Assembly (NCBI GenBank): GCA_964434165.1
Contig: CAYSUS010000060.1
Coordinates: 1-43,606 of the forward strand
Source of the DNA: an uncultured Pirellulales bacterium
Lineage (GTDB): Bacteria > Planctomycetota > Planctomycetia > Pirellulales > Thermoguttaceae
Length of the DNA stretch: 43,606 nucleotides
Reading direction: 5' to 3'
Part shown: positions 1 to 43,606 of the stretch, piece by piece
Numbering within the stretch: the stretch's first letter is position 1
Layout of the letters: each line of letters opens with the position of its first letter
The notes under the pieces: model-generated
Told to the model about the DNA's origin: nothing
Database searches by the model: none
The model's input: only the letters and a program-made list of their open reading frames with translations
Made by a program: the position numbers and the translations under genes

Positions 1-15
1 CCTGACTCCTGACCT

Positions 16-1143
16 ATGCTCGACCGCATTCGCACCATGCTCGTGAAGGAATTCATTCAGGTCCTGCGCGACCCGCGGATGAAGGGCGTGGTGTTCGTCA
101 TGCCGGTGGTGCAGCTCATCGTGATCGGCTACGCGGTGACCACCGACGTGCGCCACGTGCCCACGGCCGTGTACGACCTGGACGACAGCCGCGAGAGCCG
201 GCAGCTCGTGGACCAGTTCCTCTCGACCGAGACCTTCGAACTGGTGGAGTACGTGACCGACGGCCGGCGCGTGCAGGAGCTGCTCGATCACGGCGACGCC
301 CAGGTGGTGCTGCACTTCCAGCACGGCTTCGGCGAGCGTCTCCGCGCGGGCCGCCAGGCGCCGATGCAGATCCTCGTGGACGGCACCGACTCGAACACGG
401 CCGGCATCGTGCTCGGCTACGCCTCGCGCATCGCCAACCAGACCGCGCGCAACGTGCTGATCGACCGGTTCCAGCGATTGCAGGGCAAGGTCGATAAGCC
501 GGGCCGCGTCGATCTCCGCACCCGGGCGTGGTTCAACGAGAACCTCGAGAGCCGCAACTTCTACGTGCCCGGGGCCATCGTGGTGATCGTCTCCGTGGTC
601 ACGCTGCTGTTGACCAGCATGGCCGTGGTGCGGGAGAAGGAGATCGGCACCATGGAGCAGGTGATGGTCACGCCGATCCGGCCCGCGGAGTTCGTGCTGG
701 GCAAGACCGTGCCCTTCGCCATCATCGGCATGATCGACGTGACGATCGTGATGCTCATCGGCATCTTCTGGTTCCAGGTCCCCTTGCGCGGCAGCGTGCC
801 GCTGTTGCTGCTGGCGGCCTCGCTCTACCTGGTGACCATGCTGGGGATGGGCCTGTTGATCTCCACCGTCAGCGGCACGCAGCAGCAGGCGATGATGGGG
901 ACGTTCTTCTTCTTCTTTCCCGCGATGCTGCTCTCGGGGTTCGCCTTCCCGATCGCCAACATGCCCGACGTGATCCAGTGGGCGACGTACCTCAACCCGC
1001 TGCGGTACTTCCTCTACATCCTCCGCAGCGTGTTCCTCAAGGGCGTGGGCCTGGAGGTCCTCTGGCCGCACTACCTGGCCCTGGCCGTGCTGGGGGCGGG
1101 GGTCCTGTTCCTCGTGGCCACGCGGTTCCATAAGACGCTGTAA
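16..1143 (+). CDS. ABC-2 type transporter permease, probably the permease partner of an ATPase gene lying upstream of the window.
   Basis: 375-aa ORF with about 6 predicted TM segments, a large first periplasmic loop and a C-terminal TM bundle (FFFFFPAMLLSGFAFP...), typical of the ABC-2/YhhJ permease family. ATG at 16 follows an upstream TGA inside nt 1-15. High GC3. Confidence 0.85.
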   Translation: MLDRIRTMLVKEFIQVLRDPRMKGVVFVMPVVQLIVIGYAVTTDVRHVPTAVYDLDDSRESRQLVDQFLSTETFELVEYVTDGRRVQELLDHGDAQVVLHFQHGFGERLRAGRQAPMQILVDGTDSNTAGIVLGYASRIANQTARNVLIDRFQRLQGKVDKPGRVDLRTRAWFNENLESRNFYVPGAIVVIVSVVTLLLTSMAVVREKEIGTMEQVMVTPIRPAEFVLGKTVPFAIIGMIDVTIVMLIGIFWFQVPLRGSVPLLLLAASLYLVTMLGMGLLISTVSGTQQQAMMGTFFFFFPAMLLSGFAFPIANMPDVIQWATYLNPLRYFLYILRSVFLKGVGLEVLWPHYLALAVLGAGVLFLVATRFHKTL

Positions 1144-1669
1144 GGCTCGCCCCACTTCCGGAGTCTCGAAGACTTCCGGAATCCCCTGCCGTAAGGCGCC
1201 CGGCGGAAACCCCACCGTAAGGCACCACGCGCAGAGCGGCGCGAGCATCGGCGGACTCCTGTTCCGTCCATCCTGTCATCCCTCCAGCGTGCCATCGAAC
1301 GCGTCTTCCATCGACCTGGAAACGCGGAAGTCACTTCGGCGTCATTCCTGGGGGATCATGGGAGCCGGCCGGTCGTGAGGACGTCGCGGGCGCCGGGGAT
1401 CGCTTTCCGCCGGCGCCCTTCCCCCGATTCGAGTGTCCTTCGCTGGTGCAAGCTGCGCGCGGGCCCGCCGGGAGCGCACGATTGCAGGGGTCGTGCGGAC
1501 GGCGCGGCTGGCGCGCAATCCGCCACTTCCCCGGGTGGCGGCCCGCGCCAGGAGGCTGGATTTCCTTGGCATTTGCGAGAGCGGCCGATTAGCATGGAAT
1601 GCATGGGGCGGCCCCGGGGCTGCCTGCGATGGATCGGTCCACATCGCTCCTTCCGAGACGAGGTCGAGT

Positions 1670-1927
1670 ATGAGAGTCCGTTTGCTGTTGGTGGTGCTGT
1701 TCGCCCTCGCGTGGGGTTGGGTCGGCCAGCAGGCCGAGGCGGCCCGATACGCCCGGGCCTCGCGGCACGTTCGCACGTATCACTATGCTCCCCACGACGC
1801 CGCGCGGCACGGCCTTTACACGGGCTATCGGGGTCGGGTCGCCCCGTTCCCCAAGTACCGTCAGATCGACGGCCGGACCCTTTGGGACCTGGGCAAGCAG
1901 AACGGCCAGTGGCCGCGATTCAAATAG
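1670..1927 (+). CDS. Small secreted hypothetical protein, 85 aa.
   Basis: Internal ATG of ORF 1433..1927 gives MRVRLLLVVLFALAWGWVGQQAEA, a signal-peptide-like N-terminus. The 500-nt upstream segment of the ORF is Arg/Ala-rich and unlikely to be coding. No recognisable domain. Confidence 0.35.
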   Translation: MRVRLLLVVLFALAWGWVGQQAEAARYARASRHVRTYHYAPHDAARHGLYTGYRGRVAPFPKYRQIDGRTLWDLGKQNGQWPRFK

Positions 1928-2089
1928 GCTCGCCGCCCCACGGGGCCGGATCCAGCCGCCGGCCCCACGGCGTCGCGCGCCAGAAGCATCAAGCCGGCCC
2001 GAAGCCTTGACTTGGGGCCGGCTTGCGTTTCTTGGCGTGCGGAGAATCGCGACGTGGCGCGTCGCGCGCCTGGTGGGCGGTGTCGGGCT

Positions 2090-3472
2090 TCAGTACATGA
2101 GCACGAAGTCCGCGCCCAGGGTCATCTGGTCGCGGCTGTTGCCGGCGTCGAAGGGAAGCGGATAGGGCCCGACCGGGTTGGCCGGTCCGTCGTACCAGTC
2201 CCACCGCACTTCGGGCCGGATGATCATGTTCGCCTTGGGCTTCCAGTTCAGGCCCACGGTCAGCTCGGTGAAGTTGCCCTGGTAGCCGGGGGCGCCCAGC
2301 CATCCGCGGGCGACCGGCAGGTTGCCCAGCCCCATGACCCGCGTGCCGTCGTCGTCGCGAAACCACTCGGCGCGGATGCCGGCGGACCAGTTCTCGTTGA
2401 TCGTGTAGAGCAGGTAGTTGGTGATGCCGTACCACTCGGCGTCGGGCTGGCCCGGGGCGTTGTTGAGATGTCCGAGGTCGTTTTCGATGACGTACAGGAA
2501 CCTCTCGGTGAGCTGGGCCTTCAGCACGATGCTGTGGACGTACTGCTCGGTGGCCAGGGCGTCGTCGTTGCGTCCCACGTCGAAGGCGTAGGCCACGGAG
2601 AAGCGGCTGTCGGGGCTGGTCCACATCAGGCCGCTCTGCACGCTGAACTGGCCGTTGTTGTCCTCGAAGCGGTTGAATCCCTGGTGGAAGCCGCACAGCG
2701 CCGTGATCTGCTCGTTGAGCTGGTACTTGCCCATCAGGCCGGTGATGATGATCGGCTGGCTGTAGCAGATGGCGTAGTTGTGCGAGTAGAAGAAGTTGCC
2801 CATCGGCGGCACCATCTCATAGCCGAGGATGCCGACCATGCGGCCCATCTTCACCGAGAGGTCGCCGTAGCCGGCCTCGAGGTAGAACTGCGGCAGGGAC
2901 AGGCCGTAGAGCTGGTCGGGGCCGTTGAGCTGGTCCTCGGCCCCGAAGCCGTGGAACGCGGCCACGCGGAAGTCGGTGCCGTAGAACATGTCGAACCGCC
3001 CGCCGAGGTCGAATCCGTCGCTCGTGTCGATGGGGCGCTCCACGTAGAACCACAGCTCGTTGAGCATCAGGTCGGCGTGGCGGTCGTTGGTGAGTACCGG
3101 TCCGTTGGAGCGGTCGAACGGGTCGCGGTCGCTCATCGTGATGCCGGCCTGGAGCCATCCGCCGGCGTTGATCCCCAGCGTCTGGAGCAGGGCCGGCTGG
3201 GGCAGCTTGAACGGATCGGCGGCCAGCCACCGGGCGAACACGCCCTCGCCGCCGCACGGGCGGCACGGATCGCAGCAGGGCGCGCACGCCTCGTACGGAT
3301 CGCAGACGCCCGGCTCCGGGGCAACCGGCGGCGCTTCGAGCGTTACGTCGGGCGGCGCCGGCTCGGCGTAGTCGGTCGAAACGGGGATGACCCCGTTGGG
3401 TTGGAACAGCGCTTGCGCGTGCGCGGCGGCTCCACCGGCCGCCAGGACAATTGCCATGACCAGGAATCGCAT
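2090..3472 (-). CDS. Outer-membrane beta-barrel (porin-like) protein with a Cys-rich N-terminal segment.
   Basis: Start chosen at the internal ATG (cat 3470-3472) giving signal peptide MRFLVMAIVLAAGGAAAHA. Alternating hydrophobic, aromatic-rich beta-strand pattern throughout. C-terminal ...GADFVLMY with terminal aromatic residue, typical of OM beta-barrels. Cys cluster CDPYEACAPCCDPCRPCGG just after the signal peptide. Confidence 0.6.
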   Translation of the reverse strand: MRFLVMAIVLAAGGAAAHAQALFQPNGVIPVSTDYAEPAPPDVTLEAPPVAPEPGVCDPYEACAPCCDPCRPCGGEGVFARWLAADPFKLPQPALLQTLGINAGGWLQAGITMSDRDPFDRSNGPVLTNDRHADLMLNELWFYVERPIDTSDGFDLGGRFDMFYGTDFRVAAFHGFGAEDQLNGPDQLYGLSLPQFYLEAGYGDLSVKMGRMVGILGYEMVPPMGNFFYSHNYAICYSQPIIITGLMGKYQLNEQITALCGFHQGFNRFEDNNGQFSVQSGLMWTSPDSRFSVAYAFDVGRNDDALATEQYVHSIVLKAQLTERFLYVIENDLGHLNNAPGQPDAEWYGITNYLLYTINENWSAGIRAEWFRDDDGTRVMGLGNLPVARGWLGAPGYQGNFTELTVGLNWKPKANMIIRPEVRWDWYDGPANPVGPYPLPFDAGNSRDQMTLGADFVLMY

Positions 3473-3850
3473 CGTCGTGCTCCGTCGCGGTGAATCGGGG
3501 GGCGTTGATGCCCGGACCAGGGGGAGAAGGCCCTTCCCAGGCAGACTCCGACGCATGCCCTCGACGACTGGGCGGCGCGGGCCAGAGTAACTGATCGCTC
3601 GCAGGCCGGTCCCGCTTGAAGCCTTCTTCGGCCTTCGTCCGGCCACGGACTCCTCAGAAGGCGCCGCGCGCGCAAGGTGCCGATCGCACAAAGATGACGG
3701 GGGCCGGGCTGCAGACGGCCGCGCGGACCGGCGCCTTCACGACCCGCACAAAGCGAATCGGCGACGCCGTCGGCACGACCGCGAGGCCGCAGCGCCATGA
3801 CGCGATTCGGAAAACCGAGACCACGAGCCCGGCCTCCGTGCGCAGCACGG

Positions 3851-4723
3851 TCACGGCGCGAAGAAGGCCATCAGGATCTTGGTGAGGATCTGCTCGCCGT
3901 ACTCGTTGGCGTGCACGCGGTCGCGGTAGAAGAGGTGCGGGTGGACGTCGGCCGAGCGGAGGTACTCCGCCCAGGGAGTAGTCATGTCGAGGTAGGCGCA
4001 ACGCTCCTCCGCGGCGAGCTTCCGAAGGGCCGCGCCGTACTCGCCCGTGCCCGAGTGACCCGCCCTGGCCAACGCCTTGGGGTCGCGGGGGTCGGCCGTG
4101 CCGAAGGTGCCCGTGGCCAGAAGGATCTCCACCTGGGGCAGTCCCGCGCGGAGCTGGTGGATCACCTCGCGGATGCTGTCGATGTCGCGCTGGCTGATGC
4201 CGCCGATGAAGACCAGGTCGGGCCGCCGGGGTACGATGTGCTTCTTCACGCGGCCCTCCTCCTTGTAGTGGTGGCAGCCGCCGCCGCCGCGCACGTACAC
4301 GGTGCCGCGGATTTCGGCCTTGGGATAGGCCTCCTGGAGCTTGGCCAGCCAGCCGGACCGCATCGTGTCGTTGACGATGCTGTCGCCCACGGCCAGGAGG
4401 TGAAGCGCGCCGCCCTCGGTAAGAACCCTCCGGGTCTTCTCAAGGTGCTTCCAGTCCGGCTTGGGCGGCGTGAACTTGCCCGGGGGCATCTCGCGCTGGA
4501 TCTTGTCGATCTGCTCCAGCGACCGCTCCGGCGTGCCGAAGATCGCGTAGCCTTCCTCGGGCGACTCGCGGTCGTTCGAGCGCCGGTCGGGCGGGTTCTT
4601 GCTGGGAAGCGCCCCCTTCTCCGGGAACGTCACGGGCGAGTCCTTCATCAGGTCCGCCCGAGCGGTGAGGCAGAACGCCAGCAAGAGGACGGTCAACGTG
4701 GCGACGCGGCAGGCGGCATGCAT
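3851..4723 (-). CDS. Secreted SGNH/GDSL-family hydrolase (lipase/esterase-like).
   Basis: 290 aa with signal peptide MHAACRVATLTVLLLAFCLTARA. Block I motif LLAVGDSIVND contains the GDS(x) nucleophile motif. Later conserved blocks (G.., D..H-like DRVHANE) fit the SGNH fold. Confidence 0.8.
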   Translation of the reverse strand: MHAACRVATLTVLLLAFCLTARADLMKDSPVTFPEKGALPSKNPPDRRSNDRESPEEGYAIFGTPERSLEQIDKIQREMPPGKFTPPKPDWKHLEKTRRVLTEGGALHLLAVGDSIVNDTMRSGWLAKLQEAYPKAEIRGTVYVRGGGGCHHYKEEGRVKKHIVPRRPDLVFIGGISQRDIDSIREVIHQLRAGLPQVEILLATGTFGTADPRDPKALARAGHSGTGEYGAALRKLAAEERCAYLDMTTPWAEYLRSADVHPHLFYRDRVHANEYGEQILTKILMAFFAP

Positions 4724-5055
4724 GGGAGGCCTTTGGGTGGGAGGCGCGGGGAGGGCAGTCGTGACGGGTGAGATGGCCTCAGCCTAGTCGGGCAAGCGGC
4801 CGGGGGCAAGTCGGCCCGGCAACGCGGTCGCATCCCCCCTTCCGCGGACCTGGGGTGGGGCTGGCTCGATTCCACTACCGGGGGACGGACTGATCCTCCG
4901 TCGGGAGCTGGCGTGGCGAAATCCGCGCGGGAGGGAGGAGACTTCTTGCAGCGGGGAGTGTTTAATCCTCGTTGGCGTTTGCGTGGGCGAACGCCTTCTC
5001 GGGGTACGCCGGAGGTCGGCGCTCCCCATCGTAACTGCTGTCGAGGAGACGGAAG

Positions 5056-5388
5056 ATGCTGCGACGGTTGTCCACCCTGCTGCTGGTCGGTCTGGCTCTG
5101 GTGATCGGCGCCACTTCGGCGTCCGCGTTCCCGGACAAGAAGAAGGACGGGAAGAAGCCGAAGAAGACGGTTGAGGAGCGCTTCAAGGCGCTCGACAAGG
5201 ACGAGAGCGGCGACCTGACCCTCGAGGAGTTCCTCGCGCCCATCAAGAAGGATGAGGCCAAGGAGAAGGCCAAGGAGGTCTTCAAGAAGAAGGACAAGAA
5301 CGGCGACGAGAAGCTCACGCTCGAGGAGTTCAAGGGCGGCAGGAAGAAGGACGGCAAGAAGAAGGACGGCAAGAAGAAGGACGCCTAG
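5056..5388 (+). CDS. Small secreted EF-hand calcium-binding protein, Lys/Asp-rich.
   Basis: Signal peptide MLRRLSTLLLVGLALVIGATSASA. Two canonical EF-hand loops, DKDESGDLTLEEF and DKNGDEKLTLEEF. C-terminus is built from (G[KR]KKD)x3 repeats. Confidence 0.75.
   Translation: MLRRLSTLLLVGLALVIGATSASAFPDKKKDGKKPKKTVEERFKALDKDESGDLTLEEFLAPIKKDEAKEKAKEVFKKKDKNGDEKLTLEEFKGGRKKDGKKKDGKKKDA
5338..5382 (+). repeat. 3 x 15-nt in-frame tandem repeat (ggcaRgaagaaggac) encoding G[RK]KKD x3 at the C-terminus of the EF-hand protein.
   Basis: Direct reading of the sequence at 5338-5382. One mismatch in the first unit. Confidence 0.6.
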
Positions 5389-5809
5389 GGCCTTAGGGGC
5401 CCGCCAAACGCGCCGGCCCTTGCCGGTCGGCTCCGATCGTAAGACCCCGTTGCCGCCTCCTCCCGTTGTGCCGCGGTCACCCCGCCGCGGCGCCGGATGA
5501 GATTCTCGAGGGGTCGAGCGCGCTTGCCGGCGCTCGGCCCCTTTCGTGCGCGCCCTCGCCGGCGCGCACGTGCGGGAGGGCGCGGCTCTTTGGAGACAGG
5601 GACGGCCGCGGGACCGGGGATGCGCGTCGCCCACTTCAGGCCCAGCCGAATGCCCTGGAGCACGGCCCCCGAACAGCGGCGGGGGCCCGCGCTGAACGGC
5701 GCGCTTCTCGCTCGCCGCGGCGTGCTGGGGCGATCGATACGGGTTGGCGTCGCGCGAGGCTCGAACCCGTGAGGCTCGTGCGGTGCATCCCCAGCCGCGC
5801 CGGGCCGGC

Positions 5810-6691
5810 TCACGCCAGCGCCTTGCGGATCAGGTCGAGCGTCTCGTCGATCTGCTCGATCTTGGAGAAGCCGATGGTGAAGGCATCCACCGCGCCGGTG
5901 CCGAACACGAACTTCAGCGACTGAAGACGCTGCTCGGCGCCTTCGAAACCGCTCTCGCCGAAGACCTTCATGCCCAACACGCCGCGGCCCTTGGCGTGCA
6001 TCTTCTTCACCTCGGCGGCCACGTCCTCGACCTTGCCGTCCATCTTGACGCCGAAGGGATTGATCCGCACCAGGTGCACGTCGATCCAGTCGCAGTCGAC
6101 CGAGGCGGCCAGGGGCTCCCAGCCGTGGCAGGAGACGCCCACCGCGCGCACGCGGCCCTTCTCCTTGGCCTCGGAGAGCACGTCCATCACGGGCCGCATG
6201 TCGGTGGGGAAGCTCGCCGTGGTCATACAGTGCATGAGCAGGCAATCGATGTAGCCGCAACGCATCTCGCGGCGGAACCGCTCGATGTCCGCCCTGGCCA
6301 CCTCGGGATGCTTCGCCCGGGTCTTCGTCTGGATGAAGAGCTGCTCGCGCGGCAACTCGGCGATGGCGAACCGGGTGAACAGGTGCGTGGCGTACATATC
6401 CGCGGTGTCGATGTAGCGCACGCCGCGGTCGAAGGCCTCGCGCACCAGCTTGACGAACCCCTGCTGGCCGAGCTCCAGCTGCTCGCGCCCGCCGCGCGTG
6501 CCCGTGCCGATCCCCAGCACGCTGGTCTTCACGCCGCTGCGTCCCAGCGTGACGAGATCCGTTCCGCTGGTCACCTTGGCGGGCTCGGCGGCGGCTTCCT
6601 TCTTCTCCTCGGCCCCGGCGGCGCGTCCCATCCACGCCGCGGCCCCCGCGGCGGCGGCCCCCTTCAAGAATCGACGACGCGAGACGGACAT
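5810..6691 (-). CDS. Aldo/keto reductase family oxidoreductase with twin-arginine (Tat) signal.
   Basis: N-terminus MSVSRRRFLKGAAAAGAAAW is an RRxFLK Tat motif. Remaining sequence has AKR-like TIM-barrel blocks (RYIDTADMY, GVSCHG). AAGGA RBS about 5 nt upstream of the ATG on the minus strand. Confidence 0.75.
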   Translation of the reverse strand: MSVSRRRFLKGAAAAGAAAWMGRAAGAEEKKEAAAEPAKVTSGTDLVTLGRSGVKTSVLGIGTGTRGGREQLELGQQGFVKLVREAFDRGVRYIDTADMYATHLFTRFAIAELPREQLFIQTKTRAKHPEVARADIERFRREMRCGYIDCLLMHCMTTASFPTDMRPVMDVLSEAKEKGRVRAVGVSCHGWEPLAASVDCDWIDVHLVRINPFGVKMDGKVEDVAAEVKKMHAKGRGVLGMKVFGESGFEGAEQRLQSLKFVFGTGAVDAFTIGFSKIEQIDETLDLIRKALA

Positions 6692-6855
6692 GGCGGCAGT
6701 CCTTATTGCTCGGGTAATGGTCGTTCGCGATTCGGCTTCTCGCCGAGCCGTACCGATATTAGAGCGAGCCGGCGGCGGCGGGGCAACGGGCTCCCATCCC
6801 GCCCGGTCCTGGCGCGTCCGCCGGCATGTTTCGGGTCGCCGGCGCGTGGGGAGCG

Positions 6856-7155
6856 TTAGCGCTCGGAGGCCGGAACCTTGGGCGTCTCCGTGGATCTGCC
6901 CGAAACCGAGACGGCAGCCCCGCGCGTCGGTCGTGCCTGCCCCGGCGTACCTTCGGTCCGAGCCAGCAGCTCCGCTCTGTGACGATACAAGATGGCGATC
7001 AGCTCATCGTCTTCGATGGATCCCAGCCCCTTGCCTACATGGGCTTCGCCGAGGAACCCGAGATGCGCCAACAACTGCCCGATCCGGACGTTGGGCGACA
7101 GCGAGCACACCTCCGCCAGCACGGCCAATGCTTCCTTCTGGGCGTCCGAAGTCAT
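6856..7155 (-). CDS. Hypothetical small protein (99 aa), distal gene of a translationally coupled pair/triplet.
   Basis: ATG overlaps the stop of the upstream gene (ATGA overlap at 7152-7155). GC3 around 80%, consistent with coding. No recognisable domain (MTSDAQKEALAVLAEVCSLSPNVRIGQLL...). Confidence 0.4.
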   Translation of the reverse strand: MTSDAQKEALAVLAEVCSLSPNVRIGQLLAHLGFLGEAHVGKGLGSIEDDELIAILYRHRAELLARTEGTPGQARPTRGAAVSVSGRSTETPKVPASER

Positions 7156-7448
7156 GTCAACAGGTCTCCGATCCTCGGCAGCGCGGCACAGGGCCGGGGG
7201 AGTCTGCCAATCACCTCCACCCTGATGAGCGTACCGGGCGCCAGCCTAGCCATGCGTGTCGCCCGGCTTATTTCATTATTCAGCACGAGGGCCCCGTCCG
7301 CCCCCTCGTAAACCCAGGGCAGAGGCATTCCTTCCGCGCAGCGGCCGAAGAGAGATATCTGCCGGGCGCGCTTCTCCGGTTCCGCTCCTTGCGCGCGCGA
7401 CGGCGGGAGCCGCAAGTCGCGGGGATCGACGTGACGGAAGTCAGCCAT
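7152..7448 (-). CDS. Hypothetical small protein (98 aa).
   Basis: Internal ATG (cat 7446-7448) of ORF 7152..7856. GC3 around 80%, versus about 60% for the ORF part upstream of it. MADFRHVDP...WVYEGADGALVLNNEISR...IRVEVIGR is faintly DUF2283-like (YD.E.DaL.i.l). Confidence 0.4.
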   Translation of the reverse strand: MADFRHVDPRDLRLPPSRAQGAEPEKRARQISLFGRCAEGMPLPWVYEGADGALVLNNEISRATRMARLAPGTLIRVEVIGRLPRPCAALPRIGDLLT

Positions 7449-7800
7449 AGTGGAAGGGCCTGGGAGACACTGACTTGAGCCTTGCGCCCCGGCCCGGTTC
7501 CTTCCCTGGCGGGGATGGCTCAACTCCGGTCGATGGCGATCCACAGTCGCTCTCGTCGCTTGCGCGGACGGAATGCAGAAGGCTTCGGATCGTTTGCTCG
7601 TGCGACTGATAGTCCGGATGCATGAACACGAATGCAATCGTCCGGTCGCCGGACTCCTTGTGTCGAGTGTCGACGTGGGCCGTCGCGCCATAGTCGTGAT
7701 AGAACCGACGGTCGCTAAGAACGACGCCGGCAGTTGCGTTCGCGCCGGCGAGGGTCCGCAGCCCAGGACGAAGAGCAACGGGGCCAGTGCAAGCGTAGAG
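7441..7800 (-). pseudogene. Candidate frameshifted lipoprotein gene: intact signal peptide and lipobox in one frame, protein-like body in another.
   Basis: Frame A (in ORF 7152..7856) encodes ...VRSTLALAPLLFVLGC|GPS, an n-region, h-region and L-G-C lipobox. A GAAGGAG RBS lies upstream of a GTG. Directly after the lipobox this frame degenerates into an R/S/T-rich, low-GC3 string. The +2 frame instead reads ANATAGVVLSDRRFYHDYGATAHVDTRHKESGDRTIAFVFMHPDYQSHEQTIRSLLHSVRASDESDCGS...FHYG* with GC3 about 75% and no upstream start. Its TGA overlaps the ATG of gene 7152..7448 (ATGGCTGA). Confidence 0.25.
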
Positions 7801-8134
7801 CGCACGAGAATACCCCCGGCTCCTTCGCGACCGGCCGGCGGACGAGCAGGGATCAAATCACAATCGGCCCCCCCCTCGCTCGCTGACAGTACGCCGGATA
7901 TGGTGATGGTGCAACAGGTGGGTCCCGCGTTGAGTCCCGCAGGAAGCGGCCGTCCTCCCGACCCAGGTGTCGCCCCTGGCGGGGCTCTCGGACGCCGTGA
8001 CGCGAGGATCCGCGGATCTGGGGCTTATGTGCCAGGCGAAGGGCGGCCGCCTCTCCCGGAGCTTTCGGGCTAGAGCCTCCGGCCGCCCGAGGCAGCCGCG
8101 ATGCGGCCTGGAATCGCCGCGCCCTTGGAGTAAG

Positions 8135-9016
8135 ATGGGGGGCAGCATGTCGCATCGCGTTTCCCGCGCCACGTCGCAGCCCGTCATCCTCCGGAGCCCA
8201 CTCGTGAACGTGATCTACCTCCTGGCCGCCACCCTCGCCGTCGTCTCGCTGGTGTGCTTTTCGGCCGAGCCGTGCCCGGCCGACGACGAGTTGTTTCTGC
8301 TCCGCGATAAGACCGAGGGACGCGTGTTCCGCGGCCGGGACGGCGGCACGCTGCCTTACCGGCTGCTCGTGCCCGACGGATACGACAAGACCAGGAAGTA
8401 TCCCCTTATTCTCTTCCTGCACGGGGCGGGCGAGCGGGGAAGCGACAACCAGAAGCAGCTTTTCCACCCCGACGTGCTGAACCTCGCCGAGGCCCGGCAC
8501 GCGGCCAGGCACCCGGCGTTCGTCGTGGCCCCGCAGTGTCCGGAGGGAGAGAAGTGGGTGGACGTGGACTGGTCGGCGGTGCCGCACCACAAGACGCCCG
8601 AAGAGCCCAGCCCCTCGATGCGCCTGACCATGGAACTGCTCGAGGCGATCCAGAAGGAGTACCGCATCGACCCGGACCGGCTCTACGTGACCGGCCTGTC
8701 GATGGGCGGGTACGGGACGTTCGACCTGCTCGTGCGGCGGCCCAGGCAGTTCGCCGCGGCGGTGGTCGTGTGCGGCGGGGCCGACGACAGCCGGGCCGCG
8801 GAGTTCGCCCACGTGCCGCTGTGGATCTTCCACGGCGAGAGGGACGGGGCCGTGCCCGTGGCCCGCTCGCGCAGCGTGGTGGCAGCCCTCCAGAAGGCCG
8901 GCGCGAAGCCCAGGTACACGGAGTATGCCGGCCAGGGGCATCCCATCTGGAAGCGGGCCTACGCCGAGCCGGGCCTGGGCGAGTGGCTGTTCGGCCAGGT
9001 ACGAAAAGCCGATTGA
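8135..9016 (+). CDS. Secreted alpha/beta-hydrolase (COG4099-like esterase/peptidase).
   Basis: Internal ATG of ORF 7967..9016. N-terminal hydrophobic signal/anchor (VNVIYLLAATLAVVSLVCFSAEP). LILFLHGAGERG oxyanion region, nucleophile elbow GLSMGG, downstream Asp (HGERDGAVP) and His (GQGHPIW). Confidence 0.8.
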   Translation: MGGSMSHRVSRATSQPVILRSPLVNVIYLLAATLAVVSLVCFSAEPCPADDELFLLRDKTEGRVFRGRDGGTLPYRLLVPDGYDKTRKYPLILFLHGAGERGSDNQKQLFHPDVLNLAEARHAARHPAFVVAPQCPEGEKWVDVDWSAVPHHKTPEEPSPSMRLTMELLEAIQKEYRIDPDRLYVTGLSMGGYGTFDLLVRRPRQFAAAVVVCGGADDSRAAEFAHVPLWIFHGERDGAVPVARSRSVVAALQKAGAKPRYTEYAGQGHPIWKRAYAEPGLGEWLFGQVRKAD

Positions 9017-9146
9017 AGGAGAGCCGAGGCGGACCTGGAAGCGTGACCCTCCACGCCGTGGACCTCTCTTCCCGGAAGCGCGCAAGGCGGTTCTGGGCGA
9101 GGGGGACCGGGCGGTGCGAGATGCCGAGCACGCGCTGAGCACCCTC

Positions 9147-12100
9147 ATGAGCGCACGCATTCGTTGCCCGGACTGCGGACGAACCTTCGAGGTAGCGCGC
9201 GATCGCCGCGGCGGCCTGTTGCGCTGTCCGCACTGCGCGCGGGCCTCGACCATCGATTCGCCCTCGTGCGCCTCCGAGGAGACGGCCGGCACGCTCCCGA
9301 TTGCCGATTCGATGGAGACGGCTCCTCCCGCTCCGGGGCTGGCAACGCCCGCATCGACGATGGCCGAATCGGGGCTTCACGTCGGGCGGTTTCGGATCGT
9401 CGGGCGTCTGGGAGCCGGGCAGTTCGGCGTGGTGTATCGGGCCCACGACCCGCTTCTCGACCGGTCGGTCGCCTTGAAGGTCCCGCATCCTGGGCGCTTC
9501 GAGAGCGAGAAGGACCGGCTTCGCGCGCTGCGCGAGGCCAAGGCCGCGGCCCAGCTCCGCCATCCACACGTGGTGCCCGTCTATGAAGCCGGAGGCGAAG
9601 GCGACCGGTTCTACATCGCGGCGGCCTTCGTCGAAGGGCGGACCCTGGAGGAGCTGGCCGAGCAACGCCCCCCCGATCCGCGACGTGCGGCCACGATCGT
9701 CAGGCAACTGGCCGACGCCCTGGACTACGCGCACCGGCGGGGAGTGGTGCACCGCGACGTGAAGCCGGGCAACGTGATGATCGACGTTCAGGGCGAGCCG
9801 CAGTTGATGGACTTCGGCCTGGCACGGCTCGATCGCGGCGAGGAGCAGCTCACGCAGGACGGGACCCTCCTGGGCACGCCCGCCTACATGTCGCCCGAAC
9901 AGGCCCGGGGCGAGCACCACCGCGTGGGGCCGGCGAGTGATCAGTACGCGCTGGGGGTGGTTCTCTTCCGGTTGCTGACGGGCAGGGTGCCGTTTACCGG
10001 CGGGCTGACCTCGGTCGTCTTCCAGGTGCTGCACCGCGAGCCCCCGCGACTGCGAGCGCTCCATCCCGGCGTGCCCCGCGATCTGGAGACGATCTGCCTG
10101 AAGGCCATGAGCAAGCAGCCCGAGGCACGGTACGCCGACTGCGGCGCGCTGGCCGAGGACCTCCGCCGCTGGCTGGCCGGCGAGCCGATTCGCGCGCGGC
10201 GCGTGGGGCCGGCCGAGCGCCTGCTGCGTTGGGCGCGGCGGAACCCCGCCGTCGCGTCGCTCAGTGCGGCGGTCGCCACCGCGCTGGTGGTCGTGGCGAT
10301 CGTGGCAGGGACGGCATACGTCGTCACGTCCCGGTCCCTGGCAGAGGCCGAGACTCGTCTGTACTTCAGCAGGGTGGCGCTGGCCTGGCAGAAGTGGGAG
10401 TCGGGCGAAGTCGATCAGGCTGAAGCCATCCTCGAGGCCTGTCCGCCCAACCGCCGTCACTGGGAATGGGGATTCCTCAAGCGACTGTGCCACCTGGAGG
10501 AGCGGGTCTGGGAGGGACATCGCGCCAAAGTGGTCGCGCTGGCCGTGGACCGCGAGGGACGGCAGGTTGCCTCGGCTTCGGCCGACGGCACGGTCAGGCT
10601 CTGGGACCTTGGGTCGCACAGGTGCGAAGGCACTTTCACGCCGCACCCCGGCGAGGCCACCGCCGTGGTCTTCCTGGAGCGCGGGGACCGTCTCGCCTCG
10701 GCCGGGGCCCGCGGGGAAGTGAGGATCTGGAAGCCCGAGCCGGGATCGGCGTCGGGCGGATTCGGGGAAGCACGGGGCGTGCGGTGCGAGGGGCACACCG
10801 GCCGGGTGAACGACCTGGCCGCCAGCCCGAAGGGCGACCTGCTGGCCTCGGCCGGCCAGGACAAGACGGTCCGGGTGTGGGACGCGGCAAGCGGGTCCTG
10901 CCTTCACGTCTTCGCCGAGCACACGGGCGGGGTGGGCGCCGTGGCGTTCAGTCCGAACGGGGTGGAGGTCGCGTCGGGCGGGGCGGACGGGGCGATCCGC
11001 GTCTTCAGCGCCCGCGACGGGTCCCAGCCGCGCACGCTCGCGAGCACGGCGAGCCCCATCCGATGCCTCGGTTTCAGCCCCGACGGCCAGAAGGTCGCCG
11101 GCGGCACGCTGGACGGCACGATCGCCGTCTGGGAGGTGGCCAGCGGCACGCGGGCGATGGTGCTTCAGCGACCGGGCGAGGACGTCGGCGAATTGGCCCT
11201 GGCTGCGGAGGGCGCGGCCCTGGCCGCAGCAAGCGCCGTGGCCTTCAGCCCCGACGGCCGGCTGATCGCCACGGCCGCCCCGGACCGCACCGTTCGCGTG
11301 TGGGAGGCGGCCAGCGGTCGCGAGATCGCCGTGCACCGGGGCCACGCGGCGACCGTGCTGGCCCTGGCGTTCACCCCGGACGGCGAGCACCTGGTCTCCT
11401 CGGGATGGGACGGCACGCTGCGCCTATGGGATGCCGACGACGACGGGGAGGCCGAAACGCTTCGCGGACATTCACACTATGTGGCGTACGTGGCGTTCAG
11501 CCGCGACGGGGCGCGACTGCTCTCGACCGCCTACGACGGGTCGGCCGTGGTGTGGGACGTGGCCTCCGAGCGTCCCGTGACCGTCTTCCGGAAGCACGAG
11601 GGCGAGGTGAACAGCGGTGCCTTCAGCCCCGACGGCCGGCTGGCGGCCACGGCCGGGTCGGACAAGACGATCCGGCTGTGGGACGCGGCGTCGGGTCGCC
11701 AGAACGGCGTGCTGCGGGGACATGGCGGACTGGTGCAGGACGTGGCGTTCAGCCCCGACGGACGCTTGATCGCCTCGGCCGGGTACGATGGGACCGTCAA
11801 GCTCTGGGACGTGGAGCAGCGGATCGAGCTGCGGACGCTCACCGGTCACGAGGATCACGTGAACAGCGTGGCCTTCGCTCCCGACGGCCGGCGCCTGGCG
11901 TCGGGCAGCCACGACGGCTCGGTCCGCGTGTGGCAGGTCGCGACGGGCGCGGAGCTTCTGACGGTCGAGCACGAAGGCTGGGTGGCCAGTGTGGCGTTCA
12001 GCCCTGACGGCGACCGCCTGCTCTCGGGCGGCCACGATCTGGCGGTCCGCGTGTGGGACGCGGAGGACGGCTCGCCTCGGTGCGTCCTGCGGCACGGGGC

Positions 12101-12329
12101 GTGGGTCTCGGCGGTCTGCGCCAGCGGCGACGGCGCGCGATACGTGTCGTGCGACTGGGCCGGCAGCGTGCACGTGTGGAGCGCCCGCGAGGGACGCGAG
12201 CTGCTGGCCGTGCCCGCCCATCCTCATCGCGTCTCCTGCGTGGCGATGAGTCCCGACGGAACGTGGATCGCCACGGGCGGGCTGGATCGTTGCGTGCGGC
12301 TCTGGAAGGCGGAACGGTCCGGCTGGTGA
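9147..12329 (+). CDS. Hanks-type Ser/Thr protein kinase with N-terminal Zn-ribbon, one TM helix and C-terminal WD40 beta-propeller repeats (about 14 blades).
   Basis: Internal ATG at 9147. Zn-ribbon MSARIRCPDCGRTFEVARDRRGGLLRCPHCARAS. Kinase motifs GAGQFGVVY, VALKV, HRDVKPGN, DFGLAR, APE. TM segment AVASLSAAVATALVVVAIVAGTAYVV. Repeated GH..V....FSPDG....S.G.DGT[VI]R[VL]WD units with WD/WE dipeptides. Confidence 0.9.
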   Translation: MSARIRCPDCGRTFEVARDRRGGLLRCPHCARASTIDSPSCASEETAGTLPIADSMETAPPAPGLATPASTMAESGLHVGRFRIVGRLGAGQFGVVYRAHDPLLDRSVALKVPHPGRFESEKDRLRALREAKAAAQLRHPHVVPVYEAGGEGDRFYIAAAFVEGRTLEELAEQRPPDPRRAATIVRQLADALDYAHRRGVVHRDVKPGNVMIDVQGEPQLMDFGLARLDRGEEQLTQDGTLLGTPAYMSPEQARGEHHRVGPASDQYALGVVLFRLLTGRVPFTGGLTSVVFQVLHREPPRLRALHPGVPRDLETICLKAMSKQPEARYADCGALAEDLRRWLAGEPIRARRVGPAERLLRWARRNPAVASLSAAVATALVVVAIVAGTAYVVTSRSLAEAETRLYFSRVALAWQKWESGEVDQAEAILEACPPNRRHWEWGFLKRLCHLEERVWEGHRAKVVALAVDREGRQVASASADGTVRLWDLGSHRCEGTFTPHPGEATAVVFLERGDRLASAGARGEVRIWKPEPGSASGGFGEARGVRCEGHTGRVNDLAASPKGDLLASAGQDKTVRVWDAASGSCLHVFAEHTGGVGAVAFSPNGVEVASGGADGAIRVFSARDGSQPRTLASTASPIRCLGFSPDGQKVAGGTLDGTIAVWEVASGTRAMVLQRPGEDVGELALAAEGAALAAASAVAFSPDGRLIATAAPDRTVRVWEAASGREIAVHRGHAATVLALAFTPDGEHLVSSGWDGTLRLWDADDDGEAETLRGHSHYVAYVAFSRDGARLLSTAYDGSAVVWDVASERPVTVFRKHEGEVNSGAFSPDGRLAATAGSDKTIRLWDAASGRQNGVLRGHGGLVQDVAFSPDGRLIASAGYDGTVKLWDVEQRIELRTLTGHEDHVNSVAFAPDGRRLASGSHDGSVRVWQVATGAELLTVEHEGWVASVAFSPDGDRLLSGGHDLAVRVWDAEDGSPRCVLRHGAWVSAVCASGDGARYVSCDWAGSVHVWSAREGRELLAVPAHPHRVSCVAMSPDGTWIATGGLDRCVRLWKAERSGW

Positions 12330-12363
12330 CCGTTCGCAATCGGGCCCCGTCTTCCACGGGGGC

Positions 12364-12392
12364 TTGACCCGTTACCCAGCCAGAGCTAGCAT
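12364..12392 (+). promoter_or_regulatory. Sigma-70-like promoter candidate upstream of the TM2 gene (TTGACC-N17-TAGCAT).
   Basis: TTGACC at 12364-12369, 17-nt spacer, TAGCAT at 12387-12392, about 60 nt upstream of the ATG at 12452. Sequence match only. Confidence 0.3.
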
Positions 12393-12451
12393 CCGCGTGT
12401 GGGGGATCGCCCCGGTGCCTGCCTCACCCTCCCCAGCCGGGAGCTCACCGA

Positions 12452-12865
12452 ATGAACTGCCCGAATTGCGGCGGCAATGTTCCGCCCGGCGTGAACCGAT
12501 GCCTCAAGTGCGGCAGTTTCGTGGAGCAGCAGGCACCGCCCCCGCCGCAACCGGCTTACGCCCCGGTCGCTCAGGTGGTGATGCAGGCGCCCATGCCGGT
12601 GCAGCCGGCGGCGGTGCCCATGACGCCCGAGAAGTCGCGGATCGCCGCGGGCCTGTTGGCGATCTTCCTGGGGGCGTTCGGCATCCACAACTTCTACCTG
12701 GGCAATGTCGGGATCGGCGTGACGCAGCTCTTGCTGACTCTGCTGGTCAGCTGGTTCACGTGCGGCCTCAGCGCGATGGTGGCGGGGATCTGGGCGCTGG
12801 TTGAGGGCATTCTTCTGTTGGTCGGCGGGATCAACCGGGATGGAGAGGGCCGGCCCCTCAAATAG
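12452..12865 (+). CDS. Zn-ribbon + TM2-domain membrane protein.
   Basis: N-terminus MNCPNCGGNVPPGVNRCLKCGSF has two CxxC pairs. A Pro/Ala-rich linker follows. C-terminal KSRIAAGLLAIFLGAFGIHNFYLGNVGIGVTQLLLTLL...GIWALVEGILLLVG matches the TM2 domain (PF05154) consensus. GGGAG RBS 8 nt upstream. Confidence 0.8.
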   Translation: MNCPNCGGNVPPGVNRCLKCGSFVEQQAPPPPQPAYAPVAQVVMQAPMPVQPAAVPMTPEKSRIAAGLLAIFLGAFGIHNFYLGNVGIGVTQLLLTLLVSWFTCGLSAMVAGIWALVEGILLLVGGINRDGEGRPLK

Positions 12866-13162
12866 CCGCCGCGCCGGCCCGCGGTGGGTGGCTTGCGCGC
12901 CTTCGCGTGGTGCGCGGCCCGGGGGCGGTGTAAGGTCTCGCACTCCCATGTGAAGACCACTTGACGACTCCGACTGGACGTTCTGGCTGCGCACCCCGGA
13001 TGAGGGGCGGGTTGAAAAACGTTCACTGCGGGGCTAGTCTATTTGGGTTCCGATGCGACCTTCCGGGAGAGGTCCTTCCGGGCGGGGAGGCCTTCGGCCT
13101 GGGAGCGGCGCATCGCCGGTGGGGGTCTCCCCGGTTGCGACCTCGGGAAGGAGGGCGTCGTC

Positions 13163-13957
13163 ATGAACCGTGCTTCGGGGATCACGCTTTTCTGGCTCGT
13201 GCTGCTCGGTGCGGCCGCCGTGGCCCTGACGGTCAGCACGTTCTACGCCTTCGTTCTCCCGGATCATCGCGGGCCGACGTTCGTCTCCGTGATCGCCTCG
13301 ACCTGCGTGGCGGAGATTGTTCTCTTCGGCTACGCGGCCTACTTCCTGACGGTGCCCCACACGGTCAAGCGTCCCAGTCCGGCCGTGCGCATGCAGATCC
13401 TCGTGCTGGTGGTGATCTGGTTTTTCATCGTGCTGGTGACCGGCGCGGTGGCGGTGCACCCCACGCTTTCGGATACGTTCTACAGCGACAAGATCCTGGT
13501 GTTCCAGTCGATCCTCACGTTCCTCATGCTGGCAGGGGCGTTTTTCCTTCACCGGCAGGACGTGGTCCTCCAGGTCCGCGAGGAGGCGCCGCAGCAGAGC
13601 CGCGTGCGCCTTCAGTCGTTCGCCGGCGGTGTGGACGCCCTGATGGATACGCTGCGGAGCCTGGCGGGCCAGAGGCCGGCCCAGGCCGCCGAGATCGAGC
13701 GGCTCACCAAGCGGCTGGACACGCTGAAGACCCAGTTGCTCTCGGTCTCGCCCGTGGCCGAGCGGGAGCCGGAGCGGAAGGTGGAGCCCCTGTCGGACGA
13801 GGAGATCGTCGAAGGCCTGAAACAATTGCACCAGAGCGTGGCGGGGTTGAGCTCCGCCGGCGACGAGCAGATCGAGAACCGGCTGGCCTCCGTGCGGCGG
13901 GAGCTGGACGCCTTGAGCGGCCTCTTGCGCCGCCGCGAGGACGTCCTCACCTTTTAG
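13163..13957 (+). CDS. Integral membrane protein (4 TM) with C-terminal coiled-coil region; no known domain.
   Basis: Internal ATG at 13163 preceded by GGAAGGAGG RBS. Four hydrophobic helices in the first 150 aa, then heptad-like segment (AEIERLTKRLDTLKTQLL..., ENRLASVRRELDALSGLL). Confidence 0.6.
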   Translation: MNRASGITLFWLVLLGAAAVALTVSTFYAFVLPDHRGPTFVSVIASTCVAEIVLFGYAAYFLTVPHTVKRPSPAVRMQILVLVVIWFFIVLVTGAVAVHPTLSDTFYSDKILVFQSILTFLMLAGAFFLHRQDVVLQVREEAPQQSRVRLQSFAGGVDALMDTLRSLAGQRPAQAAEIERLTKRLDTLKTQLLSVSPVAEREPERKVEPLSDEEIVEGLKQLHQSVAGLSSAGDEQIENRLASVRRELDALSGLLRRREDVLTF

Positions 13958-14063
13958 CCAGCCGCCCGTCCGGCCCCCCGCGGCGCCGGCAAGACGAAAG
14001 ACCACGAAGGAACGCGCGAGCTTCCCTCGCCCAGCCCTCGACCGTACCGAAGGACAACGTGCC

Positions 14064-15032
14064 ATGCCGTGGAAAGTCATCGAGTTCCAGGATCCGACGG
14101 GCGAGGTCATGGTCGCCCGCGTGCCCCCGGAAGGAACGGCGGAGCTCGTCTCCGGATCGCAGTTGGTCGTGCAGGACGGGCAGATCGCCGCCTTCTTCCA
14201 CGACGGCAAGCCGACCGACGGATTCCGCGCCGGCCGCTTCACGCTGAGCACGCAGAACCTACCCGTCTTGAGCAAGCTCCTCCGCCTGGCCACGTTGAGC
14301 CGGTCGCCATTTCGCTCATGCGTGTACTTCGTGGCGCTGAAGACGTTCACCAACCTGGGCTGGGGGACGCCCACGCCGATTCTGTTCCGCGACTCGGAGT
14401 TCCGCATGGTCAACCTCCGCGCGCACGGCGCGTTCGCCGTGCGCGTGGCCAACCCGAAGGTCTTCCTCCACACCGTCGTCGGCACGCAGGGCGTGCAGAC
14501 GACGTTCGAGCTGCAGGACTACCTCCGCAAGATCCTCGTCGCGCGGTTCGCCAAGGTGCTTCCCGAACTGCTCTCCTCGGTCCTCGACCTTCCGCAGTTC
14601 TACGAGGAGATCGCCTCGCGCGTGAAGCGGGCCGTCTTCGAGGACTTCCAGCAGTACGGCGTCGAGCTGGTGGACCTGTTGATCGAGGCCATCACCCTGC
14701 CCCCGGACGTCCAGGACGCCATCAATCGCGCGACAGGCGTGCGCGCGGTGGGCCAGGACGAGGTCGGGCATTACGAGCGCGTCCGTCGGGCCGACGCGGT
14801 GTCGGATGCGGCGAAGACGCCGGGCAGCGACGTCGCGGGAGGCCTCGCCGCGGGACTGGGCCTGGGCGCCGGCATGCAGGTGGCCGGGCAGATGGCCGGG
14901 CCATCGGGCGGCGCCCCGAGCGTGGAGGAAGTGAAGGCCCGGCTCCGCGAGCTCAAGGGGCTGGTTGACGAGGGGCTGATCACCCAAGAGGACTTCGAGG
15001 CCAAGAAGAAGGACCTTCTGGCGAGGCTCTAG
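14064..15032 (+). CDS. SPFH/band-7 superfamily protein of the COG4260 type with C-terminal SHOCT domain.
   Basis: N-terminal 230 aa align to the COG4260 consensus (membrane protease subunit, stomatin/prohibitin family: ...VIEF.D..GEV...R.P..G...I..GSQL.V...Q.A.F...GK..D.F..GR.TL.TQNLP.L..L...). The C-terminal SVEEVKARLRELKGLVDEGLITQEDFEAKKKDLLARL matches the SHOCT domain. A Gly/Ala linker separates them. Confidence 0.75.
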   Translation: MPWKVIEFQDPTGEVMVARVPPEGTAELVSGSQLVVQDGQIAAFFHDGKPTDGFRAGRFTLSTQNLPVLSKLLRLATLSRSPFRSCVYFVALKTFTNLGWGTPTPILFRDSEFRMVNLRAHGAFAVRVANPKVFLHTVVGTQGVQTTFELQDYLRKILVARFAKVLPELLSSVLDLPQFYEEIASRVKRAVFEDFQQYGVELVDLLIEAITLPPDVQDAINRATGVRAVGQDEVGHYERVRRADAVSDAAKTPGSDVAGGLAAGLGLGAGMQVAGQMAGPSGGAPSVEEVKARLRELKGLVDEGLITQEDFEAKKKDLLARL

Positions 15033-15152
15033 ACGTTGAGCGGAGTAAGCGAGGTGACCGCGGCCGCGGGGCCGGCGCGCAAGCGGCGCCAACCCCCGGC
15101 GGTCCCGGGACCGCGCGAGTTGCTCCAAGCGCTTCAAGGAGACACCTGTCGG

Positions 15153-17462
15153 ATGCGCCGAGTCGGGCCCATGCTGAGCGGCACGCTTGGGATCGCCGTG
15201 ATCCTTGCGGCGGCAGTCTCGCTGGCCGAACAGACCCCCGCGTCTCCTCCGTCGCGCATCCCCACGCTGCCCGAGCTTCCCCCCGGCGTCGGTGCGAAGG
15301 GACCTCGGATCGCGACCGTGGCGCTCAACCGGCGCCCGGGCTACTGCTCGACCATCGCGCTCGGCTCGCCTGCCGTTCCGCCCGACGGATTCGCCTACAT
15401 GAACCTCCAGGGCGTGGTGCTGGGCGTGGTCGTCAGCAACCCCTCGGACCAGCCCGCCCACGGCCGTCTCGCCGTCAAGATGATCGATCCGGGCGGTGGT
15501 CAGCCGTTCCACGAGTCGCGTTCCGTGGCGCTGAAGGCGAAGGAATCGACGACGCAGTTCTTCTCGGTGGCGACCGGGCCCCGCCTGCCGCTGGTCTCCG
15601 CGCCGGTGCGGACCGGGGCGTGGAAGGGGACCGTGACGCTGGACAACGCGCTTGCGCCGCGCGAGCCTCCCGAGGTCCGCGCCTTCGAGCTCTTCGTGGA
15701 GGATCCCTCGCGGCCTTCGGCGGGAACGCGGGAGCCCGCGGCGCTGGGGCGCGTGCGCAAGTGGGATCCTCCCGATCTGGGTCGGCGGTTTCCCGACCTG
15801 GCGCGGTACGAACGGGCCATGCGCGTTCTCGACGGGATCATGCTTCTCCTGGCCGCGCGGGCCGGGAGCCGTGCGGGCCTGCCCAAGGACGCCGACGCGC
15901 CGCTGTGGGAGACGGCGACCGACGACTTCCTGGGCACGGCCGACGCGGCCAACCGCGCGGCGATGACCTCGGCCACGATCCGCATCGAGCCCGGGGCGGC
16001 GGTCGAGGGCCGTCGCAAGGTGGCCCTCCGCTGGAAGAACGAAGAGCGGGGCGTGCTTGCCAAGGACGGTCCCCTGCGCGTGCGCAACTGCTTCGACCGG
16101 GCGGTGCTGACCCTGTCCGTTCCGTCAGGCATCGAGCTCATCGACCAGCCTTCAGGGCTCGCCGAGACCGCCGACGATTCCGGGACGGGGCGTCGGGTCC
16201 TGGCGATCGTGGAGAGCTTCGTCGATAAGCGGCTGGTGCCCGACGAGGAGCACCTCACGACCTTGACGCTCGACGAGTCCGAGTTCGAGTCGGACGACGG
16301 CTACACGCTGATGGCCCAGGTGCAGTTGCAGTTCGGACCGTTCGGTCGGCCGCTGGGCGAGAAGCCTCTCGCCGAGCGGCCGGCGCCGCTGGAGGTCCCC
16401 GGCATGGCCGTCTATGACTACCGCCGCTGGCTCGACCGGCCGGACGACGTTTACTGGTACGTCGTGTCGGCCGCCTCGGCCGAGGCCGCGGTCGAGGCGG
16501 CCGACCCCGCCGGCGCCGAGATCGTGGTCAACCCGGGGAGGCTGCCCGAGCTGTCGGTGCCCGACGACGAGGCGTCCGGCGCGGAAGGGATGCTCGACAT
16601 CGTCTTCTGCATCGACACGACCGGCTCGATGGCCGACGACATCCAGGCCGTGCAACAGGCCTCGCAACAGATCCTCGACCGCTTCGAGGATTTCTCGGCC
16701 AGGGCCGGGATCAGTTTCCAGGTGGGCCTGGTCACGTACCAGGACCACACCGACGCGGAGACGTTCAAGGGCCAGCCCGAGGAGGCGTGGCTCCAGGCCT
16801 GGCCCCTTTCGGCCGACTCGCGCACGGTCCGCGACAACATCCTCGCGATCCGCATCAACCGCAAGGCCGTGGGCGGGGACATCCCCGAAGACCTGTTCGC
16901 CGCCCTGATGTGCGCCATGGATGCGCGTCCCGACTGGGAGGGCAAGCCCGTGCGCATGGGCTGGCGCGACGGCGCGGCCAAGATCGCCCTGGTCATGTGC
17001 GACGCGCCGCCGCACGACCCGGACTTCGAGGGCCGCACGCTGGCCGACGTGGCCCGACGGGCAGAGGAGCTCGACCCGGTTCACGTGTATCCGCTGATCC
17101 TGCCCGGCTCGGGCCCGGCCCTGCTCGATCCGACCGTGGCGGCCATGAAGCGGCTGGCCGAGGCCACGAAAGGCGAGACGACGAGCGTGTCGGGGGCCAG
17201 CGAGCTGCCCGAGGCCATTGTGCTCACGGTCCAGCGCGCGGTGGAAACCCACAGGCTCGAGGTCTGGCGGCGGGAGAACCCGCCGTATGCGCTCTTCTGC
17301 GCGGTCGGCGCGATCAGCGCCCTGGCGATCCTGGCACTGGCCGGGGCCACGTACGCGCAGCTCCGCCAGCGCCGCCGGCAGGCCGAGCCGTCCGCGGCCC
17401 GGGCGGACGACCGCGAGCTGACCGGCCAGTCCATGCGCCTCCCGCCCGAGCGCCCCGCCTGA
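15153..17462 (+). CDS. von Willebrand factor A (vWA) domain protein with N-terminal signal peptide and C-terminal TM anchor. Start uncertain: TTG 15036, ATG 15153 or ATG 15171.
   Basis: vWA/MIDAS-like block DIVFCIDTTGSMADDIQAVQQASQQIL...GLVTYQDH... Signal-like MLSGTLGIAVILAAAVSLA. C-terminal hydrophobic YALFCAVGAISALAILALAGATY followed by RQRRRQ. The TTG at 15036 lies 4 nt after the SPFH stop. Confidence 0.7.
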   Translation: MRRVGPMLSGTLGIAVILAAAVSLAEQTPASPPSRIPTLPELPPGVGAKGPRIATVALNRRPGYCSTIALGSPAVPPDGFAYMNLQGVVLGVVVSNPSDQPAHGRLAVKMIDPGGGQPFHESRSVALKAKESTTQFFSVATGPRLPLVSAPVRTGAWKGTVTLDNALAPREPPEVRAFELFVEDPSRPSAGTREPAALGRVRKWDPPDLGRRFPDLARYERAMRVLDGIMLLLAARAGSRAGLPKDADAPLWETATDDFLGTADAANRAAMTSATIRIEPGAAVEGRRKVALRWKNEERGVLAKDGPLRVRNCFDRAVLTLSVPSGIELIDQPSGLAETADDSGTGRRVLAIVESFVDKRLVPDEEHLTTLTLDESEFESDDGYTLMAQVQLQFGPFGRPLGEKPLAERPAPLEVPGMAVYDYRRWLDRPDDVYWYVVSAASAEAAVEAADPAGAEIVVNPGRLPELSVPDDEASGAEGMLDIVFCIDTTGSMADDIQAVQQASQQILDRFEDFSARAGISFQVGLVTYQDHTDAETFKGQPEEAWLQAWPLSADSRTVRDNILAIRINRKAVGGDIPEDLFAALMCAMDARPDWEGKPVRMGWRDGAAKIALVMCDAPPHDPDFEGRTLADVARRAEELDPVHVYPLILPGSGPALLDPTVAAMKRLAEATKGETTSVSGASELPEAIVLTVQRAVETHRLEVWRRENPPYALFCAVGAISALAILALAGATYAQLRQRRRQAEPSAARADDRELTGQSMRLPPERPA

Positions 17463-17609
17463 AAAAAACACCACGAGAAGGACAAGACCTGTCGGCGCTT
17501 TCGCCCACCGCGATCCGCGGCCTTCGTTTCGCGGCGAGCGAGCCGCCCGTCGGGAGGAGAGACGGACTGACCCGCGTGATGCATCCTTGGACCCCGGGAG
17601 GTGATGCCC

Positions 17610-18134
17610 ATGATCCGCGTCGTATGCCCCAATTGCTCTTCGCAGTTCGACACCCAGGACATGTATGCCGGGCGGACGGCGAACTGCCCCCAGTGCGGGA
17701 CGCAGCTCACGATCCCGCAGGCCCCGACGGCGTCGTCGGGTTTCTCGCCGGGCGGCGGCCCGCCGCCCATGCCCGGCTACGCCCCGCAGACGCCGTCGTC
17801 GGCCGGGGCCACGTACTACCCCCCGAACAAGCAGCCGGGCGTGGCCCTGGCCGGCATGATCTGCGGGATCGTGGGATTCGTGCTCTCATTGATCTCCGCG
17901 ATTCCGTGCATTGGCTGTTTCACGCTATTGCTTGCCGGCCCGACGGCCCTGGCCGGCGTGATTTGCAGCGTCATCGGCCTGATCCTCTCCAAGAAGCGGG
18001 GCCAGAAGATGACGTATTCGATCGTCGGGCTGTCGCTCTCGATCCTGGCGATCATCTGGGCTCCGATCGTCTACTTCCTGATCCTCGGCGCGCTGGGCGC
18101 GGGCGGAGCCTTCATGGATCCGAGCATGTTCTGA
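17610..18134 (+). CDS. Zn-ribbon + DUF4190 membrane protein. Alternative GTG/ATG start at 17601.
   Basis: MIRVVCPNCSSQFDTQDMYAGRTANCPQCGTQLTIP (CPxC...CPxC ribbon). Pro-rich linker. C-terminal double hydrophobic hairpin GVALAGMICGIVGFVLSLISAIPCIG...LAGVICSVIGLILSKKRGQK...IVGLSLSILAIIWAPIV typical of DUF4190 (PF13828). GGGAGG RBS 9 nt upstream of ATG 17610. Confidence 0.7.
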   Translation: MIRVVCPNCSSQFDTQDMYAGRTANCPQCGTQLTIPQAPTASSGFSPGGGPPPMPGYAPQTPSSAGATYYPPNKQPGVALAGMICGIVGFVLSLISAIPCIGCFTLLLAGPTALAGVICSVIGLILSKKRGQKMTYSIVGLSLSILAIIWAPIVYFLILGALGAGGAFMDPSMF

Positions 18135-18207
18135 TCGCCCCCAACACGGAACGCCGCGCGGCGACGGTCGTCGCGCCGGCGCGATCCCCCGACGACAAGG
18201 TGGAATC

Positions 18208-19737
18208 ATGATTCAGGTAGCGTGCCCCAGTTGCGGGGCCCAGTTCCAGACCCAGGAGATGTACGGCGGGCAGATGACCCTCTGTCCTGCCTGCCGCCGC
18301 CCTTTGACCATTCCGAGCGTCGCCCAGGGCCCGCCCGCCGCGGCCCCCGCCTCGGACCCGGCGCCGGCCTGCGTCTCGGCCCCCGGCTCGCAGGGCCACG
18401 GCGGGGCGGCCATCGCGGCCTTCGTGTGCGGCCTGCTGGCGTTGATCTTCTCCTTTGTCGCCCTGGTTCCATGCGTGGGACTGCTGGTGATCCCCTTCGG
18501 CCTCCCCTTGGTGCTGGCCGCCGTGATCTGCGGGATCATCGGCCTGGCGACCGCCAAGAGCCAGAATCGCAAGAGGTCGCTCGCCGCCACGGGGCTGGTC
18601 CTGGGCGTGGTGGCTCTCCTGTGGGCGCCGATCCTGCTGGTGTTGATCATGGGCGGCCTGTTGGGCCTCAGCTCGGCGACGACGGCGTCGCTGCCTGGGG
18701 CCGACGCGCCGCGATCCCGAACCGCGACGGCGCGTGCGAGCGAAGCGCCCAGGCCCGGTTCGGACCGCAAGCGGCCCGAACCCACGCCCCGCACCGACTT
18801 CCCCAAGCCCGGCAGCGAAGCCCCGCGGCCCGCCACCGGCACGAAGCCTCCGACCTCCAAGGGGCCGGGCAGCGCCGAAACGTCCGACGGGAGCCCGATG
18901 GCCCGCGCGCTGGGCACGGCGCCTTCGCGATCCACGGCGCCCCGCACCTCATCCCGAGAGTATGACCGGGACGCGAGGATCGCGGACCTTTTGAAGCGCG
19001 AGCCGCCAAAGAAGCCCGAACCCGAACCGGAGCCCAAGCCCGAGCCCGTCGAGCGGCCCACGGTGGTGCGCACCGAGGCCGATCTGGACCGCGCCCTGGC
19101 CGCCCTGGAGAGCCAGCGGGTCCTGGACGTCAGGCTCACGAAGCAAGCCGTGGGCGACGACCGGCTTCAGAAGCTCCGCGACTGGGTCGCGCAGGGAGGA
19201 ATCCTCTGGACCGACACGGACCTGGTACGTACAGACTACGCGAGCCGCGACGATGGCTTCGGTTTCCTGATGATCTCGGCGCCGCGCGACCAGGTCAGCG
19301 GCGAGGTCTTCGTGCGCCGCGGGTCGCCCTCGCACCCGGTCGTTGAGGACCTCGGCGAGACGGTGGGCTACGAGCTCTCCGACTGCGAGCTTCTGATCAC
19401 GGTGCCGATCGATGCGCGGGGGCAGATCCCCGACGACATCGCGCCGCTGCTCGGATGGCCGCCCGAAAGGGGCCGCCGCGCCCTGCGCGTGGTGTCGGCC
19501 CTGCGAAGTTTCGGCCGCGGTCTGGTCGCGTACATGCCGCGACGGATCACCCCGCAGGACGCGGCCGAGACGTTCGCCGAGAATCTGCGCGAGTTCAGTT
19601 TTCGCGCGGCCGCGCGGGGGGAGAGGGGCCCGTCCGGTGTGCTTCAACCATCGCCGGGACGCCGCCGCCCCAACCCCATGGAGAGCGAGCGGCCCACGCG
19701 GTCGCCGCGACGTGCTCCCAGCCGGCGGTCGCGCTGA
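18208..19737 (+). CDS. Zn-ribbon + DUF4190 membrane protein (paralogue of 17610..18134) with a 330-aa cytoplasmic C-terminal extension of unknown function.
   Basis: MIQVACPSCGAQFQTQEMYGGQMTLCPACRRPLTIP, then a DUF4190-like TM hairpin (AIAAFVCGLLALIFSFVALVPCVG...). Followed by a low-complexity Pro/Ala/Ser/Arg segment, a (PE)n/KPEP linker (19021-19050) and a 200-aa globular-looking tail (WVAQGGILWTDTDL...). AAGGTGGA RBS. Confidence 0.7.
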   Translation: MIQVACPSCGAQFQTQEMYGGQMTLCPACRRPLTIPSVAQGPPAAAPASDPAPACVSAPGSQGHGGAAIAAFVCGLLALIFSFVALVPCVGLLVIPFGLPLVLAAVICGIIGLATAKSQNRKRSLAATGLVLGVVALLWAPILLVLIMGGLLGLSSATTASLPGADAPRSRTATARASEAPRPGSDRKRPEPTPRTDFPKPGSEAPRPATGTKPPTSKGPGSAETSDGSPMARALGTAPSRSTAPRTSSREYDRDARIADLLKREPPKKPEPEPEPKPEPVERPTVVRTEADLDRALAALESQRVLDVRLTKQAVGDDRLQKLRDWVAQGGILWTDTDLVRTDYASRDDGFGFLMISAPRDQVSGEVFVRRGSPSHPVVEDLGETVGYELSDCELLITVPIDARGQIPDDIAPLLGWPPERGRRALRVVSALRSFGRGLVAYMPRRITPQDAAETFAENLREFSFRAAARGERGPSGVLQPSPGRRRPNPMESERPTRSPRRAPSRRSR

Positions 19738-19743
19738 GAGCCG

Positions 19744-20244
19744 ATGCGGCGATTGCTCCCAGGAGACACCCCAAGGATTCCGCCTGCCAGTACGATGGAG
19801 CCCAGCCGCCCGGAACCCGTCCTTACGCCCGTCGCGTCTCTCGGCGCGACGACGGATCGCTGGTACGCCCTGACCAACCTGGCGATCGCGGTCTTCCTGG
19901 TTGTCCTGCTGGCCCTGGCGGCGATCGCGCGGATCGAGGGCGATGGGCTGGTGCTGTTCGGCCGCACGATGCCTGAAACGTGCTTCTGGCGGCTGGTGTT
20001 CCACCGGCCTTGCGCGGGCTGCGGCACCACGCGGAGCGTGGTGCTCGCTCTGCATGGCCGCTGGGGCGAGGCGCGGGCCATGCACCCGGCGGGGGTCTGG
20101 GTGCTCGGGTATCTCGTGTTTCAGTTGGCCGCCCGCCTGACGCTGTTGGCAGTGCGGCCCCGCGGGCCGACGGTTGCCGGGGTCGATCTCGCGCTCTCCG
20201 TGGGGCTTCTTCTTGGGGCGTGCTACATCCCGCTCTTCCTGTGA
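19744..20244 (+). CDS. DUF2752-family membrane protein. Possible alternative start at ATG 19795.
   Basis: TM helix (LTNLAIAVFLVVLLALAAIA) followed by CFWRLVFHRPCAGCGTTRS, the C..C-G-T-R signature of DUF2752 (PF10825). Two further TM helices. ATG 19744 is 7 nt after the stop of the preceding gene. Confidence 0.65.
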   Translation: MRRLLPGDTPRIPPASTMEPSRPEPVLTPVASLGATTDRWYALTNLAIAVFLVVLLALAAIARIEGDGLVLFGRTMPETCFWRLVFHRPCAGCGTTRSVVLALHGRWGEARAMHPAGVWVLGYLVFQLAARLTLLAVRPRGPTVAGVDLALSVGLLLGACYIPLFL

Positions 20245-20355
20245 CGGGGTCGAGAGCGTCCCGATTGGCGCCCGGGGCCTGGAGGACTAGGATGGCCTGT
20301 AGGTTGGGGCGGAGCGTGGGAACACCCTTCACCGGCTTCTCCGGAAACCGCGGCG

Positions 20356-20919
20356 ATGGAGACGACGCGCGCGAGCCTGCTGCTGCGTATCCGCGACTTG
20401 CAGGACAAGGCAAGCTGGGAGGAGTTCGTCGGCATCTACGGTCCGTTTCTCCTCCGCGTGCTGCGGCGTCATTCCGTTCCGGCCGACGACTCCATGGACA
20501 TGGTCCAGGAGACGTTCCAGGCCGTGGCCGCCAACATCGGCGAGTTCCAGTACGACGCGGGGCGTTCGTTCCGGAAGTACCTGGCCACGATTGCGCTGCG
20601 CAAGGCGTGGAACCTCCTGCGCGCGAAGCAGTGCCGGCCGGCGGCCCTGGGCGGGAGCGACCAGTACCAGGCCATCCAGCAGCTCCGCGGCGAGGTCGTG
20701 GACGAGGAATGGTACCGGCGGCGCCTGGAGATGGCCATCGAGCGTGCCCGCGCGCGGTTCGGCGAGCTCGAAGGGCAGGTCTTCGAGATGGCCGATCTGG
20801 AAGGGGTGCCCGACCGCCAGATCGCCGAGCGGCTCGGAATCGACGTCGGCTACGTCTATGTCTGCAAGTCGCGGGCACGCAAGAAGGTCCGCGTGGCGCT
20901 GGAGGAGGGCGATGAGTAG
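20356..20919 (+). CDS. ECF-type RNA polymerase sigma-70 family factor.
   Basis: 187 aa. Region-2-like (FVGIYGPFLLRVLRRH...DMVQETFQAV) and region-4 HTH (LEGVPDRQIAERLGIDVGYVYVCKSRARKKVR). Typical ECF size. Confidence 0.85.
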   Translation: METTRASLLLRIRDLQDKASWEEFVGIYGPFLLRVLRRHSVPADDSMDMVQETFQAVAANIGEFQYDAGRSFRKYLATIALRKAWNLLRAKQCRPAALGGSDQYQAIQQLRGEVVDEEWYRRRLEMAIERARARFGELEGQVFEMADLEGVPDRQIAERLGIDVGYVYVCKSRARKKVRVALEEGDE

Positions 20920-23509
20920 CGAGCCGCTCGGGGCCGCGGGCTGTCCCGCCACCGACACGCTGCGCCGCGTGGCGGCGGCCGAGGCCCCGCCCGGCGAGGA
21001 GTCGCAGGTCCGAGACCACCTGAACGGCTGCGCCGCGTGCCGGGAACGTTTCGAGAGGGCGCTGGGCACAACCGCCGAGTACTTCGCCCTGCCGGACGAG
21101 AACGTCGAGCTGACGGCCGAGGAGCTTCGCGAGCTCAGCTCGCGATGTCTGCCTTTAGGGGTGAACGCCCTGCAGCGGGAAGACGGTGTCGAGCTTGCCG
21201 ACGGCCTGGGTCTGCCGCCCCCGCGAGGGCGGCCCTTCCTGGCTCGGCTCGGGCCGTACGACGTGGTTTCCGTGCGGGGCAAGGGCGGGATGGGCCTAGT
21301 GCTTAAAGGTTACGACTCGGCTCTACAGCGTTACGTGGCCTTGAAGGTGATGCTTCCGTCCCTGGCCAGGGACGAGGCGGCGCGGTGCCGATTCCTTCGC
21401 GAAGCACGGACCGCGGCCGGCCTCCGCCACGCGAACGTGGTGGCCGTGCATGCGGTCCATCACGACGCCGACCCGCCGTATCTGGTGATGGAGTACGTGG
21501 CCGGGCGCTCGCTGGCCTCGTTGCTGGCGGCCGAGCCCCTGCCGACCCCGCAGCAGGCCGCGGAAGCGGTCCGCCAGGTGCTGCTTGCGCTGGAGCACGC
21601 GCACCAGCAGGGGGTGATCCATCGCGACGTCAAGCCGGCCAACGTGCTGGTGGAGGAAGGGAGCGGGGCCGTCAAGCTGGTGGATTTCGGGCTCGCCCGG
21701 GCCGTGGCCGAGGCCGCGCGCCTCACCGCCGAAGGCATGGCGATGGGCACCCCCTGGTACATGGCCCCGGAGCAGGCCCGGGGCAGCGAGCACCCCGACG
21801 GGCGCAGCGACCTGTTCTCGGTGGGCGTGCTGCTCTTTGAGATGCTCTCCGGGACCGTCCCCTTTCCCGGACGCGACCCCCACGAGGTGATGTTCCGCCT
21901 CGCGACGGAGGACGCCCCGGACGTGCGCGCGCGAAGCCCCGAGGTGCCCGAGGCGATGGCCGCGATCGTGCGCCGCGCCCTCCGGCGGGATCCGGCGGCG
22001 CGGTACGCATCGGCGTCGGCGTTTCTCGAGGCGTTGGACGCGTTCCTCGCCGCGCCGAACCGGCCGCAGGGCGCGGCCGTGGACGGGCCTCCGGCCGCGC
22101 CCGTCGCGGGGCCGCCCCCGGCGACGTCCTGCATGCGCGTGATCCTGGAAGTCGCGAAAGGGCCGCTTGCGGGGCGCTGTTTCGAGTTCGATCGTCACGA
22201 CACCCTCGTGGTCGGCCGTTCGAAACGGGCCCAGCTTCGGATCGCCGCCGACCCCTACTTCTCGCGGCACCACTTCATGATCGAGGTCAATCCGCCCCGC
22301 TGCTTCCTTCGCGATCTGGGGAGCACGAACGGCACCTTCGTCAACGGCCAGAAGCTCGGCCAGGCCCACCTCGGCGATGGCGACGTGGTTCACGGGGGGC
22401 GGACCGAGATCCGCGTGCGCGTCGCCGGCGCGACTCCGATCGGTCTCGCCGAGGGGCTGCGGTCTGCGCCCCCCACGGCCGGCCGCGTGCGCGCCGACAT
22501 GGACGCGGTGCCGTTGGGCACCTTCGCGCCCCGGCCCGACCCGACATTGCGCTGCCGGCAATGCGGCGCCCCCGCGCGGGAAGCCGCCGTCGCCGGGCTC
22601 GCGCAGACGGGCCTGGTCGCTTACGCGTGCCGCCGGTGCCACGAGAAACACTGCGACGCCGGTCATCCGGTGGTGGATTACGAGGTCGCGCGCGTGGCGG
22701 GACACGGCCCCCTCGGGCCGATCTGCGAGGCGCGGCGCGTCTCGACGGGCACCGCCGCGACCCTCCGCGTACTGCCGCCGCACATGACGTCCAGTCCCCA
22801 GGCGGTTGACATGTTCCTTCGGCAGATGCGCCTGGGGGCCCAGTTGCGCCACCCGAACATCGTCCCCGTTTTGGAAATGGGGCAGTCGGGCGATACGTTC
22901 TGGATCGCCACGGAGCACGTCGCCGGGATCGACGCCGGGCAGTTGGCCGGGCAGCCCGGCGGATCGCTCGCGCCCGGCGACGCCGTGCCGATCGCCATGC
23001 AAGTGCTCGAGGCTCTCGACTACGCGCACGGCCTGGGGCTCGTCCATCGCGACGTCAAGCCAACCAACGTGTTCGTCTCGGGCGGCCCCGGCGCGCGGCT
23101 TGCCCGGCTCGCCGACTTCGCCTTGATGCGGGCGATCGACGACGCCGGCCTGAGCGGGATCACGCGTGAGGGGGAGTGCCGGGGCACGGTCGCCTTCATG
23201 CCGCCGGAACAGGTGCTAAGGAGCCGCCAGGCCACGCCCGCCTGCGACGTGTACGGCGCGGGGGCGACGCTCTACTGGCTCCTCACGGGCCACCCGGCCT
23301 ACGACTTCGAGGCCCGAGACGCCCGTGGCGAGCCCAAAGACCCCTTCCTGGTCATCCTGGAGGACCCCGTCGTCCCGCTGCGCCGGCGCAATCCGGCCGT
23401 ACCGGCGGCCCTGGCCCAGGTCGTGGAGAAGGCCCTCGCGCGCGAGCCCGCCGATCGCTACCGCTCCGCCCGGGCGATGCAGCAGGCCCTGGCGGGGCTG
23501 GGCTATTGA
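20912..23509 (+). CDS. Multidomain signalling protein: ZAS-type anti-sigma N-terminus, active Hanks Ser/Thr kinase, FHA domain, Cys4 Zn-ribbon, and a second degenerate kinase-like domain (likely pseudokinase).
   Basis: ATG 20912 overlaps the sigma stop by 8 nt (GATGAGTAG). N-terminus carries H-x3-C-x2-C (DHLNGCAAC), the ZAS anti-sigma zinc motif. Kinase 1 is intact: GKGGMG, VALKVM, HRDVKPAN, DFGLAR, APE. FHA block VVGRS...HHFMIE...LRDLGSTNGTFVNGQKL. CRQCG...CRRCHEKHC ribbon. Kinase 2 keeps GHGPLG and HRDVKPTN but has ATLRVL (Arg in place of beta3 Lys) and DFA in place of DFG. Confidence 0.85.
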   Translation: MSSEPLGAAGCPATDTLRRVAAAEAPPGEESQVRDHLNGCAACRERFERALGTTAEYFALPDENVELTAEELRELSSRCLPLGVNALQREDGVELADGLGLPPPRGRPFLARLGPYDVVSVRGKGGMGLVLKGYDSALQRYVALKVMLPSLARDEAARCRFLREARTAAGLRHANVVAVHAVHHDADPPYLVMEYVAGRSLASLLAAEPLPTPQQAAEAVRQVLLALEHAHQQGVIHRDVKPANVLVEEGSGAVKLVDFGLARAVAEAARLTAEGMAMGTPWYMAPEQARGSEHPDGRSDLFSVGVLLFEMLSGTVPFPGRDPHEVMFRLATEDAPDVRARSPEVPEAMAAIVRRALRRDPAARYASASAFLEALDAFLAAPNRPQGAAVDGPPAAPVAGPPPATSCMRVILEVAKGPLAGRCFEFDRHDTLVVGRSKRAQLRIAADPYFSRHHFMIEVNPPRCFLRDLGSTNGTFVNGQKLGQAHLGDGDVVHGGRTEIRVRVAGATPIGLAEGLRSAPPTAGRVRADMDAVPLGTFAPRPDPTLRCRQCGAPAREAAVAGLAQTGLVAYACRRCHEKHCDAGHPVVDYEVARVAGHGPLGPICEARRVSTGTAATLRVLPPHMTSSPQAVDMFLRQMRLGAQLRHPNIVPVLEMGQSGDTFWIATEHVAGIDAGQLAGQPGGSLAPGDAVPIAMQVLEALDYAHGLGLVHRDVKPTNVFVSGGPGARLARLADFALMRAIDDAGLSGITREGECRGTVAFMPPEQVLRSRQATPACDVYGAGATLYWLLTGHPAYDFEARDARGEPKDPFLVILEDPVVPLRRRNPAVPAALAQVVEKALAREPADRYRSARAMQQALAGLGY

Positions 23510-23558
23510 CCCTCAGCACGCCCATGCGTTCAGGGCGTCCAGCGCGAGCCCGGCTTCC

Positions 23559-23578
23559 CGCGGCGAACCGTCGCCGCG
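23559..23578. terminator. Perfect 8-bp GC-rich hairpin (cgcggcga-accg-tcgccgcg) between convergent genes; candidate bidirectional intrinsic terminator.
   Basis: Read directly. Lies in the 125-nt gap between the stops of 20912..23509 (+) and 23635..25344 (-). No U-tract, which is common in high-GC genomes. Confidence 0.4.
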
Positions 23579-23634
23579 AGATGGCACGGTCCGTTCGACC
23601 GTCGACGAAGCCGGTCGTCGTGGAGGCCGGCCGA

Positions 23635-25344
23635 TCAGTCGGCCGCGCGCTCACGGTACACGATCTCGCCCGAGGTGTTGATGTACCTGGGCGACGCGGT
23701 CATGTTGCGCTGGTCCACGAGCGTCACGCGAGCAAGCCCCCGATGGAAGTCCTCGACCTCGACGAACTGAGGTTCGATGACCAGCTTCCCCTTGTTGTCG
23801 ATGTAGCCCCAGAGCTCTCCCCACCTGCGGGAGTCCTTCACGGCCACGGCCGCCCGGCCGTCGGAGAACCGGCGGGACTTGACGAACTCGACGGGAAGGA
23901 CGAGCTTGCCTTGAGGGTCGATATAGCCGGCGAACGGCTTCCCTTCACGACTGCCTCGAACGGCGGCCAGACCGCCGGAGAACTCCGAGGCCGAGTCGAA
24001 CTGGGCGGCGATCTTCAGTTGGCCCGACTTGTCCACGTACCCCCATTTCCGACTCCAGCCGCCTTCCTTGATCTCCACGGGGGCCAGCCCGTCGCCGAAG
24101 CGCCCCGCCGCGTTGAACTTCGGCTCGGTGATCTGCCGGCCCGACCGGTCCACGAACGTCCACAGCCCGTTGCCGTCCTGCGGCTGCACGGGCGCGAGCC
24201 CCTCGGAGAACTCCAGCGCCGCGCGATAGCGCGGGCCGAGCACGACCTTGCCGGAGGTGTTGATGTAGCCCCAGCCTCGCTTCGTTTCGGTGGCCAGATG
24301 GACCGCGGCCAGCCCTTCGGAGAATTGCCGGGCTCCTTCGAACTGCGGTGCGATCGCCGGGACGCCCGTCGCGTCGATGTAGCCCCACAGGTTGCGCGAC
24401 GAGCGGCCGCCGGGCGTCTTGTCCTCGACCTTCATGCGCACGGCGGCGAGCCCGTCGCAGAAGGGCCCCGCCTCGAGGAACGTCGGGGAGATGACCATCC
24501 GGCCGCTGCGATTGATGTATCCGTACTTGCCGCCGGAGAGTCTCGGCTTGCGATCGTGGACCTGGACCGGATAGTAGTCGCCGCCGCCGAACATCGCGGC
24601 AGGGTTGCGCACGTAGCCCCGCACCCTCGGCGAAAGCAGATACGCCGCCACGCAGATCAACAGCACCAGCAGCACCGCGCCCGCCCCACTCGTGGCGATG
24701 ACGATCTTGCGTTTCGTCTCCGGCGACATCGGGGGCCGCGAGGAGACGGGCTGGAGAATCGAAGGATCGAGCACCGCCGTCGTGGTGTCGGACGCCGGGC
24801 CCGGCGAGCCGGAAGGTGCCGGATTCAGCTTGACCGGGATCAGCACCACCGGACTCTCGTCCGACGACCCCTGCCACGTGGCGTCGCCGCCGAGCCGCGC
24901 CGTCTGGTCGGGCGGAGGACCGGAGCCGGGCGCTACGGGAATCAGCGGGACCGGATCATCGGCCTCGGGCGCGAGCTGCGGGCCGGGTGGCGACGCCGCC
25001 GCGCGGACCGATGGAGGCTCGGGCGACGAAGATGCGCCGGTCGCCTGGGGTTCGTGCCCCTGTCCCACCTGTTCCAGGCCCCACGGCTCGGCGCAGACCT
25101 TCAGCACGGCCTGGCACCCGTTGCAGCGGACACGCTTGCCGTGAAGCTGGCGGGTCAACCGCAGCCTCTTGCCGCACTCGGGGCACGGCAGGGTGACCGG
25201 TTTGCTGGGCTGCGCGTTCTGGGCGGCGGCTTTGGGCACCTCGATGCTCTCACCGCACTCGGGGCACCGCGCGGTCTTGCCCGCCATCTCCGCCGCAACG
25301 TGGATAACCTTTCCACACTTGGAGCAGGCCAAGCTGATTGTCAT
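23635..25344 (-). CDS. Membrane protein with two N-terminal Zn-ribbons, one TM helix and a C-terminal array of WG-containing repeats (KWGYID-type).
   Basis: Start at the internal ATG (cat 25342-25344) with GGAGG RBS. Two CxxC...CPxC ribbons (CSKCGK...CPECGE and CPECGK...CNGCQ). TM segment IVIATSGAGAVLLVLLICVAAYLL. At least 8 repeats of the form [KR]WGYI[DN].[ST]G..VI.P.F..A..FS[EDG]GLA.V. Confidence 0.7.
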   Translation of the reverse strand: MTISLACSKCGKVIHVAAEMAGKTARCPECGESIEVPKAAAQNAQPSKPVTLPCPECGKRLRLTRQLHGKRVRCNGCQAVLKVCAEPWGLEQVGQGHEPQATGASSSPEPPSVRAAASPPGPQLAPEADDPVPLIPVAPGSGPPPDQTARLGGDATWQGSSDESPVVLIPVKLNPAPSGSPGPASDTTTAVLDPSILQPVSSRPPMSPETKRKIVIATSGAGAVLLVLLICVAAYLLSPRVRGYVRNPAAMFGGGDYYPVQVHDRKPRLSGGKYGYINRSGRMVISPTFLEAGPFCDGLAAVRMKVEDKTPGGRSSRNLWGYIDATGVPAIAPQFEGARQFSEGLAAVHLATETKRGWGYINTSGKVVLGPRYRAALEFSEGLAPVQPQDGNGLWTFVDRSGRQITEPKFNAAGRFGDGLAPVEIKEGGWSRKWGYVDKSGQLKIAAQFDSASEFSGGLAAVRGSREGKPFAGYIDPQGKLVLPVEFVKSRRFSDGRAAVAVKDSRRWGELWGYIDNKGKLVIEPQFVEVEDFHRGLARVTLVDQRNMTASPRYINTSGEIVYRERAAD

Positions 25345-25423
25345 CGGATTCCTCCCCGTCGTCCCGGTCGCCGAGCCCCAACTCAGACCCACATAGGTCC
25401 TACCCCCGAACGGCAGCGACCTT

Positions 25424-25473
25424 ACATACCTGTCTCGGCGCGTTCCTCACATACCTGTCTCGGCGCGTTCCTC
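25424..25473. repeat. Perfect tandem duplication, 2 x 25 bp (acatacctgtctcggcgcgttcctc), in the 5' region of the WG-repeat gene. Followed by a 2 x 9 bp tandem (ctccgcccg, 25481-25498).
   Basis: Read directly from the sequence. Each unit contains GGAAC on the strand of the downstream (minus-strand) gene. Confidence 0.7.
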
Positions 25474-25797
25474 GACGCCGCTCCGCCCGCTCCGCCCGCG
25501 GGCGAGACGCGAAGGCGACTCTCCCGTTTCCACCCGGTTGTGGATCGCGTCGCTAGCCATCGTGACTACTCGACGCCCTGAAGTCAAGCGAACGCGTGAC
25601 CTTTCCGCGCAAGCCTGGGCTGATGGCGCTGGCGGGCCTGGTCGAAGCCGGCCTGGTCGCCCGCTGACCGGCGCTGGAGAGCTGAAGCCTTTGGGCGGCC
25701 CGTCAGGAATAGACGAACCGGCCTCCGACCACTCCGGTCGATTCCGAGCCGGGCTGAGCGGCCCGGCTCGAGGCCTCCTTCGGCGGAAGCCGGCACA

Positions 25798-28700
25798 TCA
25801 CTTCTCGGCCGTCCCCGACGCGACCGACTTCCCGCCGTCCGTTCTCGCCCCGAACTTCTGCACCTTTCCGTCGCGGAGCGCAACGAACACGCCGCCCTCG
25901 GTCACCGCGATGCCGTCCCAGACGGGCCGAGCGGGCAGGCGGCAGACTTCGGCCGCGGCGCCGTTTTCGAGATCCAACCGCATGAGCACGCCGCCTTCTT
26001 CTCCGCGGATCGATCGGGCGACGAAGTCAGGCGTCGAGCCGCCGTTCAGGCTCATCGGCGGTCCGGCGACCAGCACGGCGTCGCCCGCGAGGGTCATCGC
26101 CTCGACGCGGACGGGAACTCGGGTCGCCCAGATCTCTCCGGTAGCCTCCTGTGCGCGCTTGCCGAGAGGCTTCGGCTTGGCGCTGCGGTCATTGGCGAAC
26201 ACCGTGTAATGGTTGCGGCCGAGCTCGAAGAAGCCCTCGTGGTAGAGCAGCCGGCCCGGCACCATGTTGTCGGCGGCCCAACGGACGCCGACGAACACCT
26301 TCTCGTTGAACGCGAGCAGGCGCGCGGAATTCGTCTGGTCCAGCACGTAGCTCGACCGGTCGTAAAGGCTGTCGTCGAGGAAACCCGTGATGCTCACCAG
26401 GGGGCTCTCTTTGAAGTCCTTCTGCCACAACTGCGGGGTCCAGGGCGTGTAGGGCCACGTGGCGGGTTCGAAGCGAAACGTCTTGGGGTCGAGCTTGAGG
26501 TTCTTCATGAACAGGCTCGTGCCGTCGTATACGAACAGGTCGTTGAGCGTGCCCCGCACTTCGGCGCCGGCCTGGTCGGACCCTTCGCCGGCGGTGCAGC
26601 GACGCTCCGCGTGGCGGACCCTTCCCGTCTCGGCGTCGAGCGCGTAGAAACGCAATCCGCCGTCGAGGTAGGTTGTGCGTCCCGCGGCGACATATACGGC
26701 GCCGTCGGCGACCATCACGCTGCCGTGCACGGGCCACGCCGATTCGATGTTGCCGAACGACACGATCGACCGGTGCGCGGGGTTCGCGTTGAAGCGCCAC
26801 ACGAGCTCGCCGTCATCGGCACGCAGGCAGTAAACGAAGCCGCCGGCCGTGCCGAAATAGACCTTTCCCTGCCACAGCGTGGGCGGCGTATCGACGAGGT
26901 TATCGACGTTGACGGACCAGACGGTTTCCCCGCTTCGGCAGTCGAGCGCCATCACGCGATGGTGGCGCAGCCCCGCCAGGAAGACCTTGCCCCAACCGAC
27001 GGTCGTCGCGGTGATCGGTTCTTCAAGATCAGCAACCCAGTCTTGGGCAAGCGCGGCGGCGGGTTTCACGTCGGTCGCCGCGCTGCGCAACGCGTCGTGG
27101 CGGTACGCGGGCCAGGATGGGGATCGGCCATCGGGGGACGCGGCCTGCGATCCTGCCCCGGATCCCCGCTCCAGCCGCTCATCATCCGAGACCGGCCGCG
27201 CCGCGCCCGTCGCGCGCGCGCCGTACGCCACGAATCCCGGCATGCGCGTATTGGCGAAGCAGATGCACTGCTGCGGCGGCGTGTAGAGCAGGCCGTTGGC
27301 GGGCATCACGCCGTACGAGCAAATGCCGCGCACCCACCGGTTGATGTCGATCTTGCCCGACCGCAGGTCGGTGAACTCCAGCCCGTTGCGCGAGAAGATG
27401 ATGAAGTTCTCCGTCGCCTTGTTGCGATAGCACCGGTGATGATGAAGACTGGTCATCACGGGCGTGATGTCGTAGGTCTTCTCGACTTCCCCGGACCGCG
27501 GGTCCAGTCCCCACAACGGATAGGACCGCGGAGTCCGAGCCCCTTGCTGGGGCGGCGCCAGAACCCACAGCAGGCCGCGTGCTTTGTAGATGCTGACCAT
27601 CGTGCGGAAGCCGGCCGCGCCGCACTTCTTCTGCCACAACGTCGATCCGTCTTCGCAGGAGAGGGCCTGCAAGTCGATGGCGTAAGGCAGGCCGCGATTG
27701 GTCCGTTGCCGGTAGCTGTAAAGCACGCCGTCGCTGACCAGAAGATCGCTGACCAGATCCGTGGCCCCGAACGGCCGAGCCGCCGGAGGTGCGGCCCTCT
27801 CCACCGCGACCCGCCAGCTCTCCGCGCCGTCTTCGGCGCCCAGCGCGACGATTGCGTCCTGGTCGTGCACGAACACCTTCCCGTCGCCGACCGTGAGACT
27901 CAGCCGCGTGAGCATGGCGTCCTTGGCGCGGAACTTGCCGTCAACGATTCCGTGGAATCCCTTCCGCTCCCACCGCGTGCGACCCGAATCCGGGTCGATG
28001 GCGACCACGCTCTTCGCCGGTCGCTGACCGTAGTCGCCCGCGCGCTGGGCCGCGCGATCGACCGTCGCGAACAGCACGCCGTCCTCCACGGCGATCTCGC
28101 TGGTAAACGCGGTGCCCTCATACGTGCGGAGCACCTCGCCGGTCGCCCCGTCGAGCCGGCACACGGGGGCGCGGAAGCCAAGCGTGGCGTAAACGTCGTT
28201 GCCGTCGGCCACCAGTCGTTTGTGGATCACCCTCGGGTTGCTGATCCACGGACCGTGGCCGGCGTGCGATGAGCCGTCGCGGGCCCACCCTTCGCCCATC
28301 CACGCGCGGTTCCCCCAGTCCCGCACGGGGCGCGTCCACAGGATCACGCCGTTGAAGGCGTCCCGCGCGCACAGGTGCCATTGCTCCAGATCATAGCTGC
28401 GGGTGCCGATCGCGCTGGGGCCGGTGTCGGCGATGTAGTACAGCCGCCCCTGCGCCGTGACGAGGCCGGTCAGCGTGGGGCTGACGTCGTGCGATTTCGG
28501 CCACCGCGGCGGGCCGATCCACTGCAACGACCGCGGAGGACCCACGAGCTGGTCCCGCCCCACCGGGTTTCCGTCGGCCGCGTGGAGCCAGTGCGTCCAC
28601 TGGTCCATCCCCTTGGGCCACGGCTTCACTTGGCGCTCCCAGGCTCCATCGCGATTCCTGATGCAAGCAACCCCCCGCGGCGCGAGGACGCGCTGCACCT

Positions 28701-29064
28701 CCGTCATGGGCGGTGCGTCGGGACGTTCGGCGACGAACAGGTTCACCGTGTTATCGCCGTAGGGCAGGTACGCCTCTCGCCAATGCCGGACCGTCACGGA
28801 GCCGGGAAGATCGCGCGAGCGCAGGCGAGTGCGGATCTCGGCGACCTGGCCGGCGTCGGGCGAAAGGCCCTGCACGACGCACGACTCGCCTCGGCATAGT
28901 GCCTCGGTAAGCCGACCGTCGCCGCAGCCGAAATGGACGATCACGCCGCCCGGCGTCTTGGACAGCTCGAAGATCTCCCGGGCCGCCTGCCGCGCCGATT
29001 CATCCTCGCCGAAAGCCAGTGCCCCGCCGAACGCCATCCAGGCGCAGGCGGCCAGCGACGCCAT
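25798..29064 (-). CDS. Secreted protein with PQQ-like beta-propeller repeats (BamB-family-like) and an N-terminal class-I SAM-methyltransferase-like domain.
   Basis: Start at the internal ATG (cat 29062-29064) giving signal peptide MASLAACAWMAFGGALAFG. VIVHFGCGDGRLTEAL...VVQGLSPD resembles MTase motif I. The remaining about 850 aa carry repeated ...DG.L[YF]..[ST]..G.[LV].A[LI]D..[TS]G...W.. propeller blades. Confidence 0.75.
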   Translation of the reverse strand: MASLAACAWMAFGGALAFGEDESARQAAREIFELSKTPGGVIVHFGCGDGRLTEALCRGESCVVQGLSPDAGQVAEIRTRLRSRDLPGSVTVRHWREAYLPYGDNTVNLFVAERPDAPPMTEVQRVLAPRGVACIRNRDGAWERQVKPWPKGMDQWTHWLHAADGNPVGRDQLVGPPRSLQWIGPPRWPKSHDVSPTLTGLVTAQGRLYYIADTGPSAIGTRSYDLEQWHLCARDAFNGVILWTRPVRDWGNRAWMGEGWARDGSSHAGHGPWISNPRVIHKRLVADGNDVYATLGFRAPVCRLDGATGEVLRTYEGTAFTSEIAVEDGVLFATVDRAAQRAGDYGQRPAKSVVAIDPDSGRTRWERKGFHGIVDGKFRAKDAMLTRLSLTVGDGKVFVHDQDAIVALGAEDGAESWRVAVERAAPPAARPFGATDLVSDLLVSDGVLYSYRQRTNRGLPYAIDLQALSCEDGSTLWQKKCGAAGFRTMVSIYKARGLLWVLAPPQQGARTPRSYPLWGLDPRSGEVEKTYDITPVMTSLHHHRCYRNKATENFIIFSRNGLEFTDLRSGKIDINRWVRGICSYGVMPANGLLYTPPQQCICFANTRMPGFVAYGARATGAARPVSDDERLERGSGAGSQAASPDGRSPSWPAYRHDALRSAATDVKPAAALAQDWVADLEEPITATTVGWGKVFLAGLRHHRVMALDCRSGETVWSVNVDNLVDTPPTLWQGKVYFGTAGGFVYCLRADDGELVWRFNANPAHRSIVSFGNIESAWPVHGSVMVADGAVYVAAGRTTYLDGGLRFYALDAETGRVRHAERRCTAGEGSDQAGAEVRGTLNDLFVYDGTSLFMKNLKLDPKTFRFEPATWPYTPWTPQLWQKDFKESPLVSITGFLDDSLYDRSSYVLDQTNSARLLAFNEKVFVGVRWAADNMVPGRLLYHEGFFELGRNHYTVFANDRSAKPKPLGKRAQEATGEIWATRVPVRVEAMTLAGDAVLVAGPPMSLNGGSTPDFVARSIRGEEGGVLMRLDLENGAAAEVCRLPARPVWDGIAVTEGGVFVALRDGKVQKFGARTDGGKSVASGTAEK

Positions 29065-29664
29065 TGGGAATCGCCGCGTCGCGGAGTACCGCGACGGTTC
29101 GGGCCTGGCACCGCGGCGTGCGACGGGCTCCGCGCTTCTCGACGTCGGCGCTTCTGAGAACGAGCGTTTGCTGGCTGCCATAATCAACTCCAGAGGCGGT
29201 CTTTGGAAAGGCCCGGTCGCGGATGGAATCCCGGGGCGGTGCGCGACGTTGCCATTGTACCGCAGAGAGGACGGCGGCATAAGCGATGCGTGCCGGCGCG
29301 GCACGGCAGCCGCCCCTTCCGCCCTGCCGATGCGGAGTCCTGCAGGGATCTCCCCCCGCTACGGCAAACGCGCATCGGCCCGACGTCGCGAAGCGACCAG
29401 CCGCGCCGCTCCAACGCCGATGACGCGAACGGCGACATCCCCCGCGGCGCCGCGCAAGAGCCGGGCCGGGCGACGGTCGCAGGATGCTCGAAACATGCCG
29501 GCGAACCAGGGGCCGTGGTACGGGCGGGCGATCTCTGGGCCCCCTGGCGGCCGACAGGAACCGCTCAAGGCGCTCGCGATCGTGCTATACTCGGGGACGC
29601 TCTTCTCCGGTGGAGACGATCTGCCGGCACGGCCCTGCTGCCGGGCGGACAAGGAGACCCTCGA

Positions 29665-30990
29665 GTGAGACGACGTGCGTTTCTTCAGTCGATCGGCGGA
29701 ATGGCGCTGGCGTGCACGTCCCGCGGTTTCGCCGAGCCGGCCGAGCCTGCCCCGCTCGAAACGACGGCGCTTTTCGAGGCCGACAGCCCGGAAGTGCTGA
29801 AGCTGGCGAAGCGCGTGATGGAGAAGTGCGTCCTGGAGAAGATCAGGGCGCCGACGCCGCCCTTGAAACGCACCTGGATCGTCCCCGGCGGCCCCTACTA
29901 CAAGGGCCAGTGGATCTGGGACACCATGTTCGTGGTGGACCTGTTGAGCATCCTCCCGGGCAAGAAGGAGCTGATCCGCGACGTCTTCCAGAACTACTGG
30001 GACTTCCAGGACCGCTGGAACAGGGATGCGCCCGAGTACGCCCGGGACATGATCACGGTGGCGATCAAGACCGAACCGCAAGCGGTGCGGCAGTTCTCGC
30101 AGATTCCCATTCTCGCCTGGGGTGTGGAACGAGTCTATCGACGCAACGGCGACCGGGAACTCCTGAAGCAGTGCCTCGGTCGCCTCGAGCGGTTCCACGA
30201 CTGGTACTGGCGCGAACGGGACCTGCACGACAACGGGCTGATTACGCTCGGCGCCTACACGGGCAAACTGCAGCACGCGCGATGGGAGACGTTCGACTAC
30301 GAATGCAACATGGACGACATGCAGCTGACCGTCCATCCCAAACGTAAAGGCCCCAAAGAAGGCGCTTGGTATGCCGACATCTGCGTGCCGGGCAACACGG
30401 CGTACCTCATCCTGGCCGAGCGAAGCCTCGCCCGGCTGGCCGAGATTGCCGGCGACCGTGCCATGGCCACAAGGCGCAAGCGGCGCATGGAGAAGGGCAT
30501 CAAGGGGATGCGCGACCACATGTGGGACGAAGGGGCGGGCACCTTCCTCTCCGTCCGGCGCGACACGCTCGAGAAGATCCCCGTCGCGACCATCGGGAGT
30601 TGGATTCCGCTGGCTGCAGGCGTTCCCACCGAGGCCATGGCCAAGCGCATGGCCCAGACGCTGGCTTCGCCCGCGTGGCAAACGCCGCTTCCCGTGCCTA
30701 CCGTCGATCGAACCGACAAGCGATGGAAGTCCAACGCCTTCTGGCGCGGCGATGTCTGGCCGCCGACCAACTACCAGATCGCCGGCGGCCTGGCCGCGTA
30801 CGGGCATAAGGACCTTGCTGCCGAGATCGCCGACAAGACCATCGCCAACGCGATCAAGAACGGCATCAGTGAGCACTACGACTCGGTTTCCGGCAAGGCG
30901 CTCGGCGTGCCCGACTACTGCATGAGCAGCACGCTCGTGACCATGATGCTTGACGGGCTTGCCCGGAAGCACCAACTGAAGTTGAAATGA
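29665..30990 (+). CDS. Tat-exported clan GH-G (GH37 trehalase / GH63-like) six-hairpin glycoside hydrolase.
   Basis: GTG start at 29665 with AAGGAG RBS 7 nt upstream. Tat motif VRRRAFLQSIGGMALA. VPGGPYYKGQWIWDT resembles trehalase signature 1 (PGGRFxExYYWDSY). FWRGDVWPPTNYQ resembles signature 2 (QWDxPxxWPP). Confidence 0.7.
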   Translation: MRRRAFLQSIGGMALACTSRGFAEPAEPAPLETTALFEADSPEVLKLAKRVMEKCVLEKIRAPTPPLKRTWIVPGGPYYKGQWIWDTMFVVDLLSILPGKKELIRDVFQNYWDFQDRWNRDAPEYARDMITVAIKTEPQAVRQFSQIPILAWGVERVYRRNGDRELLKQCLGRLERFHDWYWRERDLHDNGLITLGAYTGKLQHARWETFDYECNMDDMQLTVHPKRKGPKEGAWYADICVPGNTAYLILAERSLARLAEIAGDRAMATRRKRRMEKGIKGMRDHMWDEGAGTFLSVRRDTLEKIPVATIGSWIPLAAGVPTEAMAKRMAQTLASPAWQTPLPVPTVDRTDKRWKSNAFWRGDVWPPTNYQIAGGLAAYGHKDLAAEIADKTIANAIKNGISEHYDSVSGKALGVPDYCMSSTLVTMMLDGLARKHQLKLK

Positions 30991-31052
30991 GATCGTCCCG
31001 AGTGAGCAGCAAACTGGCAAACACTCAGCCAAGCAGGAGATTCAACGACGTG

Positions 31053-33482
31053 ATGACAACACGAAGCCGCACGCTATTGTCGCTGGTCCTCGCCACCGTC
31101 GCGATGACGGGACTCGTCCTTCGGGCTGCCGAGGTCCCAACGCAGCTCCCCGATCCCGACGGCAAGCCGGGCAGTGCCGCCAAGCCGGTCAAGGTCTACA
31201 TCCTTGCCGGGCAGTCGAACATGGTGGGCATGGGGGACCTCCGCGGCGCCCGCTGCCGCTACAGCGGGATCTACCTGACCGCCGATCCCGCGGCCCCCAA
31301 AGGCCCCATGCACATCTATCCGGTGGGGCATTACATGATCGGGTCGCACGGGGTCTACGTGTCGGCCGAGGAGGGCAATGCGGGCGCGGGAGCGACGGCT
31401 TCCATCTACCCAGGCGCCTATGACCCGGCCACCGACTACGACAAGGCGAAACCCGTTAAGACCGAGACGGTTGCCCTGGGCGTGACCGACGGCTCGCTTC
31501 CGACCATCGACGGCCCGCATACGGTTGTGGTGCGAGGCTTCATCGACGTTCCCGAGTCGCGCGTCTACACCATCAACCCCGGCTATGGCGACAGTTCCTA
31601 CAACGTGGCGGAGTTGGACGGCAAGGAGGTCTATCGCCAGGACCCGGGCGGGCACGCCGTCCAGCAAGAGATCGCGCTCGACGTCGGCAAGCGCTATCCC
31701 ATCAAGATCACCTACTTCAAGGGCGGGTCGACCGCCTTCTGGATGAGCCAGGAGGACCTTGTCGGCAAAGGGGACCTGGAGATCGTCACCAAGCGGGACA
31801 AGAAGTTCCCATGGCTGATTGACGACAAAGGCGAGTGGACGGTGCGAGGCGACGTCTACTTCCAGGAGGCCCGTCTCGGCTTCAGGGGCAGTCCCCTTAG
31901 CCCGACCTCGAATAACGGGAAGAGCATCGGCCCGGAACTTGGCTTCGGGCACGTCATGGGCCATCACCACGACGAGCAGGTGCTGCTGATTAAGACGTCC
32001 CAGGGCAATCGCTCGCTGGGCTTCGACTTCCGTCCGCCATCGAGTGGCCGGACCGACCCGGACAGCAAATGGGAAGGGGCGGAGTATCGCCTGATGGTCG
32101 AGGGCGTGCGCAAGACCCTGGACCAGATCGCCGACATCGTGGCGGGCTACAAGGGGCAAGGCTATGAGATGGCCGGCTTCGTCTGGTGGCAAGGCCATAA
32201 GGACGCCGGCGCCACCCAGGCGGAATACGAGCAACACCTGGTGAATCTGATCAACGACCTGCGCAAGGAGTTCAAAGCGCCCAAGATGCCTGCCGTCATC
32301 GCCACGGTTGGTTTCGGCGGCCACAACATGAGCGATGCCTACCTGGAGATCCTCAAGGCGCAAATGGCCGTCGGCAATCCGAAACTGCATCCCGAGCTCG
32401 CTGGCACCGTGGCCTCGGTGGACATCCGGGACTTCTGGCGCGAGGTCGACGAATCGCCTACGGCGCAAGGGCATCACTACAACCGCAACGCCGAGACCTA
32501 CATGCTGGTCGGCGATGCCCTGGGCCGCGCGATGGTCGATCTGCTCGAGGGGAACGAGCGCGAGGCCGTCGCGGTCGCCGAATCCTCGCGCCCGGCGGAC
32601 ACCACGCCGACGGAAGGTGCAGAACCCTCGGAGGAGGAAGCGGAGGCAGCCCGGGTGGCGCTCGAGCCGATCGTCATGGATGGCATGGCACCGCGGTACA
32701 TTGCCGCCAACCGTGATGCGCTGCTGCGCGAGGCGAGCGGGGAGAGGCCCAAGCGGGTGTCGCAGTTCCTGCGGGGCGCGATCTATCGTCTGACGAGTTT
32801 CTACCGTGCCGCCGGGGTCGATGACTACGACTGGCACCTGTTCGGCCCGGACCTCAAGAACGTGGAGTGGGAGTATTTCAGCTTCGATCCGCCGGAGACC
32901 ATGCCGACGGACAAGGGAAGCCGGTATCGCGAGGTGACCTATCCCCCGGGGATGGAGAACTGGTTCGCGCCCGACTTCGATGCCGCGAAGGCAGGCTGGA
33001 AGAAGGGGCGGCCGCCGTTCGGCCAGTTGGGTGGCGAACTGAAGCCGCTATCGGAATCGTGCAGCCTTCCCTTCTGCCTGTGCAGCGAGAAGCCGAAGAC
33101 GCTTTGGGAGAAAGAGGTCCTGCTCCTCCGCGGCACGTTCGAGGTGCCGCCGCTCAAGAAGGACCACCGCTACCGGATCGTCGTCGGAGGCAGCGCCCAC
33201 GTCAGCGCCGGGGAAGGGTATGCCATCTACGTCAACGGCAGGCTGTTGGCCGAGTCGAAGTCGGGCGTGGGCAAGCGCCAGGGCGCCCAGCCTCGCGGCG
33301 GCCATATCTACAACGACTTCCGCGATGAGTTCCAGGGCGGCAAGGTGACGATCGCGGCCACCAGCTTCCTTCGCTACAACCATCCGCGCATCAAGCCCTA
33401 TCCGCCTCGCGGGCACCTCACCGTGTGGATCGAAGAGCAGAAAGTCCCGCCCCTGGGAGAAGCGGCGTCCAGCGATCCGTGA
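31053..33482 (+). CDS. Secreted carbohydrate esterase of the sialate-O-acetylesterase (SASA/DUF303, SGNH-like) type with inserted PA14 domain and C-terminal beta-rich module.
   Basis: Internal ATG 31053 with AGGAGA RBS. Signal MTTRSRTLLSLVLATVAMTGLVLRAAE. VYILAGQSNMVGMG is the GQSNM nucleophile block of DUF303 esterases. PA14-like segment (...YTINPGYGDSSYNV...YPIKITYFKGG). Second half of SASA fold (WWQGHKDAG, HYNRNAE). Confidence 0.7.
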   Translation: MTTRSRTLLSLVLATVAMTGLVLRAAEVPTQLPDPDGKPGSAAKPVKVYILAGQSNMVGMGDLRGARCRYSGIYLTADPAAPKGPMHIYPVGHYMIGSHGVYVSAEEGNAGAGATASIYPGAYDPATDYDKAKPVKTETVALGVTDGSLPTIDGPHTVVVRGFIDVPESRVYTINPGYGDSSYNVAELDGKEVYRQDPGGHAVQQEIALDVGKRYPIKITYFKGGSTAFWMSQEDLVGKGDLEIVTKRDKKFPWLIDDKGEWTVRGDVYFQEARLGFRGSPLSPTSNNGKSIGPELGFGHVMGHHHDEQVLLIKTSQGNRSLGFDFRPPSSGRTDPDSKWEGAEYRLMVEGVRKTLDQIADIVAGYKGQGYEMAGFVWWQGHKDAGATQAEYEQHLVNLINDLRKEFKAPKMPAVIATVGFGGHNMSDAYLEILKAQMAVGNPKLHPELAGTVASVDIRDFWREVDESPTAQGHHYNRNAETYMLVGDALGRAMVDLLEGNEREAVAVAESSRPADTTPTEGAEPSEEEAEAARVALEPIVMDGMAPRYIAANRDALLREASGERPKRVSQFLRGAIYRLTSFYRAAGVDDYDWHLFGPDLKNVEWEYFSFDPPETMPTDKGSRYREVTYPPGMENWFAPDFDAAKAGWKKGRPPFGQLGGELKPLSESCSLPFCLCSEKPKTLWEKEVLLLRGTFEVPPLKKDHRYRIVVGGSAHVSAGEGYAIYVNGRLLAESKSGVGKRQGAQPRGGHIYNDFRDEFQGGKVTIAATSFLRYNHPRIKPYPPRGHLTVWIEEQKVPPLGEAASSDP

Positions 33483-33497
33483 CCGTCCGCGTCCCGG

Positions 33498-36374
33498 CTA
33501 CTCTCCATCCGGCAGTAGTCTCTTCAAGAGGTCGAACTCCAGCTCTGCCTTAGGATCGAAGGCCGCCGAGTCAAGATATCGCAACAGGCTGTGCAGGAGC
33601 TGCCGGGCTTCGGGCTTGTCCTGATGGCCGAGAAGGTCGATCGCACAGACCAGAAGCTTGCCTCGGCCGACCTTGGTCTCGAAGACCAGGCCGAGCTTGT
33701 GGTTCCGGTCGAAGTTGTCGATCACCTGAATGGTCGGGCGGTAGTCGTCCGGCGTGTCGTCCAGGATGATCGGCCGCGAGTTCTTCACCAGGTGCCACCA
33801 CTGCCAGTTGCTGTGGAACTCCGTGGGGAACTCGGCCAGGGCCGGCGTCTTGGGGTCGCAGAGGAAGCCCAGCGTGCCGGGCGCCACTTCGATGCCGCGA
33901 CGCTCGGCACCGCGGCGGAACATCGGGAAACACCAGAAGTCGGTCTGGAACGAGCCCTTGATGCTATGGGGCAATCGGTCCAGCCGGGGAAGCAACAGGA
34001 CCTTGCCGCCGGCGTGGAGGTGCCTCTGGACGGCGGCGTCCCCGAGATCGCGCGCAATCATCACGCCCCGCGGCAGGGCCGTGTCGACCTTCGGCGGGAA
34101 GACCCAGATCTCGTAATCGTTGCGGTACCCGGTGCCCTCGACGGCCAGCGTGATCACGAGCTTCTGCGGCGCGGCAATCCCGGCCAGCGGCAGGGCGAAC
34201 ATGTCGACCTCGAACACCTTGCCCTGTTCGATCGTCACCGGATCAAGCGCCCCAGAGGCGACCTTCTTCCCGTCGCTGCCGGAGACCGTCCACGTCACGC
34301 GCGCGTCGGCCAGGTCGGCCGGTCCGTAGTGGGCCACCTCGACGCGGCCAACGAACGTCTCGTCCGTCGTCCAGGTGTATTTCTTCATCCGCAACAGGGG
34401 AACCGTCTCGCAGCAGAACTGCCGCCACGCCTGGGGCGTAATCAGCCCCTTCGATTCCATGAACACGTTGAGCATGCCGACGAGTGCCGTACCCTGGCCC
34501 GGGAAGTCCTGCAGGTCGAGCAAATGGAATCCGCCCAAGCCGGGCGTGCGCAGCGCCGCCTCGATGTCCTCGCGGTGACAGATGACGGAGAGCGCGCCGG
34601 AGGCGCGCACGAAATCGTGGGCCTGGTCGAGCATGCCGGCCTCGCGGAGCCGCTCGCGGAAGATCTCCAGGTTGCGCGCCCGGGTCACGCCCGTGTACTT
34701 CGGGATTTCGCGGTAGTCGGGCGAGACCTGGAATTCTCCGATTTCGTGGCTGATCACCGGCACCGGCACGCCGGCGATCGACTCGCGATAGTCGACCATC
34801 GTCGAAGGCGGGCGGTGCTCGATGTGCGGGTTGGGATAGTCGCCCTGGAAGAAGGCACCGCGAACCGGCAGCGTCTTGGCCGTCTTGCAGGTGACCCAGA
34901 AGTCGTCCCCTTCGGCCAGGCTCGGGTTCCAGTGCATGTTGTTCGAGCCCTGGGCGTAGAGGCGTCGCGGGTCGATCTCCCGGTAGTGGGCTACCATCTC
35001 GAACATGCCCTCGTTGCGCCCCAACTCGTTGCCGAGCGTGAACATGACAAAGGACGGATGGTTGCCGTAGGCCTGGAAGATCAGTTCGCCTTCGCGCTTC
35101 CCGTAATCGTAGAGCGAGACCTTGGTCTCGGTGCTCTCCGCGTCGAGCCGGTCGATGTTGTACTGGGCCGCCTCCGTGTCTTCCGGCGCCTTGAACCCGC
35201 TGCGTTTGTTGGGCAACTCGGGCTGCAGATACATTCCCAGTTCGTCGGCCGCTTCAAACGCGGCGCGCGGCGGGCACCACGAGTGGAAACGGTAGTGATT
35301 GATCCCGTACGACTTGGCGATCGACAGCACGCGCAGCCAGCCCGCCTTGTCCATGGGCGGATAACCGGTCAGCGGAAAGAAGCAGCAATCGAGCTTGCCG
35401 CGGAGAAAGACGGGGCGGCCGTTGATCGTGAACTGGTTGCGCCGCGTGGCAAAACGGCGCATGCCGAAAGTGACGCAGCGCTGGTCGCCATGCTTCTGCT
35501 GGCCGGCCGTGACTTCAAGCTGGAGATTCAGACGGAGCAGGGCGGGCGTGAATTCATCCCACAGCGGCACGTCGTCGCCCAGCTTGTAGGTAAGCTCGAC
35601 GACGGTCTCCCGCTCGGGGGCTCTGGCCTCGAAAGACTGCGTCGCGAAGGCGCGCGGCTTGGCAACGTTGTAGCTTTCGCACCTCGCCGTGATTCGGCCC
35701 GAGGCCGCCTGGCCCGTGGCGTTGCCGATCACCGCGCGAACGACCGCTTGCTTCTTCTCGATATCCGGGTAGACCTGGACGTCTTTCAGCCAGACCGGGG
35801 CGGTAGCGCGGAGTTCCATCTTGCCGACGACGCCGTTCCAGTTGGTCTGCGTGCGCTCATCGACCGCGTGCGACGGACCGACGGGCGGCAGCTTGGCGTT
35901 GTCGACCAAGAGGGTGATCGTATGCTCGCCCGGCGTCATCGCTTCGGTGACGTCGAACACCTGGGGGGCGCTGAGCGTGTCTTCCCAGCCGCAGAACGTC
36001 TTGTCCACCCACACCTGCGTATGCTTGGATCGCTCCAGAAGCAGCGTAATCCGCTTGCCCTTCCAGTTCTCGGGAATCGTCACGCGGCGTTGATACCAGG
36101 CCGGCCCCTTCCAGTACCAGACGCGCGAGAGCCGATCGATGCATTGCTCGTCCTTCTTGGTCCCCTTGTGGTTCTCGTCGGTCGTGCCGGGCAGACGGAC
36201 CGAGTCGTCGAGGTCCTTGGCGAACCACTGCTGGTCCACCCCGACGCCTTCCGGATCGAGCGCGAATCGCCACGTCCCCGCCAGGGAGATCGACGTCTCA
36301 TCTGCCATGACGGGGCGTGTGTGGGCGACGAGGAGCGTCGCCAGCAGGAGCGTCGGAATGAGTTGCCCACTCAT
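33498..36374 (-). CDS. Secreted glycoside hydrolase family 2-like (clan GH-A) enzyme: beta-galactosidase, mannosidase or glucuronidase type.
   Basis: Start at ATG giving signal MSGQLIPTLLLATLLVAHTRPVMA. Sugar-binding jelly-roll (WYWKGPAWYQRRVTIP...KRITLLLERSKHTQVWVDK). Ig-like domain. TIM barrel with NHPSFVMFTLGNELG (acid/base NE) and later nucleophile region. About 958 aa. Start coordinate is ±1 nt: I hit a local 1-nt inconsistency between my reading of lines 36361/36421 and the ORF track. Confidence 0.8.
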   Translation of the reverse strand: MSGQLIPTLLLATLLVAHTRPVMADETSISLAGTWRFALDPEGVGVDQQWFAKDLDDSVRLPGTTDENHKGTKKDEQCIDRLSRVWYWKGPAWYQRRVTIPENWKGKRITLLLERSKHTQVWVDKTFCGWEDTLSAPQVFDVTEAMTPGEHTITLLVDNAKLPPVGPSHAVDERTQTNWNGVVGKMELRATAPVWLKDVQVYPDIEKKQAVVRAVIGNATGQAASGRITARCESYNVAKPRAFATQSFEARAPERETVVELTYKLGDDVPLWDEFTPALLRLNLQLEVTAGQQKHGDQRCVTFGMRRFATRRNQFTINGRPVFLRGKLDCCFFPLTGYPPMDKAGWLRVLSIAKSYGINHYRFHSWCPPRAAFEAADELGMYLQPELPNKRSGFKAPEDTEAAQYNIDRLDAESTETKVSLYDYGKREGELIFQAYGNHPSFVMFTLGNELGRNEGMFEMVAHYREIDPRRLYAQGSNNMHWNPSLAEGDDFWVTCKTAKTLPVRGAFFQGDYPNPHIEHRPPSTMVDYRESIAGVPVPVISHEIGEFQVSPDYREIPKYTGVTRARNLEIFRERLREAGMLDQAHDFVRASGALSVICHREDIEAALRTPGLGGFHLLDLQDFPGQGTALVGMLNVFMESKGLITPQAWRQFCCETVPLLRMKKYTWTTDETFVGRVEVAHYGPADLADARVTWTVSGSDGKKVASGALDPVTIEQGKVFEVDMFALPLAGIAAPQKLVITLAVEGTGYRNDYEIWVFPPKVDTALPRGVMIARDLGDAAVQRHLHAGGKVLLLPRLDRLPHSIKGSFQTDFWCFPMFRRGAERRGIEVAPGTLGFLCDPKTPALAEFPTEFHSNWQWWHLVKNSRPIILDDTPDDYRPTIQVIDNFDRNHKLGLVFETKVGRGKLLVCAIDLLGHQDKPEARQLLHSLLRYLDSAAFDPKAELEFDLLKRLLPDGE

Positions 36375-37032
36375 GTCGATACCTCCGCACATGAACTTCC
36401 ACATGAAGCCATCTTGTGCGGTCCGTTGAGGTCGGTCAAGTTCGCCGAGGCCTCGAACGTCAGCGCGCCCTCGGCGCCGACCAGGACGGGCCCCGTGTTG
36501 CGCTGGTGCCCCCTGGAGTCCAGGCCGCTCCCCCAGGGCACTGGTCGGTTGGCACGAGTTGGGCCGGACGCTCGATTTTCCGGCTGCAAGGCAGGGAGGA
36601 TCGCAGCCTTCGCCGAAGGGCCCGAGTGGGAAACCGCAGCGATAAACCGGCACGCACCTCTCGGGAGCGGCCCGGTCGGGCCGGCAGATCGCCGAGGATT
36701 GGGGGTGCGCCGGAATGCCACGGGGGCCTGCTGCCCCGCTCCAGGGAGGACCGGAGGACCCGTTTCGCGTCGGCTGCTAGAATTGGCGAGAAGCGCGATG
36801 GCAATGTCGTCCTGGGCAAGGCCGTCGTGGGCGGAGCGGAGAACACCGTCCTGGCAAACACGGGCCAATGCGTGGTGGTGGCATCCGATCGCACGCGGTC
36901 GTCGTAACAGACAGCACCGTGTTTGTCGGAGATCGACATGAAGACCTGGAAGCCCTGGTGCAGCGGGATGCCCAGGAGAAGCCTGAGATCGTTTAGAGAA
37001 GCATCGAACGTCAGTGAGAATGAGGTCCCCAG

Positions 37033-39444
37033 ATGATCGCAAAGCCGTTGTTCGTGACGTGTGTCATTGCGGCGCTGCTGTTCCCGTTTTCCACGGTGCC
37101 GTCGCCGGCGGCCGGCCCTCGGTCGAAGACGGCCAACCCGGACTTCACCAGGGGCGAGCCGATTCCCGAAGGGGCGACCCATGACTGGAACCTCGGGCCG
37201 ACCGGCGCCCGGGGGTGGATGTACAGCAACAAGATGGAGACCAGCGAAGCGCGGCAGATCTACATCACGCGTGTGGAAGAGGGATCTCCCGCGGACGGCG
37301 TTCTCGAGCGGGGGGACGTGATCCTGGGGATCGCCGGTCGGCGGTTCGCTTACGATCCCCGCACGGAATTCGGCAAGGCCGTTGGCGCGGCCGAGTCGGC
37401 CCGCGGGAGGCTCTCCTTGATCCGCTGGCGAGAGGGCAAGACCTCGACGGCCGTGGTCACGCTGCCGGTCCTTGGCGCTTACAGCCCAACGGCACCGTTC
37501 GACTGTCCCAAGTCGAAGCGCATCTTCGAGCGGGGATGCGAGGCGTTGGCCGGGAGAATGAAGGCGGACCCGGACCGGGGGAATCCGATCCAGCGCTCGT
37601 ACGATGCCCTGGCCCTGCTTTCCAGCGGCAGGCCGCAATACCTGCCGCTGGTCCGCCGGCAGGTCCATTGGGCCACGCAGTACTCGGACCCCGAGCGGCG
37701 CTCCTACCACTCGTGGTTCTACGGTCCCATCAACATCCTGCTGGCCGAGTACGTCCTGGCCACCGGGGATCGCAGCGTCATGCCGGACCTGAAACGCATC
37801 ACGATGGAGATCGTGCACGGGCAGAGCGAGGTCGGCTCGTGGGGACACCGGTTCGTGCAGGCCAACGGACGACTGGCCGGCTACGGCATGATGAACGCCC
37901 CGGGCTTGCCGCTGAGCGTTTCGCTGATCCTGGCACGCGAGGCGGGGGTGAGTGATCCGGAACTGGACGAGGCGATCGAGAAGAGCGCGCGGCTCATTCG
38001 CTTCTACGTGGGCAAGGGAAGCGTCCCCTACGGCGACCACCATCCGTGGACCCAGACCCACGACGACAACGGCAAGAATGGAGTCGCCGCGCTGATGTTT
38101 CACCTGCTCGACGAACCCGACGCCACCGAGTATTTCTCGCGGATGAGCGTCGCCTCGCACGGCGGTGAACGCGACACGGGGCACACGGGCAACTTCTTCA
38201 ACATGCTCTGGGCCATGCCGGGCGTGGCGCTCTCCGGCCCGCATGCCACCGGAGCCTGGATGAAGGAGTTCGGCTGGTACTACGATCTGGCGCGTCGCTG
38301 GGACGGAACCTATCTCCACCAGGGACCGCCCGCCACGAGGCCCGACAGGTACGGCGGCTGGGACTGCACCGGCGCCTATCTGCTGGCCTACGCGCAGCCG
38401 CTGCGAAGAATCCATTTGGCGGGCAAGAAGCCGAGCGTCGCGGAGCAAGTGGACGCCGCCACCGCGGAGAGCCTGATCGCCGACGGCCGCGGCTGGAGTC
38501 CGCGATTGCGGATCGCCGCCTACGCCCGGCGCAGCGACGCCCAGGTTTTCGCCGGTCTGAGAAGCTGGTCGCCCGTCGTGCGCGAGCGTTCGGCCATGGA
38601 ATTGGCCCGGCGAGACGGCGACCCCACGCGGCGCCTGATCGCGATGCTCGACGCCGCCGACCTTTACGCCCGTCTGGGGGCGTGCCAGGCCCTGATCCAT
38701 CTGAAGGACCGCGCGGCGCCGGCCGTACCGGCGCTGAGGCGAACGCTCAAGGCGGAGGACCTCTGGCTGCGGATCAAGGCCGCCGAGGCGCTGGCGAGCA
38801 TCGGTGAAGCAGCGATGTCGACGGTGCCGGAGCTTCTCGCGATGCTTGCGAGCGAGAACCCGCGATCCGACCCGCGCGGTATGCAGCAGCGCTACCTGTG
38901 CTTCGCGCTGTTCAATCAGCGCGGGGGCATGTTGGGACGTTCGCTCGAGGGCGTCGATCGCGAAGCTCTCTACACGGCGGTTCGCGCGGGACTCGGCAAC
39001 GAGGACGGTCGCGCCCGGGGCGCCCTGAATTCCGTTTACAAGAATCTCACGTACGAGGAGATCGAGCCGCTTCTGCCCGCGGTCTATCAGGCGGTGGTCG
39101 AGCCGGCTCCCAGCGGCATCATGTTCGCCGACGGCATCCGCCTCGGCGGCCTGGAGATCCTCGCGCGACATCGAATCGAGGAAGGCCTGCCTCTGTGCGT
39201 CTCGTTGATCGATCCGGATCGCTGGGGGCTGCACGGGCGGGTCAAGCGATGTCTGGAGGCGCTCCGCCTTTACGGCGGCGCCGCCAGGCCCGAGATCCCG
39301 AGGCTTCGCCAGTTGGAAAAGGACCTCGCGTCGAAGCGGTGGAAGCCCGACGCGATCGAAGCGCTCGGCATCGAGGCCCTGATACGGCAGATCGAGGCGG
39401 ACGACGATCCGCCCGTCTTGCGTACCATTCGGGACTGCCGGTGA
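37033..39444 (+). CDS. Secreted multidomain protein of unassigned function: N-terminal PDZ-like domain, central alpha/alpha-toroid-like domain, C-terminal HEAT/PBS-lyase-type repeats.
   Basis: Signal MIAKPLFVTCVIAALLFPFSTVPSPAAG. PDZ-like IYITRVEEGSPADGVLERGDVILGIAGRRF. Central region rich in W/H/G motifs (SWFYGPINILLAEY, GSWGHRF, HGGERDTGHTGNFFNMLWAMPG, YGGWDCTGAYLLAYA), reminiscent of six-hairpin or LanC-like folds. C-terminal LGACQALIHLKDRAAPAVPALRRTLKAEDLWLRIKAAEALASIG HEAT-like repeats. Confidence 0.6.
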   Translation: MIAKPLFVTCVIAALLFPFSTVPSPAAGPRSKTANPDFTRGEPIPEGATHDWNLGPTGARGWMYSNKMETSEARQIYITRVEEGSPADGVLERGDVILGIAGRRFAYDPRTEFGKAVGAAESARGRLSLIRWREGKTSTAVVTLPVLGAYSPTAPFDCPKSKRIFERGCEALAGRMKADPDRGNPIQRSYDALALLSSGRPQYLPLVRRQVHWATQYSDPERRSYHSWFYGPINILLAEYVLATGDRSVMPDLKRITMEIVHGQSEVGSWGHRFVQANGRLAGYGMMNAPGLPLSVSLILAREAGVSDPELDEAIEKSARLIRFYVGKGSVPYGDHHPWTQTHDDNGKNGVAALMFHLLDEPDATEYFSRMSVASHGGERDTGHTGNFFNMLWAMPGVALSGPHATGAWMKEFGWYYDLARRWDGTYLHQGPPATRPDRYGGWDCTGAYLLAYAQPLRRIHLAGKKPSVAEQVDAATAESLIADGRGWSPRLRIAAYARRSDAQVFAGLRSWSPVVRERSAMELARRDGDPTRRLIAMLDAADLYARLGACQALIHLKDRAAPAVPALRRTLKAEDLWLRIKAAEALASIGEAAMSTVPELLAMLASENPRSDPRGMQQRYLCFALFNQRGGMLGRSLEGVDREALYTAVRAGLGNEDGRARGALNSVYKNLTYEEIEPLLPAVYQAVVEPAPSGIMFADGIRLGGLEILARHRIEEGLPLCVSLIDPDRWGLHGRVKRCLEALRLYGGAARPEIPRLRQLEKDLASKRWKPDAIEALGIEALIRQIEADDDPPVLRTIRDCR

Positions 39445-39648
39445 GCGGCTCTCTCCAACCCGCGACGGAGGCGAAAGGGGTTAGGACCCGTTTGCCCACG
39501 CAGCTCGAGGGGCGCTTCGCAAGAAGGAGTCCTGTGCCCTTTCCCGGAACCGCGCGAGGCGGTTCAGACATGGACAGACGAGAGAAGTCAACAGGAAGAA
39601 ACCTGCCGTCCGTAGCGCCCCGCTGGAATGGATCGTGGAATCCCTGCA

Positions 39649-42123
39649 ATGACGATGACCCAGAAGGCCTGCTCCTTCCCTACGATGATCCTGGCCGCAT
39701 CCGTGTCGCTCACCGCCTGCTCCCGGGCGGTTTCTGAAACCCTGCCGGTCCCCGAGCGCGGCTTCGTCAGCTCCCAGCCCGCAACGAGCTGGGAGGAAGG
39801 CCTGATCTGCGGCAACGGGACGATCGGCGCCAACGCCCTGAGCCGTCCGCTGGACGAGCGGATCATCTTCACGCATGAACGCCTTTTCCTGCCCAAAGGC
39901 CCCCCGTGGACGCCGCCCGACAACGCGGTGCGGCTGTTCGAGATTCGACGGCTGATCGACCGGGGGCTCTACAAGCAGGCCACGCAATTGGCGTTCGATC
40001 TCTCCGGGCAGGAGGGCTTCATCTACCCGGACCCCTTCGTGCCGGCCTTCGATCTGTCGATCCAGATGAACGCCGACGGGGAGGTTCGCGACTATGCGCG
40101 GTCGGTGGACTTCCAGACCGGCGAAGCCACGGTCCAATGGGCCGACAACCGCGGCATGCTCCAGCGCCGCCTGTTCGTCTCGCGCAAGCACGGAGTGGCG
40201 GTCCTGCGGATCCGCGGGCCGCGGGACGGGACGGTGAACTGCCGCCTGGCGCTGGAGCCGCGCAAGCTCAGTGACAAGCTCGACCGCCGGCAGATCCAGC
40301 GCTCCAAGGCGGTATTCGAGGAGCATGTATCCGACATCGAGGCGAGCGCCGACGATTTCGGGCTGACTTACCGGAACCGCTTCACGAAGGCCTATCCGGG
40401 CAGCGTTCACGCCCTTGAAGCCCTGGCCCGCGTGGTTTCGGACGGCGGCACGCGTTCGGCCCAGGACAACAAGACCTTGGTCATCCAGGGCGCGGACCAG
40501 GTCCTGATCCTGCTCGATATCCGGATGCTCTATGACGCCGACGCGTCGAAGCTGGAGGAGGTCAAGTCTTCTCTCGCCCGCTTGCCGGCCGACTACGCCG
40601 GGCTGCTGGAGGGGCACGCGAGGATCCACGGCGAGCTGTTCAACCGCACGCGCCTGGACATCGGCGGCGGAGCCGACCACCAGCGTACCACGGAGGACTT
40701 GCTGGCGAGCTCGACCTTCGAAAACCCGAATCGAGCCCTCATCGAGAAGACCTTTGACGCGGGACGCTACAACATCATCTCCTGCACCGGCCAGCTCCCG
40801 CCGACGCTGCAGGGGTGCTGGGGAGGAACCTACGTTCCCGACTGGGCAAGCGACTTCACCCACAACGGTAACCTCCCCTCGGCCATCGCGGCCAACATGA
40901 TGGGCAACATGCCCGAGCTCATGCTGGCCTACACATCCTACATCGAGTCGATCGTGCCGTGGATGGAGATCAACGCCAAGCACATGTTCGGGGCGCGGGG
41001 CGTGGTGCTGCCGTCGCGATCCACGACGCACGGGCTGAACAACGCGTTGGCCCCGACCTTTGCCGGCGGCTTCTGGGTCGGCGGCGCCGGCTGGGCGGCT
41101 CACTTCTTCTACGACTACTATCTCTACACGGGCGACCGCGAGTTCCTTGCCGAACACGCCCTGCCTTTCATGGAGAAGGCCGCCGCGTTCTTCGAGGACT
41201 ACCTGTACGAGGGACCGGACGGGAAGTACCTCTTCTCGCCCTCCCAGTCGCCCGAGAACACGCCCGGCAACACGAACTCGCAGGGATCGTTCAACGCCAC
41301 GATGGACGTGGCGGTCGCCAAGGAATTGCTGACGAACCTGATCGCCGCCTCTCGCGAGCTCGGCAAGAATGCCGACAAGATCCCCGTCTGGGAAGAGATG
41401 CTGAAGAAGATGCCCGAATACATGATCGATGAGGACGGCGCCCTCAAGGAGTGGCTCACGCCCCGGCTCGACAACAACGACGATCACCGCCACGGCTCGC
41501 AGCTCTACCCGCTCTTCGACGGCATGCCGGAAGAGATCGCGCGGAGCCCCGAATTGCAGGCGGCCTTCAAGAAGAGCGTCGAGATCAAGCTCGACCGCCA
41601 CTGGAGGAACAACCAGCGCGGCTTCATGTCCTTCGGGCTCGTGCAGTTGGGGCAGGTCTCGACCAGCCTCGGCGAGGGCGAACTGGCCTACCAGTGCCTG
41701 AAGCACCTGGTGAATCGCTTCTGGCTGAACAACCTGGCCTCGACGCACAACCACCGCTCGCTGTTCAACATGGACATCAGCGGCGGCATGCCGGCCGTGA
41801 TCGTCAAGATGCTGGTGGCATCCGACCGCGGTCGCATCCGACTCCTGCCGGCCCTGCCCGCCGCCTGGCCCTCAGGCCGGATCGAAGGCGTGCTGTGCCG
41901 AGGCGCGATCGAGATCCGAAGCCTGCAATGGGACGGCAAACGGATCGACGTCACTTTGATCTCGGCCACCCCCCAGACCGTCGTGCTGGAGCTGCCGGAC
42001 GAGATCGCTGCGCTCGTCGTCGCCAACGGAACCGCGCAGGCCAGTCCCGCGGAGCGCGCCCATCAGCGCGCCGTTGCACTCCCCGGCGCGCGACCGGTGA
42101 CGCTGGTCGTCAAGCTGAAGTAA
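39649..42123 (+). CDS. Glycoside hydrolase family 95-like alpha-L-fucosidase; probable lipoprotein.
   Basis: N-terminus MTMTQKACSFPTMILAASVSLTACS has an L-T-A-C lipobox. WEEGLICGNGTIGANAL...ERIIF matches the GH95 N-terminal WxxALPxGNGxLGAMxxG motif. About 825 aa with central (alpha/alpha)6-like region, the typical GH95 size. Confidence 0.8.
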   Translation: MTMTQKACSFPTMILAASVSLTACSRAVSETLPVPERGFVSSQPATSWEEGLICGNGTIGANALSRPLDERIIFTHERLFLPKGPPWTPPDNAVRLFEIRRLIDRGLYKQATQLAFDLSGQEGFIYPDPFVPAFDLSIQMNADGEVRDYARSVDFQTGEATVQWADNRGMLQRRLFVSRKHGVAVLRIRGPRDGTVNCRLALEPRKLSDKLDRRQIQRSKAVFEEHVSDIEASADDFGLTYRNRFTKAYPGSVHALEALARVVSDGGTRSAQDNKTLVIQGADQVLILLDIRMLYDADASKLEEVKSSLARLPADYAGLLEGHARIHGELFNRTRLDIGGGADHQRTTEDLLASSTFENPNRALIEKTFDAGRYNIISCTGQLPPTLQGCWGGTYVPDWASDFTHNGNLPSAIAANMMGNMPELMLAYTSYIESIVPWMEINAKHMFGARGVVLPSRSTTHGLNNALAPTFAGGFWVGGAGWAAHFFYDYYLYTGDREFLAEHALPFMEKAAAFFEDYLYEGPDGKYLFSPSQSPENTPGNTNSQGSFNATMDVAVAKELLTNLIAASRELGKNADKIPVWEEMLKKMPEYMIDEDGALKEWLTPRLDNNDDHRHGSQLYPLFDGMPEEIARSPELQAAFKKSVEIKLDRHWRNNQRGFMSFGLVQLGQVSTSLGEGELAYQCLKHLVNRFWLNNLASTHNHRSLFNMDISGGMPAVIVKMLVASDRGRIRLLPALPAAWPSGRIEGVLCRGAIEIRSLQWDGKRIDVTLISATPQTVVLELPDEIAALVVANGTAQASPAERAHQRAVALPGARPVTLVVKLK

Positions 42124-42187
42124 CCGGCTGCCGCGGTCCAGCGGCCACGGAGGCGACGTCTCGCCTGCGGAGACCGGTCGCCCCGCG

Positions 42188-43606
42188 TCACTTCCGCGAC
42201 AGGATGAGGATTCCCCACGGCCCCAAGGGCGGGATGGTCATCTCGGTGAATCCCCCTTCCGCGGTCGCCGGCAATGGAACGGTCTTCGCCAGGGCCGAGA
42301 AATCACCCGTCCGTTCGGCCTTCTCGTGCGCCGCGCGGTCGTACGGGGCGGGAACAAGAAGGCGGGCCGCCGGGGGACGATCGCCGAACAAGGCCTTGGT
42401 GCGCAAACCGATCTCGAACGACGCCGGCCGCTCCGACCAGTCCACGAGGTGAACCACCACGGGCGCGTCGGCCCGACCGGGTCGGGCTCGGACGCAGACG
42501 CACACGTCTGCCGCCGATTCAGGCAGTCGAACCGGATTGCTGTCCGCTTCACGGAGACCGCCGCGGGGCTCCTGAACGCCCCGGCACCGCACGGCCGCCT
42601 CCTCGTACCCATCCAGCCAGCCGGCCACCGCGCGGACAAACCCGTACAGGTCGGCGTATTGGCCCGGTGTGCCGAAGTACCTTGGCGCATCGCGGGGCAT
42701 GTACACGTCCCACGGGACCATGCAGAGTCCGCCGCAGGCGTAGGACGTCGCGATCGTCTGCCGAGTCCGGCGCTGCCATGCTGCCAGGTCCTTCCGATCG
42801 CCCTTCTTCGGCATCGTCACCACCTGGATGCGATCGTGCTCCGCGGCCGCGCGCATCGCTTGATGGATTTGGTCCGGCCGGGCACGGCCGAAGGATAGCT
42901 CGCCGAAGGCCCAGTCGAAGCAGAGCTCGACGTCGCCCCAACGGTGCGCGCCGTTGTTGCAGGAAAAAGGGACCCGCCGGCCCGCGTAGCGGTCGATGGC
43001 TTCACGGGTCCGCTTGTGGAAGGCCACGGTGGCATCGGTCTGGAACCGCACGAACCGCTCCTTCAGCGCACCCCCCTTCCATCGCGCGAACGCGTCCCCC
43101 ACCGGCGCGCCTTGATCCTTGAGCAGCTCGCGATAGTCGAACCGATCCAGGTCCGTAACGCCGAGTCCGCGCCGCTCCTCTTGCGTTGTGCTCTTGGCCA
43201 GGTACGCTCGGAACGCCTTCATGCAGTGCGGGCAGAAGCAGCCGCCCCACCGTGTGGCGTTGAGATTGGCGCCGGGCTCGTCACGCTGCATGACTTGGGC
43301 GCCGGCGTCTACGTACTCTCGAAGATACGCCATGTAGCCCTGTTCGAGCTCCGGATTGTTGATGCATCCCCAGAGCGTCCGCTTCCAGGTTCGCTTCCAC
43401 GGGGCAATGATGGGCTCGCCAGCGAGGTTCCGGATCACCACCCTCTCGAACCCATCGGACTCGGGCCGGTCCGGGAGATACGACGGGGCCGAAGCGGCGC
43501 CGCCGAACAATCGACCGGACTGCTTCAATTCCGCGATGAACTCCCTTTCGGTCACGTAGGACCACTCGAGTCGCGTGACGTGGAAGTCACGAGCGGCCTT
43601 CAGCGT
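42188..43606 (-). CDS. Partial gene (5' end beyond the right window edge): putative TIM-barrel glycoside-hydrolase-like protein with a CxC...C cluster.
   Basis: The reading frame stays open from 43555 to the window end (…TLKAARDFHVTRLEWSYVTEREF…), so the true start is outside the window. GCFCPHCMKAF cluster and alternating beta/alpha pattern suggest a GH-like TIM barrel. Family not identified. Confidence 0.45.
   Translation of the reverse strand, partial: TLKAARDFHVTRLEWSYVTEREFIAELKQSGRLFGGAASAPSYLPDRPESDGFERVVIRNLAGEPIIAPWKRTWKRTLWGCINNPELEQGYMAYLREYVDAGAQVMQRDEPGANLNATRWGGCFCPHCMKAFRAYLAKSTTQEERRGLGVTDLDRFDYRELLKDQGAPVGDAFARWKGGALKERFVRFQTDATVAFHKRTREAIDRYAGRRVPFSCNNGAHRWGDVELCFDWAFGELSFGRARPDQIHQAMRAAAEHDRIQVVTMPKKGDRKDLAAWQRRTRQTIATSYACGGLCMVPWDVYMPRDAPRYFGTPGQYADLYGFVRAVAGWLDGYEEAAVRCRGVQEPRGGLREADSNPVRLPESAADVCVCVRARPGRADAPVVVHLVDWSERPASFEIGLRTKALFGDRPPAARLLVPAPYDRAAHEKAERTGDFSALAKTVPLPATAEGGFTEMTIPPLGPWGILILSRK

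Follow-up and report, generated by a model that had tools for sequence, protein, structure and literature searches.

The window, one whole contig of 43,606 bp, contains between positions 9147 and 25392 a run of 11 genes (Table 1), five of which encode a protein with a Cys4 motif at its extreme N-terminus. All of the CxxC…CxxC motifs that a first-pass annotation had read at these N-termini and inside the second kinase are present where it placed them, and orthologues begin alike (MSATCRCPQCG, MKCPNCAG, and MIRVMCPTC). None of the ∼14 flanking genes has an N-terminal ribbon, and the remaining GC3-supported genes of the window contain no CxxC-x6-30-CxxC motif.

Table 1. Genes and Cys4 motifs of the neighbourhood, in window coordinates
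Feature	Position	Strand	Content	Size, score, or remark
WD40 kinase gene	9147..12329	+	class A ribbon, Ser/Thr kinase, one TM helix, WD40 propeller array	1060 aa
WD40 kinase ribbon	9165..9236	+	class A, CPDC-x16-CPHC (MSARIRCPDCG…LLRCPHC)	
TM2 gene	12452..12865	+	class B ribbon, Pro-rich linker, TM2 domain	137 aa; TM2 50.8 bits
TM2 protein ribbon	12458..12511	+	class B, CPNC-x10-CLKC(G) (MNCPNCGG…RCLKCG)	
264-aa protein gene	13163..13957	+	four TM helices, long cytoplasmic helical region	
SPFH gene	14064..15032	+	soluble, Band_7_1 and C-terminal SHOCT	Band_7_1 185.5 bits; SHOCT 34.6 bits
vWA gene	15036..17462	+	N-terminal signal or anchor, C-terminal TM helix	true start uncertain
DUF4190-like a gene	17610..18134	+	class A ribbon, Pro-rich linker, small multi-TM	
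DUF4190-like a ribbon	17625-17696	+	class A, MIRVVCPNC…NCPQC	
DUF4190-like b gene	18208..19737	+	tandem paralogue with 300-aa C-terminal extension	
DUF4190-like b ribbon	18223-18294	+	class A, MIQVACPSC…LCPAC	
DUF2752 gene	19744..20244	+	membrane protein	48.8 bits
ECF-type sigma factor gene	20356..20919	+	Sigma70_r2 and Sigma70_r4_2	
Second kinase gene	20912..23509	+	H-x3-C-x2-C near N-terminus, Ser/Thr kinase, FHA, internal Cys4, second kinase-like domain	865 aa
Second kinase internal Cys4	22553-22639	+		
WG gene	23635..25344	-	two class A ribbons, Pro/Ser-rich linker, one TM helix, WG beta-repeats	
WG protein ribbons	25326-25255, 25185-25114	-	class A, two copies	

The motifs are Cys4 zinc ribbons, and we infer that they bind zinc. 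They had been described as one and the same ribbon; alignment and profile comparison, proposed at the time as a check, separate two spacing classes and one outlier. The description holds for class A, with a 16-residue spacer, which four proteins carry, the WG protein in two copies and the WD40 kinase and the DUF4190-like pair in one each. Nothing in this class is invariant except the Cys residues and one Gly, which lies in the spacer. It fails for the TM2 protein, whose class B ribbon has a 10-residue spacer, with the four Cys residues and the next Gly invariant in 63 homologues. It fails also for the Cys4 motif inside the second kinase, which has a 21-residue spacer, ranks at or near the bottom on both ribbon profiles, and is unrelated to either class. 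Every ribbon match to the Pfam and NCBIfam zinc-ribbon models fell under the curated cut-offs; the top Pfam ribbon match for the WG and DUF4190-like proteins was Zn_ribbon_LysW (23.1 and 18.9 bits, cut-off 27). Against known structures, the class A profile matched LysW (3wwl_A, E = 1.8e-5), GltJ/AgmX (7zok_A, 1.8e-4), and 2nb9_A (4.8e-4), which appears in the structure table as "Uncharacterized protein" and which we take to be the ZitP ribbon. LysW/ArgW is the best full-length structural relative (CPECG-x16-CEDCG, with the Gly at the same spacer position), but it is a free-standing 54-aa amino-group carrier whose acidic C-terminal tail serves lysine or arginine synthesis, whereas the window ribbons head membrane proteins, score under the Pfam cut-off, and have no lysine-pathway genes beside them.

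As the first-pass annotation had it, the ribbons form heads on differing membrane or output modules, most likely on the cytoplasmic side. In the WD40 kinase the ribbon precedes a Pkinase domain (residues 84-290), a TM helix (368-386), and the WD40 array (428 bits); in planctomycete STK-TM-WD40 proteins the kinase is predicted to be cytoplasmic and the WD40 array periplasmic (PMC11032199). The WG protein has a TM segment at residues 230-248 of the ORF and a WG_beta_rep match of 237.5 bits. Linkers leading to a membrane anchor (n = 4) contain 21-28% Pro and the WD40 kinase linker 12%, against 7.4% overall. AF2 models residues 1-20 of the TM2 protein at pLDDT 93 and its TM2 domain at 94-97, with lower values (66-79) in the linker between them. 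The two DUF4190-like proteins share 35% identity over 162 aa (E = 7e-30); they are tandem paralogues, so that their ribbons count as one event. Their label is a loose one (b scores 19.7 bits against a Pfam threshold of 35, and a gives no match), and the 300-aa extension of b has no Pfam match.

The remaining genes carry no such head. The start of the 264-aa protein was fixed because a database entry of 264 aa is 100% identical; the protein gave no match in Pfam or in a PDB fold search, was modelled by AF2 with a pLDDT of 83, and is rare, with 90 representatives in a set of 1.84 billion proteins. The SPFH protein has no TM segment and no ribbon of its own. The vWA protein matches VWA_4 (31.8 bits) and VWA (24.8 bits), with TM segments at 46-64 and 752-770. 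The stop of the ECF sigma gene overlaps the start of the second kinase gene, whose product has two Pkinase stretches, an FHA domain (60.5 bits), and a zf-HC2 match of 18.1 bits (cut-off 22.2).

The order of the cluster is conserved, and so is the presence of ribbons on the same components. The core found in Planctomycetota at 41-70% identity consists of a ribbon-headed TM2 protein (ZnR-TM2), the 264-aa 4TM/helical protein, a soluble Band_7_1-SHOCT SPFH protein, a vWA protein, a ribbon-headed small membrane protein, and DUF2752, in that order (loci L001-L011, L023, L103-L108, and L112-L113). The TM2 gene lies upstream of the SPFH gene in L001, L003, L004, L006, L007, L010, L011, L023, L103, L107, L112, and L113, and downstream or on the opposite strand within the cluster in L002, L008, and L106. 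A homologue of the 264-aa protein is encoded directly upstream of the SPFH gene in most planctomycete loci with upstream sequence (L001-L004, L006, L008, L023, L027, L103-L108, L112, and L113); none was detected at this position in L007 and L010, where an unlabelled ORF of ∼265 aa is found. The vWA gene is conserved downstream of the SPFH gene, and DUF2752 keeps its position in L003, L004, L006, L023, L103, L107, and L113. DUF4190-like a has equivalents in L001, L003, L004, L006, L023, and L107, and its orthologue in L103 begins MIRVMCPTCRSQFDTADQYAGRTTNCPNC.

This core often has a kinase and an ECF sigma factor joined to it. L103 and L104 mirror the window from the WD40 kinase through the sigma-kinase pair: the kinase (at the same position, with the ribbon CPQC-x16-CQHC) and the small TM protein bear class A ribbons, and TM2 a class B one. 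The ECF sigma gene belongs to the same cluster in L103, L002, and L006; it and the ZAS-like kinase are missing in L001, L106, L107, and L113 and lie outside the conserved core. The WG protein, previously taken as a cluster neighbour, is not conserved: no other locus, L103 included, has a WG-repeat protein there, and the sole "WG" labels elsewhere are weak matches of the ribbon alone. Two of these observations, that the WG protein, with two of the six ribbons, is not conserved and that kinase and sigma genes are absent from L106, L107, and L113, count against the docking explanation given below.

The ribbons are far too numerous for chance. The binomial probability of at least 5 ribbon genes in 11 is 6e-7 to 1e-4 for backgrounds of 1.7-5%, taken from related loci and not from the source genome. 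In a comparison sample of 82 de-duplicated Band_7_1 loci, N-terminal Cys4 motifs were found in 33 of 311 genes within three genes of the SPFH gene and in 9 of 283 further off (p = 3.6e-4, on crude, home-made, GC3-based gene calls); at six or more positions the count was 3 of 177. Ribbon-headed genes are thus enriched beside Band_7_1 genes in many lineages. In planctomycete loci every N-terminal ribbon detected falls inside the cluster; beyond these, the filters let through only haem c sites, UvrA fingers, a spurious antisense ORF, and one C-terminal motif. Cys-rich motifs might also arise by accident in a 70% GC genome or from mis-called N-termini; high GC yields many spurious ORFs, and no ribbon HMM match reached its threshold. 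The motifs nevertheless sit in GC3-supported genes, and since their position and spacing are kept in orthologues at 41-70% identity, with the TM2 ribbon cysteines unchanged across its homologues, an artefact is effectively refuted, and we give it virtually no credence.

The absence of a ribbon from the SPFH protein had been read as a loss. C-terminal ribbons, one to three in number and with the x10 spacing of the TM2 ribbon, occur on 36 of the 82 Band_7_1 proteins; the direction of change cannot be polarised, as the tail is SHOCT in some members of the family, one to three ribbons in others, and GYF_2 in others again (the fusions of L112/L113). The tail serves as an interchangeable adaptor.

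The closest known system is the pspA-ydjGHI (samGHI) envelope-stress operon of B. subtilis, whose Band 7-family SPFH protein YdjI we take to be a Band_7_1 member (PF13421). YdjI is homologous to the window SPFH protein and likewise soluble; its neighbours are a membrane protein with ribbons at the extreme N-terminus (YdjG, which starts MIISYKCPNC and has two of them) and YdjH, another membrane protein, whose cytoplasmic part is helical or of low complexity, and the operon couples membrane state to signalling. YdjI (SamI), which ends in a zinc finger, requires both YdjG and YdjH to arrive at the membrane (PMC8581546; bioRxiv 10.64898/2026.02.06.704340; PMC11237479). The proposed link between ribbons and SPFH thus finds a precedent in part, but two-hybrid analysis connected YdjH with YdjI and with YdjG, and a YdjG-YdjI contact was not reported (PMC8581546). 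The window differs in that it has no PspA gene, an unrelated 4TM/helical protein in place of the TPM-domain YdjH, TM2 or DUF4190-like partners for the ribbon in place of the NTF2-like domain of the YdjG type, a SHOCT tail where YdjI has a zinc finger, and additional vWA, DUF2752, Ser/Thr kinase, and ECF sigma genes.

The bitopic membrane proteins GltJ/AgmX from Myxococcus and ZitP from Caulobacter offer a second comparison, each with a cytoplasmic N-terminal Cys4 ribbon of ∼40 residues, a flexible linker, and a membrane anchor, and with a function in protein docking or switching. The GltJ ribbon, similar in structure to the PopZ-binding ZitP ribbon, binds both MglB and the linker of its own protein (PMC11135422). 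Its spacer is 19 residues (C8 to C28) against 16 in class A, and the window has no MglA/MglB, AglZ, or PopZ context and no GYF domain in its own proteins; GYF_2 proteins do occur in or adjoining related clusters. The architecture of the window TM2 protein is exactly that of Zn_Ribbon_1/DZR + TM2 proteins ("TM2 domain-containing protein YozV"), except that its gene is fixed two positions upstream of an SPFH gene.

Most of the ribbons mark membrane proteins of a planctomycete cluster built around a soluble SPFH scaffold, and each ribbon type arrived with its own protein family. We lean towards the explanation that they are docking heads, through which an SPFH-centred cluster gathers membrane proteins and receptor kinases. 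The heads would be small folded cytoplasmic zinc ribbons, tied by a flexible Pro-rich linker to TM2, to a DUF4190-like part, or to the one helix of the WG receptor as membrane anchor; in the WD40 kinase the linker would lead to the kinase domain in the cytoplasm, and the single TM helix would follow. At the centre would stand the soluble SPFH protein with its SHOCT tail and the 4TM/helical protein, alongside a periplasmic vWA protein and DUF2752, with Ser/Thr kinases and an ECF sigma factor added in many genomes. Zinc-stabilised protein-protein docking directly beneath the membrane is the most likely role of the heads, which would bring the small membrane proteins, the receptor kinases, and the SPFH oligomer together in a single assembly; inputs from the periplasm (through WD40, WG, and vWA) might then be coupled to phosphorylation, FHA reading, and sigma-factor control. 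By analogy with the systems above, a shared docking partner is plausible, with SPFH or its partner as the putative target; the existence of two ribbon classes argues against one shared binding site.

The heads may instead be intrinsic to their families, old parts of ZnR-TM2, ZnR-DUF4190-like, ZnR-kinase, and ZnR-WG proteins that act locally, for example in self-association, topology, or auto-inhibition, and need no common partner; the cluster would merely have collected small N-in membrane proteins. We regard this as possible and rather less probable. ZnR-TM2 is a widespread, ready-made stand-alone architecture, with many homologues matching PF13240 or PF12773 together with PF05154 above threshold, and in all three non-planctomycete, Firmicute-like contexts examined (L109-L111) it has no Band_7_1/SPFH neighbour; the head therefore does not need SPFH, and the earlier notion of reuse within this locus is misleading. 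The split into two classes, the DUF4190-like paralogy and paired WG ribbons, which cut the number of independent events, the action of the GltJ ribbon partly on its own linker, and the two-hybrid result for YdjG and YdjI point the same way. Such an origin fits poorly, however, with the enrichment beside Band_7_1 genes in unrelated lineages, where the partners differ (Toastrack, YdjG-like double-ribbon, and small double-ribbon proteins), and with an SPFH family whose tail is often itself a ribbon of the x10 type.

The ribbons had also been suggested to sense redox state or metals; under thiol or metal stress they would lose zinc or become disulfide-bonded, as ZAS anti-sigma factors do, and this would switch the signalling of the cluster to the ECF sigma factor. 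CPxC motifs do occur, the kinase in translational coupling with the sigma gene begins with an H-x3-C-x2-C motif, and the class A profile gives a weak match (E about 0.03) to thioredoxin 2, in its N-terminal zinc finger. Nothing specific supports the suggestion, and we consider it improbable: the sigma factor and ZAS-like kinase stand outside the conserved core, the zf-HC2 match is under threshold, class A invariance is limited to the cysteines and one Gly, and the experimentally studied relatives GltJ and ZitP are reported to use structural zinc sites for protein binding (PMC11135422).

Third-position GC above 0.8 (GC3) served to recognise real genes in the window, where GC content is 68-73%, and the filter was relaxed to take in ribbon genes of lower GC. 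Eleven GC3-supported genes lie within 9147-25392. The flanks hold unrelated genes, encoding an ABC-2 permease, a porin, a GDSL lipase, an aldo-keto reductase, an esterase, a PQQ-propeller protein, glycoside hydrolases and a DUF6288 protein.

Genes of the ribbon-rich cluster and its immediate neighbours
Feature	Position	Strand
WD40 kinase: zinc ribbon, Ser/Thr kinase, one TM helix, WD40 array	9147-12329	+
TM2 protein: zinc ribbon, TM2	12452-12865	+
264-aa protein: four TM helices and helical region	13163-13957	+
SPFH protein: soluble, Band_7_1, SHOCT end	14064-15032	+
vWA protein: signal/anchor and C-terminal TM helix	15036-17462	+
DUF4190-like a: zinc ribbon, small multi-TM protein	17610-18134	+
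DUF4190-like b: zinc ribbon, small multi-TM protein	18208-19737	+
DUF2752	19744-20244	+
ECF sigma factor	20356-20919	+
Second kinase: H-x3-C-x2-C, kinase, FHA, Cys4, kinase-like domain	20912-23509	+
WG protein: two zinc ribbons, TM helix, WG repeats	23635-25344	-

Every CxxC pair cited in the first-pass annotation is present, and the N-terminal ribbon that it described on five proteins begins at or before residue seven, counted from the likeliest start, with orthologues starting alike. No CxxC-x6-30-CxxC motif was found in the other GC3-supported genes of the window. The ribbons are thus real, but the claim that a single ribbon is reused does not hold: alignment and spacing divide them into two classes, and the Cys4 inside the second kinase belongs to neither. 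Class A (C-x2-C-x16-C-x2-C), in which spacer position 12 is always Gly and the last Cys is usually followed by h-x-h-P, is carried by the WD40 kinase, by DUF4190-like a and b, and twice by the WG protein; class B (C-x2-C-x10-C-x2-C-G) is carried by the TM2 protein. The internal Cys4 has a 21-residue spacer and scored at or near the bottom on the profiles of both classes, which were built without any window sequence. DUF4190-like a (51 bits), the first WG ribbon (35 bits) and DUF4190-like b (31 bits) are clear members by the class A profile; the kinase ribbon and the second WG ribbon (∼18 to 20 bits) are placed in class A by spacing and the Gly, not by score. DUF4190-like a and b are tandem paralogues (35% identity over 162 residues, E = 7e-30), so their ribbons represent one evolutionary event. 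The DUF4190 label itself denotes a resemblance only, since b reached 19.7 bits on PF13828 (cut-off, 35 bits) and a gave no match at E <= 0.1. A 300-aa C-terminal extension of DUF4190-like b (18808-19737) gave no Pfam match.

None of the window ribbons reaches a curated Pfam or NCBIfam cut-off. Sub-threshold matches relate class A to LysW-, TFIIB-, FmdB- and MJ0042-type ribbons and class B to Zn_Ribbon_1/DZR. The resemblance to the MJ0042 type that had been noted from the motif stays below the family cut-offs: on PF13717 (Zn_ribbon_4; cut-off, 30.3 bits) the WG protein scored 18.1 bits and DUF4190-like a 17.9 bits, the latter also scoring 16.7 bits on TIGR02098 against a cut-off of 20.9. The TIGR02098 description of MJ0042 gives a spacer of ∼19 residues between the CxxC pairs; class A agrees with it in N-terminal position, but its spacer is 16 in all copies. 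When a profile of 12 class A ribbons was compared with solved structures, LysW was matched at E = 1.8e-5, with identical x16 spacing, followed by the ribbon of GltJ/AgmX (7zok_A, E = 1.8e-4) and by 2nb9_A (E = 4.8e-4). On the LysW-like ribbon model PF21344 (cut-off, 27 bits), the WG protein scored 23.1 bits and DUF4190-like a 18.9 bits; the match to LysW is a resemblance and not family membership. The TM2-protein ribbon falls below the cut-offs of PF13240 and PF12773 (18.0 and 17.3 bits, against 25 and 27.3). Many homologues of the protein at 40-60% identity carry these domains in a precomputed table, so in practice it is a divergent Zn_Ribbon_1/DZR member, and its TM2 domain scores well above the cut-off (PF05154, 50.8 against 27.9 bits). 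A search of a 5.8-billion-protein collection with a 40-residue class A profile returned 48 candidates and three matches at E <= 10, a yield too small for a census of the module or of its architectures. Taken by themselves, the ribbons are modules of a familiar type. The GltJ ribbon is N-terminal and cytoplasmic, has a 19-residue spacer (C8 to C28), precedes a flexible linker, and binds this linker as well as MglB, a GAP; the authors of that work liken its structure to the PopZ-binding ribbon of ZitP, and describe ribbon-GYF heads on receptor-like membrane proteins as common in myxobacteria and planctomycetes (PMC11135422).

Relatives of the SPFH gene, from 22 reference-genome and 80 metagenome loci with crude gene calls, provided a proxy background of ∼0.9 Mb. 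After de-duplication to 82 loci, N-terminal Cys4 genes accounted for 33 of the 311 genes within three positions of the SPFH gene, against 9/283 farther away (Fisher p = 3.6e-4) and 3/177 at six or more positions. At a background of 1.7-5%, the probability of finding at least five such genes among 11 is 6e-7 to 1e-4. All N-terminal ribbons found in the planctomycete loci fall inside the cluster; the only further Cys4 motifs to pass the filters there came from haem c sites, UvrA fingers, a single spurious antisense ORF and one motif at a C-terminus. The observation of the first-pass annotation is therefore confirmed, far beyond chance, and the ribbon is not ubiquitous in the related loci that served as background.

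The cluster is conserved in Planctomycetota. Using tblastn and published gene calls for loci L001-L011, L023, L103-L108 and L112-L113, each surrounding an SPFH homologue, we recovered a gene order with 41-70% identity: class B ribbon-TM2, 264-aa protein, Band_7_1-SHOCT, vWA, class A ribbon-small TM protein and DUF2752, with the vWA slot sometimes occupied by a shorter periplasmic protein. The best reference-genome relative of the window SPFH gene is 70% identical. Two loci, L103 and L104, repeat the full window layout, from the WD40 kinase through the pair formed by the ECF sigma factor and the H-x3-C-x2-C kinase; there the WD40 kinase starts with MSATCRCPQCG…x16…CQHC and the small TM protein with MIRVMCPTC…x16…CPNC. 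The order in L006 is ECF sigma, ribbon-headed beta-propeller kinase, ribbon-TM2, 264-aa protein, SPFH, small ribbon protein, vWA, double-ribbon TM protein, DUF2752 and a GYF-like membrane protein. Some clusters (L106, L107 and L113) lack kinase and sigma genes, and a WG-repeat protein was found beside the cluster in the window only; this leaves the TM2 protein, the small TM protein and, in clusters that have it, the kinase as the conserved ribbon bearers. No Pfam model covers the 264-aa protein, whose very small orphan family numbers 90 representatives, each ∼264 aa long, among 1.84 billion proteins. Its AF2 model, with four TM helices and long helices (pLDDT 83), gave no match in a fold search of the PDB (best E = 0.18). 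In the literature library searched, no paper mentions two or more of DUF2752, DUF4190, TM2 domain, Band_7_1 and GYF_2 together. We take the locus to be a planctomycete variant, not described before, of a Band_7_1 SPFH membrane module with ribbon-headed partners. DUF2752 proteins have a conserved Cys motif of their own, CLVCRVTG-x3-CPSCG in relatives and reduced in the window copy.

The window SPFH protein matches Band_7_1 (PF13421) at 185.5 bits (cut-off, 24) over 201 of 211 model positions; it has no hydrophobic segment and no Cys motif, and its tail is SHOCT (34.6 bits). Tails of SPFH homologues are of three kinds: SHOCT, one to three ribbons of x10 spacing (36/82), as in the TM2 head, or GYF_2, the last found at L112 and L113. 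In these two planctomycete relatives, GYF_2 replaces SHOCT on the orthologous protein (L112:11253-12332; L113:11422-12483). A class A ribbon gene follows vWA in the window and in L001, L003, L004, L006, L023, L103 and L107, that is, in all SHOCT-tailed clusters that have vWA or a substitute and whose sequence extends far enough downstream. It is absent from L113, the sole GYF_2-tailed cluster with downstream sequence, L112 ending at the vWA gene. GYF_2 proteins occur inside or beside five related clusters.

In more distant Band_7_1 loci the ribbon-headed neighbour differs by lineage: low-GC Firmicute-like loci (L014-L017) have double-ribbon proteins of ∼500 aa, a Bacteroidales locus (L012) has a ribbon protein of 462 aa, and L063 has a ribbon-TM-Toastrack (DUF4097) protein and a 112-aa double-ribbon protein. 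The Toastrack gene (L063:1369-2616) is the immediate upstream neighbour of a triple-ribbon SPFH gene, a pairing that connects Band_7_1 loci with the Toastrack/Lia-PSP stress network (PMC11237479). A second lineage, of high GC (L041, L042, L060, L073, L081 and L097, ∼9400-13200 of each) has a conserved triad of a ∼180-aa soluble coiled-coil protein, a Band_7_1 SPFH protein with ribbon or SHOCT tail, and a ∼690-aa Ser/Thr kinase, so SPFH-kinase adjacency recurs outside Planctomycetota.

The closest studied counterpart is pspA-ydjGHI (samGHI) of B. subtilis. Its SPFH protein, YdjI, is soluble, belongs to the Band 7 family and ends in a zinc finger; YdjG bears a pair of ribbons at its N-terminus (a cloning primer encodes MIISYKCPNC), and without both YdjG and YdjH neither YdjI nor PspA is brought to the membrane (PMC8581546; 10.64898/2026.02.06.704340; PMC11237479). 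The two-hybrid map links YdjI to YdjH and YdjG to YdjH, with no link between YdjG and YdjI (PMC8581546). The distant Band_7_1 loci match this system in their ribbon-headed neighbours, and the window SPFH protein is likewise of the Band 7 family, soluble and free of a membrane anchor. YdjI, however, ends in a zinc finger where the window protein ends in SHOCT. YdjG combines its ribbons with an NTF2-like domain and a TM segment; the ribbon-headed membrane proteins adjacent to the SPFH gene in the window are of TM2 and DUF4190-like type. No TPM_phosphatase or PspA_IM30 match was obtained among the window proteins scanned against Pfam.

Proline makes up 21-28% of the linkers that join four of the heads to a membrane anchor, against 12% for the kinase linker and 7.4% for cluster proteins overall; in the AF2 model of the TM2 protein the ribbon (pLDDT 93) and the TM2 domain are confident and the linker is less ordered. 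The cytoplasmic topology given to the heads in the first-pass annotation is predicted from the lack of signal peptides, the hydrophobic segments, and published predictions for planctomycete STK-TM-WD40 proteins (PMC11032199). In the reading that we think likeliest, the heads would be zinc-stabilised docking modules that, with the SPFH tail as adaptor, assemble the membrane proteins and receptor kinases of the cluster under the membrane. Of the mechanisms considered, docking to a putative shared partner has the most support. The earlier proposal of a common handle, with the SPFH protein as candidate partner, gains partial support: ribbons exceed chance and are conserved in the cluster, but they are not one ribbon. 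Three points argue against a common SPFH partner, namely the two ribbon classes, the missing YdjG-YdjI link (PMC8581546), and the fact that ribbon-TM2 is a widespread ready-made architecture, found with no Band_7_1 neighbour in three non-planctomycete contexts (by yidC/jag, by DUF2752, and alone). Metal or redox sensing, the other role suggested for the motif, is improbable, its sole basis being the way the CPxC motif is spelt and a ZAS-like motif, below threshold, in a gene outside the core (HLNGCAAC in the second kinase; zf-HC2 PF13490, 18.1 bits against a cut-off of 22.2). In the DUF2752 context, an unrelated Firmicute-like genome, the ribbon-TM2 gene abuts the DUF2752 gene (L110:6001-6707), a hint of a TM2-DUF2752 pairing that does not depend on SPFH.

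A bolder extension of shared docking is that Band_7_1 tail adaptors capture Pro-tethered ribbon-headed clients, and that the planctomycete adaptor code builds one SPFH-organised envelope-signalling microdomain; we regard this as speculative and rather unlikely. The adaptors would be SHOCT, one to three x10 zinc ribbons or GYF_2, the clients would form a defined membrane-protein set, and the code would join TM2, DUF4190-like and DUF2752 proteins, the vWA sensor, and receptor Ser/Thr kinases with the ECF sigma factor. If true, it would supply an identifiable client list for bacterial SPFH proteins. What bacterial SPFH/flotillin-like scaffolds organise is poorly defined so far, and YdjGHI/SamGHI, with few known partners, is the only studied Band_7_1 system. 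The cluster offers compact, conserved candidate clients, a common tag (ribbon head and Pro-rich tether) and a swappable SPFH tail, and therefore reduces the question of who binds whom to a small set of pairwise tests; it also connects SPFH scaffolds with Ser/Thr-kinase and ECF-sigma signalling in Planctomycetota. Should the heads instead be intrinsic to their families and lack a common partner, the finding would be a correct but ordinary observation on domain architecture.

The second kinase gene overlaps the stop codon of the ECF sigma gene by 8 nt (GATGAGTAG). FHA and the internal Cys4 lie between its two kinase-type domains, and the Cys4 directly precedes the second of these, as the class A ribbon does the kinase domain of the WD40 kinase. 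By eye, this second domain has DFA in place of DFG and Arg at the expected beta-3 Lys, and it may be a pseudokinase. A role in anti-phage defence was considered and rejected: PADLOC matched the two kinases on their kinase domains only (PD-T4-6, mad6 and PglW models) and none of the other eight proteins. A small EF-hand protein is encoded a few kilobases upstream of the cluster (5035-5388) and also in the L107/L108 relative (L107:3849-4352), which may be coincidence. Adjoining the WG gene, outside the conserved cluster, a minus-strand gene (25798-29304) encodes a 1168-aa protein in which a methyltransferase-like segment is joined to beta-propeller repeats of PQQ/BamB type.

Follow-up and report, generated by a model that had tools for sequence, protein, structure and literature searches.

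Seven consecutive genes on the + strand, at 12452-20244 of the window (the whole 43,606-nt stretch of DNA that was analysed), constitute a real gene module that is conserved across several bacterial phyla, not a chance neighbourhood. The module is hierarchical: a four-helix membrane protein (g2) and an SPFH protein (g3) form a near-obligate pair, a Zn-ribbon/TM2 protein is the usual third member, and genes for a vWA-anchor protein, a Zn-ribbon-TM protein and a DUF2752 protein are optional. The reading preferred here, to which a probability of roughly 55% is assigned, is that the module encodes a YdjGHI-like SPFH membrane complex, in which a new set of partners surrounds the soluble g3 scaffold and which probably serves membrane or envelope homeostasis.

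The genes were delimited from third-position GC, the open reading frame listing and exact matches to deposited gene calls, confirming the seven co-directional genes reported in an earlier note on this DNA:

12452-12865, + strand: g1, 137 aa; N-terminal Zn ribbon, Pro/Gln-rich linker and TM2 domain; usual third core member
13163-13957, + strand: g2, 264 aa; four TM helices, then ~130 aa forming a cytoplasmic helical bundle; near-obligate SPFH partner
14064-15032, + strand: g3, 322 aa; soluble SPFH protein (stomatin/flotillin-like; Band_7_1, YdjI/SamI family) with Gly/Ala-rich linker and C-terminal SHOCT
15171-17462, + strand: g4, 763 aa; signal peptide/N-terminal anchor, large extracytoplasmic region ending in vWA (MIDAS), C-terminal TM helix and short cytoplasmic tail
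17610-18134, + strand: g5, 174 aa; MJ0042-type Zn ribbon joined by a Pro-rich linker to a multi-TM region, called DUF4190-like because it resembles g6
18208-19737, + strand: g6, 509 aa; g5 paralog with Zn ribbon, DUF4190-like TM region and 360-aa extension
19795-20244, + strand: g7, 149 aa; DUF2752 membrane protein with a CxxC-G-x-T-R motif; closes the extended module

The deposited calls match g1 exactly, provide the start of g7, agree with the g4 start at 15171 (with an ATG at 15153 as another candidate) and, together with homologs, set the g2 start at 13163; a longer g2 reading frame from 13043 is without support from homologs. Measured gaps are 57-297 nt, not the 7-300 nt first given, and those of 297, 147 and 138 nt are wider than at other loci. 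The description of the products as almost only small, membrane-anchored proteins requires qualification, as g4 and g6 are too long to count as small, and g3 is without a TM segment.

Comparison with other genomes was made at loci seeded on g2 or g3, a sample that leaves free-standing copies of the extension genes outside its scope. The g2 gene adjoins an SPFH gene at ~37 informative loci from Planctomycetota, Hydrogenedentota, Acidobacteriota, Chloroflexota and others, with a g2-g3 gap of 11-18 nt at most called loci. Among g3-seeded loci, g2 immediately precedes g3 in 24 of the 26 distinct loci having upstream sequence; it is ~2.9 kb upstream with one ORF between at L026, and absent from L030 (Fibrobacterales). 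Around g2 seeds, g3 follows directly wherever downstream sequence exists, the order being swapped at L040. A Zn-ribbon/TM2 gene directly precedes g2 at ~24 loci, and its place is taken at ~6 others by a 342-aa Zn-ribbon protein together with DUF2085. The six-gene order TM2, g2, SPFH, vWA-anchor, Zn-ribbon-TM, DUF2752 is complete in 11 other loci (L001, L006, L008, L009, L014, L015, L035, L037, L046, L050, L051), and DUF2752 closes the module in these as well as in L004 and L016. Flanking genes are mostly of ordinary housekeeping or glycan-degradation types. The adjacencies g1-g2, g2-g3, g3-g4 and g5-like-g7 are thus kept outside this genome, and repetition of the gene order in dozens of unrelated contigs bears out the proposal of a dedicated module; the evenly composed seven-part assembly that had been envisaged gives way to the hierarchy described above. 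Such co-linearity is a sign of functional linkage, not of a physical complex.

The g2 family was matched by none of the Pfam and NCBIfam models searched and is rare (93 clusters at 50% identity among 1.84 billion representatives, all ~264 aa), and at every informative locus it is found within ~3 kb of an SPFH gene. A description of the module was not found in the searchable literature either, in support of its earlier listing as a candidate undescribed module. The AF2 model of g2 (pLDDT 77) places helices at 5-31, 33-63, 73-97 and 106-170, followed by the bundle. Its partner g3 was assigned by Pfam to Band_7_1 (185.5 bits, cut-off 24, 1.3e-54) and SHOCT (34.6 bits, cut-off 27, 1.5e-8), and a transmembrane segment was looked for in it and not found. 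The predicted g3 structure resembles the ring-forming SPFH proteins stomatin, HflK/C, prohibitin, flotillin and QmcA, in AF2 models of moderate confidence (pLDDT 74-77). The joining of SHOCT to SPFH had been regarded as an oddity but is the most frequent SHOCT architecture; oligomerisation by SHOCT was not supported in the same paper's own experiment (PMC3581485), and inner-leaflet anchoring of proteins has been predicted for SHOCT-like domains (PMC11237479). The third core protein, g1, carries a clear TM2 domain (50.8 bits, cut-off 27.9, 1.9e-13) and a weak Zn ribbon, and its orthologs conserve the CPxC...CxKC pattern, the linker and the TM2 motifs. Matches of TM2-domain proteins extend to several phage protein families without a known function.

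Among the extension genes, g4 exceeds the Pfam cut-offs for VWA_4 (31.8 bits against 27) and VWA (24.8 against 23.8). Homologs of g4 have signal peptides and a C-terminal TM helix, corresponding to TM segments at 46-64 and 752-770 in the numbering of the 808-aa ORF, and keep the MIDAS motif D-x-[ST]-G-S, an HRxEVWRxxHPPYLLY-TM stretch and the tail motif D[PS]xL[TS]G; PEGA and peptidase-like domains are also present in one homolog, and at L003 the tail has given way to an FHA domain. DUF2752 is likewise secure in g7 (48.8 bits, cut-off 27, 7.3e-13). Of the domains named in the earlier note, TM2, SPFH (Band_7_1), SHOCT, vWA and DUF2752 were recovered above cut-off; the exception is DUF4190, which is sub-threshold in g6 (19.7 bits against 35, 7.4e-4) and undetected by Pfam in g5, where only Zn-ribbon matches were returned. 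The paralogy of g5 and g6 holds (37% identity across the N-terminal 160 aa), as do their Zn ribbons. The extension of g6 consists of a Pro-rich linker and a C-terminal domain, the latter matching nothing in Pfam or the PDB. At L046 a single protein, 47% identical to g5, occupies the position of the pair, and g6 is a local, lineage-specific duplicate. Most genomes have a second Zn-ribbon/TM2-like protein with the same Zn ribbon at this position, and the DUF4190 paralogs are lineage-specific replacements for it.

Signalling genes bracket the module in the window, together with a promoter-like site:

9147-12329, + strand: Zn-ribbon/Ser-Thr kinase/TM/WD40 protein, directly upstream of the module (Pkinase and WD40)
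12364-12392, + strand: sigma-70-like promoter match TTGACC-17-TAGCAT, 60 nt upstream of g1; a consensus match only
20356-20919, + strand: ECF sigma factor (TIGR02937, 72.6 bits)
20912-23509, + strand: Ser/Thr kinase with FHA, a second kinase-like domain (Pkinase in two stretches) and a Zn ribbon

The upstream kinase has the same MJ0042-type Zn ribbon as g5 and g6, and full-length orthologs (49-51% identical) precede TM2 in L046 and L047 only. The downstream kinase, with an N-terminal HxxxCxxC Zn motif (HLNGCAACRERF, from the translation), shares 8 nt with the sigma gene, forming a sigma/kinase pair of a type known as a regulatory unit (PMC7826278). At L046 its ortholog is 52% identical, and a sigma ortholog (69% identical), absent from all other loci, lies 27 nt past DUF2752. 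Only one related lineage, that of L046 and L047, repeats the whole block gene for gene from upstream to downstream kinase, with different genes beyond its ends; ~10 other full modules have neither the kinases nor the sigma factor. The bracket noted earlier is present, but the phospho/sigma control read from it would be a lineage-specific add-on, not a general property; the sigma factor is a lineage-specific neighbour that is possibly a regulator of the module. A shared ECF-type promoter motif was searched for and not found, and 12200-21000 holds one sigma-70-like match against 0.2 expected.

The limited spread of these genes is one argument for an unlikely alternative, in which independent units, syntenic only by coincidence in this lineage, make up the region as a mosaic: the g1-g2-g3 triad, a vWA/Zn-ribbon-TM/DUF2752 unit, and unrelated signalling kinases and sigma factor. 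Most loci are without the kinases and sigma factor, and such signalling genes are abundant in Planctomycetota. The triad stands alone at many loci (L005, L011, L017, L020, L021, L023, L025), vWA occurs without DUF2752 or the reverse in L002, L003, L007 and L016, and the window has its wide gaps, promoter-like hexamers between g1 and g2 and a weak terminator-like site after g4. However, g4-like, g5-like and DUF2752 genes, where present in the loci sampled here, lie directly downstream of SPFH in the same order and strand, as at 11 other loci from different orders. Because the extension genes g4, g5 and g7 are missing from many loci, they may be clients or accessories of the core, not integral parts.

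Under the preferred reading of a YdjGHI-like complex, g2 would recruit g3, which lacks its own anchor, to the inner membrane on its cytoplasmic side, usually with the assistance of g1. Membrane-bound g3 would probably oligomerise into a ring or cage, as in stomatin, HflK/C, flotillin and QmcA; close to the membrane, the flexible Gly/Ala linker and SHOCT domain of g3 would serve for docking. In the extended version the scaffold would also organise g4, g5, g6 and g7 into a complex spanning the inner membrane, in which bitopic g4 would expose its vWA/MIDAS domain to the periplasm and its conserved short tail to the cytoplasm. The likeliest role would be membrane/envelope surveillance and homeostasis without PspA, plausibly regulated, in this lineage only, by the upstream Zn-ribbon/kinase/WD40 protein and the downstream ECF-sigma/kinase-FHA pair. 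The observation of the earlier note is confirmed, and its interpretation is partly supported.

The same proteins could instead constitute a cage or regulator for a membrane enzyme (as HflK/C-FtsH or QmcA-YbbJ) or a periplasmic adhesion or assembly device with a Bat/MoxR-type vWA, and not a stress sensor, in line with a g3 fold like that of HflK/C, QmcA, prohibitin and stomatin, the canonical, periplasm-facing MIDAS of g4 and the PEGA and peptidase-like domains of its homolog. This is improbable, as genes for a protease, NfeD, MoxR or DUF58 were not found in the window or annotated loci, g3 is without the N-terminal anchor that is usual in HflK/C- and QmcA-type proteins, and its family is that of YdjI, not of HflK/C or stomatin.

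Still less probable is a mobile-element or anti-phage (abortive infection) device, with holin- or pore-like TM2 and Zn-ribbon proteins restrained by SPFH. The phage matches of TM2 domains, a phage-capsid-domain gene directly after the triad in L023 and recombinase or transposase genes near the module in L048 and L049 would fit it, but PADLOC matched none of the seven proteins, tblastn of g3 against 50,697 phage records returned no match, most flanks are of the housekeeping or glycan-degradation kind, and composition is uniform along the window, the cluster showing no GC anomaly. Chance association of TM2, Zn-ribbon and DUF-type membrane protein genes, each common, is refuted by an order repeated at ~40 loci in several phyla, where the proteins are 40-70% identical and the flanks unrelated, and by the constant proximity of the rare g2 family to SPFH genes.

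The closest known system to the YdjGHI-like complex proposed here is its namesake in B. subtilis, an operon under sigma-W (ECF) control. The g3 protein and YdjI/SamI belong to the common Pfam family Band_7_1 (23% identity, E 1e-13), and neither has a membrane anchor; membrane recruitment of YdjI is lost on deletion of ydjG or ydjH, and YdjH interacts with YdjI (PMC8581546). Because sequence similarity of g1 and g2 to YdjG and YdjH was not detectable, the recruitment model rests on analogy. A YdjGHI-type locus (L042) comprises pspA, ydjG (341 aa, Zn ribbon), ydjH (254 aa) and ydjI (323 aa). No PspA homolog occurs in the window or at any module locus, so that the downstream effector of the Bacillus system is missing from the module. 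L030, the sole g3-seeded locus without g2, has a homolog of YdjG (1.7e-31) next to an SPFH protein closer to YdjI, which makes the two partner sets alternatives to each other. The module and the YdjGHI membrane-stress system have their SPFH family in common and differ in the partner proteins that accompany it.

Because the window has a G+C content of ~70%, third-position G+C was used to select reading frames, which were then compared with homologs and with exact matches among deposited gene calls. These comparisons bore out the claim of the earlier note that seven consecutive genes, designated g1 to g7 here, lie on the same strand:

12452-12865, + strand: g1, Zn-ribbon/TM2 protein, 137 aa
13163-13957, + strand: g2, 4TM protein, 264 aa (a longer ORF from 13043 was not adopted)
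14064-15032, + strand: g3, SPFH protein, 322 aa
15171-17462, + strand: g4, vWA protein with membrane anchor, 763 aa (an alternative ATG at 15153 is possible)
17610-18134, + strand: g5, Zn-ribbon membrane protein, 174 aa
18208-19737, + strand: g6, Zn-ribbon membrane protein, 509 aa
19795-20244, + strand: g7, DUF2752 protein, 149 aa

Most of the domains that had been named for these proteins were recovered in Pfam searches, namely TM2 in g1 (PF05154; 50.8 bits against a cut-off of 27.9), Band_7_1 and SHOCT in g3, vWA in g4 and DUF2752 in g7 (PF10825; 48.8 bits against 27). DUF4190 (PF13828) was the exception, scoring 19.7 bits against a cut-off of 35 in g6 and giving no match in g5 even at E 0.1. 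A comparable sub-threshold DUF4190 match was found in another locus (L015:6056-6526), and a sequence resemblance of g6 to this family, short of established membership, is plausible. The vWA match of g4 barely exceeds the cut-offs (VWA_4, 31.8 bits against 27; VWA, 24.8 bits against 23.8); its MIDAS motif reads D-T-T-G-S, and D-x-[ST]-G-S, which covers the D-x-S-x-S-type part of MIDAS, is kept in nine of nine vWA-bearing members of the alignment. Neither a Pfam family nor an NCBIfam model was found for g2, and no NCBIfam model matched any of the other six proteins. PDB sequence searches with g3, g4 and the C-terminal part of g6 yielded no meaningful match, and neither Rfam nor tRNA scanning of the whole window gave a hit. 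According to a Kyte-Doolittle hydropathy scan, which is a simple scan and not a dedicated topology predictor, g2 has four TM segments and a C-terminal part of 135 residues, probably on the cytoplasmic side, while g4 carries a signal or anchor at its N terminus and a TM helix near its C terminus. The gap between g1 and g2 (12866-13162) measures 297 nt in the window, against ~40-80 nt for the majority of the other loci; the window gap carries sigma-70-like hexamers (TTGAAA-N17-TAGTCT) and has no Rfam match.

Conservation of the module was tested from two sides, with loci seeded on the SPFH protein and loci seeded on g2. The SPFH-seeded set consisted of five context look-ups of g3 homologs (51-64% identity), which already revealed the pattern, and of 25 more loci from a scan in which each GTDB species was represented by one genome; profiles made from the window proteins were searched against six-frame ORFs of these loci. 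It covered Pirellulales, Thermoguttaceae, Phycisphaerae, Sedimentisphaerales, Brocadiia, Hydrogenedentota, Anaerolineaceae, Acidobacteriota, a 'Proteobacteria' MAG and Fibrobacterales. Wherever upstream sequence was present in these loci, g2 lay directly 5' of the SPFH gene, except in L026, where it lay ~2.9 kb upstream, and in L030, where it was absent. The g2-seeded loci, obtained by a metagenome scan and context look-ups, had the SPFH gene directly 3' of g2 in all cases with downstream sequence, the order being swapped in L040. The g2-g3 gap was mostly 11-18 nt in called loci. The g2 family is rare: an exhaustive profile search found 93 clusters among 1.84 billion representatives, nearly all of them ~264 aa long. 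In loci with visible surroundings it adjoins the g3-type SPFH subfamily, save for the spacing in L026, and it is almost never found apart from a YdjI-type SPFH gene.

Directly upstream of the g2+SPFH pair, about 24 loci carry a Zn-ribbon/TM2 gene, for which a 342-aa double Zn-ribbon membrane protein substitutes in ~6 others (L002, L003, L012, L027, L029, L033), accompanied by DUF2085 where Pfam annotation exists (L002, L003). A protein of g4 type, another small Zn-ribbon membrane protein and DUF2752 make up an optional extension 3' of the SPFH gene, and the full six-gene order is found in L001, L006, L008, L009, L014, L015, L035, L037, L046, L050 and L051. In loci with the g1-g2-g3 triad only, the Pfam matches downstream were unrelated (capsid-like, TraT, DUF1800, LOG-like), with no hidden alternative extension. 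Thus, the gene order recurs in many lineages beyond the source genome, but the flat assembly of seven proteins first envisaged gives way to layers: a near-obligate g2+SPFH pair, a usual third gene and an optional downstream extension. There is some truth in viewing the cluster as a modular mosaic, in which triad, extension and regulators could be separated, and the layered architecture already includes this view.

In an Anaerolineaceae MAG, the triad is directly followed by a gene for a 799-aa protein (L023:11479-13875) whose C-terminal part is a phage major-capsid domain (Phage_capsid_4, 4e-41). A phage or defence device would be in keeping with this capsid-like gene and with the occurrence of TM2 families in phages, but such support is incidental: PADLOC returned 0 families for all seven proteins, no g3 homolog was found in phage genomes, and the flanking genes are ordinary. 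Matches in PHROGs were of TM2 or SHOCT type only, all to families of unknown function.

In the alignment, the constant part of the g4 family runs from HRxEVWRxxHPPYLLY through a TM helix to the tail motif D[PS]xL[TS]G. Short members (277-305 aa) consist of this constant C-terminal part alone, and long ones add a vWA domain and variable N-terminal regions. Because several g4 homologs have signal peptides, the vWA domain is assigned to the outside of the cytoplasm. In a 1937-aa homolog (L003:11052-16865), PEGA repeats accompany the g4 vWA region outside the membrane, and an FHA domain after the C-terminal TM helix replaces the cytoplasmic tail motif. The fifth gene in most genomes encodes a Zn-ribbon/Pro-rich/TM2-like protein, with which g5 and g6 have only an MJ0042-type Zn ribbon in common, their membrane part being DUF4190-like. 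An iterated g5 profile drifted to any protein with the same Zn ribbon, and its results were used only after manual inspection. As L046 has just one g5-type gene, 47% identical to g5, g6 is a local duplicate that has an extra region at its C terminus. The same ribbon, with the pattern h-x-h-x-C-P-x-C ... G-x4-C-P-x-C-G, opens four proteins of the window, among them a Zn-ribbon/WG-repeat protein (23635-25446, - strand) that has two copies of it:

9147-9250: MJ0042-type Zn ribbon of the upstream kinase
17610-17720: MJ0042-type Zn ribbon of g5
18208-18320: MJ0042-type Zn ribbon of g6
25200-25345, - strand: MJ0042-type Zn ribbon of the WG-repeat protein

It may be a shared docking module of the four proteins, or simply a Zn ribbon common in the phylum.

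The SPFH protein g3 is a strong match to Band_7_1 (PF13421, COG4260; 185.5 bits against a cut-off of 24, E 1e-54) and a weak one to PF01145 in Pfam, and the simple hydropathy scan found no TM or hydrophobic segment in it. Its AF2 model (pLDDT 74) has the SPFH fold and resembles stomatin, HflK/C, prohibitin, flotillin and QmcA, which form rings or cages, with Foldseek E values of 1e-9 to 1e-6; residues 251-283 form a linker with pLDDT <50. The C-terminal domain is SHOCT by Pfam and not the Zn ribbon of the B. subtilis protein YdjI. While the earlier note was right that SHOCT stands here in place of the COG4260 Zn ribbon, SHOCT with PF13421 is a common and already known variant. A sister group of g3 (L004, L016, P0076-P0116) ends in GYF_2 (DUF4339), without SHOCT. 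GYF domains bind proline-rich peptides, and Pro-rich linkers are located behind the Zn ribbons in g1 and g5. Together, the GYF_2 domain of the sister group and these linkers suggest a contact between Pro-rich linker and GYF_2 as a docking mode.

Conservation, family membership and predicted folds of the module are established by these comparisons; its assignment as a partner set of the SPFH protein is a comparative-genomics hypothesis and not a demonstrated mechanism. The AF2 model of g2 is a four-helix membrane bundle, the last helix of which runs on into a cytoplasmic helical bundle. In the proposed arrangement, g2, usually with g1, would serve as the membrane receptor of the soluble SPFH protein g3, and the SPFH oligomer would organise the remaining small membrane proteins and the g4 anchor. 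That g3 may be recruited by membrane partners is argued by analogy with the Bacillus operon, and the interactions, the oligomeric state and a physiological role in membrane or envelope homeostasis are likewise predicted. According to a published prediction, SHOCT-like domains keep proteins at the inner leaflet (PMC11237479), which fits a docking role of the flexible g3 C-terminus. If the module were instead a protease-cage or Bat-like device, partner genes would be expected that are missing. A chance neighbourhood, against which the earlier note had already argued, is excluded by the conservation of the g2-SPFH pair and of the six-gene order across loci.

The two kinases and the ECF sigma factor (g8) that had been described as flanking the cluster are present:

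9147-12329: Zn-ribbon/kinase/WD40 protein
20356-20919: ECF sigma factor g8 (TIGR02937, 72.6 bits against a cut-off of 42.9)
20912-23509: kinase with N-terminal HxxxCxxC motif, kinase domain, FHA, Zn ribbon and second kinase-like domain

The downstream kinase gene overlaps the sigma gene by 8 nt, and the HxxxCxxC motif of its product (HLNGCAACRERF) resembles zinc anti-sigma domains. Pairs of ECF sigma factors and Ser/Thr kinases are a known regulatory unit (ECF43, ECF59-62, ECF217 and others; PMC7826278), and the pair in the window fits the kinase association of ECF sigma factors without a classical anti-sigma factor, by gene pairing and not by ECF group. The N-terminal HxxxCxxC motif, the FHA domain and the second kinase-like domain set the window kinase apart from the known pairs. 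In L046 the sigma factor and the kinase are conserved (69% and 52% identity, respectively). This contig and L047, which are overlapping metagenome contigs of 69% G+C, hold the entire block from kinase/WD40 to kinase/FHA in the same order, its proteins being 45-70% identical to those of the window; the sigma gene of L046 begins 27 nt past DUF2752. The genes beyond both kinases are unrelated to the window flanks, and all these features taken together point to a functional link in this lineage.

Linkage of the sigma/kinase pair to the SPFH module was seen in the window lineage only, and in ~10 other full modules both the kinases and the sigma factor are missing from the adjacent positions. Phospho/sigma control as earlier proposed is thus narrowed to a lineage-specific feature. 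Scattered kinases are found beside the module in L009, L014, L007 and L028, and only 6 of ~22 planctomycete-type loci have Ser/Thr kinases no more than a few kb away, which for kinase-rich genomes is a mild enrichment at best. On this count kinases were rejected as general components of the module, and the scattered kinases and the FHA-tailed g4 homolog are weak signs of a general link. No convincing ECF-type promoter motif common to the regions upstream of g1, g2, g5 and g8 was found. Candidate phosphorylation targets of the two flanking kinases would be the g4 tail (..ELTGQ..) and a conserved loop of g2 (TVKRPSPAVR).

A more ambitious reading, which we consider unlikely, is a hitherto unrecognised, PspA-independent system spanning the inner membrane, in which a cytoplasmic SPFH cage sitting on g2 as a new 4TM receptor family would gather the TM2, DUF2752 and small Zn-ribbon membrane proteins, the vWA/MIDAS anchor would couple the cage to the periplasm, and the conserved cytoplasmic tail of this anchor, D-P-x-L-T/S-G (FHA in one lineage), would be read by Ser/Thr phosphorylation and the ECF sigma factor. 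If true, this would provide the first functional context for TM2, which is conserved in animal TM2D proteins, and for DUF2752, the two serving SPFH membrane microdomains as clients or anchors.

As membrane organisers, SPFH proteins are universal, and few of their bacterial clients are known. The module constitutes a defined, conserved candidate partner set for the soluble YdjI-type SPFH protein, including a 4TM family without Pfam entry. It also brings together, in a single context open to testing, three domains that lack an explanation: TM2, DUF2752 and, less strictly, DUF4190 or DUF2085. Animals have TM2-domain proteins as well, with an unclear molecular role, so that the bacterial link between TM2 and SPFH is a usable lead. 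In the literature searched, no paper tied TM2, DUF2752 or DUF4190 to SPFH proteins. The module is confirmed as real and is apparently undescribed, as the earlier note had it, although a clear known analogue exists in YdjGHI/SamGHI. Elsewhere in the window, a small EF-hand protein is encoded at 5035-5388 (+ strand), and the remainder consists mostly of glycoside hydrolases (GH2, GH95, MGH1-like), a SASA esterase, DUF6288 and a BBP2 porin. Such genes look typical of glycan-degrading Planctomycetota.

Compared with known systems, the module has the general idea of classical SPFH cages (HflK/C-FtsH, QmcA-YbbJ SPFH-NfeD, stomatin, flotillin, prohibitin), in which an SPFH oligomer organises membrane proteins encoded nearby and the SPFH fold is followed by helical segments, as predicted for g3. 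However, the classical proteins belong to a sequence family different from that of g3, and anchor themselves via an N-terminal TM helix or hairpin that g3 lacks. The module also has no NfeD or protease partner; NfeD had no match in the cluster proteins or annotated loci. Proteobacterial Band_7_1/SHOCT operons tied to polyamine metabolism (DUF350, SPFH, DUF4178, SpeD, aminopropyltransferase; Ravi et al. 2024, PMC11237479) have an SPFH protein of the same family with C-terminal SHOCT (31-35% identity over the full g3 length), its gene also co-directional with genes for small membrane proteins. Yet they contain DUF350, DUF4178 and polyamine enzymes and lack g2, TM2, vWA and DUF2752. Band_7_1/SHOCT genes (31-36% identity) occur in other conserved contexts on replicons of Ralstonia, Novosphingobium and Paracoccus (L043-L045), the first two within the DUF350/DUF4178, speD, polyamine operon described by Ravi et al., and the third after TelA and DUF2927 and before a Zn-ribbon protein gene. 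The family pairs repeatedly with small membrane and Zn-ribbon proteins.

There is a clear likeness to the pspA-ydjGHI (samGHI) operon of B. subtilis, in which the SPFH protein YdjI/SamI has the membrane partners YdjG and YdjH (PMC8581546; bioRxiv 10.64898/2026.02.06.704340). YdjI is soluble, and its membrane foci are lost on deletion of ydjG or ydjH; YdjH interacts with YdjI, which recruits PspA (PMC8581546). YdjI (P0243; PF13421 and Zn ribbon) and g3 have a common Pfam family, with 23% identity over 230 residues (E 1e-13), neither has a TM anchor, and in each a low-complexity linker precedes a small C-terminal domain. The B. subtilis locus (L042) has the order pspA, ydjG (341 aa, Zn ribbon), ydjH (254 aa, TPM domain) and ydjI (323 aa), so that at both loci three co-directional genes encode a Zn-ribbon membrane protein, a 254-264-aa membrane protein and, last, a 322-323-aa SPFH protein. 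Furthermore, ydjGHI depends on the ECF factor sigma-W, and the window lineage has an ECF sigma gene downstream of the module.

The partners themselves differ. YdjG consists of two Zn ribbons, an NTF2-like domain and TM, and YdjH has a TPM domain, whereas g1 has TM2 and g2 is a 4TM protein with a helical bundle; the C-terminal domain is a Zn ribbon in YdjI, SHOCT in g3 and GYF_2 in some g3 relatives. Bacillus has nothing that corresponds to the vWA anchor, the second Zn-ribbon-TM protein or DUF2752. No similarity was found between YdjG and g1, g5, g6 or the 342-aa Zn-ribbon proteins, or between YdjH and g1, g2 or the 342-aa proteins, which ruled out g1, g2 and the 342-aa proteins as YdjG/YdjH homologs, and no TPM gene was found in the window or related loci. 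PspA, present in Bacillus, is missing from the window module and related loci (phmmer with B. subtilis PspA, no match in the window or any locus; PF04012, none in annotated loci). Among the loci, only L030 (Fibrobacterales MAG), the sole SPFH-seeded locus without g2, has a true YdjG homolog (1.7e-31), on the opposite strand beside an SPFH gene that is more YdjI-like (L030:9929-12403 for the two genes). The two partner sets thus look like alternatives for related scaffolds, and Ydj-type sets exist outside Firmicutes. The partners unlike YdjG and YdjH, the lack of PspA and the other Band_7_1/SHOCT neighbourhoods argue that the window module is not a member of the PspA-YdjGHI system. Instead, the logic of YdjGHI, a soluble SPFH protein recruited by operon-encoded membrane proteins, appears to recur in Planctomycetota and other phyla with non-homologous partners and independently of PspA.

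Follow-up and report, generated by a model that had tools for sequence, protein, structure and literature searches.

The window, a 43,606-nucleotide stretch of DNA from an uncultured Pirellulales bacterium, carries two overlapping genes on its plus strand. The first (20356..20919, +), identified by its open reading frame, Pfam and TIGR02937, encodes an ECF (group 4) sigma factor of 187 amino acids, and the second (20912..23509, +), identified by its open reading frame and Pfam, encodes a multidomain partner of 865 amino acids starting MSSEPLG. The sigma stop and the partner start overlap by 8 nt (ATGAGTAG; 20912..20919, +), and a Shine-Dalgarno-like GGAGGA stretch (20898-20903, +) lies within the LEE codons of the sigma gene. 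This overlap suggests coupled translation and matched protein amounts. The same 8-nt overlap was found in L001, L004, L008 and L175, with a 17-nt overlap in L089, and the translational coupling proposed in the initial annotation is supported. A DUF2752 membrane protein (19744..20244, +; Pfam DUF2752, 7e-13) is encoded directly 5' of the sigma gene, and the order DUF2752 - sigma - kinase is common to the window, L001 and L005-L007, which links the three genes by conserved synteny only.

The sigma factor contains Sigma70_r2 (residues 27-92, 7e-11) and Sigma70_r4_2 (residues 139-177, 9e-7) in Pfam and scored 72.6 bits against TIGR02937 (cut-off 42.9). Having only sigma2 and sigma4 domains, with a length inside the range of about 170-200 amino acids that defines the ECF class, it is an ECF sigma factor. 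GGAAC-type promoters had been suggested nearby and found no support: GGAAC-N14-19-CGTC occurred 5 times in the window against 5.5 expected, a chance frequency, and no shared GGAAC-type motif was found upstream of the orthologous sigma genes. Motif searches of the window and of the orthologous upstream regions identified no sigma-dependent promoter or regulon.

The partner consists, in order, of a ZAS-like N-terminus (ZAS, zinc anti-sigma), an intact Hanks kinase (kinase 1), an FHA domain, a Cys4 ribbon and a second kinase domain (kinase 2). These five domains and their order, as first described, are supported: Pfam reported two Pkinase stretches, FHA and a sub-threshold zf-HC2 match, and the Cys4 ribbon was read in the sequence. 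No transmembrane segment was found in the partner (the top Kyte-Doolittle 19-mer, within a kinase helix, scored 1.49) and it is predicted to be a soluble cytoplasmic protein. Only one full-length homologue (P0002/P0278) was identified. It is 56% identical to the partner across 98% of the length, shows the five domains in one unbroken chain and repeats the 8-nt overlap. A search of other genomes placed the five-part fusion in only two protein clusters, in keeping with the rarity that had been claimed for it. This rarity, together with the metagenome-style nature of the contig, would fit an artefact, a frameshift or chimeric assembly near 22.1-22.6 kb that made one gene out of two. However, the homologue is encoded by a continuous 880-aa open reading frame in independent JGI metagenome contigs (L001, L005), its linker regions can be aligned with those of the partner, and GC content is even over the sigma/partner region. 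A mis-assembly of the partner is effectively refuted by the independent contigs carrying the same architecture, and we regard an artefact as extremely improbable.

The predicted anti-sigma domain and the first kinase

A zinc-binding class I anti-sigma domain (residues ~8-58; 20933..21085, +) was predicted from its ligands and from a family profile. The partner N-terminus contains the motif H36-x3-C40-x2-C43 (DHLNGCAAC), preceded by C11 as the upstream fourth Cys/His ligand that, with H-x3-C-x2-C, defines a ZAS domain. These four predicted zinc ligands were invariant in all 27 aligned family N-termini. Matching to zf-HC2 was divided, the partner itself reaching 18-20 bits (18.1 at residues 24-44), below the Pfam cut-off of 22.2, and 24 of the 27 ZAS-kinase family members matching, at best with 7.8e-7. 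When the family profile was searched against the PDB, the top of the list held only ECF anti-sigma factors (DdvA 5e-6, RsiW 2e-4, RslA 5e-4, ChrR 0.015). An AF2 model of the region placed helices at 14-21, 27-37, 41-51, 54-58 and 69-78, with pLDDT > 90 for residues 11-50. The top 16 Foldseek matches of this model were all ECF anti-sigmas (RsiW, DdvA, ChrR, RslA and MucA being the best), but the matches were weak, with E>=0.47 and TM-scores of 0.3-0.6. The identification of the N-terminus as an anti-sigma domain draws support from profile, fold and synteny, and this domain most likely binds the sigma factor and holds it inactive. No conserved candidate for a phospho-acceptor was found in the anti-sigma region across the 27 aligned family N-termini.

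The N-terminal half of the partner groups with the ZAS-kinases, a planctomycetal family that has many members and differing C-termini (WD40, DUF4384, FGE-sulfatase) and that includes membrane-anchored WD40 proteins. An ECF sigma gene lies directly upstream of the ZAS-kinase gene in seven of the seven lineages examined (the window, L001/L005-7, L002-4, L008, L089/L086, L175 and L173), and most of these junctions have the 8-nt overlap. The combination of an anti-sigma domain with an active Hanks kinase is not in itself unusual, being the property of a whole planctomycetal family; what is rare is the five-part fusion. Alignment of the family N-termini also defined a family-specific linker (residues 59-112; 21086..21247, +), ending in a conserved GLxLxxPR...(Y/F)(L/I)A directly before kinase 1. 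The linker was modelled with a short beta hairpin and a pLDDT mostly of ~70-79 that drops to 50 at its final two positions.

The zinc ligands of the redox-responsive anti-sigma RsrA are C11/H37/C41/C44. The spacing of C11/H36/C40/C43 in the partner is almost identical, which would suit an RsrA-type switch, with the zinc site as a sensor of thiol oxidation that frees the sigma factor and the kinases as parallel outputs or unrelated passengers instead of the trigger. The predicted solubility of the partner fits the same reading, as zinc motifs associated with redox sensing are over-represented among soluble class I anti-sigmas (PMC7406223). Against it, such zinc sites are often structural only, as in RsiW (PMC7406223), no thioredoxin or other thiol-stress gene was found among the neighbouring genes scanned, and ZAS and kinase occur joined across a large family, its membrane-anchored members included, an argument for the kinase having an integral part in signalling. 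We consider a redox switch of this kind quite improbable.

Kinase 1 (residues 116-385; 21257..22066, +) is a complete Hanks-type Ser/Thr kinase (Pkinase 2.8e-82) and a PknB-type model matches residues 116-384. The full set of motifs of an active kinase is present: the G-loop GKGGMG (123-128), K145, the alphaC E164, H237-R238-D239, the catalytic N244, D258-F259-G260 and A285-P286-E287, all conserved in the full-length homologue. T272 is the single conserved Thr of the activation loop. By its motifs, kinase 1 is catalytically intact.

Region 2.2 of the sigma factor and direct phosphorylation

An intact kinase encoded beside an ECF sigma gene recalls ECF43, with the pairs EcfP/PknT of Vibrio and EcfK/PknS of Xanthomonas, and the planctomycetal groups ECF59-62 and ECF217, in which a sigma gene also lies beside a Ser/Thr kinase gene. 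A link between sigma factors and kinases in Planctomycetes is already part of ECF classifications (PMC7826278, PMC8999054), and surveys describe kinase-linked ECF groups as typically lacking an anti-sigma and acting by phosphorylation of the sigma factor (PMC7826278). ECF43 sigmas lack the acidic DAED motif of sigma2.2 and need phosphorylation, its place being taken by uncharged residues that include a conserved Ser or Thr as acceptor (e.g. STTA). The sigma factor in the window, in contrast, has D45-S46-M47-D48 and keeps the acidic residues at DAED positions 1 and 4, D45 and D48 being invariant in its seven closest homologues. Position 2, occupied here by S46, is Ala in most relatives, the family equivalent of DAED is D-A-[LM]-D with the third acidic residue lost, and an extra D/E precedes the D45/D48-type acidic pair. 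No conserved Ser/Thr acceptor was found in sigma2.2 among the seven closest homologues. Assignment to the ECF43-type, phosphorylation-activated sigma factors was rejected, since D45/D48 are kept and the DAED equivalent holds no conserved Ser/Thr.

A looser form of the ECF43 model would have the kinase activate the sigma factor by direct phosphorylation, with the ZAS-like domain as a docking site or tether that presents the sigma rather than an inhibitor. The kinase-linked groups ECF43, 59-62, 217 and 283 are thought to use sigma phosphorylation (PMC7826278, PMC8999054), and the loss of the third acidic residue in the family and the Ser at position 2 in this protein would be compatible with it. 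Set against these points are the invariant acidic pair with its additional D/E, the Ala that replaces S46 in most relatives, the full four-ligand ZAS signature, and the fact that the closest solved relatives of this domain are inhibitory anti-sigmas. We judge this model unlikely. ECF43, ECF59-62 and ECF217 are described as lacking an anti-sigma, whereas here the kinase itself carries a ZAS domain.

The FHA domain, the zinc ribbon and the second kinase

The C-terminal half of the partner begins with an FHA phosphothreonine-binding domain (residues 409-505; 22136..22426, +; Pfam FHA 2e-16, covering residues 433-494, with Yop-YscD_cpl also matching at 3e-10). The residues that bind phosphothreonine (G435-R436, S451, H454, N473-G474) are intact, and the motif is conserved across the 128 members of the FHA-Zn-ribbon-kinase family. 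A Cys4 zinc ribbon follows (residues 546-578; 22547..22645, +), formed by C548, C551, C573 and C576. The four Cys were invariant in 21 of 21 close family members, and CxxC...CxxC was present in nearly all of the 128. AF2 modelled the C-terminal half with a pTM of 0.81 and with pLDDT of ~85-93 over the FHA domain and 75-91 over the ribbon.

Kinase 2 (22676..23497, +) has the Hanks fold with several lesions, identified by alignment to PknB of M. tuberculosis and by a family census. R619 (ATLRVL) falls on Lys40 of PknB, the beta3 Lys position, and the DFG motif reads DFA (735-737, A737); both changes, as originally read from the sequence, are borne out, and the alignment adds a third, Q638 at the position of the alphaC Glu. 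Proper alignment thus revealed no intact catalytic Lys. PPE replaces APE, as is the norm in the FHA-Zn-ribbon-kinase family, and HRDVKPTN is intact, with Asp714, N719 and Asp735 kept. The codon of Arg619 is CGC, at least two substitutions from AAR, and is therefore not explained by a single-base sequencing error. A pseudokinase is defined by loss of one or more of the VAIK-Lys, HRD-Asp and DFG-Asp, and kinase 2 has lost the first of these. This state is nevertheless particular to the protein in the window: the full-length homologue has TLKLL and DFG in its kinase 2 and shares only the alphaC Glu to Gln change, and the beta3 Lys is kept by 127 of the 128 family members, with Lys to Arg only here. 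The earlier designation as a probable pseudokinase consequently stands for this protein and fails as a trait of the architecture. Because the homologue keeps Lys and DFG, the pseudokinase state is recent and a non-catalytic kinase 2 is not a general feature of proteins of this type.

Kinase 2 could still be working, Arg619 standing in for the Lys, and the partner would then hold a two-kinase cascade in one chain. Asp714, Asn719 and Asp735 are retained, the nearest homologue has both Lys and DFG at 65% identity between the two domains, Gln at the alphaC position is frequent among family members that look intact, and ATP binding persists in certain kinases without the canonical Lys (preprint 10.1101/2025.01.12.632604). 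The exchange is, however, the only one among 128 members, no Lys occurs anywhere in the N-lobe of kinase 2 that could compensate, and the K to R, E to Q and G to A changes coincide. Lys to Arg at this position is also the standard kinase-dead mutation. A catalytic role of this kind is in our view improbable. FHA (68% identity) and kinase 2 (65%) are the best-conserved domains between the partner and its full-length homologue.

The C-terminal 461 residues were 47-63% identical across 98% of their length to about 45 planctomycetal stand-alone FHA-Zn-ribbon-kinases, which align end to end with this half of the partner (FHA, CxxC...CxxC, PPE, GLSGIT). NCBI records list such proteins as 'FHA domain-containing serine/threonine-protein kinase'; they share the FHA domain, the Cys4 ribbon, PPE and a GLSGITR.GE.RGT activation loop, but are independent proteins of ~430-470 aa with the beta3 Lys intact, whereas in the partner the module follows a ZAS-kinase in the same chain and lacks this Lys. 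In L089/L086 a stand-alone FHA-Zn-ribbon-kinase gene lies immediately upstream of the sigma/ZAS-kinase pair; most others examined (L087, L170-L172) are not adjacent to a sigma gene. The partner joins two gene families that can also be found side by side, and such a fusion is rare; the unusual step is that a ZAS-kinase took up an FHA-Zn-ribbon-kinase module that already existed.

A proposed phospho-switch and comparison with known systems

We interpret the two genes as an ECF module in which the partner is a cytoplasmic kinase-coupled anti-sigma with a proposed phospho-switch, a reading to which we assign a probability of about 0.6. Kinase 1, once activated, would autophosphorylate, most likely on the conserved activation-loop Thr272. 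The FHA domain may then read phosphothreonine on kinase 1 or in the anti-sigma/linker region, in cis or across a dimer. Kinase 2, without beta3 Lys, alphaC Glu and DFG Gly yet strongly conserved, would act above all as a scaffold or allosteric partner of kinase 1, with little or no catalysis of its own. The sigma factor would be freed when phosphorylation, either of the anti-sigma region or of the sigma bound to it, lowers the affinity. The arrangement of the genes, the identity of the domains, the state of the motifs, the family membership and the conserved linkage between sigma and ZAS-kinase are shown by the sequence analysis; we infer sigma binding, the residues phosphorylated, the functions of kinase 2 and the FHA domain, and the signal that is received. 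An intramolecular write/read switch, as suggested in the initial annotation, is plausible, and reading by the FHA domain in trans is equally possible because the same module occurs as a separate gene beside a sigma/ZAS-kinase pair.

The closest working analogy is PknB of M. tuberculosis, a Hanks kinase whose phosphorylation of the ZAS anti-sigmas RshA and RseA sets SigH and SigE free (PMC8999054). In that system the kinase and the anti-sigmas are separate proteins encoded apart, whereas the partner joins them in one polypeptide with an FHA domain and a second kinase-like domain. The partner resembles the ZAS anti-sigmas RsrA/RshA, ChrR, RsiW, RslA and DdvA in its H-x3-C-x2-C motif with an upstream ligand, in its short N-terminal domain, predicted to be helical, and in the position of its gene directly downstream of an ECF sigma gene. 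Some of those anti-sigmas are small, soluble and redox-sensing, others are membrane proteins with domains of sensory or protease type, and none contains a Hanks kinase, while in the partner ZAS forms the ~60 residues at the start of a kinase protein of 865 aa.

The sigma/partner pair points to a little-noticed form of sigma factor control in Planctomycetes. We tentatively suggest, as a reading less likely than not, that the Planctomycetota contain a wide class of ECF regulators, not pointed out until now, that have the anti-sigma domain built covalently into a Hanks kinase, and that this lineage captured a trans-acting FHA-Zn-ribbon-kinase and disabled its Lys, giving a self-contained cytoplasmic writer/reader/scaffold switch that gates sigma release. 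If true, such a class would contradict the literature, in which ECF sigmas linked to kinases are held to lack an anti-sigma and to be activated by direct phosphorylation.

RsbW and SpoIIAB are likewise anti-sigmas that are themselves protein kinases (PMC4598750), but their fold is of the GHKL type, their targets are group 3 sigmas and their substrate in partner switching is an anti-anti-sigma, and no HATPase_c was found in the partner with Pfam or NCBIfam. Bacterial proteins of the kinase-FHA-kinase type (P0217, P0149) also combine one intact and one degenerate kinase with an FHA domain between them; they lack ZAS, and in their degenerate domains HRD and DFG are missing rather than the Lys. 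An analogous tandem of kinase and pseudokinase is found in the JH1/JH2 domains of JAK-type kinases.

The ECF sigma gene and its multidomain partner

The feature described in the initial annotation is real and all of its parts were found within 20356-23509 of the window, which has a GC content of approximately 70%. The ECF sigma gene (20356-20919) codes for 187 aa with Sigma70_r2 and Sigma70_r4_2 domains and passes the ECF superfamily model TIGR02937. Its stop codon and the ATG of the partner gene overlap by 8 nt (20912-20919; ATGAGTAG), and the partner open reading frame, ending at 23509, codes for 865 aa. Pfam and NCBIfam identified two protein-kinase stretches in the partner. Of the two other domains that profile models had been expected to call, FHA was recovered (residues 433-494; E = 2e-16), whereas Pfam zf-HC2 gave only a weak match (residues 24-44; 18 bits, below the 22.2 cut-off). 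The putative zinc ligands C11 and H36-x3-C40-x2-C43 were read from the sequence. Kinase 1 has a complete Hanks motif set (K145, E164, HRD 237-239, N244, DFG 258-260, APE 285-287) and the CxxC...CxxC ribbon is formed by C548/551/573/576. The partner has no transmembrane segment, indicating a cytoplasmic system. The pair is a kinase-associated ECF system, a kind already known, in a new variant. PADLOC returned generic kinase-domain matches only for the partner and none for the sigma factor and five neighbours, leaving a role in anti-phage defence unsupported.

Both ECF sigma factors and Hanks kinases belong to the main bacterial signalling systems, and to our knowledge their connection has been worked out experimentally for ECF43 only, where the kinase phosphorylates the sigma factor directly. 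ECF43 sigma factors have uncharged residues instead of the DAED motif in region 2.2 and depend on phosphorylation of a Thr at that site (PMC8999054). Unlike this arrangement, the window sigma factor carries D45-S46-M47-D48 at the equivalent position, with D45 and D48 invariant among its closest homologues. Position 2 is mostly Ala in these homologues, so the motif holds no conserved phospho-acceptor. Judged by this motif the sigma factor is not ECF43-like, and the acidic residues agree with one that would be able to bind core RNA polymerase and would need sequestration.

The GGAAC-type promoters suggested in the initial annotation did not hold up: GGAAC-N14-19-CGTC occurs in the window at chance frequency only, and no ECF-type motif was common to the upstream regions of five sigma genes. 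A sigma-70 promoter scan of 18000-25700 gave nothing above threshold. One weak sigma-70-like candidate scoring under that threshold (TTGGCG-17-TAGGAT; 20265-20293, + strand) lies 62 nt upstream of the sigma ATG, and a similar TAAGAT element precedes the sigma genes of two other loci (L002 and L008).

The N-terminal domain and its linkage to sigma genes

Among the kinase matches, 34 proteins share an N-terminal Cys, an HxxxCxxC motif approximately 25 residues further on and a kinase starting at about residue 120, with C-termini that differ (WD40 with a transmembrane segment, DUF4384, FGE-sulfatase, or unknown). C11, H36, C40 and C43 were the only invariant residues besides Met1 in an alignment of 27 N-termini of this family (ZAS-kinases), and Pfam zf-HC2 matched 24 of the 27. 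When a profile of these N-termini was compared to all PDB sequences, the six best matches were all ECF anti-sigma factors (DdvA, 5e-6 and 2.7e-5 for two entries; RsiW, 2e-4; RslA, 5e-4; ChrR, ~0.015 for two entries). An AF2 model of partner residues 1-112 was helical with pLDDT >90 over residues 11-50, and the 16 leading Foldseek matches to it in the PDB were again all ECF anti-sigma factors. Their statistics were weak (E ≥ 0.47), which is to be expected of a helical domain of approximately 50 residues. A rival reading, an RsrA-like redox switch, is unlikely.

An ECF sigma gene was found directly upstream of the ZAS-kinase gene in 7/7 lineages with upstream DNA: the window, L001/L005-7, L002-4, L008 (a Ca. 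Anammoximicrobium MAG, Pirellulaceae), L089/L086, L175 and L173 (an Isosphaeraceae MAG). The two genes overlap by 8 nt in five lineages and by 17 nt in L089, and a conserved GGAG lies within the final codons of the sigma gene at Shine-Dalgarno distance. Of the computational evidence, this conserved linkage speaks most strongly for the domain being the cognate anti-sigma factor. A docking domain that presents the sigma factor for direct phosphorylation, the route established for ECF43, is the rival reading; with a sigma motif devoid of a conserved acceptor and a profile led by anti-sigma factors, we consider this unlikely. In a scan of genome contigs with the sigma alignment, the nearest match was in a Ca. 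Anammoximicrobium MAG (44%), and the relatives of the source organism are all Planctomycetota.

Neither sigma factors nor ZAS domains are mentioned in a recent bacterial kinase atlas, and we found no mention of a ZAS domain on sigma-linked kinases in the literature searched, although earlier notice is possible. A family-wide anti-sigma domain on kinases is worth follow-up. If it is a working anti-sigma factor, many planctomycetal sigma/kinase pairs would follow another logic, in which a kinase-coupled anti-sigma sequesters the sigma factor, and the claim that anti-sigma factors are absent from kinase-linked ECF groups would need revision.

In L002/L003 (6001-10102) and L008 (3974-8145), the sigma gene and a ZAS-kinase gene with a DUF4384 C-terminus are followed by a gene for approximately 600 aa, annotated as Peptidase_C14 (caspase-like) in L002/L003; the C-terminal half of its positional equivalent in L008 is hydrophobic.

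A captured C-terminal half and a probably disabled second kinase

Partner residues 405-865 have 47-63% identity over 98% of length to approximately 45 stand-alone planctomycetal proteins of 440-550 aa, and approximately 40% identity to many Acidobacteriota proteins, all in the order FHA, Cys4 ribbon, kinase. On this comparison the C-terminal half was an independent protein that has been captured. The AF2 model of this half reached a pTM of 0.81 with a disordered 35-residue linker between FHA and ribbon, and a fold search with it returned kinase domains only (PknI, PknA, PknB), with no solved FHA-kinase arrangement matched. The matches listed in a metagenome scan for further loci were all ordinary kinases with at most 41% identity.

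A full-protein search of 1.84 billion cluster representatives returned no five-part clusters beyond the partner and P0002, its sole full-length homologue cluster (member P0278; 880 aa, 56% identity over 98% of length), and the architecture that the initial annotation proposed looking for elsewhere thus exists in one further cluster. P0002 and P0278 derive from separate JGI metagenome contigs. P0002 has the same domain order, follows the corresponding sigma gene with an 8-nt overlap and also has a DUF2752 gene upstream; the recurrence of this arrangement, with an uninterrupted protein, on independent contigs effectively rules out a mis-assembly in which a sequencing error had fused two genes.

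Alignment of kinase 2 to PknB structures with HMMER (E~1e-31) bore out the proposed replacement of the beta3 Lys by Arg (R619; ATLRVL on VAVKVL) and of DFG by DFA, and revealed a previously missed alphaC Glu to Gln change (Q638; FLRQMR on FRREAQ), while HRDVKPTN is unbroken. The R619 codon, CGC, is at least two changes from every Lys codon and so is not a single-base error. In WNK kinases another Lys substitutes for the beta3 Lys; the kinase 2 N-lobe has no Lys at all, hence no possible substitute. A kinase 2 that is still active, for which the intact HRDVKPTN might speak, is improbable beside these replacements.

Kinases 1 and 2 are only 36% identical, which argues against a recent duplication. 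Kinase 2 of P0002 retains the Lys and DFG and shares the alphaC Gln. Between the two full-length proteins, FHA (68% identity) and kinase 2 (65%) are better conserved than kinase 1 (58%) and the anti-sigma domain (41%), which, with the Lys absent only from the partner, suggests that kinase 2 is under selection and has recently lost its catalytic Lys. A census of 128 FHA-Zn-ribbon-kinases agrees: all members but the window protein keep the beta3 Lys, and DFG is altered in three only (DFA in the partner and P0285, DFV in P0139). The FHA phosphothreonine-binding residues and ribbon cysteines are conserved, the family normally has PPE where other kinases have APE, and the alphaC Gln is common in the planctomycetal branch (at least 20 members). 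As far as these alignments tell, the loss of the catalytic Lys is recent and confined to the window protein. The five-part fusion, whose second kinase has probably been disabled only lately, is rare and worth follow-up.

In approximately half of the planctomycetal FHA-Zn-ribbon-kinases the alphaC Gln occurs together with degeneration of the glycine loop (QRGELG, HRGELG, ERGELG), while Lys, HRD and DFG are kept (P0137, P0311, P0313, P0314, P0316-P0318, P0320 and others), a hint that this branch may handle nucleotides in an atypical way. Two kinase-FHA-kinase proteins without a ZAS domain were also seen: P0217 (813 aa) has an intact first and a degenerate second kinase (HQL for HRD, DLV for DFG), and in P0149 (745 aa) the order is reversed, the degenerate kinase coming first (HEC, DAG).

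Proposed mechanism and gene neighbourhoods

In the mechanism we infer, the zinc-bound N-terminal domain would sequester the sigma factor, kinase 1 would act as writer, and FHA would read a phosphothreonine, the obvious candidate being T272, the sole conserved activation-loop Thr of kinase 1. Kinase 2 would serve mainly as a scaffold or allosteric partner, and the sigma factor would be freed once the anti-sigma region or the bound sigma factor is phosphorylated. In M. tuberculosis, PknB acting on RshA and RseA provides a parallel for such a release (PMC8999054). As a test case the window protein is handy, holding writer, reader and a probable, naturally kinase-dead partner within one soluble polypeptide, and its close homologue with the Lys would offer a natural active/inactive comparison.

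A split version was found in L089 and the partial contig L086, where a 469-aa FHA-ribbon-kinase gene is followed after approximately 25 nt by an ECF sigma gene, which itself overlaps a ZAS-kinase gene (frameshifted in the L089 assembly). All three components that the window joins by fusion or coupling are neighbours there, which argues for a functional link. Proximity to a sigma gene is not universal: the stand-alone gene in L087/88 adjoins a different Zn-ribbon kinase, and those in L170 (2676-8404), L171 (1138-8380) and L172 (3086-8371) form a conserved operon with DZR-Band_7, Zn-ribbon-FGE-sulfatase and Zn-ribbon-Peptidase_U49 genes, with further kinases opposite. From their sequence contexts, the common theme of the stand-alone proteins is that other Ser/Thr kinases lie close by.

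In L089 (6081-6833, 10052-12300) the ZAS-kinase frameshift falls after the catalytic loop and the frame is regained at 10884. Approximately 1.2 kb upstream of the FHA-kinase there is also a Y1 transposase gene. The gene order in L170-172 is double-Zn-ribbon/Band_7, (DUF4384), Zn-ribbon-FGE-sulfatase, Zn-ribbon-Peptidase_U49 (not in L172) and FHA-kinase last, and one to three further Ser/Thr kinase genes are convergent with the operons of L170 and L171. Its DUF4384 and FGE-sulfatase also occur as C-termini of some ZAS-kinases (P0003, P0011, P0029).

Tightly spaced co-directional genes (14064-20244, +) precede the sigma gene in the window, coding for a Band_7/SPFH-SHOCT protein (14064-15032), an 808-aa VWA protein (15036-17462), an unknown ORF, a Zn-ribbon/DUF4190 membrane protein (18208-19737) and DUF2752 (19744-20244). 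L001/L005 show the series VWA_4, 167-aa protein, DUF2752, sigma, kinase again, and Band_7 and Zn-ribbon genes recur close to related kinases (L170-172, L175). A second large Ser/Thr kinase gene (8925-12329, +; 1134 aa as listed, with the real start probably near M75) codes for an N-terminal CPDC...CPHC zinc ribbon, a kinase, a probable transmembrane stretch and approximately 12 WD40 repeats, with no ZAS motif; the Zn-ribbon kinase of L087/L088 resembles it at its start. Convergent to the partner gene is a gene (23635-25392, -) for a 585-aa protein with seven WG beta-repeats (Pfam WG_beta_rep, 7e-72), three N-terminal zinc-ribbon motifs and a hydrophobic segment, and 25798-29304 (-) codes for 1168 aa with a methyltransferase domain and PQQ/BamB-like beta-propeller repeats.
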